Notes under the pieces: generated by a model
What the model saw: the letters and a program-made list of their open reading frames with translations, nothing else
Told to the model about the DNA's origin: nothing
The model's database searches: none
Made by a program: the position numbers and the translations under genes
Part shown: positions 1-54,819 of the stretch, in pieces
Layout: each line of letters opens with the position of its first letter
Position numbering within the stretch: the first letter of the stretch is position 1
Assembly (NCBI GenBank): GCA_031372065.1
Contig: JANMKN010000291.1
Location: forward strand, 1-54,819
Length of the DNA stretch: 54,819 nt
Reading direction: 5' to 3'
Source of the DNA: Abditibacteriaceae bacterium
Lineage (GTDB): Bacteria; Armatimonadota; Abditibacteriia; Abditibacteriales; Abditibacteriaceae

Positions 1-17
1 GTCAATCGTCAATTGTT

Positions 18-644
18 ATGATTTTGCCTATTCGCATTTGGGGCGACCCTGTTTTGACCAAGCGCGCTGGCGCGGTTGACCGTGTTACCGCCGACGAGCG
101 CCGCCTGATTTCCAATATGATTGACACGATGGAAGCCGCCGATGGCGCGGGCCTTGCCGCTCCGCAAGTCGGCGTTTCCAAACGCATTTTCGTTTTCCGG
201 CGCGGCGACGATTTCCACGCGCTGATCAACCCGAAAATTTTGCGACGCGAAGGCAGCAAAATCGGCGACGAAGGCTGTCTTTCCATTCCCGGCGCGCAAG
301 CCAAAGTCGAACGATCCGCTAAAGTTCTCATTTCGGGCCGCGATCAAAAGGGCAAAGCCGTCGAATGGGAATGCGAAGACGGCGAAGAACAAGGCCGCGC
401 CGGTGCCGCTGTGCAACACGAACTCGACCATTTGGATGGCATTCTCTACGTCACCAAATGCGAACCCGACACGCTTTCGTGGCTGATTGAAAGCACCGAC
501 GAGGAAGGCGAAGAGATCATCGCGCTGCGCAAAATCACGCCCGATGAAATCCTGCAAGCCTACAAAACGCGCATTTTGCCCAAAGATTTGCACATCTCCG
601 ATATGCTCTACGAGCGTGTGATGGGCAAACACACAAAGAAGTGA
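18..644 (+). CDS. def: Peptide deformylase with C-terminal extension
   Basis: Motifs GAGLAAPQVG, EGCLSIPG and QHELDHLDG; lies upstream of fmt. Confidence 0.96.
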   Translation: MILPIRIWGDPVLTKRAGAVDRVTADERRLISNMIDTMEAADGAGLAAPQVGVSKRIFVFRRGDDFHALINPKILRREGSKIGDEGCLSIPGAQAKVERSAKVLISGRDQKGKAVEWECEDGEEQGRAGAAVQHELDHLDGILYVTKCEPDTLSWLIESTDEEGEEIIALRKITPDEILQAYKTRILPKDLHISDMLYERVMGKHTKK

Positions 645-979
645 AAATGCGAAAGGGTGAAGAAGCGCAAAATCGTTTTTCATCAGTCTTTGACAATTTG
701 CTTCGTCTATTTGCCACGACGATGCTGAGTATTTTGTCGGCGCGTTCTTGGAAGAGGAGGATTCTTCTTGCCTTGCTGTTTTTTACTCCACTGATACTGA
801 CCGGTGCCCTTCTTGCCAAAATTGAGTTCAGTCTTGAACCTGTTGACATTGGAACTTATAGCGTAAGCGGCCCGCGAACTCCGTGGGTAATCTTTCCTGG
901 CAAAGCGACTGTGCTTGCCGAGTTTGGTGGCTATAAGTTGTGGAAACGCAACGATCCACAATTTGGAATTGGTGGATAA
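641..979 (+). CDS. Small hypothetical single-TM protein between def and fmt
   Basis: GTG start overlaps the def stop (GTGA); hydrophobic segment ILLALLFFTPLILTGALL; more AT-rich than its neighbours. Confidence 0.5.
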   Translation: MKMRKGEEAQNRFSSVFDNLLRLFATTMLSILSARSWKRRILLALLFFTPLILTGALLAKIEFSLEPVDIGTYSVSGPRTPWVIFPGKATVLAEFGGYKLWKRNDPQFGIGG

Positions 980-1004
980 TATTGGCAGCGTTTTCGCTGG
1001 CGGT

Positions 1005-1250
1005 TTGGTGGTTTTCATCGCCGAGTAGGAAGTTTCGGCCCAAATGTTGGTCGTTTTTGCTGCCGGAGTGGTAGTTTTGGCCGAAGACTTGGTAGTTTCT
1101 GTTGCCGAGTAGGTAGTTTTACCTCCCGACATGGTAGTTTCGGCTGTCGGGCTGGTAGTTTTGCTTGCCGAGTTGGTAGTTTCGGCTCCCGACTTGGTAG
1201 TTCTGGCTCAGGAATTGGTAGTTTTCGTTGGCGAACAGGCAGTTTTTAAA
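1005..1250. repeat. 21-bp-period degenerate tandem array #1 (~12 units, core TTGGTAGTTT)
   Basis: Units start at 1005, 1026, 1047 ... 1236 with no indels, e.g. ttggtagtttctgttgccgag, ttggtagtttcggctcccgac, ttggtagttttcgttggcgaa. Confidence 0.95.
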
Positions 1251-1252
1251 CC

Positions 1253-2197
1253 ATGAGACTTGTTTTTATGGGCACGCCCGCTTTAGCGGTGCCCTGCCTT
1301 GATGTTTTGCGCGAAGATCACGAAATCGCGCTGGTCGTCACGCAACCGGATAAACCCGCCGGGCGCGGCAATAAATTGGCGCCTTCGGCAGTAAAAACGC
1401 GCGCGATTGAACTCGGTTTACCCGTTGCCCAACCCGAAAAGGCGCGCGAGGCAGCATTTTTAGAAGAATTGCGCGCCACGCGGCCCGAAGGCATCGCGGT
1501 GGTGGCTTACGGACAGATTTTGCCGAACGCCATTTTGGAAATGCCGCTCGAATTTCATCCGCACGGCGGTTGCGTCAATTTGCATTATTCGTTGCTCCCA
1601 CGCTGGCGCGGCGCGGCGCCGGTGCAGCACGCGCTCTTAAACGGCGACAAAATCACTGGCGTGACGTGTCAGCACATGGCGCAAAAACTCGATGCGGGCG
1701 AGATTATTTTGCAGAGAGAAGTGCCAATTTTGCCGGACGAAACCACCGGCGATTTATGGCAGCGCCTGACGCCCATTGGCGCCGACGCATTGCGCGAGGC
1801 CATGAAAATGCTCGAAGCCGGAAGCGCGCCGCGCATGGTGCAAGATGAAGCGCAAATCACTTACGCCTCTATGCTTTCCAAAGAAGATGGCCGCCTGAAC
1901 TGGAGCGATAACGCAGCAAATCTTCACAATCGCGCTCGCGCCGTCAATCCGTGGCCGGGGGCGTGGTGCGAATACCAAGGCGAAGTGCTTAAAATCTGGC
2001 GCACGCAAGTTTTGGAAGGCAATTACGGCGGCGCCATTCCCGGCGCGATTTTAAAAGTCGAAGACGAAGCGATGTGCGTGCAAACCGGCGACGGCATTTT
2101 GCGCCTTTTAGAAGTGCAAGCGGCAGGCAAACCGCGCATGAATCCCGCCGCGTGGGCACGCGGCCACCATGCCGGTAGTGGAAAAAAATTCGATTAA
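1253..2197 (+). CDS. fmt: Methionyl-tRNA formyltransferase
   Basis: MRLVFMGTP, VVTQPDKPAGRG, VVAYGQIL and HYSLLPRWRGAAP motifs. Confidence 0.97.
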   Translation: MRLVFMGTPALAVPCLDVLREDHEIALVVTQPDKPAGRGNKLAPSAVKTRAIELGLPVAQPEKAREAAFLEELRATRPEGIAVVAYGQILPNAILEMPLEFHPHGGCVNLHYSLLPRWRGAAPVQHALLNGDKITGVTCQHMAQKLDAGEIILQREVPILPDETTGDLWQRLTPIGADALREAMKMLEAGSAPRMVQDEAQITYASMLSKEDGRLNWSDNAANLHNRARAVNPWPGAWCEYQGEVLKIWRTQVLEGNYGGAIPGAILKVEDEAMCVQTGDGILRLLEVQAAGKPRMNPAAWARGHHAGSGKKFD

Positions 2198-2205
2198 GGC
2201 ACATT

Positions 2206-3084
2206 ATGAAACTGAGCGAAGAACAAGTGCAAGCCTTTCGCGAAGAAGGCGTTGTTGTCGTGGAACACGTTGTCGCGGACGACGATTTGGTGCCGTTGAT
2301 TGCCGCTTATGAAAATTGGATTGATCGCCGCGCGTGGGATTTGAAAGAAGCAGGCGAAATTCGCGATTTGCACGAAGACGAACCTTTTGAAAAGCGCGTC
2401 GGTTTGCTTTACGAGCAAACGCCACACATCACCGATGGTCTCGACATCATGCAAGCGCGTTTGCCGCAGATGTTCGATTTTCTGCACAACGAACATCTGC
2501 TCGATGCCGTTGAATCGCTAATCGGCCCCGAAATCACTTGCTCGCCGATTCAACATATTCGCGCCAAGCCTCCAGCGAAGGCATCCGGCACTGGTGCGGG
2601 CTTTTTCAATGTGCCGTGGCATCAAGATTCAGGCGTGACATGGGACGAAGCGGACAATTCGGAAATCGTTACTTGCTGGATGGCATTGGTGGATGCGACC
2701 ATCGAAAACGGCTGCATGGAAGTGTTGCCCGGCGCGTGGAAGCGGGGGCATCTCACGCATCAAGCCGAAGGCGGCACGACGATTCGCCCCGATTTGATGC
2801 CAGAAATCACGCCGCGTCCGGTTCCGGTCAAAAAAGGCGGCATCGTTTTCATGCATCGCCACACGCCGCACCGTTCGACACCGAACTTTTCCGACCATGT
2901 GCGTTGGAGTCTCGATATGCGCTTCCAACCGGCAGGCACGCCAACGGGCCGCCCCTTTCATCCCGATTTTATCGCGCGCAGCGAATCGAATCCCAACAGT
3001 GTTTTGACCGATTGGGCGATTTGGGATCAAATGTGGGCCGAGGCTTTAGCCAAGCCAATGCCAACAGCGCATCGTGTGAAATAA
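2206..3084 (+). CDS. Phytanoyl-CoA dioxygenase (PhyH) family Fe(II)/2OG dioxygenase
   Basis: PWHQD (HxD), W.ALVDATIENGCM.V.PG, distal H-R-S-x-x-N and RWSLD.R. Confidence 0.9.
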   Translation: MKLSEEQVQAFREEGVVVVEHVVADDDLVPLIAAYENWIDRRAWDLKEAGEIRDLHEDEPFEKRVGLLYEQTPHITDGLDIMQARLPQMFDFLHNEHLLDAVESLIGPEITCSPIQHIRAKPPAKASGTGAGFFNVPWHQDSGVTWDEADNSEIVTCWMALVDATIENGCMEVLPGAWKRGHLTHQAEGGTTIRPDLMPEITPRPVPVKKGGIVFMHRHTPHRSTPNFSDHVRWSLDMRFQPAGTPTGRPFHPDFIARSESNPNSVLTDWAIWDQMWAEALAKPMPTAHRVK

Positions 3085-3085
3085 G

Positions 3086-4285
3086 ATGAATGCAAAATTT
3101 TCGTTTTCACAGCTTTTCGCGGCGCTTTTCCTTGGTGTGGTTTCTTATGCTTCGCAGGCCAATCAAACGATGTGGAATCTCGACCAGCTTTCGCAAGCGC
3201 CGAAAACGTATCCCGCGCCGGAGTGGAAAGAAGCCGGAATTGAGGCCCTATTTTACGAGACATTGCCGTGGAAAGGCCAGCCGACGCGCGCGTTTGCGTG
3301 GATAGGAATGCCCGAACACGCACCCGGCGAAAAAGTGCCCGCGATGGTTTTGGTGCATGGCGGCGGTGGCACTGCTTTCGCTGATTGGGTTCGTTTGTGG
3401 ACAAAACGCGGCTACGCGGCGATTGCGATGGACACTTGCGGAAGTCTGCCGGGCGGCGAGCATGGCAAGCGTCCGCGCCACGAATTTGGCGGCCCGCCGG
3501 GTTGGGGCGGTTTCGACCAAATTGACGGGCCAATTGAAGACCAATGGACATATCACGCTGTCGCCGATGTCATTTTGGCGCACTCGCTTTTGCGCTCACA
3601 GCCCGAAGTGGATGCCAATCGCATTGGCATCACCGGCATTTCGTGGGGCGGTTATTTAACGTGCATTGTGGCGGGCGTAGACAATCGTTTTCAATTTGCC
3701 GCGCCGGTTTATGGCTGCGGTTTTCTCGGCGAAAATTCGACGTGGAAAGGCGCACTGGACGGCATGAAAGAGCGCGGCCAAACGTGGCTGAAACTGTGGG
3801 ATCCGTCGGTTTATTTGCTCGACGCCAAAATGCCGTTTTTGTGGGTGGATGGCACCAACGATTTCGCGTATCCGCTGGATTCGGTGCAGAAATCTTATCG
3901 CGCCGCGCCGGGAACGGACACGCTTTGCACCAAACTGCGAATGCCGCACGGCCACGGCGGGCCGGGCGAAAATCCCGAAGAAATTCATGCCTTTGCCAAC
4001 ACCTTTCTAAAAGGCGGCGCACCGCTGGCGAAAATCGAAAAGTCAGGTCACGACGACAAAACTGCGTGGGCCACTTTCACAGCGCAAACGCTGATTGTTA
4101 AAGGTGAATTGCTTTATACCAAAGCCTCAACCGGCCCTTGGCATGAGCGTTTGTGGGAAACCGCGCCCGCGCCAATCGAAAACAACAAAGCCAGCGCACC
4201 TTTACCCGATGGCGCAGTAGCGTGGTTTTTTAATCTCACTGACGAGCGCGGTTTAATCGTCAGTAGCGAGATGGAGCAAAGGTAA
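3086..4285 (+). CDS. Secreted alpha/beta hydrolase (acetylxylan-esterase-like)
   Basis: Signal peptide; VLVHGGGG oxyanion loop; GISWGG nucleophile elbow. Confidence 0.85.
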   Translation: MNAKFSFSQLFAALFLGVVSYASQANQTMWNLDQLSQAPKTYPAPEWKEAGIEALFYETLPWKGQPTRAFAWIGMPEHAPGEKVPAMVLVHGGGGTAFADWVRLWTKRGYAAIAMDTCGSLPGGEHGKRPRHEFGGPPGWGGFDQIDGPIEDQWTYHAVADVILAHSLLRSQPEVDANRIGITGISWGGYLTCIVAGVDNRFQFAAPVYGCGFLGENSTWKGALDGMKERGQTWLKLWDPSVYLLDAKMPFLWVDGTNDFAYPLDSVQKSYRAAPGTDTLCTKLRMPHGHGGPGENPEEIHAFANTFLKGGAPLAKIEKSGHDDKTAWATFTAQTLIVKGELLYTKASTGPWHERLWETAPAPIENNKASAPLPDGAVAWFFNLTDERGLIVSSEMEQR

Positions 4286-4305
4286 TCGTAGACAGTTCAA
4301 TCTCT

Positions 4306-5769
4306 TTAAGCCGCTGGCCCCAATGTAATGAAGGCGACGGATGGGCTTTGCAGCGTTAGCGAAAGCAGATTCCATTCGCCCAATTGCGCGCCGTCGTTGA
4401 CTGGCGTCAATTCGTGTTTTTCGTCCACAAGGCGCACCGATTGAATGGCGGCTTTGGGCCACGGCAAACCTTCCAATTTAAGGCGAAGCGGGTTTTGCAC
4501 TGCGATATAATTGCTCACCAAAATGCTGGCTGTTTTTCTATCGGTGGCGAGTCCGGCAGCGACAGCAAAGCCACTTGGCACCGCGCCGCTGACATGAGCG
4601 CGTTCGGGCGTATCCAGCAAGCGGCGAAAGGCCAACATTCCAAAGTAATTTTTGTAGGGCACGCCGCTTTCATCGAATAATCCCCATCCGCCCTGCTCGC
4701 CATGAAAAAACGTGGCGCCGTCAACGGGCGCATCTTGCAAGCCGATTAACACTGCCGCGTTATAAGCCGCCGCTTCGGGGCCAACCATGCGTTCATACCA
4801 GCGCTGGCGCACTTTCGCATCGGCAGTGCGCGAAATCGGCCCCCAATCCCAATCGGGAATACAGCGCCATTCGTCCAAGTAGCTTTCCGCTTTTTCAAAG
4901 CCATATTCGTTCAGCATCCGGCGAATATGATGGGCGCGTGTGGGCAGTTCATTGGGATTATTATGAGCCGAATAACAATGCCACGAGAAAAAATCGAGTG
5001 GTAATTTTTCGCGCTGACAGGTTCCCAGAAAACCGGTCAAAATCGCCGATGGTTTCAATTGGTCGCCCATTAAATCGCCAGTGATGCCGATGCCGGGGCC
5101 ACCAATCATCAAATTGGGAAACGCGGCTTTTAGAGCGCGCGAAACAACCGTGTAAAAGGCGAAAAACTGCTCATCGGTGCCTGTCCATTGGGCCGGACGC
5201 GTTTCCGGCTCGTTCCAAATCTCCCAGCGGCGAATGCCATATTGAAAACCGTTGGCCCAACCTTCGTTGTAATGCCGTATGATGCCTTTGGCGGCCTCGG
5301 CCCAGCGCGCCGGGTCTTTGGGCGGGTTGACAAAACGCTTAATCGTGGTGTGTTCGATGGTTTCGCCCAGACGAAACAAAATCTCCGAACCCGTTTCCCG
5401 AATCGCCGCGATATATTCATCGGTCATGGCGAAATCGTAGTTTTCAGGTTTCGATGGGTCGGCATTCGGGTCGGGAAAAACGACGTGCATATCCACCACG
5501 TCAGGAATCGGCCAATGGCAATCGTGCGTGCGTGTCAGCGGCACGCCCAGTTCGCGATGCGCCGCGATGACATCCACCAAACCGCCCGCTCCCAGCGGCC
5601 CTTTATTGACACCCTGCAAAGCCTTAAAGCGGCTGACCGGCGTGCGAAAATCAACGATAGGCGCCTCGGTTTCTGCCGCCGCTGCCGAACGTGCAATTAA
5701 ATTCGTCGGCACCGCTGCCAATGCTGTTACACCCGCCACTTGTTTTAAAAACTTTCTGCGATTGCTCAT
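4306..5769 (-). CDS. Tat-exported GH39-like glycoside hydrolase
   Basis: SNRRKFLK Tat motif; WEIWNEP acid/base; DFFSWHCY; LDEW nucleophile region. Start could be 5781. Confidence 0.8.
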   Translation of the reverse strand: MSNRRKFLKQVAGVTALAAVPTNLIARSAAAAETEAPIVDFRTPVSRFKALQGVNKGPLGAGGLVDVIAAHRELGVPLTRTHDCHWPIPDVVDMHVVFPDPNADPSKPENYDFAMTDEYIAAIRETGSEILFRLGETIEHTTIKRFVNPPKDPARWAEAAKGIIRHYNEGWANGFQYGIRRWEIWNEPETRPAQWTGTDEQFFAFYTVVSRALKAAFPNLMIGGPGIGITGDLMGDQLKPSAILTGFLGTCQREKLPLDFFSWHCYSAHNNPNELPTRAHHIRRMLNEYGFEKAESYLDEWRCIPDWDWGPISRTADAKVRQRWYERMVGPEAAAYNAAVLIGLQDAPVDGATFFHGEQGGWGLFDESGVPYKNYFGMLAFRRLLDTPERAHVSGAVPSGFAVAAGLATDRKTASILVSNYIAVQNPLRLKLEGLPWPKAAIQSVRLVDEKHELTPVNDGAQLGEWNLLSLTLQSPSVAFITLGPAA

Positions 5770-5777
5770 TTTGTTTT

Positions 5778-6046
5778 TCAATTATCCTTTTTCCGTTGCC
5801 TCATCAAACTTCCAATCAGCGCAATACCCATGAGGGCAAAAAGAATCAGCGTCGCCAAAATCCCAATCGGCGTGCGCGCATTATTGGAAAGTGCAATCAG
5901 CAGAATATCCAGAGACGACATAGGCCCCGAATAAATAGGCCCACCAGCATAAGCCATAATCCAACGTGGCACAATGACCACAGAAACATTGTGCCCGCAA
6001 AGAGTAAGACACTGGCTAAGGCCAGAAACATTTGCAAGATTTTCAC
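5778..6046 (-). pseudogene. Small membrane protein, possibly split by a frameshift near 5985
   Basis: A hydrophobic N-terminal part in one frame (GTG 6046, KILQMFLALASVLLFAGTMFL) and a hydrophobic C-terminal part in another (5981-5778). Confidence 0.3.
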
Positions 6047-6060
6047 AAAATCATCTCAAC

Positions 6061-8529
6061 TCACGCAATCACTTCTTGCAATTCCTGACCGTCTTTTAAA
6101 ATCTGCACTTTATCAGAAACTAACTCGCCGACATCGCGCACTTCCAATTTTTGCAGGCGAATCTGGCCGCCGCGCACCTGCAAATGAACTTTGTAGCCTT
6201 TGGCGTTTGGCTCTTGCGAAAACGTGCCCCACGCCTCGCCGGTTGACCAAAACCACGTTGTTTTTTGCGGCGCGGCATCGAAAATCATTGTGCCCGTCAC
6301 GGCAGAGTATTCAAAGCCGGTAAAAGCCAAAACTTCGGCCCAACTCGCCATCGCGCGGGCGTAATGATGGCCGCATTCGGCTTCATCGAACGGACTGCGC
6401 TTGCGCCCATCGTAGCGCTCGCGGATGGCGCTTATCACTTTTAAGGCGTCGTCGGTTTGACGCTCGTAAATCATGTGCGCAGCGGCAGTGTGTTCAAAGC
6501 CTGTCATCACTTCGTTGCAATACGGAAAAGGCCGCTGAGGTCGCCGCCCACGCGGATAAGTCGCCATCAACATGGCGCCTTCACCCGCCAAAACATAAGA
6601 GCGCATATGGTTAAAATGGCCGTGCAAATCGCTTTGAAAATTGTATTTCATCAATGATTTCAAAGTGCGTTGCACGTTTTTCGGCTTCAGCAAATAACCC
6701 AAGCCACAAACGTGTGCGAAGCATTGTCCGACCAGTTGATCTATCAAACAACCGGCGCCCAGTTGCAATTCCGGCTCATCAAGATTTTGCGCGCCCATGT
6801 TTTCGTGGCGCAAGCCAAGCGCGATTTTGGTGTTATGCGGCGGGCGAATTTGGTGCTCGTAATACTCGCCGTTGAACAAATGCTTATCAATCCACGCGCT
6901 GCCGTTTTCGGCTAAGGCGCGACATTTTTCGGCGAAATCGGCTTCACCCAAATAGCGCGCCATTTCTTCGCAGGCACGCAAGGCGCCCAAATACCACGTC
7001 CCCATTTGCGGATTGGGGCCGTAATATTCCACATCCATTGTGTTGTGCTGACAGCCTTCCATCACGCCATCGCAATCGGCGTCCCAACCGCCGGGAATCC
7101 AGCAAAACTCCAAACTATCTTTGGCTTTGGGCCAGAGATTTCGCAGCATTCCATCGTCGCCGCTCAGTTGCCAATCGCGGTAGAGTTTCATCAGGCATCC
7201 CATTTGTCCATCGGCAGCAGCCAGTTTCCAATCGGGCGCGGCAGACAGCGGTAAGTCCACGCGAAAATCCATGCGGCCCGCTTCGCGGGTGGCCTGAGAA
7301 AATTCGATTTCGCGCATCGAACGCGACAAATCGCCGAATAAAAACGCCGTCGCTTGCTCGTAATTCCAAACGTGCGTGCAAGAACCGTGACAGCAGCCGC
7401 CCTTATCGGAGCAGCCTTCCCAACCCCAAAAGCGCCCGTCGGAGGTGCGAAAACACGTCTGTGTGCGCAGCGTGCTGGTGTTGAAAAGCGCGGCCTCTTT
7501 GACGACTGCGGGCAAATCGCTTTCGCAAAAAGCGCTCACCCAATTCAGCGTTTCATTTTCGAGTTTGGCAAGGCGCGGCGCGGTTTTTTCGATTGTCTCC
7601 CACGCATCAGCGAACTTTGTCGCGTAATAGTTGCCGACAGTCGCTTCGCGCGGGCCTGTCCACGTTTTGCGATTGGGAAAGTGCCACGCCAATACAAAAG
7701 TAATCGCTTGCGATTCGCGCGGCGTGAGTTTGATTTTGGCGCACAATGAAGCCGTTGGATCATTGACAGTTGATTCGCCGTTTTCCAAATCGCCATCTTC
7801 GGAAAAATCATCCCAAAAATCCAGCAGCGAATCACCCCAATTGTAGTTCGCCCACGCCGTGCGATGCGTCACTTTTTTCGCGTTTGTCGCAATCGCCATT
7901 GTGCCGAACTGCTCGGATTCGGGCGCGACGCCTTCGGACGATAGAAACACGCCTTGCCATTTGCCTTTGCGAAATTCGTTGCGGTTTTTGTCGGACTTGC
8001 CGTTGCTGCCATCTTGCCCGATGAAATTCGCCAGCGAAAAGCAAAGCGCGGTTTCGAGCGGCTTGTTGGTTTTATTGGTCAGCGTCCAGCGAAAAACCGC
8101 AAGTGGCAAGCCGCTGCTTTGGGAGTCGCCAACTATCATCGGATTAAAGGCTTGCAAGCGCGCTTTCACGGGCACAGCCGTATCGGACAAAACCACTTGA
8201 CCGAAAGGATAAGCCGCTTCAAAAGTGCAATCGCGAAAGCGCGGCAGCGAATGGTTGGGCAAAGCGCAGCCAAACGCGCCTTCGTAATCTTCGGGCGCAA
8301 TATCGCCTTCGAGACAGCGCGTGATGGCTTCATTGCCTTCGGGCTTGGCCCACAGCGCGAAAAACGCGCGCGGCGTAAAGCCTTTAGCCGGGCGATTGAC
8401 AATTTCCCAGTCACGCAAATCGCCGCGCCCGCCCAGCGAAATCGTCCCCGTCCCGATGCCGCCCAGCGGCAACGCCACGCGGCGCAAAAACGCGCCTTCA
8501 TACGTTTTCAAAACCGGCCAGTTTGCCAT
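6061..8529 (-). CDS. GH116 family glycoside hydrolase (non-lysosomal glucosylceramidase-like)
   Basis: ALPLGGIGTG N-terminus; GWEG..CCHGSCTHVWNY; HNTMDVE; ECGHHYARAMASW. Confidence 0.9.
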   Translation of the reverse strand: MANWPVLKTYEGAFLRRVALPLGGIGTGTISLGGRGDLRDWEIVNRPAKGFTPRAFFALWAKPEGNEAITRCLEGDIAPEDYEGAFGCALPNHSLPRFRDCTFEAAYPFGQVVLSDTAVPVKARLQAFNPMIVGDSQSSGLPLAVFRWTLTNKTNKPLETALCFSLANFIGQDGSNGKSDKNRNEFRKGKWQGVFLSSEGVAPESEQFGTMAIATNAKKVTHRTAWANYNWGDSLLDFWDDFSEDGDLENGESTVNDPTASLCAKIKLTPRESQAITFVLAWHFPNRKTWTGPREATVGNYYATKFADAWETIEKTAPRLAKLENETLNWVSAFCESDLPAVVKEAALFNTSTLRTQTCFRTSDGRFWGWEGCSDKGGCCHGSCTHVWNYEQATAFLFGDLSRSMREIEFSQATREAGRMDFRVDLPLSAAPDWKLAAADGQMGCLMKLYRDWQLSGDDGMLRNLWPKAKDSLEFCWIPGGWDADCDGVMEGCQHNTMDVEYYGPNPQMGTWYLGALRACEEMARYLGEADFAEKCRALAENGSAWIDKHLFNGEYYEHQIRPPHNTKIALGLRHENMGAQNLDEPELQLGAGCLIDQLVGQCFAHVCGLGYLLKPKNVQRTLKSLMKYNFQSDLHGHFNHMRSYVLAGEGAMLMATYPRGRRPQRPFPYCNEVMTGFEHTAAAHMIYERQTDDALKVISAIRERYDGRKRSPFDEAECGHHYARAMASWAEVLAFTGFEYSAVTGTMIFDAAPQKTTWFWSTGEAWGTFSQEPNAKGYKVHLQVRGGQIRLQKLEVRDVGELVSDKVQILKDGQELQEVIA

Positions 8530-8566
8530 GTATGTTCCTGATTGTCCTTGATGTTGCAGCGGAGTT

Positions 8567-10159
8567 TTAACGCAAATCTACTTGGCGGGCGCCGAATAAA
8601 TCGTCTTGGGCGTCCAATTCGGCGATGACTTCGGGCGGCACCGGGCCGTCGAGATTGAGCACCATAACAGCGCGCTCGCCCACGGCGGTGCGGCCCACTT
8701 GCATTCCCGAAATGTTGACGCCCGCTTTGCCGATGAGCGTGCCGACGCGACCAATCATGCCGGGCTTATCGGTGTTGGGAATCATCAAAAGCGTGCCTTC
8801 GGGCCGCACATCCACGCGCAAGCCTTGAATCTTCACAATGGTCGGCTCTTTTTCATTGAAAATGGTGCCGTCCACCTCACGCGTGCGCTCGTGCCCATCG
8901 TCGTTGCGCACCACGCGCGTTTCGACAAGATTAGCGTAATCGTCGCTGCGATCACATTTGATTTCGGTAATCGTCACGCCGCGCGATTGCGCCAAAGTCG
9001 GCGCGTTGACATAGCTGACAGGCTGCTCGAACGAGCCTTGCAGCAAGCCTTTGAGAAAAACGCGCGTTAAAACACCTGTATCATAGGTGCTTAAATCGCC
9101 GCAATAGCGCAGTTCGACGCTTTCGAGGCGACCATCGGCAAGAGCGCCTTGAATGCGGCCCAATTTGTCCATCAGCGGCAAAAAGGGCGCGACGAACTGG
9201 CGGCTTTCGGGCGGCAAAGCGGGCAAATTGACCGCGCTTTGCGGCGGATTTCCCGCGAAAACATCGGCGATTTGCCGCGCCACATCTAACGCCACTTCGC
9301 TTTGCGCTTCTTCGGTGGATGCGCCCAAATGCGGCGTGAGAACCACATTCGGCAAATCGCGCAGCGGCAAATCTTGCGGCGGCTCTTGTTCGTAAACATC
9401 CAAGCCCGCGCCGCCGAGCTTGCCACTTTTCAAGGCTTCATAAAGCGCGGTTTCATCAATAATTCCGCCGCGCGAGCAATTAATCAAAAACGCGCCGTCT
9501 TTCATGCGCGCCATGCGTTCGGCGTTGAAAAGATGCTTGGTATCTTTGGTCAGCGGCGTGTGAATTGTAATAAAATCGGCGCGCTCGCAGATTTCGTCAA
9601 TGGTCAGCGCTTCGATGCCGAGGTCTTTGGCGCGCTGTGTGGTGAGAAACGGGTCGTAACCCAAAACGTGCATCCCAAAACTTTGCGCGCGTTTGATGAC
9701 TTCGCTGCCGATGCGCCCGACGCCGATAACGCCGAGCGTTTTGCCCAAAACCTGCGTGCCCATCAGCGACGAGCGTTTCCACTGGCCCTGCGCCATGCTT
9801 TGCGTGGCCGGCACCACATTGCGCACCAGCGACAGCATCATACCCAGCACCAGTTCCGCGACGGCGATGGTGTTGCCGCCCGGCGAATTCACCACAATCA
9901 CGCCGCGCTCGGTGGCCGCTTCGACATCAATGTTGTCCACGCCGACACCGGCGCGTCCGATGATCTGCAACTTCGTCGCGGCTTCGAGAACCGCGCGCGT
10001 AATCTTGGTGGCCGAACGCACCATCAGGCCATCATAATCGCCGACAATGGCGACTAATTCGGCTTCTTTGAGGCCGGTTTTAATATCAACTTCGGCAGCG
10101 TTACGCAAAATCTGCACGCCATCTTCGGCAATGGCGTCGCAAATGAGAACTTTAGGCAT
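8567..10159 (-). CDS. serA: D-3-phosphoglycerate dehydrogenase with ACT domain
   Basis: RAGVGVDNID, GVGRIG, TPHLGASTEEAQ; C-terminal ACT (DKPGMIGRVG). Confidence 0.96.
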   Translation of the reverse strand: MPKVLICDAIAEDGVQILRNAAEVDIKTGLKEAELVAIVGDYDGLMVRSATKITRAVLEAATKLQIIGRAGVGVDNIDVEAATERGVIVVNSPGGNTIAVAELVLGMMLSLVRNVVPATQSMAQGQWKRSSLMGTQVLGKTLGVIGVGRIGSEVIKRAQSFGMHVLGYDPFLTTQRAKDLGIEALTIDEICERADFITIHTPLTKDTKHLFNAERMARMKDGAFLINCSRGGIIDETALYEALKSGKLGGAGLDVYEQEPPQDLPLRDLPNVVLTPHLGASTEEAQSEVALDVARQIADVFAGNPPQSAVNLPALPPESRQFVAPFLPLMDKLGRIQGALADGRLESVELRYCGDLSTYDTGVLTRVFLKGLLQGSFEQPVSYVNAPTLAQSRGVTITEIKCDRSDDYANLVETRVVRNDDGHERTREVDGTIFNEKEPTIVKIQGLRVDVRPEGTLLMIPNTDKPGMIGRVGTLIGKAGVNISGMQVGRTAVGERAVMVLNLDGPVPPEVIAELDAQDDLFGARQVDLR

Positions 10160-10301
10160 GGGAAAATCTCGCTTGTGAATTTTTGCACAGTGTAACAGCC
10201 AAAGCCGTTAGCGAGAACAACCGCGAACGCAAAGAATTCAATGATTTTATGGCGCGTTGCCCTATAGAACTTCGGCTTATTCTCATGAAGAATCAAGCTC
10301 A

Positions 10302-10450
10302 TATAGCGCTTAACGGATTGCAGGCTACAACAGGCGGAGCTAACGCTCTCTTCCAAACAAGGTGTTCCCTTTTAATTTTCGACTGCCCGTTTGGAAGAGG
10401 GCGCAGCCCCGCTTATGTGATTTGTAGCCAACAATCCGTTAAGCGCTATA
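10302..10450. mobile_element. 149-bp foldback element with 19-bp perfect terminal inverted repeats (MITE-like or structured RNA)
   Basis: TATAGCGCTTAACGGATTG (10302-10320) pairs with CAATCCGTTAAGCGCTATA (10432-10450); inner stems GGCTACAA/TTGTAGCC and CTCTTCCAAAC/GTTTGGAAGAG. Confidence 0.6.
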
Positions 10451-10451
10451 A

Positions 10452-10496
10452 TAAAGAGAAAACGCGCAGGGAGGATTCCCTTCGCGTTTTCGTTTT
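10452..10496 (-). terminator. Intrinsic terminator after the 126-aa orphan gene
   Basis: GAAAACGCG-c-AGGGA...TCCCT-t-CGCGTTTTC hairpin at 10458-10491 with T-rich flanks on both strands. Confidence 0.7.
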
Positions 10497-10515
10497 GCAA
10501 CCCTGCCGCTGACGC

Positions 10516-10896
10516 TTACGGATTCGACGGTGTTGTTTGCCCGCCTTGTTGGGTCGGGCCAGTGATTTGATCCAGCAGGTCAACCTGCTCGGAGCTTTGC
10601 AGCAAGCCGCGCAGGGCTTTGAGCGCCGCTTGATTTTTCACATCTAACAAGTGGCCTTGCGCGTCCAGTTGCTCTAAAATGGGCTTGATTTCCTTGATGA
10701 GGTCATCCAGTTGCTTGACCAAATCTTTGAGGGTATTGGTCAGCGTGGTATAGCCCGCCATTTCGATGCCCGGCAAGTTTTGAAACGCAGTGTTCAACTG
10801 TGCCATGACGCTGAGTGTGTCCACCGCGCGACGGATGAGTTCATTGATTTCCCAATCCGTAAACTTGCGGTCATAATCTACAAAAATGTCTGCCAT
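10516..10896 (-). CDS. Hypothetical alpha-helical / coiled-coil protein (126 aa), array-associated
   Basis: ATG at 10896 preceded by AGGAGAAAAGGACG RBS; amphipathic helix LTNTLKDLVKQLDDLIKEIKPILEQLDAQ. Confidence 0.8.
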   Translation of the reverse strand: MADIFVDYDRKFTDWEINELIRRAVDTLSVMAQLNTAFQNLPGIEMAGYTTLTNTLKDLVKQLDDLIKEIKPILEQLDAQGHLLDVKNQAALKALRGLLQSSEQVDLLDQITGPTQQGGQTTPSNP

Positions 10897-11005
10897 CGTC
10901 CTTTTCTCCTGCCAATTATAGAATGCGCCGGGACAAACGTTGCGGCGGTTGCGACCCCATTTTGCCATCAATTCCTACGTCAGCCATATACTAACCCGCA
11001 TTTGG

Positions 11006-11299
11006 CAGTCACTTTTTGAGAAAATTCACGGCACTTTGCGGAAAAGTGACTGCACTTTGGCAAAAGTTGAGTCAACTTTCTCCAAAGTTGACTCACCTTT
11101 TTGCTTTAGGCACCCAACTTTGCCCAAAGTTGACTCACCTTTTTGCCTTAGCCACTGACTTTTCGCCAAAGTGCCGTGCCTAAAACCCAAAAGTCAGTGA
11201 CATTTGCCCAAAAGTGTGTGCCTTCGGCCTTTTTAGACGTGTTCTCTACCCAAAAAGAGGGTATTTCCCCCTAAAAACGCCCCAAATTCCCTCTTAACG
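11006..11299. repeat. 21-bp-period degenerate array #2 (~14 units, often with ACTTT-N4-AAAGT dyad)
   Basis: Units such as gactgcactttggcaaaagtt, gagtcaactttctccaaagtt, cacccaactttgcccaaagtt; perfect dyad GAGTCAACTTT-ctcc-AAAGTTGACTC at 11069-11094. Confidence 0.9.
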
Positions 11300-11355
11300 G
11301 GTAGATTTACTGCCTTTCCTATACGGTCAACGCGAAATCGGGCTTGCAACAGACA

Positions 11356-11384
11356 TTTTTACTATTCAGAACCGCCGCTGTCAA
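11356..11384 (-). promoter_or_regulatory. Candidate sigma70 promoter reading into array #2
   Basis: TTGACA-N17-TAAAAA on the minus strand; the -10 is imperfect. Confidence 0.4.
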
Positions 11385-11439
11385 CCTAATATTTTTTCGA
11401 CTCTTTACGTCTCGCCGAAAGGTGAAGGGCGCGGCACAT

Positions 11440-11964
11440 TCAGGATTTCTTATCCTCTTCCGTCATTGGATGCAACAGAGTCATAAACTCATCGAAGGAA
11501 TCGGCAATGGGATAGAGATTGGAATAATCATAAGGGGCAGTCGCCCTATCTGAAAGCCAAAAGTGAATGGTGCCTTTGCGTGGCCCATCTAAAAATATAC
11601 ATACTTGATTCCCCGCACGGTCACATGCAATGGGTAACAATTCGGGAGCGATGACCATGTTATTCAAGTCACCTTGGTAGCACAGTAGCAAATCCAAGGT
11701 CGAGCCGATTTTGAACCCATAAAACATACCTAAGGACGCAGAAGTCACCAAGTCAGGACGGCGTTGAATGGGATAATAAACTCCGAAGAACGTATAGCCA
11801 CTGAACTTTTTGAGAAATTCGCGATAATCCATTGGCAAAGAATAGCCAATAGATTGCTCAAATGCTTGTAACTCCTCTTCGGACAAAAGGACGGGTTGTT
11901 GTCCTATCCCAACTGAATAGGACTCTCCCGCCAATTCTTCAATTCTTTGCCAGTAGCGATTCAT
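11440..11964 (-). CDS. SMI1/KNR4 (SUKH) family immunity protein, copy 3
   Basis: LSEEELQAFEQSIGYSLPMDYREFL; LLPIACDRAGNQVCI; IADSFDEF. Confidence 0.9.
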   Translation of the reverse strand: MNRYWQRIEELAGESYSVGIGQQPVLLSEEELQAFEQSIGYSLPMDYREFLKKFSGYTFFGVYYPIQRRPDLVTSASLGMFYGFKIGSTLDLLLCYQGDLNNMVIAPELLPIACDRAGNQVCIFLDGPRKGTIHFWLSDRATAPYDYSNLYPIADSFDEFMTLLHPMTEEDKKS

Positions 11965-11981
11965 GTCGAATTACGCACTTT

Positions 11982-12518
11982 TTACTTCGACCGGCGTTGT
12001 TCCTCTTCAGTTATCGGATGTAACAAATGCAAGAACGCCTCGAACGAATCAGAGATCGGGTAAAGATACGAATAATCAAGACGATTCACAGCGTCTTCGC
12101 TGTAAAACAAATGCACACTGCCTTTCTTCTCACCATCCAAAAACAGGCAGATCGCATCGAAGCCGCCACCCTCATCTGTAATTGGCAGCAACTCCGGCCC
12201 GATGAGTTGTTCATCTACATAATTATGATACCGCGTCAGCAAATCCATCATCGAAGAAAAAGGAAATATTCCGTAAAAGGTGTCAACGGCACCGAGAGTT
12301 CGTCCATCCGGTATGTTTGCAAGGCGATAAACGATCTCATTAATAAACCCGTAACCACCAAACTCCTTGAGGAACTCACGATAGTCGTCTGGCAACGCAT
12401 AGCCAATCGTCTCCTCAAATGCCTTGAGTTGCTCTTCCGAAAGCGTGACATTGGGTTGTTTCTCTGTGTGAAGAAAACGCCCACCCAACTCAGCTACTCG
12501 TTGCGCATATCGATTCAT
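11982..12518 (-). CDS. SMI1/KNR4 (SUKH) family immunity protein, copy 2
   Basis: LSEEQLKAFEETIGYALPDDYREFL..GG; LLPITDEGG; ISDSFEAF. Confidence 0.9.
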   Translation of the reverse strand: MNRYAQRVAELGGRFLHTEKQPNVTLSEEQLKAFEETIGYALPDDYREFLKEFGGYGFINEIVYRLANIPDGRTLGAVDTFYGIFPFSSMMDLLTRYHNYVDEQLIGPELLPITDEGGGFDAICLFLDGEKKGSVHLFYSEDAVNRLDYSYLYPISDSFEAFLHLLHPITEEEQRRSK

Positions 12519-12535
12519 GGGAAATCACTCCACTT

Positions 12536-12577
12536 TCACTTTGCCAACTGTTCAATCGCTTCGGCTAATTGCAAGCG
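12536..12577 (-). repeat. Relic duplicate of the 3' end of the upstream large gene (RLQLAEAIEQLAK*)
   Basis: Matches 13135-13176 (RLQLAEAIEQLMT*); 29/33 nt identical over 11 codons and all differences synonymous. Confidence 0.9.
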
Positions 12578-12592
12578 TTAGACGCGAATTAT

Positions 12593-13120
12593 TCAACCTT
12601 GTCGCTTTTCCTCGTCATTTATTGGGCGTAACATTTGGATGAACTCATCGAACGAATCAGCGATGTGATACAGATTCGAGTAGTCGTAAGGAAAATCGAA
12701 TTCCTCTTCGTAAAACAGATGGACAGTGCCCTTTTTGTCACCGCCCAAAAACAAACATATAGGGTCGTGGTCGCCGCCTTCATCCATAATTGGCAATAGT
12801 TCTGGCCCCATCAACTCATTGTCTACAAAGCTGTGATGCCGCATTAGTAGATCAAATGGTGAAGAGGCGATAACACCGTAAAATGTGCCAACTCCCCACC
12901 ATGTTCGCCGATCTGGCATATTTGCAAAAGAAAATACGGTATCCCAAAAACCATAACCACCATAGTCCTTGAGAAACTCTCGATAGTCTTCTGGTAGGGG
13001 AAAACCAATCTCTTTTTCCAATTTTTGGAGTTGTTCTTCTGAGAGTGTGACGGGCTGTGTCCATCCCTTACCAGAGAAAACTCCTCCTAATTCAGCAACG
13101 CGCTTTTCGTATTTGTTCAT
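12593..13120 (-). CDS. SMI1/KNR4 (SUKH) family immunity protein, copy 1
   Basis: MNKYEKRVAELGG; LEKEIGFPLPEDYREFLKDYGG; IADSFDEF. Confidence 0.9.
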   Translation of the reverse strand: MNKYEKRVAELGGVFSGKGWTQPVTLSEEQLQKLEKEIGFPLPEDYREFLKDYGGYGFWDTVFSFANMPDRRTWWGVGTFYGVIASSPFDLLMRHHSFVDNELMGPELLPIMDEGGDHDPICLFLGGDKKGTVHLFYEEEFDFPYDYSNLYHIADSFDEFIQMLRPINDEEKRQG

Positions 13121-13134
13121 GTGAGATTCACCTT

Positions 13135-16100
13135 TCAAGTCATCAATTGCTCAATCGCTTCGGCTAATTGGAGGCGATAGGTTTTGAATTCGGCGACGGG
13201 CCATTTGGCGTTGTGGTCGCGCTCGCCGAGTTTGAAAGCGTTCAGTTTGTCGTCCAGCAGTTTGCGCGCGGCGTTGGCTGTCGGATAGTTTGGCTTTTCA
13301 CGAAGCAAGCGCGAAAGCGTTTGTATATAACGATAATCGTCCACGCCTTCGCGGATTTCGCGCTCGAAATGGATGGTCGGAATTAATTCGCCCTCGGCGT
13401 TGGCCGAACACCACGCGAAATCATCTTCGCGGCTGTCGAGGGCGTAATAGGGGTCGCCCGCCGAGGCATTCCAGTGCCACGAGAGGCGAAACTTCATGCC
13501 CGCTTGCCCCGCTTTGAACATATAAGTGCCAAACGTCCAGCGATTGCCGCCGTTGTAAAACGCCCACTCGCTGCCCGCGTTTTGAATGGCTTTAATGGAC
13601 GCCTCGCTGTGCCCGTTTAAGTTGGCGATTTTTAGCGCCTTGGCTAATTGCAAATGCGGGTCGTTGCCGTCGCTCGTTTCGGTGCTGGTGGCGCCGGTTG
13701 TCCACAATGTCGGCGGCGCGGCTTCGCGCCACGCTTTGGCGTTGGCGATGGATTTCGGCACGGCATCGCCCAATGGCTCATCAGCCAAATTAAACGCGAC
13801 GGGCAGCCAATTGGCGGCTTTGGCGTGGGCGTCCACGACAGTCAAAACGGCGCGCAGAAAATCGGCGTAATTGGCGAATCCGGCTTCTTTCATGGCGTTT
13901 TCGTCCACAAAATAATTGTCGAAGCCACCAATGCCGCCATTGTAATTGACGACCACGTTTTTGAAGTCGAGGGCTTTGGCATCGTTCATTTCGCTGTCGG
14001 CCTTGGTGAAATCAATTTGCGGCACGCGGTTTTGCCAGCCGCTAATGCGCAGCGTCGGAATGCCGGAAAAAGTCGTCAGGCCGTAATCGCGCAGTTTCGT
14101 TAGAGATTTGCGAAACATTTCGCGTTCGTAGTCGCCTTTTTCCTCCCCACGCCAAGGTAAATCAATGCTCGAACCCCACGGGCCAGCGGGCATATTTAGT
14201 TCATCCAATGGCGTGGCAAAAAGGCGCACACTTAGCGGCAAAATCTGCATTTTGCCATCGGCGAAGGTGATTTTAATTTGGCCCCGATAAATTCCGGCGC
14301 GCACCGTTTTAGGAGCGCGCAAAGTCAGCCAAAACGTCGTTGTCACGTCTTTTTTCAAGTTTGCGCTGCTTTTGGGCATCACATAACGCGGCGCAATTGT
14401 ATAAACGGTGCCTTCCATCGTGACGCGGCTCAGGCGATGCGACACCACGCCACTTTGAATGGCCGACGCGGGCAAAATGCCACTGGGCGAAGTTAAATCA
14501 GAAACCGAAATTTTCGCTTCGCCCAAATCGCGCAGCGGCAAAACCGAAACGACAATCGGCTCCCTTTCGCCCGCCGACGCGAAAATATCCAGCGGCTTAT
14601 TGATTTCCTCGCGGCGCGGGACGGCGTTGACAGGCACATCTTCCATCCAATCGCGCACGAAAGTCACAAAACCGGCGTTTTGCTCTGGCGGCGTCGGTAT
14701 AAAAGCCGGAATCGCGCCTTTGCTGTCGCGGTTTCCCACCGGGTTAATGCGCTTGAAATAGTTGTCGAAATAAAAGCGCCGCCGCTCTTGCAAATTCTTT
14801 AAATATTGCTGGCCAGACCCCCCTTTGTCCCCCCTTGGTAAGGGGGGATTAAGGGGGGGGTCGGCAGGATAAATCACCAAGGCCGAAACCGAATTGGCCC
14901 AGTTTTCGCCGAGAAATTCCAAAAACAACTGGCCGTCTTTCACTTCAACATCAAACTCTTTTTCGCCAAAATATGGCTTCTGATATTTGTCAAAAGTGTT
15001 TTCGCCGAGGCTGTCTTCCACATCGGCAAAGCGAAAATACTTTTGCTTGAAGCGCGTCAAATCCATCGTATCGCGCACCACTTCGAGGCCGTTGGCTTTG
15101 ACGATGCGCTGCGTGTAAACCTGATATTCGCCCCAATAACCCGATGGATTATCCAAGTTCACAAAGACGTGATATTTGCCGTTGGGCACGTCAAGGGCGA
15201 AGCCGCCTTTTTCGATACAGATGAAATTTTGATACAGCGGGTCGGGCTGCAAAACATCGAAAGCGCGCCAAATTTGCGCGTCTTTCAAGCCATAGCCGCG
15301 CCCTTTAGAATAGGTCGTCGCAGGCGTAACAGCCTCAAAGCCGCGCAGCGGCGGCGAAGTGCCCGGCCCGAATGAAAAAGCGCGCAAACCAGGCACTTTT
15401 ACGCTGTCGGACAAATCGCGTTCAAGGCGCAAATTATCGAAGAAAAGCGGCGCTTTGGTATCTTCTACAATGAAGACAAAACGCGTGATGCTATCTTTCA
15501 ATAAGCCCCGTCCGGGCCGACTTTTTTCGCCGACATAAAGATCGGTGGGCACTATTAAAGTCGAAGCGCCCGGTGGCACAACTGTCGAATAATTAACGCG
15601 CGTCCAATAATCTTTGGTGTCTTTGTCGCGGATTTCGATATTCACTTTCGCTGGCTCATCGCCCACGTTGAAAACATCGCTCTTGAAAAAGTCATAACCG
15701 CTCCAATTTTGCGCGGTTTCGAGCGAAGCGTAACCTTTATCAAGTTGCAGCGCATATTGGCCGTTTGTGGCGTGGTTTTGCACCACGGACGCCGCATCGC
15801 TGGCGCTCCACGGCGCAAGTTTGCCATCTTCAAAACTGGTAATGTTTTTTATCGGCGGGCCATCAAAAGCCGCTTCGGTTTTCAAGTCGGCGCCGCACGC
15901 ATAGCAAGTTTTCCACTGCGGCATATTGCGATAGCCGCAGTCGGGACAGGCCACAGCATTAGCGGCATCCAACGGTGCAGGCGGCGCAATCGGCTTTTCT
16001 TCGGCGCCCAAAACAGGGCCATTGGTCAGCGGCGTTTTGTCATCCACTTTCACCAGTTCGGCATCGTCTATCCATAATCTGCCCGGCACATGAAGGCCAA

Positions 16101-16578
16101 TGCGAAAAACCACTTCGCCTTTTTTGGGCACATCTTTGACGATGGAAAGGCGAGTCCAGCCAAAAGTGCCGGACTTTTTCAGTTGCGCATATTCTTCATC
16201 CGCAAAGTTCACATCTTCGCTGTAGCCATATTGATGAACGCCGACATCAAGGCCACGAATAAAGCACGAAAAACGATAGCGGCCCGGTTCGAGAGTGACA
16301 GCGGGGCTGAAAAGGCGAATTTTGCCGCCTTGCGCGCCGCTGATTTCGGCGCTGCTTTTTCCCGAATGCGCCACTTTGCCGACGCGAAATTCCGGCGCGC
16401 CGTCGTAAATCCAGCCGCTCCATTTGCTAAACGGCACGCCAAACTGGTTTTTCTCTTGCGTGGCTTCAATTGAAGGGTCGGGCAGCAAATTGCCGGGGCC
16501 TTGCGCGGCCAAGCGGCAGGAAGCCATTGTCAAAGCGGCGGCAAAAATTAAAAACAAACGTGTGCTAAAATGTCGCAT
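13135..16578 (-). CDS. Large secreted multidomain protein: CBM-like domains, Zn ribbon, C-terminal glycoside-hydrolase-like domain (GH123-like, tentative)
   Basis: Signal peptide from ATG 16578; NLLPDPSIE...WIDD CBM-like motif; CPDC...CYAC; ADEP motif; IREGVDDYRY C-terminal motif. Confidence 0.7.
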   Translation of the reverse strand: MRHFSTRLFLIFAAALTMASCRLAAQGPGNLLPDPSIEATQEKNQFGVPFSKWSGWIYDGAPEFRVGKVAHSGKSSAEISGAQGGKIRLFSPAVTLEPGRYRFSCFIRGLDVGVHQYGYSEDVNFADEEYAQLKKSGTFGWTRLSIVKDVPKKGEVVFRIGLHVPGRLWIDDAELVKVDDKTPLTNGPVLGAEEKPIAPPAPLDAANAVACPDCGYRNMPQWKTCYACGADLKTEAAFDGPPIKNITSFEDGKLAPWSASDAASVVQNHATNGQYALQLDKGYASLETAQNWSGYDFFKSDVFNVGDEPAKVNIEIRDKDTKDYWTRVNYSTVVPPGASTLIVPTDLYVGEKSRPGRGLLKDSITRFVFIVEDTKAPLFFDNLRLERDLSDSVKVPGLRAFSFGPGTSPPLRGFEAVTPATTYSKGRGYGLKDAQIWRAFDVLQPDPLYQNFICIEKGGFALDVPNGKYHVFVNLDNPSGYWGEYQVYTQRIVKANGLEVVRDTMDLTRFKQKYFRFADVEDSLGENTFDKYQKPYFGEKEFDVEVKDGQLFLEFLGENWANSVSALVIYPADPPLNPPLPRGDKGGSGQQYLKNLQERRRFYFDNYFKRINPVGNRDSKGAIPAFIPTPPEQNAGFVTFVRDWMEDVPVNAVPRREEINKPLDIFASAGEREPIVVSVLPLRDLGEAKISVSDLTSPSGILPASAIQSGVVSHRLSRVTMEGTVYTIAPRYVMPKSSANLKKDVTTTFWLTLRAPKTVRAGIYRGQIKITFADGKMQILPLSVRLFATPLDELNMPAGPWGSSIDLPWRGEEKGDYEREMFRKSLTKLRDYGLTTFSGIPTLRISGWQNRVPQIDFTKADSEMNDAKALDFKNVVVNYNGGIGGFDNYFVDENAMKEAGFANYADFLRAVLTVVDAHAKAANWLPVAFNLADEPLGDAVPKSIANAKAWREAAPPTLWTTGATSTETSDGNDPHLQLAKALKIANLNGHSEASIKAIQNAGSEWAFYNGGNRWTFGTYMFKAGQAGMKFRLSWHWNASAGDPYYALDSREDDFAWCSANAEGELIPTIHFEREIREGVDDYRYIQTLSRLLREKPNYPTANAARKLLDDKLNAFKLGERDHNAKWPVAEFKTYRLQLAEAIEQLMT
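14816..14862. repeat. G/C-run palindromic element inside the coding sequence
   Basis: GACCCCCC-tttg-TCCCCCCTT-ggt-AAGGGGGGA-ttaagg-GGGGGGTC nested hairpin; reads DPPLNPPLPRGDKGGS in the host frame. Confidence 0.8.
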
Positions 16579-16678
16579 AATTTCATCTACCAACGCGTGA
16601 ATCGGCAAAAAGCCGCGCTCTTTTGTCAGACAATGAGGGACGCGCAACGGCGCGGAATTTTTTGGGGAACAAAACAAC

Positions 16679-18061
16679 ATGATGCGACGCGAATTTTTGA
16701 TGGCGGGCATGGGAACTGTGGCTTTGGCCGCTTTAGCAAACACCAATGTAGTGACAGCAGCACCAACCGTGCCGAAATTGGCGCCGCGTTTTGGCGATGG
16801 GCGCGATTGGTGGTTTGGGAAGCGATTTGGCCTGTTTGTGCATTGGGGTTTGTATGCCATTCACGGCCTGCACGAGCAGGAACAATGGCGCTACAAAGTG
16901 CCACGCAGAGAATACGTCAAGCTGGCCCAGCAGTGGAATCCAATCCATTTTAATCCCGACGAATGGCTCGATTTAGCCGAAGCCGCTGGCATGAAATACA
17001 TTTGCCTGACGACCAAACATCACGACGGCTTTTGTCTGTGGGACACAAAGTTGACGAGCTACAACACCATGAACACGCCTTATGGCAAAGATATCGTGAA
17101 AATGCTGGCCGATGCCTGTCATAAGCGCGATTTTCCGTTGTGTTTGTATTATTCGATTGCTGATTGGCATCAGCCGAATTATCCCAATCAAGGTCGCCAT
17201 CACGAACTGCTGCCGCAAGCGGGCGACGAGCCAGATTTACCGAAATATATCGAATTTTTGCGCGGCCAAATCCGCGAACTTTGCACCAACTACGGCGAGA
17301 TTCACGGTATTTGGTGGGATATGAACGTGGACAAGCACGTTGACCCGACGATTAACGCTATGATTCGCCAGTTGCAGCCCAAAGCCGTCATCAATGATCG
17401 CGGCTACGACGCGGGCGATTTCGGCACGCCGGAACGCGATTTCAGCGCCAGCGGCGAAGAGTTGCCGTCGTTTGAAAAACGCACCGAAGCCTGCCAATCC
17501 ATTGGCAGCGAAAGTTGGGGATATCGCAAAAACGAAGATTATTACAGCGACCGCCATTTACTGCGGAGCATTGATAAATACTTGGCGCGCGACGCCAATT
17601 ATTTATTAAACGTCGGCCCGCAAGCAGATGGGCGCATTCCCGCTGAAGCGCAAGCGATTTTGCGGCGCATCGGCGCGTGGTATGGCCGCGTCAAAGAATC
17701 GCTTGAAAATGTGCAACCGGCTTCGCACTTGACGACCAATAAAAACGTTTTGCTGACGCGCCGCGATAATAACCTTTATGTGCATCTGCACAAAGACGCC
17801 CTCACCGAAGCCATAAAACTCAAGCCGCTGACCATCACCCCACGCCGCGCCACTCTTTTAAACAGCGGCACACCCGTAGATTTTTCGCTGGACATGGCCC
17901 CCAGCGATCACATCGAAGGCAAAGGCTACCTGCGCCTGCGCAATTTGCCCGTCAACGAAATGGCGAACACAGTTCTCGTGGTCAAACTTGAATTCGACAA
18001 TCTGCCGCAAACAACGCAAAACGAAGCCGCGCCGGGAGCCAATGATATTACGCGACGTTAA
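16679..18061 (+). CDS. Alpha-L-fucosidase (GH29), Tat-exported
   Basis: MRREFL Tat motif; FGLFVHWG; TTKHHDGFCLW; IWWD nucleophile; LLNVGP. Confidence 0.92.
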   Translation: MMRREFLMAGMGTVALAALANTNVVTAAPTVPKLAPRFGDGRDWWFGKRFGLFVHWGLYAIHGLHEQEQWRYKVPRREYVKLAQQWNPIHFNPDEWLDLAEAAGMKYICLTTKHHDGFCLWDTKLTSYNTMNTPYGKDIVKMLADACHKRDFPLCLYYSIADWHQPNYPNQGRHHELLPQAGDEPDLPKYIEFLRGQIRELCTNYGEIHGIWWDMNVDKHVDPTINAMIRQLQPKAVINDRGYDAGDFGTPERDFSASGEELPSFEKRTEACQSIGSESWGYRKNEDYYSDRHLLRSIDKYLARDANYLLNVGPQADGRIPAEAQAILRRIGAWYGRVKESLENVQPASHLTTNKNVLLTRRDNNLYVHLHKDALTEAIKLKPLTITPRRATLLNSGTPVDFSLDMAPSDHIEGKGYLRLRNLPVNEMANTVLVVKLEFDNLPQTTQNEAAPGANDITRR

Positions 18062-18241
18062 GCAAACAAAGCAAGAGTCATTTCCACGAATTTACAGTTT
18101 CCCACAGATTGCAACATTAAATGGCAACGTTTTGATTTGATCCGCTAATCGCCGCGTAGCTTCATCGCGCCTAATCCTTCCTGAATTGGTGACATAGCTT
18201 ACACTTTTGGTTCAAAGATTCTAAAATTGCACGCATTTACA

Positions 18242-19324
18242 ATGGGAGGATACATCTCGGCGGTTATCGCTGTGGCGGCCATGACGGGCTTAATTGCCGT
18301 TGTGCCCGGAGCCGACCACACGGCTAACGTGTCCTTACTTTATTTATTGGTTGTCATGGGAGCGGCTCATTGGTTGGGCCGAGGGCCGGCAGTCTTGGCT
18401 TCGCTCTTGGCCGTGTTGTCGTTCGATTGGTTCTTCGTGGAGCCACGCCACGCCTTTACAGTCACAAATCCCGCCGAATGGCTGGCGTTAGGGGTCTTTT
18501 TAGTGACGGCGATGGTGATTAGCCAATTCACCGCGCTCATCCGCCAACGCGCCGTAGTAGAAGCCCAAGCGCAGGCTTTGACCGAAGCCGACCAGCTCAA
18601 GACGGCGCTGCTTTCGATGGTTTCACACGATTTTCGCAGCCCACTCACTTCTATTAAAACGGGTGTTACCGCGCTACTTCAGGAAGGCGCGCCTTGGGAT
18701 GCCGATACTCAGCGAGAATTATTGTCCGGCATCAATCAGGAGACAGACCGCCTGAACCGCATGGTTGGAAATATTCTCGCACTTTCACGATTAGAAGCCG
18801 GAGCGTGGTGCCCGCAATGCGAAACGGTTTCTCTGGCCGAAGTGGTGGGAGCCGTCCTCGATTCGTTTAAAGACGACGACAATCGTCGCATCAGCGTTGC
18901 GTTGGAGACGGCACCCAGCGAAGTTTGTCTCGATATGGTGCAGATTGTTCAGGTGTTGCACAATCTTCTGGAAAACGCTTTGAAGTATTCGCCTTCAGGT
19001 AGTCCCGTTTACCTACACGCAACACAGCAAAGCGACCGGCTCATCGTGGAAGTTCTGGATTCAGGAGCGGGACTTGCGCCGGATGAAGAAAAGCATATCT
19101 TTGAACGGTTTTATCGTGCTCCGCGCTGGAGGGAGAGTTCTTTTCCCGGCACGGGCATCGGTTTGGCGGTTTGTAGTGGATTAGTAGAAGCGCACGGCGG
19201 GCAACTGAGCGCCGCCAATCGTGCTGAAGGCGGGGCCATGTTCCGCGTTATGTTGCCTTTGCAACCGGATGAACCCGAAACAGGAAGGATAAAGCAAGCC
19301 TCACATGAACGTGCTGGTCATTGA
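18242..19324 (+). CDS. Short KdpD-like sensor histidine kinase (DUF4118-type TM region + HisKA + HATPase)
   Basis: FDWFFVEPRHAFTV TM motif; SHDFRSPLTSI; NLLENALKY; GTGIGL. No N-terminal Kdp/USP region. Start could be TTG 18227. Confidence 0.85.
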   Translation: MGGYISAVIAVAAMTGLIAVVPGADHTANVSLLYLLVVMGAAHWLGRGPAVLASLLAVLSFDWFFVEPRHAFTVTNPAEWLALGVFLVTAMVISQFTALIRQRAVVEAQAQALTEADQLKTALLSMVSHDFRSPLTSIKTGVTALLQEGAPWDADTQRELLSGINQETDRLNRMVGNILALSRLEAGAWCPQCETVSLAEVVGAVLDSFKDDDNRRISVALETAPSEVCLDMVQIVQVLHNLLENALKYSPSGSPVYLHATQQSDRLIVEVLDSGAGLAPDEEKHIFERFYRAPRWRESSFPGTGIGLAVCSGLVEAHGGQLSAANRAEGGAMFRVMLPLQPDEPETGRIKQASHERAGH

Positions 19325-19997
19325 TGATGAGCCGCAAATTCGGCGCGCGTTACGCATCGGCTTGGAGCGCAACGGCTATCAAGTCACGCTTGCCGCCAGT
19401 GGTGAAGAAGGTTTAGATTTAGCCGCGCTGCATCCTACCGATTTCGTGATTCTCGATTTGGCGATGCCGGGTATTGACGGTGTGGAAGTCTGTCGCCAAC
19501 TGCGCGCGTGGAGTTCGGTTCCGGTTATCGTGCTTTCGGTGCGTGAGGGAGAGAAGGACAAAATCGCCGCGCTCGATGCCGGAGCGGATGACTATTTAAC
19601 CAAGCCCTTCAGTCTGGATGAACTGTTAGCCCGCTTGCGCGCCGTTCTGCGTCGCGCCCGCAGCGATGCCGAAGCGGAAACGCCTTTGTTTTCTGCGGGC
19701 GAGTTGCAAATTGATTTCGCAGGGCGGCGCGTCGCCTTGTCCGGCGAGGAAATTCACCTGACGCCAATCGAGTATGAACTGCTTAAGTTCATGGCGCAGC
19801 ATCCTAATCGCGTGCTAACTCACCGTCACCTTCTGACCAAGATTTGGGGAGCCGAGTATGCTGAGGACACGCACACTTTGCGCGTGCATATTGCTAACTT
19901 ACGCAACAAAATCGAACCGGACGCCACACGCCCCCGCTTCCTTCACACCGAGCCGCGCATCGGTTATCGCTTCCGCGTGGATGAGTCGCCCGTTTGA
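19305..19997 (+). CDS. kdpE: KdpE-like OmpR-family response regulator
   Basis: VIDDEPQIRRAL; ALDAGADDYLTKPF; VLTHRHLL..IWG; KIEPDATRPRFLHTEPRIGYRF. Confidence 0.85.
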   Translation: MNVLVIDDEPQIRRALRIGLERNGYQVTLAASGEEGLDLAALHPTDFVILDLAMPGIDGVEVCRQLRAWSSVPVIVLSVREGEKDKIAALDAGADDYLTKPFSLDELLARLRAVLRRARSDAEAETPLFSAGELQIDFAGRRVALSGEEIHLTPIEYELLKFMAQHPNRVLTHRHLLTKIWGAEYAEDTHTLRVHIANLRNKIEPDATRPRFLHTEPRIGYRFRVDESPV

Positions 19998-19998
19998 A

Positions 19999-20049
19999 TC
20001 TTGATAGCTTCTTGATATTTCCGTCCCGCGCCTTGATGCCTTCTTGTTC
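19999..20049 (+). promoter_or_regulatory. Putative OmpR/KdpE-type direct-repeat operator
   Basis: TCTTGATA (19999), TCTTGATA (20010), CCTTGATG (20031), TCTTGTTC (20042); spacing 11/21/11 bp. Confidence 0.6.
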
Positions 20050-20096
20050 TGGTTTTTCCGATATTGCTATGCAGCGACAAGCAATAGCGAGAAACC

Positions 20097-22052
20097 ATGC
20101 AATTTTCACTCAAGCAATTCTTGATTGGCCGTCCACTGCACACCGAACAAGCGCACCACGAGAAACTACCTAAAGTTTTGGCGCTGCCGGTCTTTGCGTC
20201 CGATGCGCTTTCCTCGACGGCGTATGCGTCTGAAGAAATCATGGCGGCTTTGCTGATAGGCGGCGCCGGTCTCTTTTTCCTGACACCGCAACTTAGCATC
20301 GGCATTGCCCTGCTGCTGGCGATTGTGGTTATCAGCTACCGCCAAACCGTGATGGCTTATCCGGGCGGCGGAGGCGCTTACATCGTCTCCAAAGAAAACT
20401 TGGGCGAACTTCCGGCGCAAGCCGCCGGCGCCGCGTTGCTGATTGATTATGTTCTCACGGTTTCGGTAAGTATCGCGGCGGGCATCGCGGCCATCGCATC
20501 GCTGGTGGAAACAGTGGGGCACAAAGACATTCACCATTACATCGTGCCTCTATGTTTGTTAGCCGTCGCTTTCGTTGCCTTAATGAACCTGCGCGGCGTG
20601 AGAGAAAGCGGAGCCGCCTTCGCCATTCCGGCCTACTCGTTCGTGGCGATTATGTATGTGCTGCTGGGAGTGGGTTTTTATCGTTGGTTTGCCGGTGGCG
20701 GCGTGCCCTTGGCTCATTCGGGAGCGGAATTATTGGCCGCGCGCACCGTCGAACACAGCGCGGGAACGGCTCTGCAAACGCTGACTCCTTTTCTCTTGCT
20801 GCGAGCCTTCGCTTCGGGTTGCACGGCGCTCACCGGCGTGGAAGCCGTGAGCAACGGCGTGACGGCTTTCCGAGAACCCGCCTCCAAAAATGCCGCAGCC
20901 GTCATGGTTTGGATGGGCTTGATTTTAGGTTCGCTCTTCATGGGCCTGAGCTTCTTAGCCGTCCATATCAATGCCGTCCCGCCGACCGCCGACGGTTTCA
21001 GCGAAACGGTTGTGTCGCAGGTTGGACGGATGGTATTTGGAGGCATCGGGCCAACCGTTGGCGGGCAGAGCGTGTTGTATTACTTCCTGCAAATCGCCAC
21101 GTGCGCGATTCTCATTCTGGCGGCCAATACCGCTTTTGCCGACTTTCCGCGCCTGTCGTCTTTGATGGCGCGCGACGGCTATCTGCCTCGTCAATTGGGA
21201 AACATCGGCGATAAATTGGTGTTCAACAACGGCATTTTGTTGTTGTCCTTGCTCAGCGCTCTGCTAATTGTTGTTTTCAAAGGCAGCGTCAACGCCCTGA
21301 TTCCGCTTTACTGCGTCGGCGTTTTCTTGTCCTTCACGCTTTCTCAGGCGGGCATGGTCAAGCGTTGGCGTCGGCTCAAGACACCGGGATGGCAATTGAA
21401 AGCCGTCGTCAACGGCTTTGGTGCCGTCGCAACCTGCATTGTGATGATTGTTTTCGGCGTGGTGAAGTTTTCGGGCGGAGCTTGGGTCGTCGTCATCTTG
21501 GTTCCAACGCTAATATTTCTCTTTTCGCTGATTCACAGGCATTATCGCAGCGTGGCCCAGCAGTTAAGTCTGGAAGGTTTTCGGCCTCGACAAAGTTACC
21601 ACCAGCACGTCTTTGTTTTAGTGCCGGATATTCATCGCGGCGTCATACCGGCCTTGCAATTTGCGCGCTCCTTTTCATCAGATGCCAAAGCCCTTCACGT
21701 GTCCATTGACCCGGCGCGCGAAAAGCGGGTGCGCGAGCGGTTTACACTGTGGTCGCGCGGAGTGCCTTTAGTTGTTTTGCCGTCGCCTTATCGCTCACTT
21801 GTTGCCCCAGTGATGGAATACATTGACCGCTTGCAAGATCAGGAGCCAAATTGCCTGATTACCATTGTCATTCCTGAGTTCGTGCCGCAGGGTTGGCTGC
21901 CCAAGTTGCTGCATGGTCAAGCTGGTTTCATGATGGCGCTACGCTTGCATGAGAGGCGCGGCATCGTGGTCGTCAATGTCCCCTATCACATTGATGCTTT
22001 TGTTCCTCTGACACCGAAAAGTAAGCCGTCCGCAGGCAGTAGCCATCAATAA
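20097..22052 (+). CDS. KimA/YdaO-like APC-family K+ transporter
   Basis: ALPVFASDALSSTAYA; YPGGGGAY; ALTGVEAVSNG; ANTAFADFPRL; SPYRSLVAP; IPEFV. Confidence 0.88.
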   Translation: MQFSLKQFLIGRPLHTEQAHHEKLPKVLALPVFASDALSSTAYASEEIMAALLIGGAGLFFLTPQLSIGIALLLAIVVISYRQTVMAYPGGGGAYIVSKENLGELPAQAAGAALLIDYVLTVSVSIAAGIAAIASLVETVGHKDIHHYIVPLCLLAVAFVALMNLRGVRESGAAFAIPAYSFVAIMYVLLGVGFYRWFAGGGVPLAHSGAELLAARTVEHSAGTALQTLTPFLLLRAFASGCTALTGVEAVSNGVTAFREPASKNAAAVMVWMGLILGSLFMGLSFLAVHINAVPPTADGFSETVVSQVGRMVFGGIGPTVGGQSVLYYFLQIATCAILILAANTAFADFPRLSSLMARDGYLPRQLGNIGDKLVFNNGILLLSLLSALLIVVFKGSVNALIPLYCVGVFLSFTLSQAGMVKRWRRLKTPGWQLKAVVNGFGAVATCIVMIVFGVVKFSGGAWVVVILVPTLIFLFSLIHRHYRSVAQQLSLEGFRPRQSYHQHVFVLVPDIHRGVIPALQFARSFSSDAKALHVSIDPAREKRVRERFTLWSRGVPLVVLPSPYRSLVAPVMEYIDRLQDQEPNCLITIVIPEFVPQGWLPKLLHGQAGFMMALRLHERRGIVVVNVPYHIDAFVPLTPKSKPSAGSSHQ

Positions 22053-22103
22053 CACAATGGTTGTTTCCAGCGAGGAATAGCCGGTGAGAAGCACATTTTG
22101 CAT

Positions 22104-22886
22104 TTAGTCCTTCATCGGGTTGCGGCCAATCATCGGGTATTGTTCCAGTTCCACTACGGCGCCGCTGATGGGGGCGCCTTCGTCGGACACGAAGGCTAAA
22201 GCGAAGTGTGCGATTTCTTTGGGCGAGAGAATATGGCCCGATGGTGCAAAGGCGGGCGGGACGTTTTCGGGCCAGTTTTCATCCAAACCTTCGGTCATTT
22301 TCAATTTGTATTCGTTCGGCGTTAAAACCCAGCCGAGATTCAGATGATTAACGCGAATATTTTCGCGCGCGTGGGCATCGGCCAAGTTGCGCGACATGGT
22401 CATCAGGCCACCTTTGCTCATCGAATACGCCAATTGATTGCCTTCGCCGGTATAAGCGTTAATTGAGCCGATGTTGAGAATCACGCCCTTGCCCGCTTTG
22501 CGAAAATGTGGCAACGCGGCTTGGCAAAGCAGCATCGGGGCGCGCAGGTTGACGGCGATGGTGAAATCGAAGGTTTCCACATCGGTTGTTTCCAAATTGC
22601 TGCGCGTCATCACGGCGGCGTTGTTGACCAAAATATCAATTCCGCCAAACTGTTCTACCGTGGCTTCGACGAGGCCCGCACATTCGCTGGGTTCATCCAA
22701 GCGCGCCAGATGATAAGCCGCGTCGCCACCCGTTTCTTTGATAGAAGCGATGACTTCTTCGGCTTCGTTTTGGCGTCGCCCATGGATCATCACGCGCGCG
22801 CCTTCACGCGCAAAACGCCGCGCGATTTCTTCGCCAATGCCTGTAGTTGAACCCGTCACCAACACGCTTTTATTTTTCAGTTGCAT
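22104..22886 (-). CDS. SDR family oxidoreductase
   Basis: TGSTTGIG; NNAA; YSMSK. Confidence 0.92.
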   Translation of the reverse strand: MQLKNKSVLVTGSTTGIGEEIARRFAREGARVMIHGRRQNEAEEVIASIKETGGDAAYHLARLDEPSECAGLVEATVEQFGGIDILVNNAAVMTRSNLETTDVETFDFTIAVNLRAPMLLCQAALPHFRKAGKGVILNIGSINAYTGEGNQLAYSMSKGGLMTMSRNLADAHARENIRVNHLNLGWVLTPNEYKLKMTEGLDENWPENVPPAFAPSGHILSPKEIAHFALAFVSDEGAPISGAVVELEQYPMIGRNPMKD

Positions 22887-22901
22887 GAGAAATTCTCCGA
22901 T

Positions 22902-23008
22902 TTAGCCGCTAATCTTCGATACACAAAAAGGCGCCAAAACGACGCGATTTTTGAGATAATAGCGTCGTTTTGGCTTTGTTTTAGCGTCGCCGCAGGCATG
23001 GCGGCTAT
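22902..23008. repeat. Dispersed TIR-bounded hairpin element, copy 1
   Basis: TAGCCGC...GCGGCTA ends; central GCCAAAACGACGC/GCGTCGTTTTGGC stem; homologous to 49764-49888 in inverted orientation. Confidence 0.8.
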
Positions 23009-23014
23009 TAAAAT

Positions 23015-24052
23015 CTACGGCTTCAGAACAGCTTTCACCAAATCGCCATGATGCATGGCATCGAAGCAGCTTTGCCAATCTTCGAGTGGCGCAACGCGAT
23101 TGAGAATCAGATCGAGATTGATTTGCCCGCTGGCTAACATCGAAATCACTTTTTCCCACATCGGCCAGTTGTGCGAAAAGCTGCCTTGCAAAGTCGCGCC
23201 CTTTTGCACGAGCGGGTCGAGCGAGAAATTCAACGGCTGCGGCCCCCAACCGACTTTGATGATTTGCCCGCCGGGTCGCACAATTTCCATCGCGGTTTGC
23301 AACGCGATGCTCACACCCGCCGCGTCAATTACCACGTCCACGCCGTAACCATCGCCGAGACTTTTGACGTGTTCGGCCACGTTTTGCGAAAAGCAATGCG
23401 TCGCGCCAATAGTTTTCGCAGTTTGCAAGCGCTTTTCATCGGAGGGCATGCCTAAAACGATCAACGGACTCGCGCCGGAAAGTTTCGCCATCAGCGCGCA
23501 CAAAAGGCCAATCGGCCCCGGCCCGATGACGACAACGCTATCGCCGGGACGGATGCGCGCGTTCATGCACGTTGCGTTATAAGCCACGCAGCATGGCTCG
23601 GTTAAGGCCGCTTTTTCAAAGGGTAAATGGTCGGGAATGTGGTGCAAACAACGCCCCGGCACGCGCGCGAATTTCGTCATGGCGCCGTCCACGCCGTAGC
23701 CAAAACCGAGACGATTCGGGTCGAGATTGTATTGTCCGGCGCGCACATAAGGAGAAGCCGCATCAATCACTGCCGCCGTCTCACTGACGGCGCGATCACC
23801 TTCGGCAAAGCCGCGCACGTTTTTGCCGACTTGCGCGATGACGCCGGAAAATTCATGGCCCAAAACAACGGGATAATTCACTTTCCAGCTATTTTTGCCA
23901 AGATATTGATGCAAATCGCTGCCGCAAATGCCAACGGCTTGCACTGCCAGCAAAACATCATCGTCGCCGATTTCCGGCACCGCTAATTCGCGCAACTCCG
24001 CCGCTTTAGCTTCCGGCCCGTAATTCACAAGGCCCGTCATGGTATTGGTCAT
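23015..24052 (-). CDS. Zinc-dependent alcohol/polyol dehydrogenase (MDR)
   Basis: GICGSDLH; GHEFSG; GPGPIG. Confidence 0.92.
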   Translation of the reverse strand: MTNTMTGLVNYGPEAKAAELRELAVPEIGDDDVLLAVQAVGICGSDLHQYLGKNSWKVNYPVVLGHEFSGVIAQVGKNVRGFAEGDRAVSETAAVIDAASPYVRAGQYNLDPNRLGFGYGVDGAMTKFARVPGRCLHHIPDHLPFEKAALTEPCCVAYNATCMNARIRPGDSVVVIGPGPIGLLCALMAKLSGASPLIVLGMPSDEKRLQTAKTIGATHCFSQNVAEHVKSLGDGYGVDVVIDAAGVSIALQTAMEIVRPGGQIIKVGWGPQPLNFSLDPLVQKGATLQGSFSHNWPMWEKVISMLASGQINLDLILNRVAPLEDWQSCFDAMHHGDLVKAVLKP

Positions 24053-24057
24053 ATTGA

Positions 24058-24522
24058 TTATCGTTTTAGTTCATAAAACGCATTCATTTTAATCTTTTTC
24101 TCGTTGTGCATTTGCCAGAACTTCTGCAATTTTACAGGTCGCTTATATCGCTGTGGGTGTGGCCCAAATTGATAGTCACTGGTGAAGAAAACCTTATCAA
24201 GTGGCGATGCCTTTAACAGGCTATCAAGAAGCGTTTTGAGTGATGGAGCGTATTCTGGTGCCAACTTAACAAAATGAAACCAATCATCCTCTTCCTTTGA
24301 CAAAAGCTCGGATGCGAAAAAAATCCCTTCACATTGCGGGTCGCGTAGAGCCGGGTTGCCCAAATGATAAATACAGCCGCCTACCTTATCAAATTCAGCC
24401 TGCCACAAAGGAGATGGAGATCGATGCGAGCGCAGTCCAGTTTCTGTCTCAATGGCAAAGGGCATCTCCAATAATTGAATTGGTTCAATTTGCCCTACAC
24501 AAACTATCTCAATTGAAGGCAT
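24058..24522 (-). CDS. Hypothetical protein (AT-rich, operon-interstitial)
   Basis: ATG at 24522 (MPSIEIVCVGQ) after GGAGG; fills the gap between two catabolic genes. Confidence 0.65.
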   Translation of the reverse strand: MPSIEIVCVGQIEPIQLLEMPFAIETETGLRSHRSPSPLWQAEFDKVGGCIYHLGNPALRDPQCEGIFFASELLSKEEDDWFHFVKLAPEYAPSLKTLLDSLLKASPLDKVFFTSDYQFGPHPQRYKRPVKLQKFWQMHNEKKIKMNAFYELKR

Positions 24523-24535
24523 AGCAAAATAATTC

Positions 24536-25228
24536 CTACCTCCCTCTAAACGCGTGAACACGCTCGCAAATGAGGCGAAGTTTGCTTTCGAGATCGCCGG
24601 AGGCAGTTTTGAAAGCATCGGCGTCAATCGTTAAGGGCGCGCCTAAAACAACCAGTGGCGCGCCGTATTCCGGTGTAAAAATCGCTTGCTCAAGGGTCAA
24701 ACTGCCGACGGCTTGAACGGGAATTTTGACGGCGTTGACAACTTCGCGCAACTGATCGAGCGGCGTCGGTGGTTTTTCACCACGTGCGGCAATGCCGCGC
24801 CGTTCATCGTAGCCGATGTGATGAATAACGTAATCGCAACCGAGGTCTTCGAGGCGTTTTGCGGCAGCTATCATATCGGGCGCACCAAGATTATCGCCCA
24901 TCACTTTGACGCCGAAATCGCGTCCGGCTTGCACCACGACTTTTATGGTTTCTTCGTGGGCGCGCTCCATCACTACAACGTGCGTGGCGCCCGCTTTGAA
25001 CATCAGCTCCGCTTCTAAATAACCGCCGTCCATCGTTTTCAAATCGGCGACAATCGGCACATCAGGAAACTCACGCCGCAAGGCACGCACGCCATTCATG
25101 CCTTCGGCGATGATGAGTGGCGTCCCGGCTTCGAGCCAATCCACACCAGCCCGCAAAGCCATGCGCGCTGTGTCAAGCGCTTCGGCAATGTCCGTCACGT
25201 CCAGCGAAATTTGCACGATAGTTTTCAT
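24536..25228 (-). CDS. HPS/KGPDC (OMP decarboxylase suprafamily) enzyme, 3-hexulose-6-phosphate synthase-like
   Basis: VQISLD; LEAGTPLI; VADLKTMDGG. Confidence 0.88.
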   Translation of the reverse strand: MKTIVQISLDVTDIAEALDTARMALRAGVDWLEAGTPLIIAEGMNGVRALRREFPDVPIVADLKTMDGGYLEAELMFKAGATHVVVMERAHEETIKVVVQAGRDFGVKVMGDNLGAPDMIAAAKRLEDLGCDYVIHHIGYDERRGIAARGEKPPTPLDQLREVVNAVKIPVQAVGSLTLEQAIFTPEYGAPLVVLGAPLTIDADAFKTASGDLESKLRLICERVHAFRGR

Positions 25229-25245
25229 GATTTAAAGGCATTGGA

Positions 25246-25331
25246 ACACAAAGGCGCAAAGACACAAAGAGAAGAAATATAGAGATAGATTTCAATCGGC
25301 TTTTCTTTATTTTCTTCTTTGTGTCTTTGCG
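25246..25331. repeat. REP-like palindrome (CACAAAG-type)
   Basis: CGCAAAGACACAAAGA (25255-25270) pairs with TCTTTGTGTCTTTGCG (25316-25331). Confidence 0.7.
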
Positions 25332-25339
25332 TTTAATCG

Positions 25340-27364
25340 TTACTTCGCCGCTTCCAAGCGCAGGTAATCAAGGCCGGTCATGTAGGCTTTTTGCGCCTTG
25401 TCGTTGGCGCCGACGATTTCGATGGTGAATTTGTGTTCGCCAGCCAACAAGTCGCGCGTGCCCAGATTGATTTCGCCCGTGGGAATCACGCCGTCGTTGA
25501 AAAAATCAATTTTATCGCCGAGTTTTTCACCGTCTACCCAAAATTGGGCAATGCCATAATCTATGGCTTTGGTGAAGTTCGCTTTCACGTTGTAGCGGCC
25601 CGCTGTTGGCACATTGAAAGCCAGCGTCAACTTATCGCCGGGCTTGGATTTTGTCCACCATAATTGCGAGAAATTGCTCCACTCGGCTTGATAACCGTCC
25701 ATGCCCTGCACTTCGGTAGTGCCGCCAGTTTTTTCGACAATTTTTAATTCTTCGCCTTCGAGCGCGCCTTTTACACGGGGCGATACAGGCACCGTTTGGT
25801 AATAGCCGATGCGCGTGTCCAGCGGCGCATAACCATACGGGTCGCTGCCATCTTCCTGCAAATACCAATAGGCTGTGGCGGCAAAAAGTGTCGGCTTGCT
25901 ATTGGGATAATATTTTTCGATGTCGGCTTCGATACCATATTGAAACGGCACATTATCGGCGATGTGCCAGCGATTCACCGAATTATTGCCGGGGCGCGCA
26001 TCGGAATTGGGCTGGCTGTGCAAGGCCTGATTAAACACTTTCATGCTCGACCACGCATAGCCGAAATAATCTTCCGAGCCGGTGCCGATAGTGGACGGAA
26101 ATTTTTCGCCGTCCACGAAAAACTTTTCGTCGCCTTCGCCCCACCAACCGCCGCGTGGATTCCAAATGTGCAGCATCACGCCGACAAAACGACCCCGGCC
26201 CTGCGTGACCAAAAACGGCCAGTCAATGGTGCGTCCGGTTTTCAGGTCAGGCCGCATCGAATCGCGGTGCCACTTGGCATGAAAGCGTCCATACCAACCA
26301 ATCGGGCGCGAAAGCGGCGCGTGTTTAATCGTCCATTTCATCGGCAACGGCGTGTCGCCTTCGTTGAGAATTTCAATGCGCGCCTTGCGAAACGGCATAT
26401 ACCAGTTGGAATACATTCCTTCGTCGGTCATGCCGACGGGCAGCGTTTTGTATTTGGCAAAGCCCGGCGCCGCGCCGAAAAAGTCGCCGAGCGGCACCCA
26501 CACAGCGGGCGCGGTTTGGTCGTCCCAATAAATGCGCAATACAGCTTCGCGGAAAGTTTGCACGGCGCTGTCCATTGCCAATTTGCCCAGTTGCACGCGC
26601 AAATTTGTGATCGCTTGCGGCCCGTCCAAAACGGCAACTGTCGCCACATCGTGCGCCGGCACGATGATGTTCGATTGTATTGCTGCTTGGCCGGGAAGTG
26701 ATGTGTCAGCGCCCAATCCATCGCTTAATTTGCGGTTCGCTTCGGCCAGCGCGGCTTTGTCTGCCTCACCCAAATTGCGTGTAAAAGTCGGCACGGTTGT
26801 GCCTTGCGGAAAGATGCTGTAGGTGAACTGAAAATAATCGCCCCAATTCTTGTCTGCTATGATTTTGCAGGACTTATGGAAAGAAATCGGCACATACGAA
26901 TCGAAGCCGTTGGAGGCCGTTTTATAAACCAACGCCGGATAAGAAAACGGCGCGTTTTTGCCATCGAAATAGCCGGTAAACGGCAAGTCCACCGTGGGTT
27001 TTTCGGCGCCGTCTAAATAAATGCGCACATGGCCTTCTTTGGGCGTGGCCGACCAAATGCGCCAGATCACGCCCGGCCCGTTCATTTCGGCCAGCACTTC
27101 GTTTTCACCTTCGCGGCGAATGACGCCGTGACCATCACCGTTGGCGTCCCACTTGATATATTTGCCGGTTTTTTCGTCGTAAACACTGGCGCGGTCATAG
27201 CTCGAAGCCAGCGCCGTTTTTTCGCCGGGCATCGGCAAAACCGCGACCTGTTCCATGTCGGTCAGACGCTTCACCAAACCGGCATAGGTCAAATTTTCGG
27301 CGCGACAAGCAGCACCTGAAAGCAGCAGGGCGGCAGTGCAAAGCGAGAATTGAATCTTTTTCAT
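25340..27364 (-). CDS. Secreted DUF2961 / GH172-like glycoside hydrolase with C-terminal CBM-like domain
   Basis: Signal peptide; SSYDR; GPGVIWRIWSA; PLGDFFG; WWGEGDEKFFVDGE; GTGSEDYFG. Confidence 0.85.
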   Translation of the reverse strand: MKKIQFSLCTAALLLSGAACRAENLTYAGLVKRLTDMEQVAVLPMPGEKTALASSYDRASVYDEKTGKYIKWDANGDGHGVIRREGENEVLAEMNGPGVIWRIWSATPKEGHVRIYLDGAEKPTVDLPFTGYFDGKNAPFSYPALVYKTASNGFDSYVPISFHKSCKIIADKNWGDYFQFTYSIFPQGTTVPTFTRNLGEADKAALAEANRKLSDGLGADTSLPGQAAIQSNIIVPAHDVATVAVLDGPQAITNLRVQLGKLAMDSAVQTFREAVLRIYWDDQTAPAVWVPLGDFFGAAPGFAKYKTLPVGMTDEGMYSNWYMPFRKARIEILNEGDTPLPMKWTIKHAPLSRPIGWYGRFHAKWHRDSMRPDLKTGRTIDWPFLVTQGRGRFVGVMLHIWNPRGGWWGEGDEKFFVDGEKFPSTIGTGSEDYFGYAWSSMKVFNQALHSQPNSDARPGNNSVNRWHIADNVPFQYGIEADIEKYYPNSKPTLFAATAYWYLQEDGSDPYGYAPLDTRIGYYQTVPVSPRVKGALEGEELKIVEKTGGTTEVQGMDGYQAEWSNFSQLWWTKSKPGDKLTLAFNVPTAGRYNVKANFTKAIDYGIAQFWVDGEKLGDKIDFFNDGVIPTGEINLGTRDLLAGEHKFTIEIVGANDKAQKAYMTGLDYLRLEAAK

Positions 27365-28254
27365 GACAAACCGTGTTCCTTCATTTTATGGCGCAGAAAA
27401 ATTGCGGACTCGCGCAAATTCTCCATTCCAAGATTGGGGTCTTCGCCGTCTTCGATACTAATCCAGCCCGCGAATCCGACACTGCTCAGAATGCTGAAAA
27501 TCTTATCGTAATCATTCAGCCCGTGCCCAATAACGCCGTGCCTTAAAATCGGCGCGTAGCCTTGCTGCGGATGCGCTTCCAGTTGCCGCAAATCATCGAC
27601 GCTCCCGCCTTCAAAATAGCGGTCGCTGGCGTGCATCGAAACCACGCGATGTTTCACTTCTTCCAGCAATGCAATCGGATCATCGCCCGCTATGATGGCG
27701 TTGGACGGGTCGTAATTCACGCCAAACCACCGGCTGTTTGGGATGGCATGGAGTAACTCCAAAAACACATCCATCTTTTGCGCGAATTCGGGAAAATCCC
27801 AGAAGCCATCTTTATAATGATTCTCAAGAATAAGAACCACGCCTTGAGCCTCGGCAAACGGCAGTAATTCTGTGATGCAATCGGCAGCCATTTTTACGCC
27901 AACATTGCGCGACACATCGTCGCGTCGTTGCCCGCTCAACACGCGGCAAAACTGGCCGCCGAGTTTGGCAGTGACTTCGATGACTTCTTTTTGCTTTTCG
28001 ATTTGCTCGCGCCGCCGCGCCGCATCGGGCTGAATAAAATCGGGCGAGTAACACATCATCGGCACGCACAAATCGCGCGCTTCGACATAAGCGCGCAGGC
28101 GCGCAATTTCGTCATCTTCGCGCGGCGTAAAGCCCCAATAAAATTCGAGGCCATCAATATCCAATTCGGCAGCCAAGTCCACCCATTGTTCGGGCGTCAT
28201 TCGTCCATCAACGAGATCATTTAAAAAGCATTTGGGGAAAGCAGCGAGGGGCAT
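27361..28254 (-). CDS. Sugar phosphate isomerase/epimerase (xylose-isomerase-like TIM barrel)
   Basis: LENH; NYDPSN; MHASD; WISIE metal ligands. Confidence 0.88.
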   Translation of the reverse strand: MPLAAFPKCFLNDLVDGRMTPEQWVDLAAELDIDGLEFYWGFTPREDDEIARLRAYVEARDLCVPMMCYSPDFIQPDAARRREQIEKQKEVIEVTAKLGGQFCRVLSGQRRDDVSRNVGVKMAADCITELLPFAEAQGVVLILENHYKDGFWDFPEFAQKMDVFLELLHAIPNSRWFGVNYDPSNAIIAGDDPIALLEEVKHRVVSMHASDRYFEGGSVDDLRQLEAHPQQGYAPILRHGVIGHGLNDYDKIFSILSSVGFAGWISIEDGEDPNLGMENLRESAIFLRHKMKEHGLS

Positions 28255-28257
28255 AAT

Positions 28258-28743
28258 TTAGTTTTCTTCAAGTTTGCGCAGAAGTTCTAAAGCCGTTTCT
28301 TCGTCTTTAATGCGCCAAAGAGTGAGAAAACGCGGCGGCGCATTGCGGGCATAGCCCAATATCTCCATCAAATCGCCTTTCTCCAATGGCTTGACTTTGG
28401 TTTGTTTGCAGCAGGGAATAATCATCCAATCTTCGAGATTGCCGTAGTCGCGCACGATGTCTTCGGGCTGGATGGCACGCGGATCATTCGCCACCACCAC
28501 CTTGCTGATAATCGCCGAGCGTCCCACCGGCAGAGTTTCGGTTTCGCGCTCATTTTGAGGCTGTTTTTCGACACTCGCGATCTGTTCGTCCTCAATCACA
28601 GCATAAGCCGATTCATAAATGAAAACGACATCGCCGCGCCGGGGCAGATTCTTGCGCGTGCCCCTTTTATAGAACACATTGCGCTCCGGTGAATCCGGCG
28701 CATCATGGCTCGGCCAATGCGTGGTTATCCAATAATCTGGCAT
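28258..28743 (-). CDS. Hypothetical protein, EVE/PUA-like fold suspected
   Basis: N-terminal YW, GDVVFIYES and G..IISKVVV..P pattern; AAGGAG RBS. Confidence 0.55.
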   Translation of the reverse strand: MPDYWITTHWPSHDAPDSPERNVFYKRGTRKNLPRRGDVVFIYESAYAVIEDEQIASVEKQPQNERETETLPVGRSAIISKVVVANDPRAIQPEDIVRDYGNLEDWMIIPCCKQTKVKPLEKGDLMEILGYARNAPPRFLTLWRIKDEETALELLRKLEEN

Positions 28744-28784
28744 CCAAAACTCCTTCTACAACATCAACCGGACTACAAAAAACA

Positions 28785-29495
28785 CTAACGAGCCAATTGC
28801 AAAATTTGCGGCTTCAAAATCGAAAGCCACAACTTGTAGCCTTCATCGTTGAGATGCAAGCCATCAGCGCGCAGAATTTCGGGGCGCGGCTTGCCATCGG
28901 CACTGAGCAATTTGGCGTGCGAGTCGAGAAACGAAAGTTTGCCGTTTTTGCCGTCGTTTTCGCGGATAAAAGTTTCAATCAGGCGATTGGTTTCCAGCAC
29001 GTTAACTTCCTGAGGCCAACGCGACACACTGGGATTGATGGAAATGTAAGCAAGTCGCGTTGCGGGCAGAAAAATCCGCACCAGCGACGACAATTGCCGA
29101 AAATCGGCGAAAACCTGCTCTGGCGTTTTCTTGGCGTTCAGGTCATTGCCGCCCGCGTAAAAGACGATCATTTTGGGCTTGTAAGGCAGCACGATGCGAT
29201 CAAAATAAAACACGCTATCGCTGATTTGCGAACCACCGAAACCGCGATTGATCACTTGCAATTCGGGGAAATCTTCCTTGAGCCTTGTCCACAAACGAAT
29301 GCTGGAACTTCCCAAAAACAAAACGCCGTTTGGCGGCGGCATTTGCTTTTTATCGGCGGCTTCAAAGGCCTCGATTTCGTTGATGAATGGCAACGTTTTA
29401 ACTTCGGGCGTCGCTGTTTTTTCCGGCGCAGTTTGCGCGCAAATCGGCAACGCTAAAGTCGCCACGCAACCAAGTAAAATCCAAAGCTTTTTCAT
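28785..29495 (-). CDS. GDSL/SGNH esterase-lipase, secreted
   Basis: FLGSSSIRLW; NRGFGGS; YAGGND; DGLHLN. Confidence 0.92.
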   Translation of the reverse strand: MKKLWILLGCVATLALPICAQTAPEKTATPEVKTLPFINEIEAFEAADKKQMPPPNGVLFLGSSSIRLWTRLKEDFPELQVINRGFGGSQISDSVFYFDRIVLPYKPKMIVFYAGGNDLNAKKTPEQVFADFRQLSSLVRIFLPATRLAYISINPSVSRWPQEVNVLETNRLIETFIRENDGKNGKLSFLDSHAKLLSADGKPRPEILRADGLHLNDEGYKLWLSILKPQILQLAR

Positions 29496-30481
29496 ATTTG
29501 ACTCCAATCGAAAACGACTCCCAAAACATCCGGCGCGTTGGCGGCCAATTTGGGGTAAATCTGTGGCGCCTCGCTAACCGGCAACAAGTGCGTCACTAAT
29601 TCGCGGAAGCGCAGTTTTCCCTGACTCATCAACGTTAAACATTGCGCGGTTTCGCCTGAATCAAAGCCGCAGGTAATGGCAATGGTCGGGCGCTTGCCGT
29701 GCGTGGCGTGAAAGTCGTAGGTAATAGGTTGAGGATACCAACCTTGCAGCAAAAGTTGTCCTTGGCCGCGCAAAAGTTCGATGCACGGCGCGAATTGCTC
29801 GGCGCGGCCCGTTGTTTCGATAATCACATCAGCGCCTGCCGGTTTAATTTTGCGCACGACTTCGCCCAAGTTTTCCTTTGTGACATTGACGGCGTAATCC
29901 GCGCCGGTTTGCCTGCTTAAAGCCAAACGCGGCGTGTTGATGTCAGCGACAACTACCGTCGCGCCACGCAAACGCGCCAACTGCGCGCTGCCCTGCCCGA
30001 TTAAGCCTTGACCTGTCACCACAACGAGGTCGCCGATTTTCACATCGAGCATATTGATGCCGCGCAAACTAACAGCGGGCAAGGCCGACAGCGCCGCCGC
30101 AATCGGATCGCAACCAGTGGGCAAAATCAGCGGCGCTTTATCACCTCGCGCTGGCACAAGTGCCTGCCCGACGTGTGCGCCCATCCACGTTTTGGGAAAT
30201 TCATCTGCCAGGCGACTGGTGGCAAACATCACGCGCTGCCCGATTTCGTAACCCGTCGCGCCCGCGCCGATTTCTTCAATCACGCCGACGGATTGATAAC
30301 CCGGCACCGTCGGAAACTTGATTTCGGGCCGCTGTCCGATGAGTGCCCAAATTTCGGTGCCTTGCGAGACGCCTGAATGCTCCGTGCGAATCCGCAATTC
30401 GCCCTCGCCCAACGCGGGCACTTCGTAACTTTGCACTTCCACTTCGTTGACGGTGGGGAAAACAATCGCTTGTGCTTTCAT
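29492..30481 (-). CDS. Zinc-binding (MDR) dehydrogenase
   Basis: Start MKAQAIVF; SGVSQGTE; PGYQSVG; GQGLIG. Confidence 0.85.
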   Translation of the reverse strand: MKAQAIVFPTVNEVEVQSYEVPALGEGELRIRTEHSGVSQGTEIWALIGQRPEIKFPTVPGYQSVGVIEEIGAGATGYEIGQRVMFATSRLADEFPKTWMGAHVGQALVPARGDKAPLILPTGCDPIAAALSALPAVSLRGINMLDVKIGDLVVVTGQGLIGQGSAQLARLRGATVVVADINTPRLALSRQTGADYAVNVTKENLGEVVRKIKPAGADVIIETTGRAEQFAPCIELLRGQGQLLLQGWYPQPITYDFHATHGKRPTIAITCGFDSGETAQCLTLMSQGKLRFRELVTHLLPVSEAPQIYPKLAANAPDVLGVVFDWSQI

Positions 30482-30624
30482 GGTCTGGGAAAAATATAAC
30501 CGAAGTAGAGAAACTCCTCGCGGCCAAAGGTTCTCCACTTGGTTCGTGTTTTGTAAAGTGTTTTCTTAATCCTAACCCGATTTCATAAGAACGCCCGCGA
30601 GATTTATGTGCCGAAGAGAAATTT

Positions 30625-31137
30625 ATGTTTAACCCGTTCAAAAAGAAAGAAAGCGCGCCTGAATTGCCCGCCGTGACTTCGCTGCCACCCGACCTTGAAA
30701 TGCGCGCCGACCAGATGCGCGCAGGCGTCGAAAAGATGGTGGCGTTTTTACAGTTCATGCCCGCCGCCGATGACGACGCCATCGAACAGATTCTGCGGCA
30801 AAGCGGTTTGTCGGAAAATCAAGCGACGAAACTGATTCAATTCGTGCCGATTGCCTTCACGCGCTTTTTGTTTCGCGACAGCGGCGTGCAATTCGCGCCT
30901 AATTATGTGTTGGTGAACGACAAAATGCAGCCGCTCGGCCAGCATCCCATCGCCGAAGTGGTGACCTACAGCGAAGCGTGGAAATTTTGCGAAGAAGCCG
31001 CCGCCAAAGGCAAAGGCGACGATTATTTTCATCCCATCGCCGCGCGCAGCGGCGGTTATGGCGCCATTAAACAACTCGTAGACCAAGGCTCGAACCTCTC
31101 CGGCATGATCACCAGCCCGCCGATAATGTTTGCTTAA
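30625..31137 (+). CDS. Hypothetical protein
   Basis: 170-aa ORF with typical codon usage, followed in tandem by the CAP gene. Confidence 0.75.
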   Translation: MFNPFKKKESAPELPAVTSLPPDLEMRADQMRAGVEKMVAFLQFMPAADDDAIEQILRQSGLSENQATKLIQFVPIAFTRFLFRDSGVQFAPNYVLVNDKMQPLGQHPIAEVVTYSEAWKFCEEAAAKGKGDDYFHPIAARSGGYGAIKQLVDQGSNLSGMITSPPIMFA

Positions 31138-31142
31138 ACTCC

Positions 31143-31715
31143 ATGTCCGATACCAATCAACCATTTACGGCACCGCCCGGCTCGCGGATTTCCGGTTATA
31201 AACCGGCGCCCGGTTCGCGCTTGGCGCAAAACGATAAAGAGCTTTTACAACTCGAAAACTACATGGTCGAAAAGGTAAATCACGAGCGCGTTTTGCTCGG
31301 TTTTACGCCGCTTATTAAAGACCCACTCTTGGCGGCGGTGTCGCGCGCGCATTCCAGCGAAATGCGCTATTTGAATTACTTCGCGCACGAATCGCCTTCG
31401 CCCGCCTTGAAAACCATTACAGATCGTTATTTGTTGGCTTATGGCGTAAATCCGCGCTATATTGCCGAAAATATCGCCTACCAAACGTTGCGCGCGTGGT
31501 TTGGGCGCGATGACGCGATGGAAAATCTGCTGCGCCGTCATCTCAAGAAGCCGTTAGTTCCCACAACGCAAGATATAGATTCCGCGCACGAGGGTTTAAT
31601 GCACTCGCCCGGCCATCGCGACAATATTTTAAGCCCCGAACCGACTCACATCGGCATTGGCCTCATTTCCGATAAAGGCCAAATCTGGTTGACGCAAATG
31701 TTTTCCTGCCCCTGA
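31143..31715 (+). CDS. CAP (SCP-like) domain protein
   Basis: VNHER; SRAHSSEM...YFAHESP; AENIA; LMHSPGHRDNIL. Confidence 0.9.
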   Translation: MSDTNQPFTAPPGSRISGYKPAPGSRLAQNDKELLQLENYMVEKVNHERVLLGFTPLIKDPLLAAVSRAHSSEMRYLNYFAHESPSPALKTITDRYLLAYGVNPRYIAENIAYQTLRAWFGRDDAMENLLRRHLKKPLVPTTQDIDSAHEGLMHSPGHRDNILSPEPTHIGIGLISDKGQIWLTQMFSCP

Positions 31716-31753
31716 CTGACGCTGGCATATAATACTAATTGAAGGTGATTTGC

Positions 31754-32326
31754 ATGAAAGATTTAATGCGTTGGAAGGAGCCTCGCGCCGCACTTAAAGC
31801 GGAATCGGCGTTATTCAAATTCAAGCCGAACGTATTCCATTTTTTTCTTGGTGCGTGGCTACTGTGGATTTTATACAGCGGCTTTCGCACCCACTTCGCA
31901 GCATGGCACTTTGGTGTTTCCTCCATCTTTTCGTGGAGTTTCCTCCCTTTATACTGGTTTTTGCTGGCGAAATCTGGAGCTTTCACCAGTTTCGATATTG
32001 CGATGCGCCGCAGAGGAACTCGTGCCTTGACGGAGGAAGGCGTGGCTGTGTCAGCGTTTACTTTTATTCCTTGGCATCAAATTGACAGCTACTCAATTCA
32101 AGACCACTTCACGGGTGCGCCAATACGGGAAGTCCAGATTTTAGAGAAAAGAAAAAAGTGCGAATGGTATGAATTAGATTTAAAGATTCTGGGTGAATAC
32201 CATTTCACATTTGATGCGGACGAAGTGGATGAAGCGCAATTGCGGGACATTTTTGCACAATTCGCTGGTGCTGAACGCGAGAGCACAGAGGCAATCGTCG
32301 ATTGGTTGTGGCTCGCAAGAATGTGA
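31754..32326 (+). CDS. Hypothetical membrane protein (AT-rich)
   Basis: GAAGGTG RBS; two hydrophobic segments followed by a soluble domain. Confidence 0.6.
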   Translation: MKDLMRWKEPRAALKAESALFKFKPNVFHFFLGAWLLWILYSGFRTHFAAWHFGVSSIFSWSFLPLYWFLLAKSGAFTSFDIAMRRRGTRALTEEGVAVSAFTFIPWHQIDSYSIQDHFTGAPIREVQILEKRKKCEWYELDLKILGEYHFTFDADEVDEAQLRDIFAQFAGAERESTEAIVDWLWLARM

Positions 32327-32369
32327 TTTCATCCGATTAAACCGCCAAATTATCGTGTAATTGCCTATC

Positions 32370-32398
32370 TTGACCTTGCTTTTCGCCTCCGCTATAAT
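32370..32398 (+). promoter_or_regulatory. Near-consensus sigma70 promoter upstream of array #3
   Basis: TTGACC (32370-32375) - 17 bp - TATAAT (32393-32398). Confidence 0.75.
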
Positions 32399-32488
32399 TC
32401 TCATCAATTTTCCCTGAATCGTGCGCCCGGAGGGGCGAAATAGGGCGTTCTGAGCGTAAAACGTCCTCGGCAGAAGCGAAAAACCGCA

Positions 32489-32761
32489 CGGCATTCAGCG
32501 ATTTGCCATCGGCTTTCAGCGAAAGCCGACGACATTTCAGTAATCGCCGATGATATTTCGGTGAAAGCCGATGATATTTCAGCGATTTGCCATCGGCTTT
32601 CGGTAACTGCCGATGATATTTCGGTGAGCGCCGACGATATTTCGGTGAGCGCCGCGCGGCTTTTGATAAATGCAAGTCGGCTTTCGCTGATTGTAGGTCG
32701 GCTTTTAGTGATAGATGAACGGTTTTCTCTTAATGCAAAGCGGCATTTGACCGCTCGCAGG
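32489..32761. repeat. 21-bp-period degenerate array #3 (13 units)
   Basis: cggctttcagcgaaagccgac, gatatttcggtgaaagccgat, gatatttcggtgagcgccgac etc.; TCGGCTTTC-agc-GAAAGCCGA is a perfect 21-bp palindrome at 32509-32529. Confidence 0.95.
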
Positions 32762-32777
32762 ATATAAAAGGAGATGT

Positions 32778-33416
32778 ATGTCAGATTTTCCCCGTGAACG
32801 GGCCAAGATTTTGGAGTTGGTCCAACATTTTATCAGCGGCATGAGCGAACCGACTCATGTCAGCGCCTTTACCAATTCGCCGGTGACGGTAGCGCAACTC
32901 AATACCGCTATTGACGGCACAGCAACCACGCTTAACGCACGGCAACTCGCGCAATTTGCGCTCGATAACGCCATCACCGACGATCAAGAGGCGATTGACG
33001 TCCTCATCGCCTTGATGCAGCAGATCATTAGCTTTGCCCGTGAAAAAGAGAAAACTGTCCCCGAAATTCTCCACTGGCTTAACTACCAAGAAAGCGAACC
33101 GAACCTCTTGCCGCCCGGTATGTGTCGCCACTTTGAATTAGTCAAGCGCACGCCGGGACTTTTGCATCTCGATTGGAAAGGCCCCAAATTCGGCACCGAT
33201 ATATCCGAGGGCGAAGGCGGACGCGCCAAATATTACGAAGTGGTGTGGCGCGAAAATCCCACGCAAGATTGGAAAGTTGTCTCCATCGCTTTACTCAGCG
33301 AAGCGCAAATTTCGCTGGCCCAATGGACGACAGGCACCACCTTTGAAATCAGCGTGCGCGGCGTCAATAAACAAGACGCTGGCATCGTCGCACCCTCCAT
33401 TACGATTGTGGTGTAA
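32778..33416 (+). CDS. N-terminal helical domain plus fibronectin type III-like domain protein, array-associated
   Basis: AAGGAG RBS; FP..F..SPVT..L helical N-terminal part; FN3 pattern PPG...LDWKGP...YEVVWR...FEISVRGVN; no signal peptide. Confidence 0.85.
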   Translation: MSDFPRERAKILELVQHFISGMSEPTHVSAFTNSPVTVAQLNTAIDGTATTLNARQLAQFALDNAITDDQEAIDVLIALMQQIISFAREKEKTVPEILHWLNYQESEPNLLPPGMCRHFELVKRTPGLLHLDWKGPKFGTDISEGEGGRAKYYEVVWRENPTQDWKVVSIALLSEAQISLAQWTTGTTFEISVRGVNKQDAGIVAPSITIVV

Positions 33417-33433
33417 AACAGCCTCTGCACAGA

Positions 33434-33473
33434 AAAAGGCACAAAGAGTTACGCTCTTTGTGCCTTTTGGTTT
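33434..33473. terminator. Bidirectional intrinsic terminator
   Basis: AAAAGGCACAAAGAG-ttacg-CTCTTTGTGCCTTTT, a 15-bp perfect stem between convergent genes. Confidence 0.85.
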
Positions 33474-33493
33474 TGCGGAGCGCTCACTAACCC

Positions 33494-36400
33494 TCACTCC
33501 ACCAAACGCGCGTTTTTGATTTTGTAGCTGGTGCCCAGCGCGTTGCTGCCGAAACCAAGCAGGCGATATTCATCGCCGTGCAAAGCGCCGAGCGTGAGGG
33601 CGTCCACTTTCCATTCGGCAGCGTTGGGATAGCGTTTTTGCAGCGCCGCGCCTAAATTAATGGTCACTTTTTGCCAACTGCCGGGCATATCTTGTATCGT
33701 GGCGATTTGCTTGACATCACCGAGCGATTGCACCCGCGCGTCGCGTTCGGCGTCGGCTGTCAGCGGCAGAAAATTCATGTCATCGCCGATGGTGGCATAG
33801 AAATCAACTTTCGCGTTGCCGGGTTGCCATTCCCATTCGAGTTTGGTTTGCGGCGTGACGGTTACCGGATTATAACCTTCCGGCGAAGTGCCGGGTTTGA
33901 CCAAATCAACGGCGAACGTGCCCCCCGCTGTCGGATTGCTCACCGTCCAGATGCCTTCGGCGCTGTCGAGACTGGCGGACGGCAAATCGTCGGTCATTTC
34001 GGGGCGCGGCAAAAGCGCGCCGGGGCCGGACGCGACTTCGGCAGGGCCGGGCACGGCGGCATCAAGCAAACCCGATGGCAAAGTTTTCAGGCCCATCGAA
34101 GCGCTTTCGATTTTGGCGCGGGCGATCATCATGGCGCTGTCCACCGTCCAAAAGGCGACTTGCCCGCCGGTTTTCACCAGCGGCAGCGGGTCGGCGTCGA
34201 AGTATTCCATCAATTTGGTGTCGTCCACGCTGAGGCGCAATAATACGCCCGCCTGACCGTTTTGTGTGGCACGACGTGCTTCGGCGCGAATGTAAAACCA
34301 GCGCTTGTGGAAACTCAAGTTCTGATTCATCGGTTTTTCAAAACGCGCGTTTTCGGTTTCGTTGATCGCCACTTGCTGCGTGCCCTTGAGGATTTTGCTG
34401 ATGGTGTTGTTCCAACCCGCCACCACAAACGAATAGCCGGACGAGGGATTTTTGCCGTCGCCGAGCATGGTGATATTCAGGTTGCCCGGATTGGAATAGC
34501 CAATTTCTTTGGGCAAGTCCATTTGGTTGTTGGCGTAGATTTCCACCACCGTATCAAGGCCGTAACTGCGTTTGCTCCACAAAATCGGACTCTTGCCTTT
34601 GCCGCCGAAAAACGACCAGTCGGAATAGCAAGGCCAGCGCGAAATCACGGCCCAGTTGCCTTGCACCGAATACCAGTCGGTGGGCGCTTCGGTGAAGGTG
34701 TAATCGTCGCGATTGGCGCTAAAAGCACGAATGTCGCGGGTGCGCACAATCGAACCCGTTGAACGCGCCGCGAAGTGCGTGCCCTGCGGCACAGCTTCGG
34801 CTTCATCGGCGACATAACTCATCACCGGCTTGTCGCTGACATACAACAAAATGCCGCGTCCTTCGAGATTGACTTTCAAAGGCACGCCGGTCAGCGCTGT
34901 GGTTTCTTCTGTAGCCGCAGGCGTGCCGGCAGGAGACGCATCGGGGACTTCAATCAGACTTTTCGGACTGAGGTCAGCCTTTTTCAAGGTAGCAGCGCCA
35001 TGCAGCAGCGTGACTCGCACGCCGGTTTGCTTGCCCAAACCTTCCAAACGCAACACATAACCGCTATCGAATTTGCCTTTTTCGGCGCGCAACGCGAATT
35101 CGAGTTTCTGACCTTCGGCGGTAGCGCGGCGCCAGCGATATTCGAGCGAGGCATCGCCGAAAAATTCGCCGGTGTTCCAAAATTCGCGCAGGCCGGAATC
35201 GCCGGTGACCGTCGGCCATTCGCCAGCGGGCGAGGCCCAGCCGACCATCAACGCATCTTCGGCCATTTTGGGCGCGACTTTGGTCGGTTCAGGCGGCGGC
35301 GGGAAAAACATCACCGGATCGCGATATTGCGTGGTCGTAAGGCCTTGTGCATAAACACCTGGACGGCCCGGCGTGATGTCTTCATCGGCGCGCTGCGCGA
35401 TGAGTTTATCGCCGACATAAACGGCAAAAGCGCCCGGCACCACGCGCATTCGCACCGGCACAAAACCATCGGGCGAGGCGGCATTGAAAAGCGCTACCGG
35501 CTCGTCGCGCACGATTTGCGCTTTGCCGCCGCGAAAAGTCAGAATCTGCTGCCGTCCTTTATAAGGCAGGGCGCTTTTTTCGCCCGCCCAGCGAAAAACG
35601 GTGTAGTTTCCCGTATCGCGATAGCCCGCGACGATGCCCGCCGCGCCGCCATCGCCAGAGCGCGCCGCCACGCTGAAATCGTAACTGGGCCAATCGCTGC
35701 GCCCCGTCAAATAAACGCGCGTGGCGCCTTTGTCTTCTTTGGTCGGCGAGGAGGCCAAGGTGCCGCTTTCGTTGCCCGCCAACGGTGCCCAACTGCCGCC
35801 CACTTCTTCCCACGCGCCGCTGACAGCGCCGGTGAAATCAAGGCGATAATAATCGTAAGAACGCACGCGCAAATCATCAAAGTTGGCAGCGGCCATGTTT
35901 TGCGCAATCAGGCCCACGCCGCCCTGCCCAAACGAATCGTCGCGCACCTTAAAAACCAACGCGCCATCAATAAACGCTTCCACAAAGCCGGGCGAAGTCC
36001 GCACACCAAGGCGATACCATTGGCGCGGCAAAAAAGCGCCGGGCGCGCGGTCTATAATTGTCGCTTTGCCATCTTCCACGCGCACTAATTGGCGCGCTTG
36101 CGGGCCTTCAGTGGCGTTCCAAGTGAAAGCCAAATAATTTTTCGCGTCTTGAATATAAACAGCCAGACCAATCGCGCCGCGCCCGGACGGACGCACCGAA
36201 ATCTGCGCCTCGTAGTTGTCCCAAAAACGCGATTTTTTCGGCTCGATATAAGCCAGTGCCGCTCCGGTTGGCGTTTCGGCCAAATACGAAAACGGATTGG
36301 CGCTCATTTCGACGTTTTTCTGCGAAATGTTGTCGGTGGTGGCGGTCAGCATCCATTTGCCGCCGCTGTTTTGCCAATCATTGCCTTGTCCGGCGGCGCG

Positions 36401-36877
36401 GGTGTAATCGTCGTTATAAAAAATCTGCTGTTCAACGGGCTGCACACGCGGCTCTGTCCATTTCCAACCGGCGCTCGCCAAACTGCCGATGCGCCCTTTG
36501 GTGAGATTACCATCGTAAGCCGTCAAAATCACGCGCCTGTCCACAAGAACTTGCATTGCCCACGGACGGCGCTTGATCGTTACTTTGGGATTGGGCGACC
36601 AATCTAATTTCGCCGTCGCCAAACGCTGTGGCTGGCCTTTGATAACAGCACGCAACGCCGCCGAATCGGGCATCAGTTCCAGCGAATAAAAGTTGAGATT
36701 ATCCTGCCAGTCGAAAACCACCGTCAACCCGCCGCGCGCCTGCGTTTGCAGGTTGAACGACACGTCCACATGAGGCTCGGCCTCGTCGTCGAGGAATTCA
36801 TACGTCGCTGCCCGCGCACTAAACGGCGCCAGCAGCAGCAATCCAAAAACAGCCAACAAAAATTTCAATCGTCGCAT
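33494..36877 (-). CDS. Large secreted protein with repeated LamG/DUF1080-like beta-sandwich domains
   Basis: Signal peptide from ATG 36877; repeated W..Y....V / GxVGL / FDD.RV motifs. Confidence 0.75.
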   Translation of the reverse strand: MRRLKFLLAVFGLLLLAPFSARAATYEFLDDEAEPHVDVSFNLQTQARGGLTVVFDWQDNLNFYSLELMPDSAALRAVIKGQPQRLATAKLDWSPNPKVTIKRRPWAMQVLVDRRVILTAYDGNLTKGRIGSLASAGWKWTEPRVQPVEQQIFYNDDYTRAAGQGNDWQNSGGKWMLTATTDNISQKNVEMSANPFSYLAETPTGAALAYIEPKKSRFWDNYEAQISVRPSGRGAIGLAVYIQDAKNYLAFTWNATEGPQARQLVRVEDGKATIIDRAPGAFLPRQWYRLGVRTSPGFVEAFIDGALVFKVRDDSFGQGGVGLIAQNMAAANFDDLRVRSYDYYRLDFTGAVSGAWEEVGGSWAPLAGNESGTLASSPTKEDKGATRVYLTGRSDWPSYDFSVAARSGDGGAAGIVAGYRDTGNYTVFRWAGEKSALPYKGRQQILTFRGGKAQIVRDEPVALFNAASPDGFVPVRMRVVPGAFAVYVGDKLIAQRADEDITPGRPGVYAQGLTTTQYRDPVMFFPPPPEPTKVAPKMAEDALMVGWASPAGEWPTVTGDSGLREFWNTGEFFGDASLEYRWRRATAEGQKLEFALRAEKGKFDSGYVLRLEGLGKQTGVRVTLLHGAATLKKADLSPKSLIEVPDASPAGTPAATEETTALTGVPLKVNLEGRGILLYVSDKPVMSYVADEAEAVPQGTHFAARSTGSIVRTRDIRAFSANRDDYTFTEAPTDWYSVQGNWAVISRWPCYSDWSFFGGKGKSPILWSKRSYGLDTVVEIYANNQMDLPKEIGYSNPGNLNITMLGDGKNPSSGYSFVVAGWNNTISKILKGTQQVAINETENARFEKPMNQNLSFHKRWFYIRAEARRATQNGQAGVLLRLSVDDTKLMEYFDADPLPLVKTGGQVAFWTVDSAMMIARAKIESASMGLKTLPSGLLDAAVPGPAEVASGPGALLPRPEMTDDLPSASLDSAEGIWTVSNPTAGGTFAVDLVKPGTSPEGYNPVTVTPQTKLEWEWQPGNAKVDFYATIGDDMNFLPLTADAERDARVQSLGDVKQIATIQDMPGSWQKVTINLGAALQKRYPNAAEWKVDALTLGALHGDEYRLLGFGSNALGTSYKIKNARLVE

Positions 36878-36974
36878 GAGAAATCGTGAATAGTCAATCG
36901 TGACACTACCAAACCAATCGGCCCGCCTTTTGACAGAAAGCAGCCATAACGGTTCCGACGAAGGCCAAAAGAGA

Positions 36975-37010
36975 GGAACCACGAATGGACACAGAGGTAT
37001 CCGTGGTTCC
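36975..37010. repeat. Short REP-like palindrome
   Basis: GGAACCACG...CGTGGTTCC in the divergent intergenic region. Confidence 0.5.
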
Positions 37011-37151
37011 AAATTCTTAAGGAACATCCATTTGCTATGCGAAACATCAAAAGGGCCGAACGTGTGTTTAACTTATTGAAGGCCCAAAACAAGTGGCCCC
37101 GATTACTTTTCAAATCGCGCTGCACTCACACGCGATTTTTGATGTTTCACT

Positions 37152-38417
37152 ATGCTTTCAGCAGACGAGAAAAGGCAACAGGAACGGCTTCGCGCTCGCA
37201 ATTTCGTGTTCTGGACGCTCGCGGTTTCGGTGCTGTTGCATGGCGCGCTATGGGCGGCTTCCCATCTGGTTCCGCTGCGTGATGTCGCCCGCGAAACGCT
37301 TATTCAAGTCACGTTAGCCCCCGCGCCCACCAAAGCGCCACGCCGTTTGGCGGCGAAACCGCGCCCCACGCCACCAGCCAAAATCACACGACCAAAACGC
37401 GCGAAACGATTTGCGAAAATTCACCCAAAAACCACTCGGAGCGCGGCGCGGCGCAAAGCCACCGTGCCACATCTCAAAGCACAAGCGACGTCCCGCTCCG
37501 CGCCTGCTCCGAGACTGGATCCACTGCATTCGACAAGTAGTCAACGGGCAAGGGAGCCTTATAAATCGGGGTCGCCAGCGAGAAATTTATCGCCGTCACG
37601 GGCCTTCATCCGCAATAATCCATCGCCTTCAGCCGCGCCAATTCGCTTTGGCGAAATCGCCAATTCGCCTCTTGCCCCTTTGCCAGTTGGCAACGGAATC
37701 AGCGGGAGAAGAACAATACGCGGCACGCGGCGCCCCGGCAGCGGTTTTGAAGTGTCTTTGCCGTCAAACCCGTCCGGTGCAGCGCATCCGACGGATTCCA
37801 ACAATGCTCCGCGCCCCACAGGTTTGCAAGGCGATGGAAGCCGCCCCTCGTTGCCCACTGCAACAAGTGCAACGGGCAGCGGACGCATCACGCGCGGGCC
37901 GCGCACCGACACGTCGCAGCCATCGTTGCAGCCCGCCATGCCGCGCCTAACGCCGCACGGCGAAGAAGCAAGCGACGAGATTCCTGCTCCACAAAGCAGC
38001 ACGCCGCGCAACACGCGAATCGCGCGGCACACAAAGGGCGACGAACCCGAATTATTCCCCACACCCACACCGCGCCCTGCGCCAAAAGAAAATCCCCAAC
38101 CAGCGCCAGAGCCGCAACCCGAACCAAAGCCAGAACGCGAATTATTTCGCCCCGCCAAAGTGCGCTCGTCGCCCAAACCCGAATATCCATCCGAGGCCAA
38201 AGCAAAAAATCAGGAAGGCACCGTGGTCGTGCGCTTGCAAATCAGCGATGAAGGCCGCGTGACGGATGCCTCGCTTGTTTCGAGCAGTGGCGTTTCCTCT
38301 TTAGATGAAGCCTCGCTGCGCGGCGTGCGCCGTTGGACTTACGAACCGGCACGGCGCGGCAAAACTCCGGTTTCTTCGTCGCTCACAGCGCGCCTGCGCT
38401 GGCGCCTCACCGATTGA
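37152..38417 (+). CDS. Energy transducer TonB family protein
   Basis: SVLLH TM anchor; long Pro-rich linker; PEYPSEAK...EGTVVV...SSG...LD..W.YEPA TonB C-domain. Confidence 0.88.
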   Translation: MLSADEKRQQERLRARNFVFWTLAVSVLLHGALWAASHLVPLRDVARETLIQVTLAPAPTKAPRRLAAKPRPTPPAKITRPKRAKRFAKIHPKTTRSAARRKATVPHLKAQATSRSAPAPRLDPLHSTSSQRAREPYKSGSPARNLSPSRAFIRNNPSPSAAPIRFGEIANSPLAPLPVGNGISGRRTIRGTRRPGSGFEVSLPSNPSGAAHPTDSNNAPRPTGLQGDGSRPSLPTATSATGSGRITRGPRTDTSQPSLQPAMPRLTPHGEEASDEIPAPQSSTPRNTRIARHTKGDEPELFPTPTPRPAPKENPQPAPEPQPEPKPERELFRPAKVRSSPKPEYPSEAKAKNQEGTVVVRLQISDEGRVTDASLVSSSGVSSLDEASLRGVRRWTYEPARRGKTPVSSSLTARLRWRLTD

Positions 38418-38421
38418 ATTT

Positions 38422-38862
38422 ATGGTTGACCTCGCCACTTTCGTTCGCCCCGTTTCCACCGAAGAAACCTATCCGCTGCGCCTCAAAATTCTGCGTCCCG
38501 GACGGCCCTTAAACACCGCGCAATTCGCCGAAGATGAGCGCGCCACACACTTTGGCTGCTTTGTCAGTGAAAATCTCATTGGCGTCGCCACACTTTTCGA
38601 GCAACCGCTCAAAGATGATTCGCGCCTCGCTTTTCAACTGCGTGGCATGGCGATTGACGACGATTATCAAGGGCGCGGCTACGGTGAACAATTAGTGCGC
38701 GCCTGCTGCGATTTCGCGCGCGAACATGCAGCAAACCTCATCTGGTGCAACGCCCGCATCGAAGCCAGCCGTTTTTATTTAAAACAAGGATTTGCTATTC
38801 ACGGCGAGCCATTTCTCATCCCCGATGTCGGCCCGCATTATGTCATGTGGCGCGTTTTATAG
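38422..38862 (+). CDS. GNAT family N-acetyltransferase
   Basis: LRGMA...QGRGYG; WCNAR..A..FY.K.GF. Confidence 0.9.
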   Translation: MVDLATFVRPVSTEETYPLRLKILRPGRPLNTAQFAEDERATHFGCFVSENLIGVATLFEQPLKDDSRLAFQLRGMAIDDDYQGRGYGEQLVRACCDFAREHAANLIWCNARIEASRFYLKQGFAIHGEPFLIPDVGPHYVMWRVL

Positions 38863-38933
38863 CGATTTGGTTTAAAACTTTGCGCGTTTGGTTGTAGCGA
38901 CAACTCATGGCAAAAAGTAACCTAAGATGACTA

Positions 38934-40808
38934 ATGGACAAGTTACACCAAGAGAAACATGATTTTGATGTGTGCGTTATCGGCGGCGGCATGGCCGGGC
39001 TGTGCGCGGCGATTGCTTCGGCACGAAACGGCGCAAAAACGGCGCTCGTTCATGATCGTCCGGTTTACGGCGGCAACGCTTCCTCGGAAGTGCGGATGTG
39101 GATTTGCGGCGCGCATGGCAAGCACAACAAAGAAACGGGGATTCTTGAAGAAATTCAACTGGAAAACCAATATTTAAATCCGTCACTCAATTACTCGGTT
39201 TGGGACAGCGTTTTGTATGGTAAAGCGCATTTTCAGCCGAATTTAACGCCGTTTCTCAATTGCTCGGTGTTTGATGCGCAAAGCGAAGGCAATCAAATCG
39301 CGCGCGTTAAAGCATGGCAAACAACTTCGCAAACTGTCCATGAAATTGGGGCCAAATACTTTGTAGATTGCTCCGGCGACAGCATTTTGGCGCCGCTTTC
39401 CAACGCCGAGTGGCGCAGTGGCCGCGAAGCGCGCCGTGAATTCCACGAGGACATCGAACCCGAATTCGCCGACGGCAAAACGATGGGCAACACCTTGCTC
39501 ATTCAGATTCGCCGCACGCAGGAAGCGCAGCCGTTTACACCGCCAACGTGGGCTTATAAATTCACGCATCCCGAAGATTTGCCGCATCGAATGCGCGGCG
39601 TGCAGGCACATAATTTCTGGTGGATTGAAATTGGCGGTCTGGATGACACCATCCGCGACGCCGAGCGCATCCGCGACGAACTGATGAAAATCGTTTACGG
39701 CGTGTGGGATTACATCAAAAACTACGCGCCGGAACGTGAAAGTGCCAAAGATTGGGCGATTGAATGGATTGGCAGTTTGCCCGGCAAACGCGAAAACCGG
39801 CGCTATGTCGGCGACCATATTCTCACGCAAAACGATATTCGCGCTGGTGGCGATTTTGACGACATTGTGGCGTATGGCGGCTGGAGCATGGACGATCATC
39901 ATCCGGCGGGCTTGTATTATCCCGGCCATCCGACGATTTTTCATCCGGCGCCTTCGCCTTATGGGATTCCCTATCGCAGTTTGTATTCGCGCAACATCGA
40001 AAACTTGCTCTTCGCCGGACGCAACATTTCCGTCACGCACGCCGCGCTTTCGTCCACGCGCGTCATGGCAACCTGCGCCATTATCGGACAAGCCGCAGGC
40101 ACCGCCGCCGCGCTTTGCACACAGCACAATTGCGCGCCGCGTTCTTTAAGCAGCGGCGAGCGCCTGCGCGAATTTCAAAGCACTTTAATGGACGACGATT
40201 GCTGGCTGCCCGGCCTAACAAGGCCCGTAGACGAGTTAGCAAACATAGCCAAATTATGCGCGGATGGAACCGGCGCGCCCTTGCTTTTGGACGGCCTTGA
40301 CCGTGACCGAGACGACGACGAACACGCGTGGAGCGGCCAAGTCAACAACGCCATCGAATATCGCTGGAACGAGCCGGTCAATTTAGCGGGTGCGCGTTTA
40401 GTCTTCGATTCCAATTTGGCCCACGCCAAGAAAATGGCCTGCACTTATCCGCAAAAAGGTGGGCGCAATGCGGTGCCCAATTCATTGATCAAAAGTTTTC
40501 GTTTGGAAACATTGGACGCGCGCAATCAATGGCAAACCGCTTATCAGCAAACCAACAATTATCAGCGCCTTGTGCAAGTGCCGCTGCGCGCCCCCACGCG
40601 CGGTTTGCGATTGGTGCCCGAAGCGACATGGGGCGCCAAAGAAGCGCGGATTTTCGCCTTCGAGCCAATGGCAAACTTCGTCGAAAAAATCCCCGTTGTT
40701 CCCAATGGCGCTCATTTCAGCACCATTGTCGCACGTCTTGACCCGCAAGACTTGGCCGCGCCCGAAAACGGCTTGGAAGCTGACGAAAAACCGCGCCATA
40801 GGGCATGA
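38934..40808 (+). CDS. FAD-dependent oxidoreductase
   Basis: DVCVIGGGMAG; GGNASSEVR; GKRENRR; AGRNIS.TH.A.SSTRVM. Confidence 0.9.
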   Translation: MDKLHQEKHDFDVCVIGGGMAGLCAAIASARNGAKTALVHDRPVYGGNASSEVRMWICGAHGKHNKETGILEEIQLENQYLNPSLNYSVWDSVLYGKAHFQPNLTPFLNCSVFDAQSEGNQIARVKAWQTTSQTVHEIGAKYFVDCSGDSILAPLSNAEWRSGREARREFHEDIEPEFADGKTMGNTLLIQIRRTQEAQPFTPPTWAYKFTHPEDLPHRMRGVQAHNFWWIEIGGLDDTIRDAERIRDELMKIVYGVWDYIKNYAPERESAKDWAIEWIGSLPGKRENRRYVGDHILTQNDIRAGGDFDDIVAYGGWSMDDHHPAGLYYPGHPTIFHPAPSPYGIPYRSLYSRNIENLLFAGRNISVTHAALSSTRVMATCAIIGQAAGTAAALCTQHNCAPRSLSSGERLREFQSTLMDDDCWLPGLTRPVDELANIAKLCADGTGAPLLLDGLDRDRDDDEHAWSGQVNNAIEYRWNEPVNLAGARLVFDSNLAHAKKMACTYPQKGGRNAVPNSLIKSFRLETLDARNQWQTAYQQTNNYQRLVQVPLRAPTRGLRLVPEATWGAKEARIFAFEPMANFVEKIPVVPNGAHFSTIVARLDPQDLAAPENGLEADEKPRHRA

Positions 40809-40842
40809 TTGCGGAACGTAAAATCAGAAGGCGTAATAGTGT

Positions 40843-41136
40843 TTTCGCGACGCGGAGATGCGATTTCTTGAGCCGGAGCATCAATTTCGCGACGCGGAGA
40901 TGCGATTTCTCAGCCCGGAGATCGATTTTCTTAGGCAGGAGCATTCATTTCTTGAGCAAGAGATGCGATTTCGCGGACAAGAGCGGGCATTTCGCGGGCA
41001 TGAGAGGGGTTTTCTGGGGCACGAGCAAGCATTTCTTGAGCAAGCGATCAGTTTTCTGGGGAAGGAGATGACATTTCTTGATGCGGAGCGGCATTTTCTG
41101 GGGTCGGAGGGTGAATTTCGGGGTGAGGCTCCATTA
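40843..41136. repeat. 21-bp-period degenerate array #4 (14 units, TTTC-N8-GAG-N6)
   Basis: tttcgcgacgcggagatgcga (twice, 42 bp apart), tttcttgagcaagagatgcga, tttctggggcacgagcaagca etc.; no indels. Confidence 0.95.
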
Positions 41137-42019
41137 AAATCAGCACAACAGCGACAAACATCAATGCTGCGCCGGCGATGCGTGGCCCAAAAGCGGCGGC
41201 GCCTTGCGCTTTTTCTTCGTTGGCGAACCAATGGCCCAGCAGCCACACGGCGGCGATGCTGAGTAGGCCGCGCACGCTGTAAATGACGTTGGCGGCAGAG
41301 GCGTTTTGAAAATACGCGATGGTCGAAACGAAAAGAATCGCTTGTAGCGACATAAAAAACGCGGCGCCCACTAAAGGCCGCCACGCAAACGGCGACAGAA
41401 CACGCAACGGCGCTTTGAAAAACGGCATCAGCGCGAACGAATAAACCCCCACAAGTCCAATCGCTATTGGCAAAAAACGCCCTAAACCCCAATCGGACGA
41501 CCATTTTTGAATCAGCACATCGAAAGCGGCATACGAAAGCGCGGCTAATCCGGCGGTAATTATGGTGAAGCCCGTCTGCGGATTTTTCGGCACGTTTTTC
41601 TGGCGGCCCGACAAGTTCAAAAGCACCACGCCCGCTGTCGCGAGCGCCGCCGAAATCCACATTTGCGGCGTGAGCGGTTTGGTGAGAAACAAGGTGCTAA
41701 AAGCGGCTACCATCAGAATTTTGAGGCCTAAAACCGGCGTCGCCACCGAAACATCACCGCGCGAGAGGCAAACGAACGTCCAAATCTGGCCGGACAAAAA
41801 CAGCAGTGCCACCAACGCCGGTTGCCACCAGAAACCAAGTGGCTTCACGGTGCCGCCGAGCAAAAGCAAGCCTTGGAAACACAAAGCCGAGGTGACATTG
41901 CAGACAAACGCCGTGCGCCACACATCAGCGCCGAGTTCCGCAGCACGCTTGATAAAAAGCGCCGCTGTGACATAAGCCACAGCGGCGCAAACCGGCAGAA
42001 TAAACGCCCAAAAACTCAT
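41048..42019 (-). CDS. DMT/EamA family transporter with array-derived C-terminal tail
   Basis: About 10 TM segments; GDVSVATPVLGLK motif. Confidence 0.88.
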   Translation of the reverse strand: MSFWAFILPVCAAVAYVTAALFIKRAAELGADVWRTAFVCNVTSALCFQGLLLLGGTVKPLGFWWQPALVALLFLSGQIWTFVCLSRGDVSVATPVLGLKILMVAAFSTLFLTKPLTPQMWISAALATAGVVLLNLSGRQKNVPKNPQTGFTIITAGLAALSYAAFDVLIQKWSSDWGLGRFLPIAIGLVGVYSFALMPFFKAPLRVLSPFAWRPLVGAAFFMSLQAILFVSTIAYFQNASAANVIYSVRGLLSIAAVWLLGHWFANEEKAQGAAAFGPRIAGAALMFVAVVLILMEPHPEIHPPTPENAAPHQEMSSPSPEN

Positions 42020-42030
42020 TTAAGCGACCA

Positions 42031-42600
42031 TTAAAAATGCCGTCCGACCATGAGAGTCAGGCCGCCGGGACGCAGGCCGCTGACTTTGGTGGTCAGATGA
42101 TATTTTGCTTCGACGAAAAACGGATTCGGAAACTGATAGCCCACCGCGCCGTAGCCACCAATGGAAGTTTTGCTGTCGCTCACGCCGCCCACTTGGCCGC
42201 GCAAAAGATAAGCGCCCAGCCCGGCGCCAGCGTAAACATTACCGGTCAGACTTTTCGCCGGGTTCGGCGGCTGAAAATAACGGCCAATGGTGATGGGAAT
42301 CATGCGCAGTTTGCTACCGCCATCGCTGCCCTGAAAATAGCCCGCCGACACAAAATACTTGCCGCCGAATAATTTCGGCAAGGCGACATCCACTTCACCG
42401 CCCAAATGCACGCTGCCCGTTGCGTTGCGCGTTGCGGTATCCGTGGGATACAAAGCGCCCAATTTCACGCGCACCGGGATAATTCCGGTGTCCTGCGCGT
42501 TAGCGCTTGGGGCGATTGCCAACGCGGCACCGACCAAAGTCAGCGCGGCCAAACCGGTCTGCAAACGGAGTTTCAAGTGCTGCTGTGACTGCTGCTTCAT
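42031..42600 (-). CDS. Outer-membrane beta-barrel protein
   Basis: Signal peptide; alternating beta strands (YAGAGLG, FVEAKY); C-terminal Phe. Confidence 0.8.
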   Translation of the reverse strand: MKQQSQQHLKLRLQTGLAALTLVGAALAIAPSANAQDTGIIPVRVKLGALYPTDTATRNATGSVHLGGEVDVALPKLFGGKYFVSAGYFQGSDGGSKLRMIPITIGRYFQPPNPAKSLTGNVYAGAGLGAYLLRGQVGGVSDSKTSIGGYGAVGYQFPNPFFVEAKYHLTTKVSGLRPGGLTLMVGRHF

Positions 42601-42864
42601 CGTGGGTTCGTCCTTTAAAGGGGATTTGTAAGGCTCGGTTCAGTATAAGGCGGCAAGGCAGGCCCGTGACACGTTAAAACCGGCGATTCATGAGATTTTT
42701 TAATGCATATTCAGGTCAATATGCACTAAGGCTGCTATCCTAATCAACGGGGCACACGCAGAGTGTCGCTTTTGATATAACCAACGCTCTGACAATTCCT
42801 TTCATCGCGGCCCACTGATTTTCTTTCAAATTGGCTTGCACAGCAGTTTGCCAACAGGCGCATC

Positions 42865-45800
42865 ATGACAAACGAATCTGTCTCCTTACATCCTGGAAAC
42901 CTCACTTACGTTGAGGAACTTTACGAAACCTATCAACGCGATCCACAAGCCGTCGAAACGGCGTGGCGCGAATACTTTGCCAGTTGGGGAGAAGACGCGC
43001 CGCTGGCAACGCTGGCAACCAACGGCCACGCCAAAGTGACTCCTCCTGGCGTCTCTCCTTCCGCGCTATCCACTTCTGACGCCTCTACACCGACGAAACC
43101 GCCGCCCCGTGTGGCACCCAAATCGAAGAATGGCGCTGCCTCGCCTCACGCAAATGTAGAAGCGCCTTCGCCGACGAAACGGCCTCACTTTCGTCCCGTG
43201 AGTTTGTTCAATGAAAGCGGCACCGGGCTGGCGCAGGATTTCGAGCCGGGCGCGGAATTGCCGGCGATTCCGTTAGTCGCTTCGCAGGAGATGGAAAATC
43301 TCGCGGTTTTGCAAGACCGCGTGGATCAAATGATTCGCAACCATCGCTTGCGCGGTCATATCATCGCGCGCGTTGATCCATTGGATTTTCCGCGCGATTA
43401 TCCACCGGAACTTGACCCCGAATTTTATGGCTTCTCGCCCGAAGACGAGGCCCGCCCGTTCGCTTGTCAGACATTGGCACCGGGCCAAATGCTGCCTCTT
43501 TCGGATATTCTCTCGCGTTTGCGCGAAACCTATTGCCGCACCATTGGCGTGCAGTTCATGCACATTGACGACTTTCATGTGCGTTATTGGCTGCAACAAC
43601 GCATGGAAAGCACGCTCAATCGTGTGCATTTGGCGCACGATGAGCAAATTCGCTTGCTCACGCGCCTAACTGATGCTTCGATTTTTGAAGAATTCATTCG
43701 CCGGAAATTCGTCGGCGCCAAGAGTTTCTCGCTCGAAGGCAGCGAAAGCTTGATTCCTTTGCTGGATCAGGCCATTGAATATGCCGCCGGACAAGGGGTC
43801 GAAGAAATTATCATCGGCATGGCCCATCGCGGGCGCCTCAACGTGCTGGCGAACATCATCGGCAAAAGCGCGCGGGAAATTTTCCGCGAATTTGAAGATC
43901 GCGACCCCGATTTGCATATCGGCGGCGGCGATGTGAAATACCATCTCGGCTATGCCAACGATTTCGAAACGGGCACCGGCAAAAAAGTGCGTTTGGCGCT
44001 CTGTTTCAATCCGAGCCATCTCGAATTCGTAAATCCTGTCGCGATGGGCCGTTTGCGCGCTAAAATGAGCCGCTGGGGCAACACCGGCGAGGATCGACGC
44101 GTGGAAGAGGGCCAAGGAATGTGCCTGCAAATTCACGGCGACGCCGCGTTTGCCGGCGAAGGCGTGATTCAGGAAACGCTCAATCTGAGCGAACTGCGCG
44201 CCTATTCCGTGGGCGGCACCGTTCACGTTATTGTGAATAATCAGATTGGTTTCACGACTTCGCCGAACGAATCGCGCTCAACGCCCTATGCCACCGATGT
44301 TGCGAAAATGCTGCAAATTCCGATTTTCCACGTCAACGGCGAAGACCCCGAAGCCGTAACTGCCGTGGTGCGTTTGGCTTTGGATTTTCGGCAGCAGTGG
44401 AAACGCGATGTGGTCATTGATATGTATGGCTATCGCAAATGGGGCCACAACGAAGCTGATGAACCCGATTTCACGCAGCCGAAATTGTATCGTGCCATCA
44501 AAGCGCGCAAACCAGTGCGCCAAGCCTATCTCGATGAACTCTTGAAAATGGGCGAAGTTACGCAGGTCGAAGCCGATAGCATCGCCGAAGGTCGCCGCGA
44601 AATGCTCGACAAAGAGCTGACCGAAGCACGCTCCGACACCCAATTTGTGCCCAGCCATTTGCGGCGCATCGGCGCTGGCTATTACGGTGGCCCAGAACGC
44701 AATGACGAGCCGGAAACGGCCATATCCAAAAAGCAACTGCAAAAGTTGCTGGCTAAATTAGCCAAGGTGCCGGATGGCTTTACGCCGCATCCGAAAATCA
44801 AGCGCCATTTGGATAATTTGGCGGCAATGGGCCGGGGCGAAGCACCCCTTAACTGGGCCGCTGCCGAAGCCTTAGCTTTCGCCACGCTCGCCACGGAAGG
44901 CATCCCAATTCGCTTGACTGGACAAGATTGCGAACGCGGCACGTTTTCGCATCGCCACTCGGTTTTGCACGATGTCGAAACCGATAAAACCTACCGACCT
45001 CTGGATCACGTCGCCGATGGGCAGGCGCCGGTGGAAATTTATAATTCGCCACTTAGCGAAACGGCGGTTTTGGGCTTCGAATATGGCTACAGTCTGGATT
45101 GTTTGAGCGGTCTGACGATGTGGGAAGCGCAGTTTGGCGATTTCTGGAACGTAGCACAGCCGATTGTTGACCAATTTATTGTCAGCGCCGAAGACAAATG
45201 GAATCACCTCAGCGGCATTGTCATGCTGCTACCGCACGGCTTTGAAGGCATGGGGCCGGAGCATTCCAGCGCGCGCCTGGAGCGTTTCAGGTCGCTGGCA
45301 GCGGAAGAAAACATTCAAATCGCCAATCCGACTACGCCCGCGCAGTATTTTCATTTGCTGCGCCGTCAAGCCTTGCGCCCGTGGCGCAAGCCGCTGATTA
45401 TGATGTCGCCCAAAAGTTTGCTGCGCCATCTGGATTGTGTGTCTTCACTGGAAGATTTTTCGGAAGGCAGTTTTCAGCGCGTGATTCCCGACCAATTAGA
45501 GCGTCCGGCCAGCGAAGTTACACGCGTTTTGATTTGCAGCGGCAAATTGTATTACGAACTGGATGCCAAACGAGAAGCCGTCAAGCGCGATGATGTGGCG
45601 ATTATTCGCTACGAGCAACTTTATCCCTATAAACCCGAAGTTCTCGAAGCGATTATGAAGCCGTATGCCGATGGCACGCCGGTTTTCTGGGTGCAGGAAG
45701 AGCCGATTAACATGGGGGCGTGGCGTCACATTCGCGTGTTTTACGGGCACGAAATGTTTGATCGCTTTCCATTCAAGCACATCACACGCCCGCCCAGCGC

Positions 45801-45930
45801 CAGCCCCGCAACAGGCTCTTCAAGCAGCCATAAAAAAGAACAGGAACTGATCTTAAACGAAGCGTTTGAAGTGCAGAACTCAGCACCCAAAGTAGAAAAA
45901 CTTACCACGCCAAAAGGCGAAGACGGGTAG
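42865..45930 (+). CDS. sucA: 2-oxoglutarate dehydrogenase E1
   Basis: GMAHRGRLN; GDVKYHLG; NPSHLE; HGDAAFAGEG; WEAQFGDF; GPEHSSAR. Confidence 0.97.
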   Translation: MTNESVSLHPGNLTYVEELYETYQRDPQAVETAWREYFASWGEDAPLATLATNGHAKVTPPGVSPSALSTSDASTPTKPPPRVAPKSKNGAASPHANVEAPSPTKRPHFRPVSLFNESGTGLAQDFEPGAELPAIPLVASQEMENLAVLQDRVDQMIRNHRLRGHIIARVDPLDFPRDYPPELDPEFYGFSPEDEARPFACQTLAPGQMLPLSDILSRLRETYCRTIGVQFMHIDDFHVRYWLQQRMESTLNRVHLAHDEQIRLLTRLTDASIFEEFIRRKFVGAKSFSLEGSESLIPLLDQAIEYAAGQGVEEIIIGMAHRGRLNVLANIIGKSAREIFREFEDRDPDLHIGGGDVKYHLGYANDFETGTGKKVRLALCFNPSHLEFVNPVAMGRLRAKMSRWGNTGEDRRVEEGQGMCLQIHGDAAFAGEGVIQETLNLSELRAYSVGGTVHVIVNNQIGFTTSPNESRSTPYATDVAKMLQIPIFHVNGEDPEAVTAVVRLALDFRQQWKRDVVIDMYGYRKWGHNEADEPDFTQPKLYRAIKARKPVRQAYLDELLKMGEVTQVEADSIAEGRREMLDKELTEARSDTQFVPSHLRRIGAGYYGGPERNDEPETAISKKQLQKLLAKLAKVPDGFTPHPKIKRHLDNLAAMGRGEAPLNWAAAEALAFATLATEGIPIRLTGQDCERGTFSHRHSVLHDVETDKTYRPLDHVADGQAPVEIYNSPLSETAVLGFEYGYSLDCLSGLTMWEAQFGDFWNVAQPIVDQFIVSAEDKWNHLSGIVMLLPHGFEGMGPEHSSARLERFRSLAAEENIQIANPTTPAQYFHLLRRQALRPWRKPLIMMSPKSLLRHLDCVSSLEDFSEGSFQRVIPDQLERPASEVTRVLICSGKLYYELDAKREAVKRDDVAIIRYEQLYPYKPEVLEAIMKPYADGTPVFWVQEEPINMGAWRHIRVFYGHEMFDRFPFKHITRPPSASPATGSSSSHKKEQELILNEAFEVQNSAPKVEKLTTPKGEDG

Positions 45931-46021
45931 AAATTTTGAATTAAGAGTTTTGAATTGTAGTGACGTTGCGCGCCGCTTTAAAACGCGTGGAACGCGCCTT
46001 TAATTCAACATTCAAAATTTT
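45931..46021. repeat. REP-like inverted element built from TTTTGAA heptamers
   Basis: AAATTTTGAAT...TTTTGAATT on the left, AATTCAACATTCAAAATTT on the right. Confidence 0.6.
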
Positions 46022-46033
46022 CGAAAGGAACTC

Positions 46034-47374
46034 ATGCCGGTTGAACTGAAAGTGCCGTCGGCGGGCGAATCAATCGCCGAAGTTGAAATCGCCGAATGGC
46101 TCAAAAAAGAAGGCGACGACATTACGCCCAACGATGATTTGGTCATGCTTGATTCGGCCAAAACCACGCTGCCGCTCGCCTCACCCATTACAGGCATTCT
46201 GCAAAAAATTCTCAAGCAACAAGGCGAAGTTGTCGCCATTGGCGATGTCATCGCGCTTTTAGAAGAAGGCGCCCCCGTCGCCAAAAAGCCAGCGCAAGCA
46301 GCGCCCAAAGCGGAAACTGCCGCGCCCGTTGAAGCGGCGCCCAAACCTGCCGAGAAACCGACTGCAAAAACGGCGAAAAACGGCAATGCCAACGAAAATT
46401 TCGTGATGCCCGCCGCCGCGCGCGAAATGGCGCAAAGTGGCATCGAGCAAAGTGAAGTCACACCTTCCGGCCCCGGCGGGCGCATTCTCAAAGAAGATGT
46501 GCAAGCTGCGCAAAGTCCGAAACCTGAACGCGGCGCTGCCGAAAGCGTGGGCAGCGAACACACCGCGCCAAAATTGGAAGATGAAGTCGCAACAGAAGCG
46601 CCTACGCTGCCCGTAGAAATGAAAGAAGCACATAAAGCGGCTCCGATGCCTCCCGTCGCACCAACACAACCCGCCGCAGGCGAAAAAGTGGTGCCAATGA
46701 CGATGCTGCGTCGCCACATCGCCACGCGCCTTGTCGAAGCCCAACAAAACGCGGCGCTGCTGACCACTTTCAACGAAGTAGATATGAGCGCCACGATGAA
46801 TTTGCGCAAGCAATTTCAAGACGAATTCACCAAAAAACATGGCATCAAACTCGGTTTCATGTCGTTTTTCGTGAAAGCATCCGTCGAAGCCCTGAAAGCA
46901 TTTCCGGCTGTCAACGCCGAAATTCGTGGGCGCGATTTGGTTTATAAAAACTTCTACGACATCGGCGTGGCGATTGGCGGCGGCAAAGGTTTGGTCGTGC
47001 CGGTTTTGCGCGATGCCGAGCGTATGAGTTTCGCGGGCATCGAAAAGCAAATCGCCGAATTCGCGGGCCGCGCTAAAGATGGCACGCTCAAGCCCGAAGA
47101 CCTCGAAGGCGGCACGTTCACCATCACCAACGGCGGCATTTACGGCAGTTTGATGTCCACGCCAATTATCAACCCGCCACAAAGCGGCATTTTGGGAATG
47201 CACGCCATTCAAGAGCGTCCAGTGGCCGAAAACGGCCAGGTTGTCATTCGCCCGATGATGTATTTGGCCCTCACCTACGACCATCGCATCATTGATGGCC
47301 GCGAAGCCGTCAGCTTTTTAGTGCGCCTCAAACAATGCCTCGAAAACCCGGCGCGGCTCTTACTCGAAGTATGA
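46034..47374 (+). CDS. sucB: Dihydrolipoamide succinyltransferase E2
   Basis: Lipoyl domain (GESI...SAKT); [26 protein letters not shown]. Confidence 0.96.
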
Positions 47375-47434
47375 ATCTCGATGCAGTATATTGGATAACA
47401 AAAACATCCAATATCCTGACATCATGCATCTTGA

Positions 47435-47995
47435 ATGAACGGCGAATCTTCTGGCACTCTTACACATGACGCGATTCTGGAAGCGTTGGCCGCGTTGTCA
47501 GACGAACTGGAACGGCGCCGCGCCATTGGCGAAATCTGTTTGTTTGGCGGCACGGCAATGGTTTTGGCTTTTCATGTTCGGATTTCCACAAAAGATGCGG
47601 GTGCCATTTTCCAACCGGCACAAGTAATGAGAGATGCTGCACGCATCGTCGGTGAAGAAAAGCAATTACCAAAGGATTGGCTAAACGACGGCGTAAAAGG
47701 TTTCTTATCCGCGCGCCACGAAACGACAACAGGAAATCTTCCGCAGTTTTCGCATTTGCGCCTCACCATGCCTGTTCTCCAGTATTTGCTGGCGATGAAG
47801 TGCATGGCAGCGCGCATTGGTGGCACTATTGGAGCGCATTCAGACGTGCCGGACATTGTTTTTCTGATTCGTCATCTCGAACTAAAAAGCGCCGAAGAAA
47901 CCTTATCTATTGTGGCCGATTATTATCCGGCGCAACACATTCCTGTGAAGACACGTTACCTCGTTGAGGGCATTTTTGAGGAGGAACTTTCATGA
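47435..47995 (+). CDS. Nucleotidyltransferase-fold protein (DUF6036 / AbiEii-like)
   Basis: LFGGTAM..R.STKD; DWLNDGVKGF; YLLAMK..AAR; D..D. Confidence 0.75.
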   Translation: MNGESSGTLTHDAILEALAALSDELERRRAIGEICLFGGTAMVLAFHVRISTKDAGAIFQPAQVMRDAARIVGEEKQLPKDWLNDGVKGFLSARHETTTGNLPQFSHLRLTMPVLQYLLAMKCMAARIGGTIGAHSDVPDIVFLIRHLELKSAEETLSIVADYYPAQHIPVKTRYLVEGIFEEELS

Positions 47996-48372
47996 GGCCA
48001 AAATCGCTTGCTGAAGTCGCCGCGTTGACTCTGCAAAGCCAATCTTTTGACTTGAACCTCGCCAACTTTCTTGATGAATTTTATGCGTCGCCCGGTGCGG
48101 CGGCTTTGGCCGAAACGCCTGCGCTGCTGGCACCGCAGTTTGGCGATTTAGGCCAAGTGCAAGATGCTTATTTAGCTGCCACTGCCGAAGAATTGGCGCG
48201 GCGCTTTGACTTTCAGTTGCCCCAATGGACAGCAAGCGACACACGCCAACTTCGTCGCCCTTGGTTTGCCTCAACGTTGGCTTCGCTGCGTGCGGTGCTG
48301 TTGCAAGAAAGTCCGGCAGCGTTTCGCGCTCGCAACCTCTTTGTTAGCGAAAACGCTTTGATGCGTGTTTAA
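47992..48372 (+). CDS. Small partner protein of the NTase (putative TA component)
   Basis: ATGA overlap with the NTase gene; DAYLAATAE...P.W...PWF...SP.AF.RN.F motif. Confidence 0.7.
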   Translation: MRPKSLAEVAALTLQSQSFDLNLANFLDEFYASPGAAALAETPALLAPQFGDLGQVQDAYLAATAEELARRFDFQLPQWTASDTRQLRRPWFASTLASLRAVLLQESPAAFRARNLFVSENALMRV

Positions 48373-48381
48373 CTGAAAATT

Positions 48382-49767
48382 ATGAACGAATTTGATTTAG
48401 TGGTGATTGGTGCCGGGCCGGGTGGTTACGTGGCGGCGATTCGCGCGGCGCAGCTTGGAATGAGCGTCGCGTGTATCGAAAAAGAAGAGGCTCTGGGCGG
48501 CACTTGCTTGCGCGTCGGATGCATTCCCAGCAAAGCGCTGTTGGAATCGAGCGAGCATTTTTACGCCGCGCAAAGCGAATTGAAAAGTCACGGCGTCAAA
48601 ATTTCGGGGCTTGAACTTGACCTTGCGCAAATGCTCAAGCGCAAAGACGGCGTGGTGCGCGCCCTGACGGGCGGCGTGGCCCAGCTTTTCAAAAAGAACA
48701 ACGTCACGCGCTTTGCCGGTCACGCGGCTCTGGCAGGCGATGGCCGCATCAGCGTGCAAAACAAAGACGGTCTTAGCGTTCTCGAAGCGAAAAACATCCT
48801 TATTGCCACCGGCAGCCAATCGGCGCCGCTCAATGGAGTTGCAGTAGATGGAGACAGTATCGGCACCAGCACCGAAGCGCTCAGTTATCCGAGCGTGCCA
48901 AAACATCTCGTGGTCATCGGTGCGGGCGTGATTGGCCTTGAACTTGGCTCGGTTTGGAAGCGTTTGGGCGCCAAAGTCACGGTTTTGGAATACATGGATC
49001 GCATTCTGCCCGGCATGGACAACGAACTGGCCGCCGAAGCACAGAAAATTCTTGCCAAGCAAGGCCTCGACTTTAAACTCGGCGTAAAAGTAACCGGCGC
49101 ATATGTCGAAGGCGAAAAATGCATTGTGGAAGCCGAAGGTCAAGAACCGCTTTCCTGTGACCGCGTTTTGCTCGCTATCGGGCGCATTCCCAACACGGAT
49201 GGCCTCAACCTCGAAAAAGCGGGCGTGCAAACCGATAAACGCGGACGCATCGAAGTAAACGCACATTTTGCGACGACAGCGCCGAACATTTACGCCATCG
49301 GCGATTGCATCGCCGGGCCGATGCTGGCGCATAAAGCCTCCGAAGAAGGTATCGCCTGCGTCGAATTTCTGGCGACGGGCTACGGTCACGTCAACTACGA
49401 CACGATTCCCGGCGTTGTTTACACGCATCCCGAAATCGCTACCGTTGGCAAAAGCGAAGAGCAACTCAAAGACGCCGGAATCGAATACAAAAAAGGCGTT
49501 TTTCCTTTTATAGCCAATGGCCGCGCGCGAGCCTTGGGCAGCACCGATGGCCGCGTCAAAATCTTGGCCGATGCCCAAACAGACCGCGTTCTCGGCGTGC
49601 ATATTATCGGCGCACGCGCCGGAGATTTAATCGCCGAAGCTGTCGCGGCGATGGAATATGGCGCCAGCAGTGAAGACATCGCGCGCACCTGCCACGCCCA
49701 CCCAACACTGGCCGAAGCCGTCCATGAAGCGGCTTTAGCCGTGGATAATCGCACCATTCATATTTAG
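48382..49767 (+). CDS. lpdA: Dihydrolipoamide dehydrogenase E3
   Basis: GAGPGGY; GGTCLRVGCIPSK; HAHPTLAE. Confidence 0.97.
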   Translation: MNEFDLVVIGAGPGGYVAAIRAAQLGMSVACIEKEEALGGTCLRVGCIPSKALLESSEHFYAAQSELKSHGVKISGLELDLAQMLKRKDGVVRALTGGVAQLFKKNNVTRFAGHAALAGDGRISVQNKDGLSVLEAKNILIATGSQSAPLNGVAVDGDSIGTSTEALSYPSVPKHLVVIGAGVIGLELGSVWKRLGAKVTVLEYMDRILPGMDNELAAEAQKILAKQGLDFKLGVKVTGAYVEGEKCIVEAEGQEPLSCDRVLLAIGRIPNTDGLNLEKAGVQTDKRGRIEVNAHFATTAPNIYAIGDCIAGPMLAHKASEEGIACVEFLATGYGHVNYDTIPGVVYTHPEIATVGKSEEQLKDAGIEYKKGVFPFIANGRARALGSTDGRVKILADAQTDRVLGVHIIGARAGDLIAEAVAAMEYGASSEDIARTCHAHPTLAEAVHEAALAVDNRTIHI

Positions 49768-49888
49768 CCGCAAGGCCTCGCCACGCGAAAACAGCACAAA
49801 AACGACGCGATTCTCTTATAAAAATCGCGTCGTTTTTGCGAAACGTAGTCGGGTGCCCGCCGGGCGGGTATCGCAGATTGGCGGCTAA
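49764..49888. repeat. Dispersed TIR-bounded hairpin element, copy 2
   Basis: TTAGCCGC...GCGGCTAA ends; CAAAAACGACGCGATT/AATCGCGTCGTTTTTG stem. Confidence 0.8.
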
Positions 49889-49897
49889 TCTTTACCT

Positions 49898-50617
49898 GTG
49901 CAACTTCTTGATCTTTCCCTGCCCACGCCCGCCGAAAATTTGGCGTTGGATGAAGCGTTGCTTGACGAGCGCGAAACTAATGGAGGCGAAGGCGTTTTGC
50001 GCTTTTGGGAAACGGCGGCGGCGTTTGTGGTTTTGGGTTACGTTTGCAAAATCGCCGATGATGTGAGCGCAGAAGAATGTAAAACGCGCGGTGTGCCGAT
50101 TTTGCGCCGTTCCAGCGGCGGCGGCACGGTTTTGCAGGCGCGCGGCGTGCTGAATTACGCGCTGATTCTGCCCATCGAAAATGGCACACCAAGTGAAAAT
50201 CTCACGACGACAAACGCTTTCGTGATGCAGAAAACGCGCGAGGCGCTGCAACCATTTGTGAGTGAGGAAATTTCGATTCGCGGCATCACCGATTTGTCTA
50301 TTGGCGATCTCAAATTTTGCGGCAATGCGCAACGGCGACGCAGAAATTGGCTGCTATTTCATGGCGCGTTTCTGCTGGATTGCGACATCAATTTAATGAG
50401 TGCCATTTTGAAATTGCCACCGCGCCAACCCGATTATCGCGCGCAACGCACCCACGCCGATTTCGTCGCCAATTTGCATTTGCCCGCGCAAGAAATCAAA
50501 ACCGCGTTGCGGGAGACATGGCACGCAGAAAGCGAATTGTTGGCTTATCCAAAGGATGGTGTGAAAGATTTAGTCGCCCAAAAATATGCGCGAGACGACT
50601 GGAATTTCAAGTTTTGA
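49898..50617 (+). CDS. Lipoate-protein ligase A family protein
   Basis: NLALDEALL; RRSSGGGTV; KFCGNAQ; HG. Confidence 0.9.
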   Translation: MQLLDLSLPTPAENLALDEALLDERETNGGEGVLRFWETAAAFVVLGYVCKIADDVSAEECKTRGVPILRRSSGGGTVLQARGVLNYALILPIENGTPSENLTTTNAFVMQKTREALQPFVSEEISIRGITDLSIGDLKFCGNAQRRRRNWLLFHGAFLLDCDINLMSAILKLPPRQPDYRAQRTHADFVANLHLPAQEIKTALRETWHAESELLAYPKDGVKDLVAQKYARDDWNFKF

Positions 50618-50747
50618 AGCGACGTTTTTCTCTAAAAATGGCTCCTTGCCTTCTGCGCATAGCGCGATTGTATACTGAGATTGCACCGCGCTGTTGACGC
50701 ATTTTCTGGTGCGTATCGTCACTTCGCGAAACTGCGCTGCTCTGCTT

Positions 50748-51635
50748 ATGAAAATGTTTCCTCGCTTGATTGCTTTGTTTTTTTTCGTCGTTGCTTTATT
50801 GCCGACGCACGCCCAACCCGCTGTCACACGCACGGAAGACATTGTTTATGGGCGAAAATTTGGCGTTGCGCTCACTTTAGATGTGCTTCAACCGACCAAG
50901 AACAATGGTTATGGCATCGTTTACATGGTCAGCGGCGGCTGGGTTTCGAATCACGATTGGATTAGCGCCAACGCTTATGCACCCTTTTTGGAGCGTGGTT
51001 ATACCGTTTTTGCGGTCTGCCACGGTTGCCAGCCCAAATTTACTATCCCGGAAATTACGCAGGACATTCATCGTGCCATTCGCTTTGTGCGCCACAATGC
51101 GGCCAAATGGGGCGTAACTCCCGATCATCTCGGCATTAGCGGAGGTAGCGCGGGTGGGCATTTGTCGCTGACGATGGCGACGCAGGGCGGGCCGGGCCAG
51201 ACTGACGCGAAAGACCCAATTGACCGCGAAAGCAGCGCCATTCAAGCTGTGGCTTGTTTTTATCCGCCGACGGATTTTCTCAACTATGGCACGCCCGGCG
51301 AAGATGCCGTCGGCGTGGGAATTTTGAAGAATTATAAAGGCGCTTTCGGCACGCCTGCTGATACGCTTGAAGGACGCCAAAAACAGGGCAAAGAAGTCTC
51401 GCCGATCTATTTCATCACGCCGCAATTGCCGCCAACGCTTATCGTCCACGGTGACGCTGACAAATTGGTGCCGATTCAGCAGTCCGAAAGTTTCGTCCAG
51501 CACGCTGTGGCCGCAGGCGCTACCGCGAAATTAATTATTCATACCGGCGGCGGGCACGGCTGGGGCAACCAAGCCGCCGATATGGTCACGATGGCCGATT
51601 GGTTTGACGAATATCTACGCGGCGTGAAAAAATAA
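50748..51635 (+). CDS. Secreted alpha/beta hydrolase (esterase)
   Basis: Signal peptide; SGGW; GGSAGG; HGDAD; GGHG. Confidence 0.88.
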   Translation: MKMFPRLIALFFFVVALLPTHAQPAVTRTEDIVYGRKFGVALTLDVLQPTKNNGYGIVYMVSGGWVSNHDWISANAYAPFLERGYTVFAVCHGCQPKFTIPEITQDIHRAIRFVRHNAAKWGVTPDHLGISGGSAGGHLSLTMATQGGPGQTDAKDPIDRESSAIQAVACFYPPTDFLNYGTPGEDAVGVGILKNYKGAFGTPADTLEGRQKQGKEVSPIYFITPQLPPTLIVHGDADKLVPIQQSESFVQHAVAAGATAKLIIHTGGGHGWGNQAADMVTMADWFDEYLRGVKK

Positions 51636-51650
51636 GGCCAAAATCAAGGC

Positions 51651-52364
51651 TTACAACGGCATTTCCAACAATTGACGCAGTGATTTAATAATCGTCACGT
51701 TGTCATCGTGCGGCGTATCGCCGGACGGTAAATCGCGCTCGTCGCGCACAATCCAAACGGGATGCAAACCGGCCCCCTGCGCGCCTTGCACATCTTTTTC
51801 GTAATGGTCGCCAACATACAAACATTGGTGCGGCGCCAAAGAAGGCAGCACATTTTGCACATATTCCAAGCCGAAATGAAATAGTTCGACGCCCGGTTTT
51901 TCGAGTCCGGCTTGCGAACTGGACAGCACAAAATGAAAATAGCGCGCTAAATCAAGTTCTTCAAAACGCTGCGGCAATTGATAATCCCAGTTCGACAAAA
52001 CGCCCATCGGCACGCCGCGCGCTTGCAAAGCTTCCAGCACTTCGCGCGTTTCGGGAAAAAGGCGAAACACGATGGCATCGGCCAAAATTTCCAGCAAAAC
52101 CTCTTGCGCTAAATCGTGCCTGCCGCCGTGGTGGTGGACGGCATCGCCCAAAACTTGCGCGCATTCGCAGCGCAGGTTTTCCCACGAAGGCAAATCGCAG
52201 GCGCGCAGCACATTGCTCATGTAATGGCGCATTTCGGTGTGCGCCGCCTGCCGCACAATGCGGTCACACAAAACCACGCCATGCCGCGCGAAACCGCGTT
52301 GCAAGCGTCCGTAAAAGTCGTCCAACTCAACTAAAGTGCCGTAGGCGTCGAAAAGAATAAACAC
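51651..52364 (-). CDS. HAD-family hydrolase
   Basis: FDAYGTL; LSNWD; KP; VGD...D; likely GTG start at 52364. Confidence 0.88.
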   Translation of the reverse strand: MFILFDAYGTLVELDDFYGRLQRGFARHGVVLCDRIVRQAAHTEMRHYMSNVLRACDLPSWENLRCECAQVLGDAVHHHGGRHDLAQEVLLEILADAIVFRLFPETREVLEALQARGVPMGVLSNWDYQLPQRFEELDLARYFHFVLSSSQAGLEKPGVELFHFGLEYVQNVLPSLAPHQCLYVGDHYEKDVQGAQGAGLHPVWIVRDERDLPSGDTPHDDNVTIIKSLRQLLEMPL

Positions 52365-52509
52365 GAGATTGAAATTGCCCGCTGAGTATAAGCAAAATAA
52401 CACGCTCTTGAGGTGTCCCCTGCTTGCAGGACTATTGCTGTTATTGGCGATTCCCATAGCACTAATGCCAAAACCTGCTCGCAAAACCACTCAATATGGC
52501 ACAAAGGGG

Positions 52510-52538
52510 TTTACACGCGGCAGACCTTTTGCTAACAT
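52510..52538 (+). promoter_or_regulatory. sigma70 promoter for tRNA-Lys
   Basis: TTTACA-N17-TAACAT with extended TG. Confidence 0.6.
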
Positions 52539-52571
52539 GGGGTGAGGCGCTTTTCTTAATGCCCTCTTTCA

Positions 52572-52644
52572 GGGCCGGTAGCTCAGCTGGTAGAGCAGGG
52601 GACTTTTAATCCCAAGGTCACAGGTTCGATTCCTGTCCGGCCCA
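52572..52644 (+). tRNA. tRNA-Lys (anticodon UUU), CCA not encoded
   Basis: GGGCCGG acceptor stem; AGCTCAGCTGGTAGAGC D-arm; CTTTTAA anticodon loop; GGTTCGATTCC T-arm. Confidence 0.97.
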
Positions 52645-52671
52645 TTTAGTTAGCTTTCAGCGATTAGCTTT

Positions 52672-52705
52672 TACAGCCACCATATTTACTTATGGTGGCT
52701 GTTTT
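52672..52705. terminator. Intrinsic terminator after the tRNA
   Basis: ACAGCCACCATA-tttact-TATGGTGGCTGT followed by TTT. Confidence 0.8.
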
Positions 52706-52736
52706 GCATTTCAGTCCCAACGCTAACCGCTCAAAC

Positions 52737-54029
52737 CTATTTCAGCTTCCACAAAGGGCGAAAGCGAAAAAAGACGAGTAAAGTAAACGTCGCGGCAATG
52801 AGGGCACCGCAGCAAATGGCACCGCGCGGGCCGAGAAATGGCAAGCGTGCCAAAGCACCCACAAAAAGCGAACCAATCGGGGCAGTGCCGATTAAGGCCA
52901 ACGAATATAGCGAAAACACGCGGCCTCGCATATCGCCGGGCGACAGCGTTTGCACAAGCGTGTTCGCTGTCATCAAAAACGTCAACAAAAACCATCCGGC
53001 GGCAATCAACCACAGACAGCCAATCCACAAGAGCGGCGCGAAGCTGAAATTTGCGACGCTTAGGCAAAACAAAAAGGCGCCGAGCAAGAGTCGCTTGCCT
53101 TGGTGTCGCATTTTTCCGGCGACGGCCAAAGCCAAGGCCGAACTTAACGCGCCCACGCCGTTGCAACTCATCAGCAGCGTAAAACCTTGCGCGTTGCTGT
53201 GAAACACATCCTTGGCAAAAACCGAAAGCAGCGTGGCGAAACTCATCGCGCACATCGAAACTACAGCCACTAAAACCGTCACCAACCACAAAACTTCGTG
53301 CCCGCGCACGAATTGATAGCCTTGTTTCAAACCTTCCCAGCCCTGCCCTGCCCGTGCGCTACGGCGCGGCGGCAAATTCATGCGAGAAAGGCCAAAGATC
53401 AAGGCCAAAAACGAAAGCGCATTCGCCAAAAAACAGCCCGCCAAACCCAAAGTGTGAATCAAATAACCGCCCAAAGCAGGCCCGGCAACGCGCGCCGAAT
53501 TAAAGGCCGTCGAATTCAAAGCGATAGCATTAGGCAAGTCGTCCGGCGGCACCATTTCGGCGTTGAACGATTGGCGCACCGGCACATCGAAGGTGTTAAT
53601 GATGCCGCCGAGTAAAGACAACAAGGCCACCGCCCACAACTGCAAAAGGCCATAATGCACCAGCGCCGCCCACGCCAGCGCCAAACACGCGGCAATGCTA
53701 TTCAGGAATATCAGAGAACGCTGTTTATCCACGCGGTCGGCAATCATACCCGCCCACAGGGTGAACAACAAAAACGGCGCTGTGCCACAGGCGGCTACCA
53801 ACGCGATAAGAAAAGTGTTGTCGGTTAAGCGGTCACGCACCAGCCAACTTTGCGCTGCCTGTTGCGCCAAGGTGCCAAAAAGCGACACCAAATTTCCGCA
53901 CCAGAACAAGCGGAAATTGTGGTGTCGCAGCGCCGCAAAACGCGGCGGTTGTGACGGAGGATTTGCGGGTTCTGTGGTAGGTTCTTCCCAAATGGAATCA
54001 GGCAGAGGCGCAGACGCGGGGCGGGGCAT
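52737..54029 (-). CDS. MFS transporter (MFS_3 / DUF894-like)
   Basis: FAALRHHNFRLFW.G; AGMIADRVDK; LPNAIALNS; RGRVFS. Confidence 0.9.
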   Translation of the reverse strand: MPRPASAPLPDSIWEEPTTEPANPPSQPPRFAALRHHNFRLFWCGNLVSLFGTLAQQAAQSWLVRDRLTDNTFLIALVAACGTAPFLLFTLWAGMIADRVDKQRSLIFLNSIAACLALAWAALVHYGLLQLWAVALLSLLGGIINTFDVPVRQSFNAEMVPPDDLPNAIALNSTAFNSARVAGPALGGYLIHTLGLAGCFLANALSFLALIFGLSRMNLPPRRSARAGQGWEGLKQGYQFVRGHEVLWLVTVLVAVVSMCAMSFATLLSVFAKDVFHSNAQGFTLLMSCNGVGALSSALALAVAGKMRHQGKRLLLGAFLFCLSVANFSFAPLLWIGCLWLIAAGWFLLTFLMTANTLVQTLSPGDMRGRVFSLYSLALIGTAPIGSLFVGALARLPFLGPRGAICCGALIAATFTLLVFFRFRPLWKLK

Positions 54030-54050
54030 GAAGCAGACAGTTTACTGTTT

Positions 54051-54527
54051 TCATTCGCGGCGCCGTCTTTTTCCCAAACCCAAAGCCAGCGCCAAAATAA
54101 CGTAGACAAGCAGCAGCGCACGCGGCGAAATTTTGTGTTCAAAACCGGGGGTCAGGCGCTTGGGCACGATGTAAAAATCGGTGACATAAGCCACCGCCGA
54201 GATAACAGCGCCGCCCGCCAACGCGACGGGCACATTACCTTCGTCTTGATAGGCACCAAACAGCATTTCATGCAGCGCGGCCCACGTTGTATTGGCCGAA
54301 TTGTTCAGTAGGAGGCCCGTTACGGTGTATTTGACGGAAAAATCGTCTTGTGCCAGCGCTTCGTCGCCAAAGGTGATGTGACTGATGGCATTAATCGGCT
54401 CGAACGGCTTGCCGTTTTCCACTTGACCGCACAATGCCACCGCCGCACTTGTCACCAGCGTGCAAATCTGGCCCTTGGCCGCACTATCGCGCCCCACTTG
54501 CGGGCCGAGTTTCAATTTCCAGTTCAT
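54051..54527 (-). CDS. Hypothetical membrane protein
   Basis: PINAISHI.FGD and D..VPKRLTPGFE motifs; hydrophobic segments. Confidence 0.7.
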   Translation of the reverse strand: MNWKLKLGPQVGRDSAAKGQICTLVTSAAVALCGQVENGKPFEPINAISHITFGDEALAQDDFSVKYTVTGLLLNNSANTTWAALHEMLFGAYQDEGNVPVALAGGAVISAVAYVTDFYIVPKRLTPGFEHKISPRALLLVYVILALALGLGKRRRRE

Positions 54528-54672
54528 AGGGATGATTATAGGCCAATAGGAGGCCAAGATGTAGAGCTACCAGTAAAGTGCCTCTACATTTTTCCCGTAA
54601 AAACAAAAGAGAGCCGGTGCTTTATGCACCGGCCCGCTAAAATATGAGTTTTGCTCATGGACGAAGGGAAAA

Positions 54673-54819
54673 TCAGGCCATTTCCAAGCCGCGCAGGGAG
54701 CTTTTGCCGGTGGAAAATTCGCCGGTTTCGATGCCCATGCGTTGCAGCATCGAAACGTAAAGGTTGGAGAGCGGGTAGTTGTTTTGGGTGTCGAACGCCA
54801 GATGTTGGCCGTGTTTGAA
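54673..54819 (-). CDS. 3' end of a DUF1552-like protein (truncated by the window edge)
   Basis: [38 protein letters not shown]...LRGLEMA*. Confidence 0.75.

Follow-up and report, generated by a model that had tools for sequence, protein, structure and literature searches.

The stretch of DNA analysed here, referred to as the window, comprises 54,819 nt and carries four tandem arrays with chromosomal metabolic genes as neighbours. Two of them lie directly 5' of orphan genes and are called masters, the term used here for arrays directly 5' of orphan helical genes; the other two are solos, i.e. arrays without such a gene, a division already made in the first-pass annotation. The features are as follows.

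641..979, plus strand: orphan 112-aa ORF between def and array 1, of uncertain gene status
1005..1250, no strand: array 1, solo, about 12 polar 21-bp units (dyad p=0.49)
10516..10896, minus strand: orphan 126-aa gene, likely all-helical, family F
11006..11299, minus strand: array 2, master, palindromic 21-bp units (dyad p<0.005)
11355..11384, minus strand: sigma-70-like site upstream of array 2 (10/12, consensus match only)
32370..32398, plus strand: sigma-70-like site upstream of array 3 (11/12, 17-bp spacer, consensus match only)
32489..32761, plus strand: array 3, master, palindromic units in both orientations within one register
32778..33416, plus strand: 212-aa gene, helical module (53-residue helix, residues 38-90) followed by a C-terminal FN3 domain
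33421..33447, no strand (called on the minus strand): terminator-like hairpin separating the helical-FN3 gene from a convergent large gene
40843..41136, no strand: array 4, solo, lying between convergent genes, with 14 units that are largely polar

The first-pass annotation had described four arrays in a strict 21-bp register, and all four are present at these coordinates, with 11.7, 14, 13 and 14 units in arrays 1 to 4. Identity at lag 21 is 0.62, 0.51, 0.60 and 0.60, respectively, as compared to a shuffled null of 0.25-0.28 (maximum 0.34-0.40 over 1000 shuffles per array). At lags 20 and 22 identity falls to 0.25-0.36, near the null, and the register is thus kept. Lag-7 identity is 0.22-0.33, i.e. 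there is no 7-bp sub-period in the four arrays, and Tandem Repeats Finder (TRF) gives higher-order periods of 42, 63 and 84 bp. The claim that the register tolerates no indel holds for the window; genome-wide, a unit fits better out of register in 13 of 172 arrays. The variable parts of the units measure 8-13 bp. Public contigs differ from the window at one position over 32508-39722 and at none over 39775-41491, the best run being possibly the source sample and not independent. A CRISPR array was rejected, since a complete unit measures 21 bp and its alleles recur, no Cas Pfam family occurs among the 47 window proteins and there is no Rfam match. An integron cassette was likewise rejected (no match to the attC family of the genome on the window contig). 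In some other masters, attC-like sites were seen on the side facing away from the gene.

The consensuses differ, as had been noted, and the four arrays fall into four different BLAST families. None of the four is unique, each having sister arrays on other contigs. Array 1 ends 2 bp from the start of fmt and has sisters on C320 and C329; no master gene was found in its family. The upstream side of fmt is free of arrays in 19 loci of relatives, and the def-fmt interval of two sister species lacks both the 112-aa ORF and array 1, which therefore likely arrived as an insertion. Array 2 has a short 5' leader and a 3' trailer of about 45 bp in common with the gene-less solo C155:16143. Its gene belongs to a family of three genome copies, each with an array; the 126-aa protein matches no Pfam family, no NCBIfam family above cut-off and gave no usable Atlas match. 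Sisters of array 3 lie on C285 and C317. Array 4 belongs to a 13-array family including the masters C5:16321 and C395:2431, both with family E genes. The EamA gene takes its stop and about 28 extra codons from the last four units, and no array was found downstream of the FAD gene in G001 and G002.

In the genome-wide array set (477 called, 331 kept), 318 arrays have periods of 20-22 or 41-42 bp, a count that includes one false positive, the period-41 call C351:2655, which is an integron promoter/attI region. A period of 21 bp is commonest (223 arrays), followed by 42 (41), 41 (36), 20 (14) and 22 bp (4), and any other period occurs in at most five. Other periods are thus rare, so that this refuting condition of the first-pass annotation failed, as did the one on third-position bias (see below), and the clustering at 20-22 and 41-42 bp supports the first-pass proposal of an uncharacterised element class, in which 21 bp is one of several periods and arrays form families of one gene-linked master plus solos. 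Arrays have a median of about 11 units, fall into at least 150 unit families and occupy about 70 kb (1.1%) of the genome; 39 of the 318 lie at contig ends, so that the assembly is affected too. The periods correspond to two or four helical turns and several are not multiples of three. Dyads are found in 91/192 period-21 and 68/73 period-41/42 arrays. Exact inverted matches of at least 14 bp occur in 141/318 arrays (control 23) and lie inside the tandem register. Together, the helical periods and many palindromic units favour a phased, putatively protein-binding platform. Conserved TTT/AAA tracts are present in 94 of 192 period-21 arrays; the phased TTT tract therefore does not stand as a class-wide feature, and DNA bending by T-tracts would fit only about half of the arrays.

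The arrays are not peptide relics, because codon phase shows no bias (0.100 observed, 0.115 expected, n=192) and a third-position bias within units is absent. Decayed or active heptad-peptide genes, one of the first-pass suggestions, are thereby largely refuted and carry almost no weight. There is at least one stop-free frame in each of arrays 3 and 4, and in 10% of 272 solos the overlap with a predicted gene exceeds one half. Against this, all six frames of arrays 1 and 2 contain stops, units are palindromic, and periods of 20, 22 and 41 bp are not multiples of three.

Across the genome we count 64 masters, about a fifth of all arrays, comprising seven families and 18 chosen by eye. A sigma-70 site lies between array and gene in 13/46 masters as compared to 6/338 controls (p=3e-9), and in many masters the array directly abuts the -35 box. 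A strong site on the upstream side is found in 7/46 masters; as arrays 2 and 3 are among these, transcription through some arrays is possible. Arrays could then act at the RNA level, whether in leaders, in terminators or as protein-bound repeat RNAs, which would also suit solos lying at a median of 52 bp from a stop codon at gene 3' ends, often with inverted segments. This reading, related to the first-pass idea of an RNA of 21-nt units, finds little support and appears very improbable: the periods match the pitch of B-DNA, strong promoters mostly sit downstream of the array, ahead of the gene, Rfam matches nothing but a tRNA across the window and 8 loci, and variable positions hold a few recurring alleles instead of unique spacers.

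The 212-aa protein reached a pLDDT of 87.7 in an alignment-based fold, which replaced a poor single-sequence fold (pLDDT 50). Modelled as a homodimer it gave an ipSAE of 0.71 versus 0.00 for the best of three controls, with contacts of residue i to about 120-i. Runs agree in at least 75% of contacts, at a pLDDT of at least 85; the mark applied is reached by 20/30 solved homodimers and 1/23 single chains. The protein is thus predicted to be an antiparallel helical homodimer with FN3 ends, about 8 nm long as compared to 7.1 nm for 21 bp. In fold searches, which barely probed the helical module, FN3 was the sole match. NCBIfam (17 proteins) and PADLOC (9 proteins) gave weak matches only, below cut-off where one exists (e.g. 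PQLLE family, E=0.002), and a profile search of 1.84 billion representatives, dominated by multi-FN3 proteins, added little.

Array symmetry and period vary with how the adjacent protein is built. Units are palindromic in 16/19 one-module masters versus 5/18 masters of families B, D and E (p=8e-4). Because the masters of one family share ancestry, the p-values overstate the significance. Longer proteins go with polar 21-bp or with 41/42-bp units. All six short helical-FN3 masters have period 21 and all nine of the long form, which has one extra module (hhalign 96%), have period 41/42, a split that also holds in G004 and G015. A strict rule of one module per 21 bp is ruled out, since family D has two modules (98.6%) and yet a period of 20/21, with dyads in 4/8. 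In families B and E no internal repeat was detected, and their two-module status rests on length.

An enhancer-like or operator platform read by a nucleoid protein, RNA polymerase or a regulator, with the helical protein as the regulated product only, would account for arrays abutting the -35 box, for conserved A/T tracts in half of the arrays and for the acidic character common among the proteins (long form mostly -3 to -19, family F -7 to -8), a character that also speaks against their binding DNA. We regard this as improbable, because one sequence-specific host reader cannot serve at least 150 unit families, symmetry and period track the adjacent protein, and solos lack promoters (inward sites at 4% of 226). 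Moreover, solos are commoner at convergent and rarer at divergent gaps (p=1e-7).

Sister arrays elsewhere in the genome were found for 36 of 46 masters. Most master-solo pairs have no common flank above background. Solos C211, C10, C19, C28 and C155 do retain master flank, reaching as far as the promoter or RBS; duplication with later loss of the gene would account for this just as well. Under such an explanation array-gene modules would arrive or duplicate, the gene would be deleted and the array persist by slippage as an inert relic; sister pairs collinear at 85-97% and a few broken or truncated genes (C98, C351, C233) agree with it. We nevertheless hold passive relics to be rather unlikely. 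With all 64 master proteins as tblastn queries, coding sequence turned up beside very few non-master arrays, even at flanks about 86% identical, the exceptions being the truncated gene at C233 and a full-length gene 440 bp from the array at C212. Furthermore, 58/99 sister pairs are non-collinear and still have conserved columns in common (rho 0.60), beyond the 0.2-0.3 of a toy neutral model and compared to 0.66-0.76 for a column-constrained one, in a toy simulation on BLAST-selected pairs. Passive relics also leave the copying of modules unexplained. In the pairs inspected neither termini nor target duplications were seen, and no mobilising enzyme was found; the 94%-complete genome has no PF00078 (RVT_1) match, a search that could miss divergent reverse transcriptases.

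The sister species G002 has one array in 1.2 Mb (62 expected) and none at 19/19 syntenic sites, the corresponding G000 gaps being under 700 bp in 12/19, too short for array plus gene. Exact empty sites comprise fmt and 19 other loci; synteny of arrays 2-4 in G001-G003 broke beyond one flank, and contigs of three DNA sequencing runs gave no informative empty-site joint. Helical-FN3 genes are absent from three sister species, and of 300 further genomes in the phylum only 5 carry the short-form gene. The array-FN3 pairing recurs at 27/32 loci in other genomes of several phyla, where masters have no nearby solos; 446 kb of flanks from other phyla held no further array (about 18 expected at the density of this genome), and the spread is therefore lineage-specific. 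P0160 had no match on plasmids, and on viral contigs 25 loci matched, mainly over the FN3 part.

MatP and its matS sites suggest by analogy a chromosome-bridging address system useful to the host, in which each protein would tether its own master and solo sites. The column constraint common to sister arrays and the predicted two-fold rod dimer would suit it, as would the finding that 38 of 80 multi-member families have exactly one master (permutation mean 28.3, p=0.014; 37 families have no master found). Such a host function is nevertheless quite improbable in view of the near array-free G002, the missing helical-FN3 genes of sister species, the rarity of the short form in the phylum and the absence of nearby solos in other phyla.

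In plasmid iterons (P1, F, R6K) and centromere or operator arrays (R1 parC, F sopC, omega), sites are about two or four turns apart and adjoin the gene of the presumed reader, with autoregulation likely. The arrays here resemble iteron origins in their 21-22-bp spacing. Unlike plasmid arrays, they are chromosomal, lie among housekeeping genes and form dozens of independent systems plus solos. The neighbour is a helical-FN3 protein gene and not a Rep initiator, and unlike parC and sopC, arrays 2 and 3 have no Pfam partition NTPase/centromere-binding pair next to them; Rep, ParA/ParB/ParM and HTH/RHH domains are missing among the Pfam matches. Heptamer arrays flank genes of small helical orphans (four-helix bundles) and have orphan copies elsewhere, both of which apply here as well, whereas their 7-bp period is not found as a sub-period. 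Arrays of 7 bp were seen as well in this analysis.

The REPIN-RAYT system consists of distinct single genes, each with its own repeat family and many gene-less extragenic copies, and differs strongly between close relatives (PMC3116915). The arrays described here are likewise extragenic, dispersed and lineage-specific, but consist of 10-14 phased 21/42-bp tandem sites in place of an inverted REP doublet, form at least 150 families in one genome, and have as partners helical rods with or without FN3 in place of HUH/Y1 transposases. No Y1 domain was found in 15 master proteins scanned, and the seven Y1 matches of the genome are other genes. Cyanobacterial SDRs are described as mobile repeats of very small size that are dispersed and encode no transposase, SDR5 inserting at HIP1 sites in Nostocaceae (PMC5861425); they differ from the long tandem arrays tied to cognate genes seen here, for which no common target was seen.

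We give about an even chance to the explanation that these are non-coding phased arrays in which each master binds its own protein and from which solos have spread REPIN-like, without the gene; both the binding and the spread are inferred. Many copies of a rod-shaped helical protein would coat the array just upstream of their own gene, homodimers reading palindromic 21-bp units, and two-module chains reading polar 21-bp units when single or palindromic 41/42-bp units when dimeric. Such coating may autoregulate the gene, as in iteron or centromere arrays. In the weakest step, like arrays bridged by protein would be more prone to gene conversion or template switching, and arrays could thereby be copied to new sites without the gene, units flipped in register and the family profile kept common. 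A more far-reaching version is tentative and falls well short of an even chance: a new selfish element class without nuclease or transposase, in which a modular helical rod would read a two-turn 21-bp code (homodimers recognising palindromes, single-chain pseudo-dimers polar units and doubled modules 42-bp sites) and coat its own array, bridging and host recombination would seed gene-less copies, and more than 60 orthogonal protein-site pairs would coexist. Among titles and abstract openings of literature outside subscription journals, no description of the array-protein pairing was found; the protein-and-repeat system is apparently undescribed and likely selfish.

If the proteins do read their own arrays, they would form a family of sequence-specific DNA binders that is widespread, undescribed and unusual in architecture (an antiparallel helical rod with optional FN3). 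The more than 60 natural protein-site pairs of this one genome would then suffice for a cross-binding matrix, which could reveal a recognition code and give orthogonal repressors. The pattern of masters and solos would add to REPIN-RAYT a second example of repeat populations maintained by single partner genes, in this case without a recognisable enzyme.

The four 21-bp-phased arrays claimed by the first-pass annotation were all found as described. Their lag-21 identity is 0.51-0.62, as compared to shuffled maxima of 0.34-0.40; lags 20, 22, 7, 10 and 11 give no gain in identity. Their positions in the window, with neighbouring features (protein-coding neighbours of arrays 1 and 4 and SUKH genes by Pfam annotation), are as follows.

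1005-1250: array 1, with def, an orphan ORF and fmt as neighbours
10302-10455: REPIN-like inverted repeat, also present in the def-fmt spacer of the sister species G002 and on at least six other contigs
11006-11299: array 2, ahead of a 126-aa orphan gene
11440-13138: three SMI1/KNR4 (SUKH) genes in tandem, immediately upstream of array 2
32489-32761: array 3, ahead of a 212-aa orphan gene
40843-41136: array 4, flanked by an FAD oxidoreductase gene and a convergent EamA gene, whose stop and last ~28 codons lie inside the array
52572-52644: tRNA gene

In a first autocorrelation scan of the genome (G000), lag 21 gave 263 segments and the other lags, except 42 and 63, gave 0-45. A stricter caller yielded 477 arrays, of which 331 were kept after removal of 3- or 7-periodic, short and low-copy arrays. 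Periods of 21 (223 arrays), 42 (41), 41 (36), 20 (14) and 22 bp (4) dominate, other periods accounting for 13. The 318 arrays with dominant periods, at least one of them a false positive, span 69.5 kb in total; interior arrays have a median length of 230 bp. The pitch of B-DNA is ~10.5 bp, and periods of two or four turns point to duplex DNA geometry. Inverted segments are frequent within arrays and keep the register. Units show significant dyad symmetry in 91/192 period-21 and 68/73 period-41/42 arrays. The phased TTT tract attributed to each array holds for part of the class, TTT/AAA being conserved in only 94 of 192 period-21 arrays. Codon-phase bias was not found in the arrays, which argues against their earlier reading as decayed heptad-peptide genes. 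The array class is real and non-coding. Near-perfect 7-bp tandem arrays form a separate class (C320:6171, C351:63313, C357:6693, C69:1393, C4:942, C405:13327).

ORFs leading away from arrays cluster into seven orphan protein families (A, B, D, E, F, G and an FN3 family with a short and a long form), judged helical from composition and, for one of them, also from a structure model. Homology among them is mostly weak. Arrays just 5' of such a gene, termed masters, number 64: 46 linked by HMM and 18 chosen by eye among 99 neighbours, with composition and weak HMM scores as the guide. In 13/46 masters (antisense 0/46, control 6/338) the array and its gene have a sigma-70 match of 10/12 or better between them; in 7/46, including arrays 2 and 3, such a match is upstream of the array. 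Three family E genes (C95:5852, C94:10253, C135:23771) have no array directly upstream; those on C94 and C135 have one 2-4 kb upstream.

The array-3 protein model (pLDDT 87.7) comprises short helices, a 53-residue helix of ~7.9 nm and an FN3 domain; 21 bp measure 7.1 nm. An antiparallel homodimer is predicted (score 0.71, best control 0.00; pLDDT at least 85; at least 75% of contacts shared between runs), the mark used being reached by 20/30 solved homodimers versus 1/23 single chains. A module is duplicated in the long FN3 form (96%) and in family D (98.6%); in families B and E no internal repeat was detected at E<0.01. Palindromic units occur in 16/19 one-module masters (short FN3, A, F and G, judged from length), in 9/9 long FN3 masters, every one at 41/42 bp, and in 5/18 B, D and E masters (B 0/5, E 1/5, D 4/8), families not being independent samples in these counts. 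All six short FN3 masters have period 21, and in other phyla arrays are palindromic in 16/22 short-form cases. Array symmetry that tracks protein build would fit a cognate reader and is the main, indirect support for binding; linkage by itself could carry array-form traits along with protein build. We consider it probable that each master protein binds its cognate array, which would result in autoregulation of the gene.

The arrays, their families, the linkage to gene and promoter and the lineage-specific presence were observed directly. BLAST-related sister arrays are present for 36/46 masters. Array 2 has a sister at C155:16143 and array 3 on C285 and C317; array 4 groups with masters on C5 and C395, and array 1 with two other gene-less arrays (solos). 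Among 80 multi-member families, a single master is present in 38 (permutation mean 28.3, p=0.014) and more than one in five; in 37 none was found. Solos overlap genes in 10% of cases (n=272, a count that still includes the 18 extra masters); the median distance to a 3' end is 52 bp. The 187 scorable solos are tandem (112), convergent (51) or divergent (24), large gaps numbering 589/120/235. Bridging of arrays by protein, together with host recombination, may have spread arrays without the gene, a proposal we put forward tentatively. Its chief rival is duplication of whole array-plus-gene modules with later loss of the gene. Most sister pairs have only the unit in common; in several, a common flank reaches promoter or RBS, the gene being absent. 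A clearly best register was seen in 24/119 pairs; 58/99 longer pairs are non-collinear, yet the two arrays have conserved columns in common to a degree that exceeds a toy neutral model. No reverse transcriptase was found in the genome.

G000 also carries a complete integron (C351:77-3902; intI at 2874-3902 plus attC cassettes), attC clusters on C109 and C2, 23 attC-like matches and seven Y1 transposase matches. A further repeat starts attC-core-like and ends in a terminator hairpin.

C365:500-1990, C19, C28, C16, C53, C404, C277, C271, C125, C369: dispersed ~110-bp attC-like repeat

It lies 0.5-1.5 kb off several masters on the gene-distal side, with a variable cargo gene between; the arrangement on C365 is like that of a mini-integron in which the helical-FN3 gene takes the position of intI. 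An array lies within 3 kb upstream for 18/54 matches, which count both strands of one hairpin, versus 14% of random intergenic points.

The arrays resemble iteron/centromere arrays in geometry and REPIN-RAYT systems in population structure, but tests of membership place them outside both, for REPIN-RAYT as characterised in PMC3116915, and outside CRISPR. Literature searches found no paper describing an array/helical-protein system, and the class is apparently undescribed.

Three genomes of the same genus (79-97% complete) yielded no helical-FN3 gene; it was found in 2/20 relatives and 5/300 phylum genomes. At six of these seven loci the top upstream period is 21 (0.44-0.70); in the seventh an assembly gap interrupts the upstream DNA. 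The G002 sample (1.2 of 5.3 Mb) holds one array versus 62 expected. A flank of 100 G000 arrays is represented in it; at the 19 sites with both flanks no G002 array was found, and the gap is longer in G000 at 16. Among 46 loci from named genomes, 33 with near-full-length matches were examined (Acidobacteriota, Verrucomicrobiota, Planctomycetota, Bacteroidota and Ignavibacteria, as assigned from record titles). L134 and L157, loci from two genomes, share a collinear, indel-free master array of low internal identity (0.52); a degenerate array can thus stay fixed across species. Of the 32 loci with enough upstream DNA, 27 carry a 21/42 array and one a 20/40 array; one locus has a 21-period signal downstream. 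No further arrays were found in 446 kb around the loci. The master module is therefore widespread but patchy, and the burst of solos is particular to the G000 lineage.

What the first reader, a model, noticed from the sequence alone, without database searches (positions are those of the whole stretch)
32370..33473. Candidate new module A: promoter, 13 x 21-nt array in the 5' leader, helical+FN3 protein, terminator
Seen: TTGACC-N17-TATAAT at 32370-32398, the array at 32489-32761 ending just before an AAGGAG RBS, a 212-aa signal-peptide-less protein (helical N-half, FN3-like C-half), then a 15-bp perfect terminator. One unit is a perfect palindrome (TCGGCTTTC-agc-GAAAGCCGA). Units are mosaics of two alternative left halves (CGGCTTTC or GATATTTC). 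The + frame is open across the array (heptads such as DISVKAD / RLSVTAD) and stops at TAA 32765-32767 abutting the RBS, but it has no ATG. Inference: a self-contained unit with a ~370-nt repetitive leader. The array may be an RNA partner of the protein (layout reminiscent of type III toxin-antitoxin loci, though with no terminator in between), an autoregulatory operator array, or a leader peptide. I do not recognise a described system with this layout.
Basis: partly seen in the sequence, partly recalled or inferred. Interest (0 to 1): 0.85.

Follow-up and report, generated by a model that had tools for sequence, protein, structure and literature searches.

The report
Gene-paired 21-bp arrays with distant satellites
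This 21-base repeat array in front of a small rod-and-FN3 protein gene is one of about 220 such arrays in the genome, has two distant look-alike copies of its own, and is likely a row of DNA landing sites for that protein's predicted two-fold rod rather than an RNA antitoxin or a leader peptide.

Summary
The promoter, 13 x 21-nt array, gene and 15-bp terminator are real. The locus is not unique: the genome holds 222 such arrays, and homologues elsewhere have one upstream (21 of 29 loci). The scan noted this gene-plus-array pair before on other DNA.

New here:
(1) 34 of 42 gene-linked arrays have distant gene-less 'satellite' arrays with their own unit. Ours has two. Satellites were found in 5 of 7 other genomes tested.
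(2) In two sister genomes, variant units occur in all four arrays of one and almost none of the other, so distant arrays exchange sequence.
(3) The protein is predicted to form an antiparallel dimer about 7.5 nm long, close to 21 bp. Relatives with a duplicated helical domain have 41/42-bp arrays (9 of 9), and unit symmetry follows protein layout.

There is no coding signal, and the promoter more often lies behind the array than before it. Best reading: a cognate DNA-binding rod tiles the array (0.5). Binding is untested and the protein is acidic. Not found in my literature searches.

The parts
32370..32398 (+). sigma-70-type promoter-like site TTGACC-N17-TATAAT (function untested)
   Evidence: 11 of 12 matches
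32489..32761 (.). 13 x 21-bp array of imperfect dyad units; gene-linked ('master') array with satellites at G000:C317:13013-13288 and G000:C285:14451-14614
32509..32529 (.). perfect 9-3-9 palindromic unit
32768..32773 (+). AAGGAG ribosome-binding site
   Evidence: sequence
32778..33416 (+). 212-aa protein: short helices, a 53-residue helix (38-90) predicted to form an antiparallel homodimer, and an FN3 domain (about 113-211); pI 5.1
33434..33468 (.). 15-bp perfect hairpin between convergent genes, likely a terminator
10999..11277 (-). second gene-linked 21-bp array in the window (different unit), upstream of a 126-aa gene at 10516-10896 (-); satellite at G000:C155:16137-16393
990..1246 (.). 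gene-less 21-bp array before fmt; not seen at the syntenic def-fmt site of G002 and G003
40824..41128 (-). satellite 21-bp array between convergent genes, sharing units with the gene-linked arrays on contigs C5 and C395

Best explanation
The array is a non-coding row of 13 two-turn (21-bp) dyad units that is likely bound by the protein encoded next to it, predicted to be an antiparallel two-fold rod of about the same length as one unit. Shown: the array, its pairing with this gene family, two distant gene-less satellite arrays with the same unit, and (in another genome pair) exchange of variant units among a gene-linked array and its satellites. Predicted: the homodimeric rod. Inferred: one dimer sits on each unit and the dimers coat the array cooperatively. 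This would repress or tune the gene's own promoter and would also load the protein on the satellites. Each gene, its array and its one to three satellites would form a private address code. Satellites arise by copying from the gene-linked array, at least sometimes by cassette duplication followed by gene decay, and are kept alike by gene conversion. Whether the protein brings the arrays together and so promotes that exchange is the weakest step.
For: Pairing: 49 of 65 family genes against 3.8% of 1117 other genes; 21 of 29 homologue loci in other genomes against 1 of 29 downstream controls. Fixed period with free sequence: 196 loci at lag 21 and 191 at lag 42, 30 at lag 41, at most 11 at any other lag 8-50. 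Non-coding. The promoter can lie on either side of the array. Homodimer: ipSAE 0.71 against best control 0.00; the mark was reached by 20 of 30 solved homodimers and 1 of 23 single chains; runs agree in at least 89% of contacts, pLDDT at least 86; contacts 62-58, 76-44, 41-79 are antiparallel. 50 residues of helix = 7.45 nm, 21 bp = 7.14 nm. Array geometry follows protein layout: a 306-313-aa subgroup has the helical domain twice (hhalign 94.4%) and 41/42-bp arrays in 9 of 9 testable loci, whereas 7 of 9 single-domain members have 21. Units are dyad-symmetric (z at least 2) in 21 of 23 arrays of short-helix families and 4 of 19 of long-helix families, and in 14 of 21 arrays of single-domain homologues elsewhere against 3 of 29 controls. 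Satellites. Unit exchange.
Against: No binding was tested. The protein is acidic (pI 5.1, N-half 4.75), most family members are too, and no DNA-binding motif was found. Paralogues 84-91% identical have arrays only 0.39-0.48 alike (background 0.34 +/- 0.03), so the sequence changes faster than a strict reader would seem to allow. One single-domain member has a 42-bp period and one has no array. The F325 family is clearly duplicated (99.1%) yet has 21-bp arrays, 3 of 6 of them symmetric. I assigned the long-helix group by length and weak hits; duplication is unproven for F235, F200 and F221, and homology of most side families to ours is weak (hhalign 0.3-16%, only F235 94.6%). 119 of 180 gene-less arrays have no assigned gene. 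The unit exchange rests on one genome pair and could be ordinary gene conversion. For MatP, specific site-to-site bridging was judged unlikely in vivo (PMC7394560, passages read), which weakens the bridging analogy.
Confidence: 0.5

Rival explanations
1. A self-propagating repeat family, like REP/RAYT or the BrickBuilt minisatellite: the arrays spread by copying and gene conversion, the linked protein helps make or stabilise them (perhaps as a 21-bp ruler), and satellites are neutral offspring or relics of dead cassettes.
For: Satellites are lineage-specific: 21 of 22 syntenic sites in 1.2 of 5.3 Mb of G002 lack the array. They are random in orientation to the next gene (24 same, 27 opposite) and enriched between convergent genes (24 against 12.9 expected, n=115). 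Six of 123 have flanking direct repeats of score 12 or more, against 10 of 1500 controls. Two lie beside a decayed copy of their own gene.
Against: No catalytic domain in the protein. No RVT_1 match in G000, G205, G305 or G173 (1 of 5 genomes had one). Only 1-3 satellites for 32 of 34 arrays. 117 of 123 lack flanking repeats, and inverted ends are not clearly enriched.
Confidence: 0.2
2. The array is a platform for a general host factor (nucleoid protein, activator) or acts through DNA shape to set expression of this gene family; the encoded protein does something else and never touches it.
For: Acidic protein with an FN3 domain. The period is kept while the sequence turns over fast. The array often sits just upstream of a sigma-70 site (13 of 37).
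Against: A shared host factor does not explain why period and symmetry follow the domain layout of the neighbouring protein. No shared motif and no A-tract excess (AAA/TTT 0.068 in arrays, 0.079 in intergenic DNA). A strict sigma-54 pattern was found in 0 of 37 loci.
Confidence: 0.18
3. The array is transcribed into an RNA of repeated hairpins that binds and neutralises or guides the protein, as in type III toxin-antitoxin loci.
For: Here the best promoter lies before the array. The leader folds at z -2.8, with 2 of 100 shuffles as good.
Against: The strong promoter is behind the array in 13 of 37 paralogues and before it in 5. Long-helix families have mostly asymmetric units. The G205 variant units break the dyad rather than keep it. 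No terminator between array and gene other than weak hairpin hits; no nuclease fold, Rfam or PADLOC match.
Confidence: 0.08
4. The array encodes a heptad leader peptide that is translationally coupled to the gene or pairs with its coiled coil.
For: The + frame is open and ends at the RBS, with an in-frame GTG at 32561. Lowest dN/dS-like ratio for this frame is 0.35. One paralogue has an ATG-led heptad frame.
Against: 18 of 37 paralogous arrays have no stop-free sense frame, antisense frames are open as often (22 of 37), and the peptides are unrelated. Median ratio 0.58 sense, 0.57 antisense, 0.55 null; an antisense frame of this array scores 0.37. A 41-bp period cannot keep a frame.
Confidence: 0.04

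Closest known systems
Type III toxin-antitoxin loci (ToxIN, CptIN, TenpIN; recalled, not read here)
   Same: Promoter, tandem repeat array, then one small gene.
   Different: No terminator between array and gene, no nuclease fold, period fixed at 21 or 42, the array is often outside the transcript, and distant satellites exist.
Centromere-operator arrays (ParR/parC, omega/parS heptads, LytTR sites 21 bp apart; recalled)
   Same: Helically phased repeats at the gene's own promoter, bound cooperatively by a dimer.
   Different: No ribbon-helix-helix, HTH or LytTR domain, no partner NTPase, dozens of paralogous pairs per chromosome, each with its own unit.
MatP/matS (PMC7394560, abstract and 12 passages read)
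   Same: A dimeric protein with cognate sites dispersed on the chromosome.
   Different: matS sites are single short sites of one conserved sequence (recalled), not tandem arrays private to each paralogue. That paper finds specific bridging unlikely in vivo.
REPIN/RAYT (PMC3337134, PMC3116915, PMC8049555; search listing only)
   Same: A gene flanked by its own repeat type, with dispersed intergenic copies of that type.
   Different: RAYT is a tyrosine transposase and REPINs are inverted doublets in many copies. Here the protein shows no catalytic domain, units are head-to-tail, and satellites are few.
BrickBuilt minisatellite MITE of Porphyromonas gingivalis (PMC4596501, abstract and outline only) and prokaryotic satellite families (PMC6749651, 12 passages)
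   Same: Dispersed, intergenic, head-to-tail repeats of 20-odd nt.
   Different: BrickBuilt is one 23-nt family with leader, tail and inverted ends and no cognate gene in the abstract. The passages seen of PMC6749651 call transposed non-coding satellites rare and mention no 21-nt gene-paired class; its supplements, not read, may list some of these arrays.

Membership tests
Type III toxin-antitoxin | Tandem repeat array between promoter and gene | tested here: met
   Met at this locus; the minority layout among paralogues
Type III toxin-antitoxin | Rho-independent terminator between array and toxin gene | tested here: not met
   The array ends 6 nt before the RBS; only weak 5-7-pair hits inside the array
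Type III toxin-antitoxin | ToxN/CptN/TenpN endoribonuclease domain | tested here: not met
   No Pfam, NCBIfam or PADLOC match; the model is helix plus FN3
Type III toxin-antitoxin | Toxicity neutralised by processed repeat RNA | not testable with these tools
   Needs experiment
REPIN/RAYT | HUH tyrosine transposase next to the repeat | tested here: not met
   The adjacent protein has no such domain; the genome was not searched for a RAYT acting in trans
REPIN/RAYT | Dispersed intergenic copies matching the gene-flanking repeat | tested here: met
MITE (BrickBuilt-like) | Terminal inverted repeats, shared leader and tail, target duplication | tested here: not met
   Inverted flank matches near control level; direct repeats in 6 of 123; flanks shared in only some pairs
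Centromere-operator systems (ParR, omega, LytTR) | RHH, HTH or LytTR DNA-binding domain | tested here: inconclusive
   No Pfam hit for the query; the fold-search lists were filled by the FN3 domain, and the helical part was not searched alone
Centromere-operator systems (ParR, omega, LytTR) | Cooperative binding of the encoded protein to the phased repeats | not testable with these tools
   Indirect support only
Fibronectin type III fold (C-terminal domain) | FN3 beta-sandwich | tested here: met
   Foldseek E 1e-6; VIA Z 13.0, rmsd 2.2, 92 aligned; Pfam fn3 below cut-off (14 of 25 bits)

The most novel reading that the evidence does not exclude
A widespread, undescribed address system: each rod-shaped protein reads its own two-turn DNA unit by geometry (homodimer for a palindromic 21-mer, fused tandem domain for an asymmetric or 42-bp unit), coats its home array and a few distant satellites, and brings them together so that they trade units. 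One chromosome would carry dozens of orthogonal protein-array networks whose code drifts as a unit.
Probability: 0.25. Interest if true: 0.92.

Novelty: categorically new. Interest (0 to 1): 0.8.

Why it matters
If the proteins read their arrays, this is a new class of DNA-binding protein with no known motif and a natural library of orthogonal protein-site pairs, at least 42 in this one genome. The link between protein layout and repeat period or symmetry gives a direct test by cross-binding. The satellites show that bacterial intergenic minisatellites, usually treated as replication noise, can belong to a specific gene and stay in sequence contact with it over hundreds of kilobases. Even under the neutral reading, it offers an origin for a large class of dispersed 21-bp repeats.

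Tried and rejected
Single-protein search found only 3 proteins and no match in 40 relatives; alignments were needed. The word-indexed profile search returned 7. The full-library profile search was swamped by multi-FN3 proteins, so its counts (2839 at 1e-30) do not give the family size. Viral contigs: no relative of one paralogue; BFVD gave FN3 matches only. Genome-contig scan: 2 loci. No RNA holder listed, so nothing on expression. Arrays do not resemble their own coding sequence (8.1 against 9.1). Target-site duplication as a general rule was rejected (6 of 123); my first impression overstated it. Satellites as promoter cassettes for neighbours: rejected by orientation and position. Satellites as ends of a short element: 0 of 61 on the master's contig, 513 and 659 kb apart in G305 and G173. 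No satellite found in G004 or G117. A replicate genome pair for unit exchange was sought and not found. A 10/11-bp half period is not general (16 of 222). No fold of the duplicated-domain subgroup was obtained, and the helical domain was not fold-searched alone, so it is not shown to be a new fold. Literature: searches returned nothing; some searches returned unrelated listings; passages of the Minerva preprint (10.64898/2026.09.22.753630) have no mention of fibronectin or FN3. Subscription papers and bioRxiv supplements were not searchable.

Full report
Observation. AlphaFold2 on a 21-row alignment gives helices 8-23, 28-31, 38-90 and 97-100 and an FN3 domain (pLDDT 88.6, pTM 0.50).

The array is one of many. 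The window holds four 21-nt arrays with different units. The 6.14-Mb genome holds 222 after filtering (263 raw hits, 259 long enough). A lag scan finds 196 loci at 21 and 191 at 42, 30 at 41, and at most 11 at any other lag from 8 to 50. Both tblastn paralogues have their own upstream array with an unrelated unit. Clustering the arrays' neighbours gave nine families of small helical proteins, with or without an FN3-like end (genes called by my own script). Of 81 genes I dropped the 7 of family F158, whose arrays lie downstream in 5 of 7, and 9 with under 300 nt upstream. Of the rest, 49 of 65 have a periodic upstream region, against 3.8% of 1117 other genes. The seeds were picked from array neighbours, so the fairer test is outside this genome: a profile found the family in 25 of 301 genomes of the phylum, and 21 of 29 loci examined have an upstream array against 1 of 29 downstream. 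The ESM Atlas lists look-alike clusters, commonest in Planctomycetota, Bacteroidota and Pseudomonadota (a lead only). Earlier notes of this scan describe the same gene-plus-array pair on other DNA. Homology of the side families to ours is clear only for F235 and the 306-313-aa subgroup.

Not a peptide, probably not an RNA. Among 37 gene-linked arrays, a stop-free frame exists on the sense strand in 19 and on the antisense strand in 22. Codon-level constraint equals a column-shuffled null. A sigma-70 match of 10 or more of 12 lies between array and start codon in 13 of 37, before the array in 5 of 37, and upstream of 19 of 561 random genes (window lengths differ). This locus belongs to the minority whose array would be transcribed. 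The leader folds somewhat better than shuffles (z -2.8), as dyad units would. Rfam and PADLOC give nothing.

Satellites. 180 arrays have no family gene assigned beside them. With a profile score above the 99th percentile of a column-shuffled null, 61 of them match a gene-linked array, and 34 of 42 gene-linked arrays have at least one (17 have one, 11 two, 4 three, one four, one six). 119 stay unassigned. For our array a four-unit genome scan ranks C317:13113 (22.5) with the array itself (21.5), then C285:14512 (14.9); shuffled profiles reach at most 9.2, and two further arrays score 11.0 and 10.2. One search assigned only C285; C317 has a one-base phase slip. Satellites were also found in G005 (2), G305 (1, 513 kb away), G173 (1, 659 kb away), G240 (3) and G205 (3), and not in G004 or G117. 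No family gene was detected within 1.5 kb of the eight satellites checked by HMM. In 1.2 of 5.3 Mb of same-genus G002 there was one such array (orthologous to one in G000) and no family gene, and 21 of 22 syntenic sites lacked the array. The C317 site spans 429 nt here and 14 nt there. Satellites are randomly oriented to the next gene (24 against 27) and favour convergent gaps (24 against 12.9 expected), so most are not promoters or operators for their neighbours. Six of 123 have flanking direct repeats. Two lie beside a decayed copy of their own master's gene, and one more 'orphan' was a missed gene fragment (3 of 180).

Distant arrays exchange sequence. G240 and G205 (about 92% identical at these loci) share one gene-linked array and three satellites at orthologous sites. 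Units starting GGACAA occur in 13 of 35 units and all four arrays of G205, and in 0 of 27 in G240. TTAGACC occurs in 15 of 35 against 0 of 27; one edge unit of L182 that carries it fell below my similarity cut and is not counted. All eight arrays are closer to the other arrays of their own genome than to their orthologue. Multi-base variants shared by four loci imply copying. This is one genome pair, no replicate was available, and ordinary gene conversion could do it.

Geometry links protein and array. A homodimer is predicted (ipSAE 0.71, best of 3 controls 0.00; mark reached by 20 of 30 solved homodimers and 1 of 23 single chains; at least 89% contact agreement, pLDDT at least 86), with antiparallel contacts along residues 36-86. 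Fifty residues of helix span 7.45 nm and 21 bp span 7.14 nm. A 306-313-aa subgroup carries the helical domain twice (halves align at 94.4%, each to our domain at 96.4% and 93.7%). All 9 testable members, one of them a contig-end fragment, have a 41- or 42-bp period (0.61-0.92) and lag-21 match of at most 0.41. Seven of 9 single-domain members have 21, one has 42 and one has none. Unit dyad symmetry reaches z 2 in 21 of 23 arrays of short-helix families and 4 of 19 of long-helix families. I set that grouping by length and weak hits, kin are not independent, and the clearly duplicated F325 family is mixed (3 of 6 symmetric, period 21). In other genomes 14 of 21 arrays of single-domain homologues are symmetric, against 3 of 29 controls. 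A homodimer on a palindrome and a fused pseudo-dimer on an asymmetric or doubled unit is what direct recognition predicts; an outside factor does not predict it.

Against this reading. The protein is acidic, has no known DNA-binding motif, and paralogues 84-91% identical already have largely different arrays. The genes are under purifying selection, with more change in the first 30 residues than in the C-terminal part in four of five close pairs, a weak hint of where specificity could sit. No RVT_1 reverse transcriptase was found in four of five satellite-bearing genomes, which argues against RNA-mediated spread.

Verdict. Most likely a cognate DNA site array for a rod-shaped dimer, with autoregulation and a small network of satellites (0.5). 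Rivals are a self-propagating repeat family (0.2), a platform for another factor (0.18), an RNA partner (0.08) and a leader peptide (0.04). It fails membership of type III toxin-antitoxin, REPIN/RAYT and MITE classes on defining features. Six searches for the module found no description. I saw passages of PMC6749651, PMC7394560 and the Minerva preprint, the abstract and outline of PMC4596501, and listings only for the REPIN papers. Statements on type III TA, ParR, omega and LytTR are recalled. Supplements of PMC6749651, not read, may list some of these arrays as unexplained satellites.

Noticed in passing
G000, family F158 (e.g. C69:7908-8372, C43:343-831, C239:5613-6089): A 150-162-aa family has its 21-bp array downstream of the gene (5 of 7), with strongly symmetric units and its own satellites.
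   Followed up: partly
G000:C230:6554-6908: A 21-bp array flanked by near-identical 19-nt direct repeats appears to sit inside a second, different array: a nested insertion (read by eye).
   Followed up: no
G000:C317:2787-2998: A satellite flanked by a 20-21-nt direct repeat that duplicates the end of the upstream gene; the site is empty in G002.
   Followed up: partly
window 641-1253; L055, L056: The def-fmt junction holds a different insert in each genome: a short ORF plus 21-bp array here, 7-nt repeats in G003, a palindromic element in G002.
   Followed up: partly
G000 clusters of 13, 8 and 6 arrays: Some array clusters are larger or have no identified gene; further partner families or lost genes are possible. 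The 13-member cluster may be joined by a shared flanking element rather than by units.
   Followed up: no
L052:1300-1700 (G005:C48): A satellite array lies between genes that look like cas4 and cas1 (names recalled from the sequences, not scanned).
   Followed up: no
window 32402-32427: A 26-nt stretch of the leader before the array matches G000:C201:6761-6786 at 92%; hairpins are predicted just after it, with no Rfam match.
   Followed up: no
window 11440-12518 (-): Two tandem SMI1/KNR4 (SUKH) genes lie just upstream of the second gene-linked array.
   Followed up: no
L180 and L182: The TAGACC variant that is spread over all G205 arrays is present as one edge unit of a satellite in both genomes, so exchange may also run from satellite to gene-linked array.
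   Followed up: partly
L141 (G117:C13:42378-42786): A nearly perfect array (0.94) without a detected satellite, possibly recently expanded.
   Followed up: no
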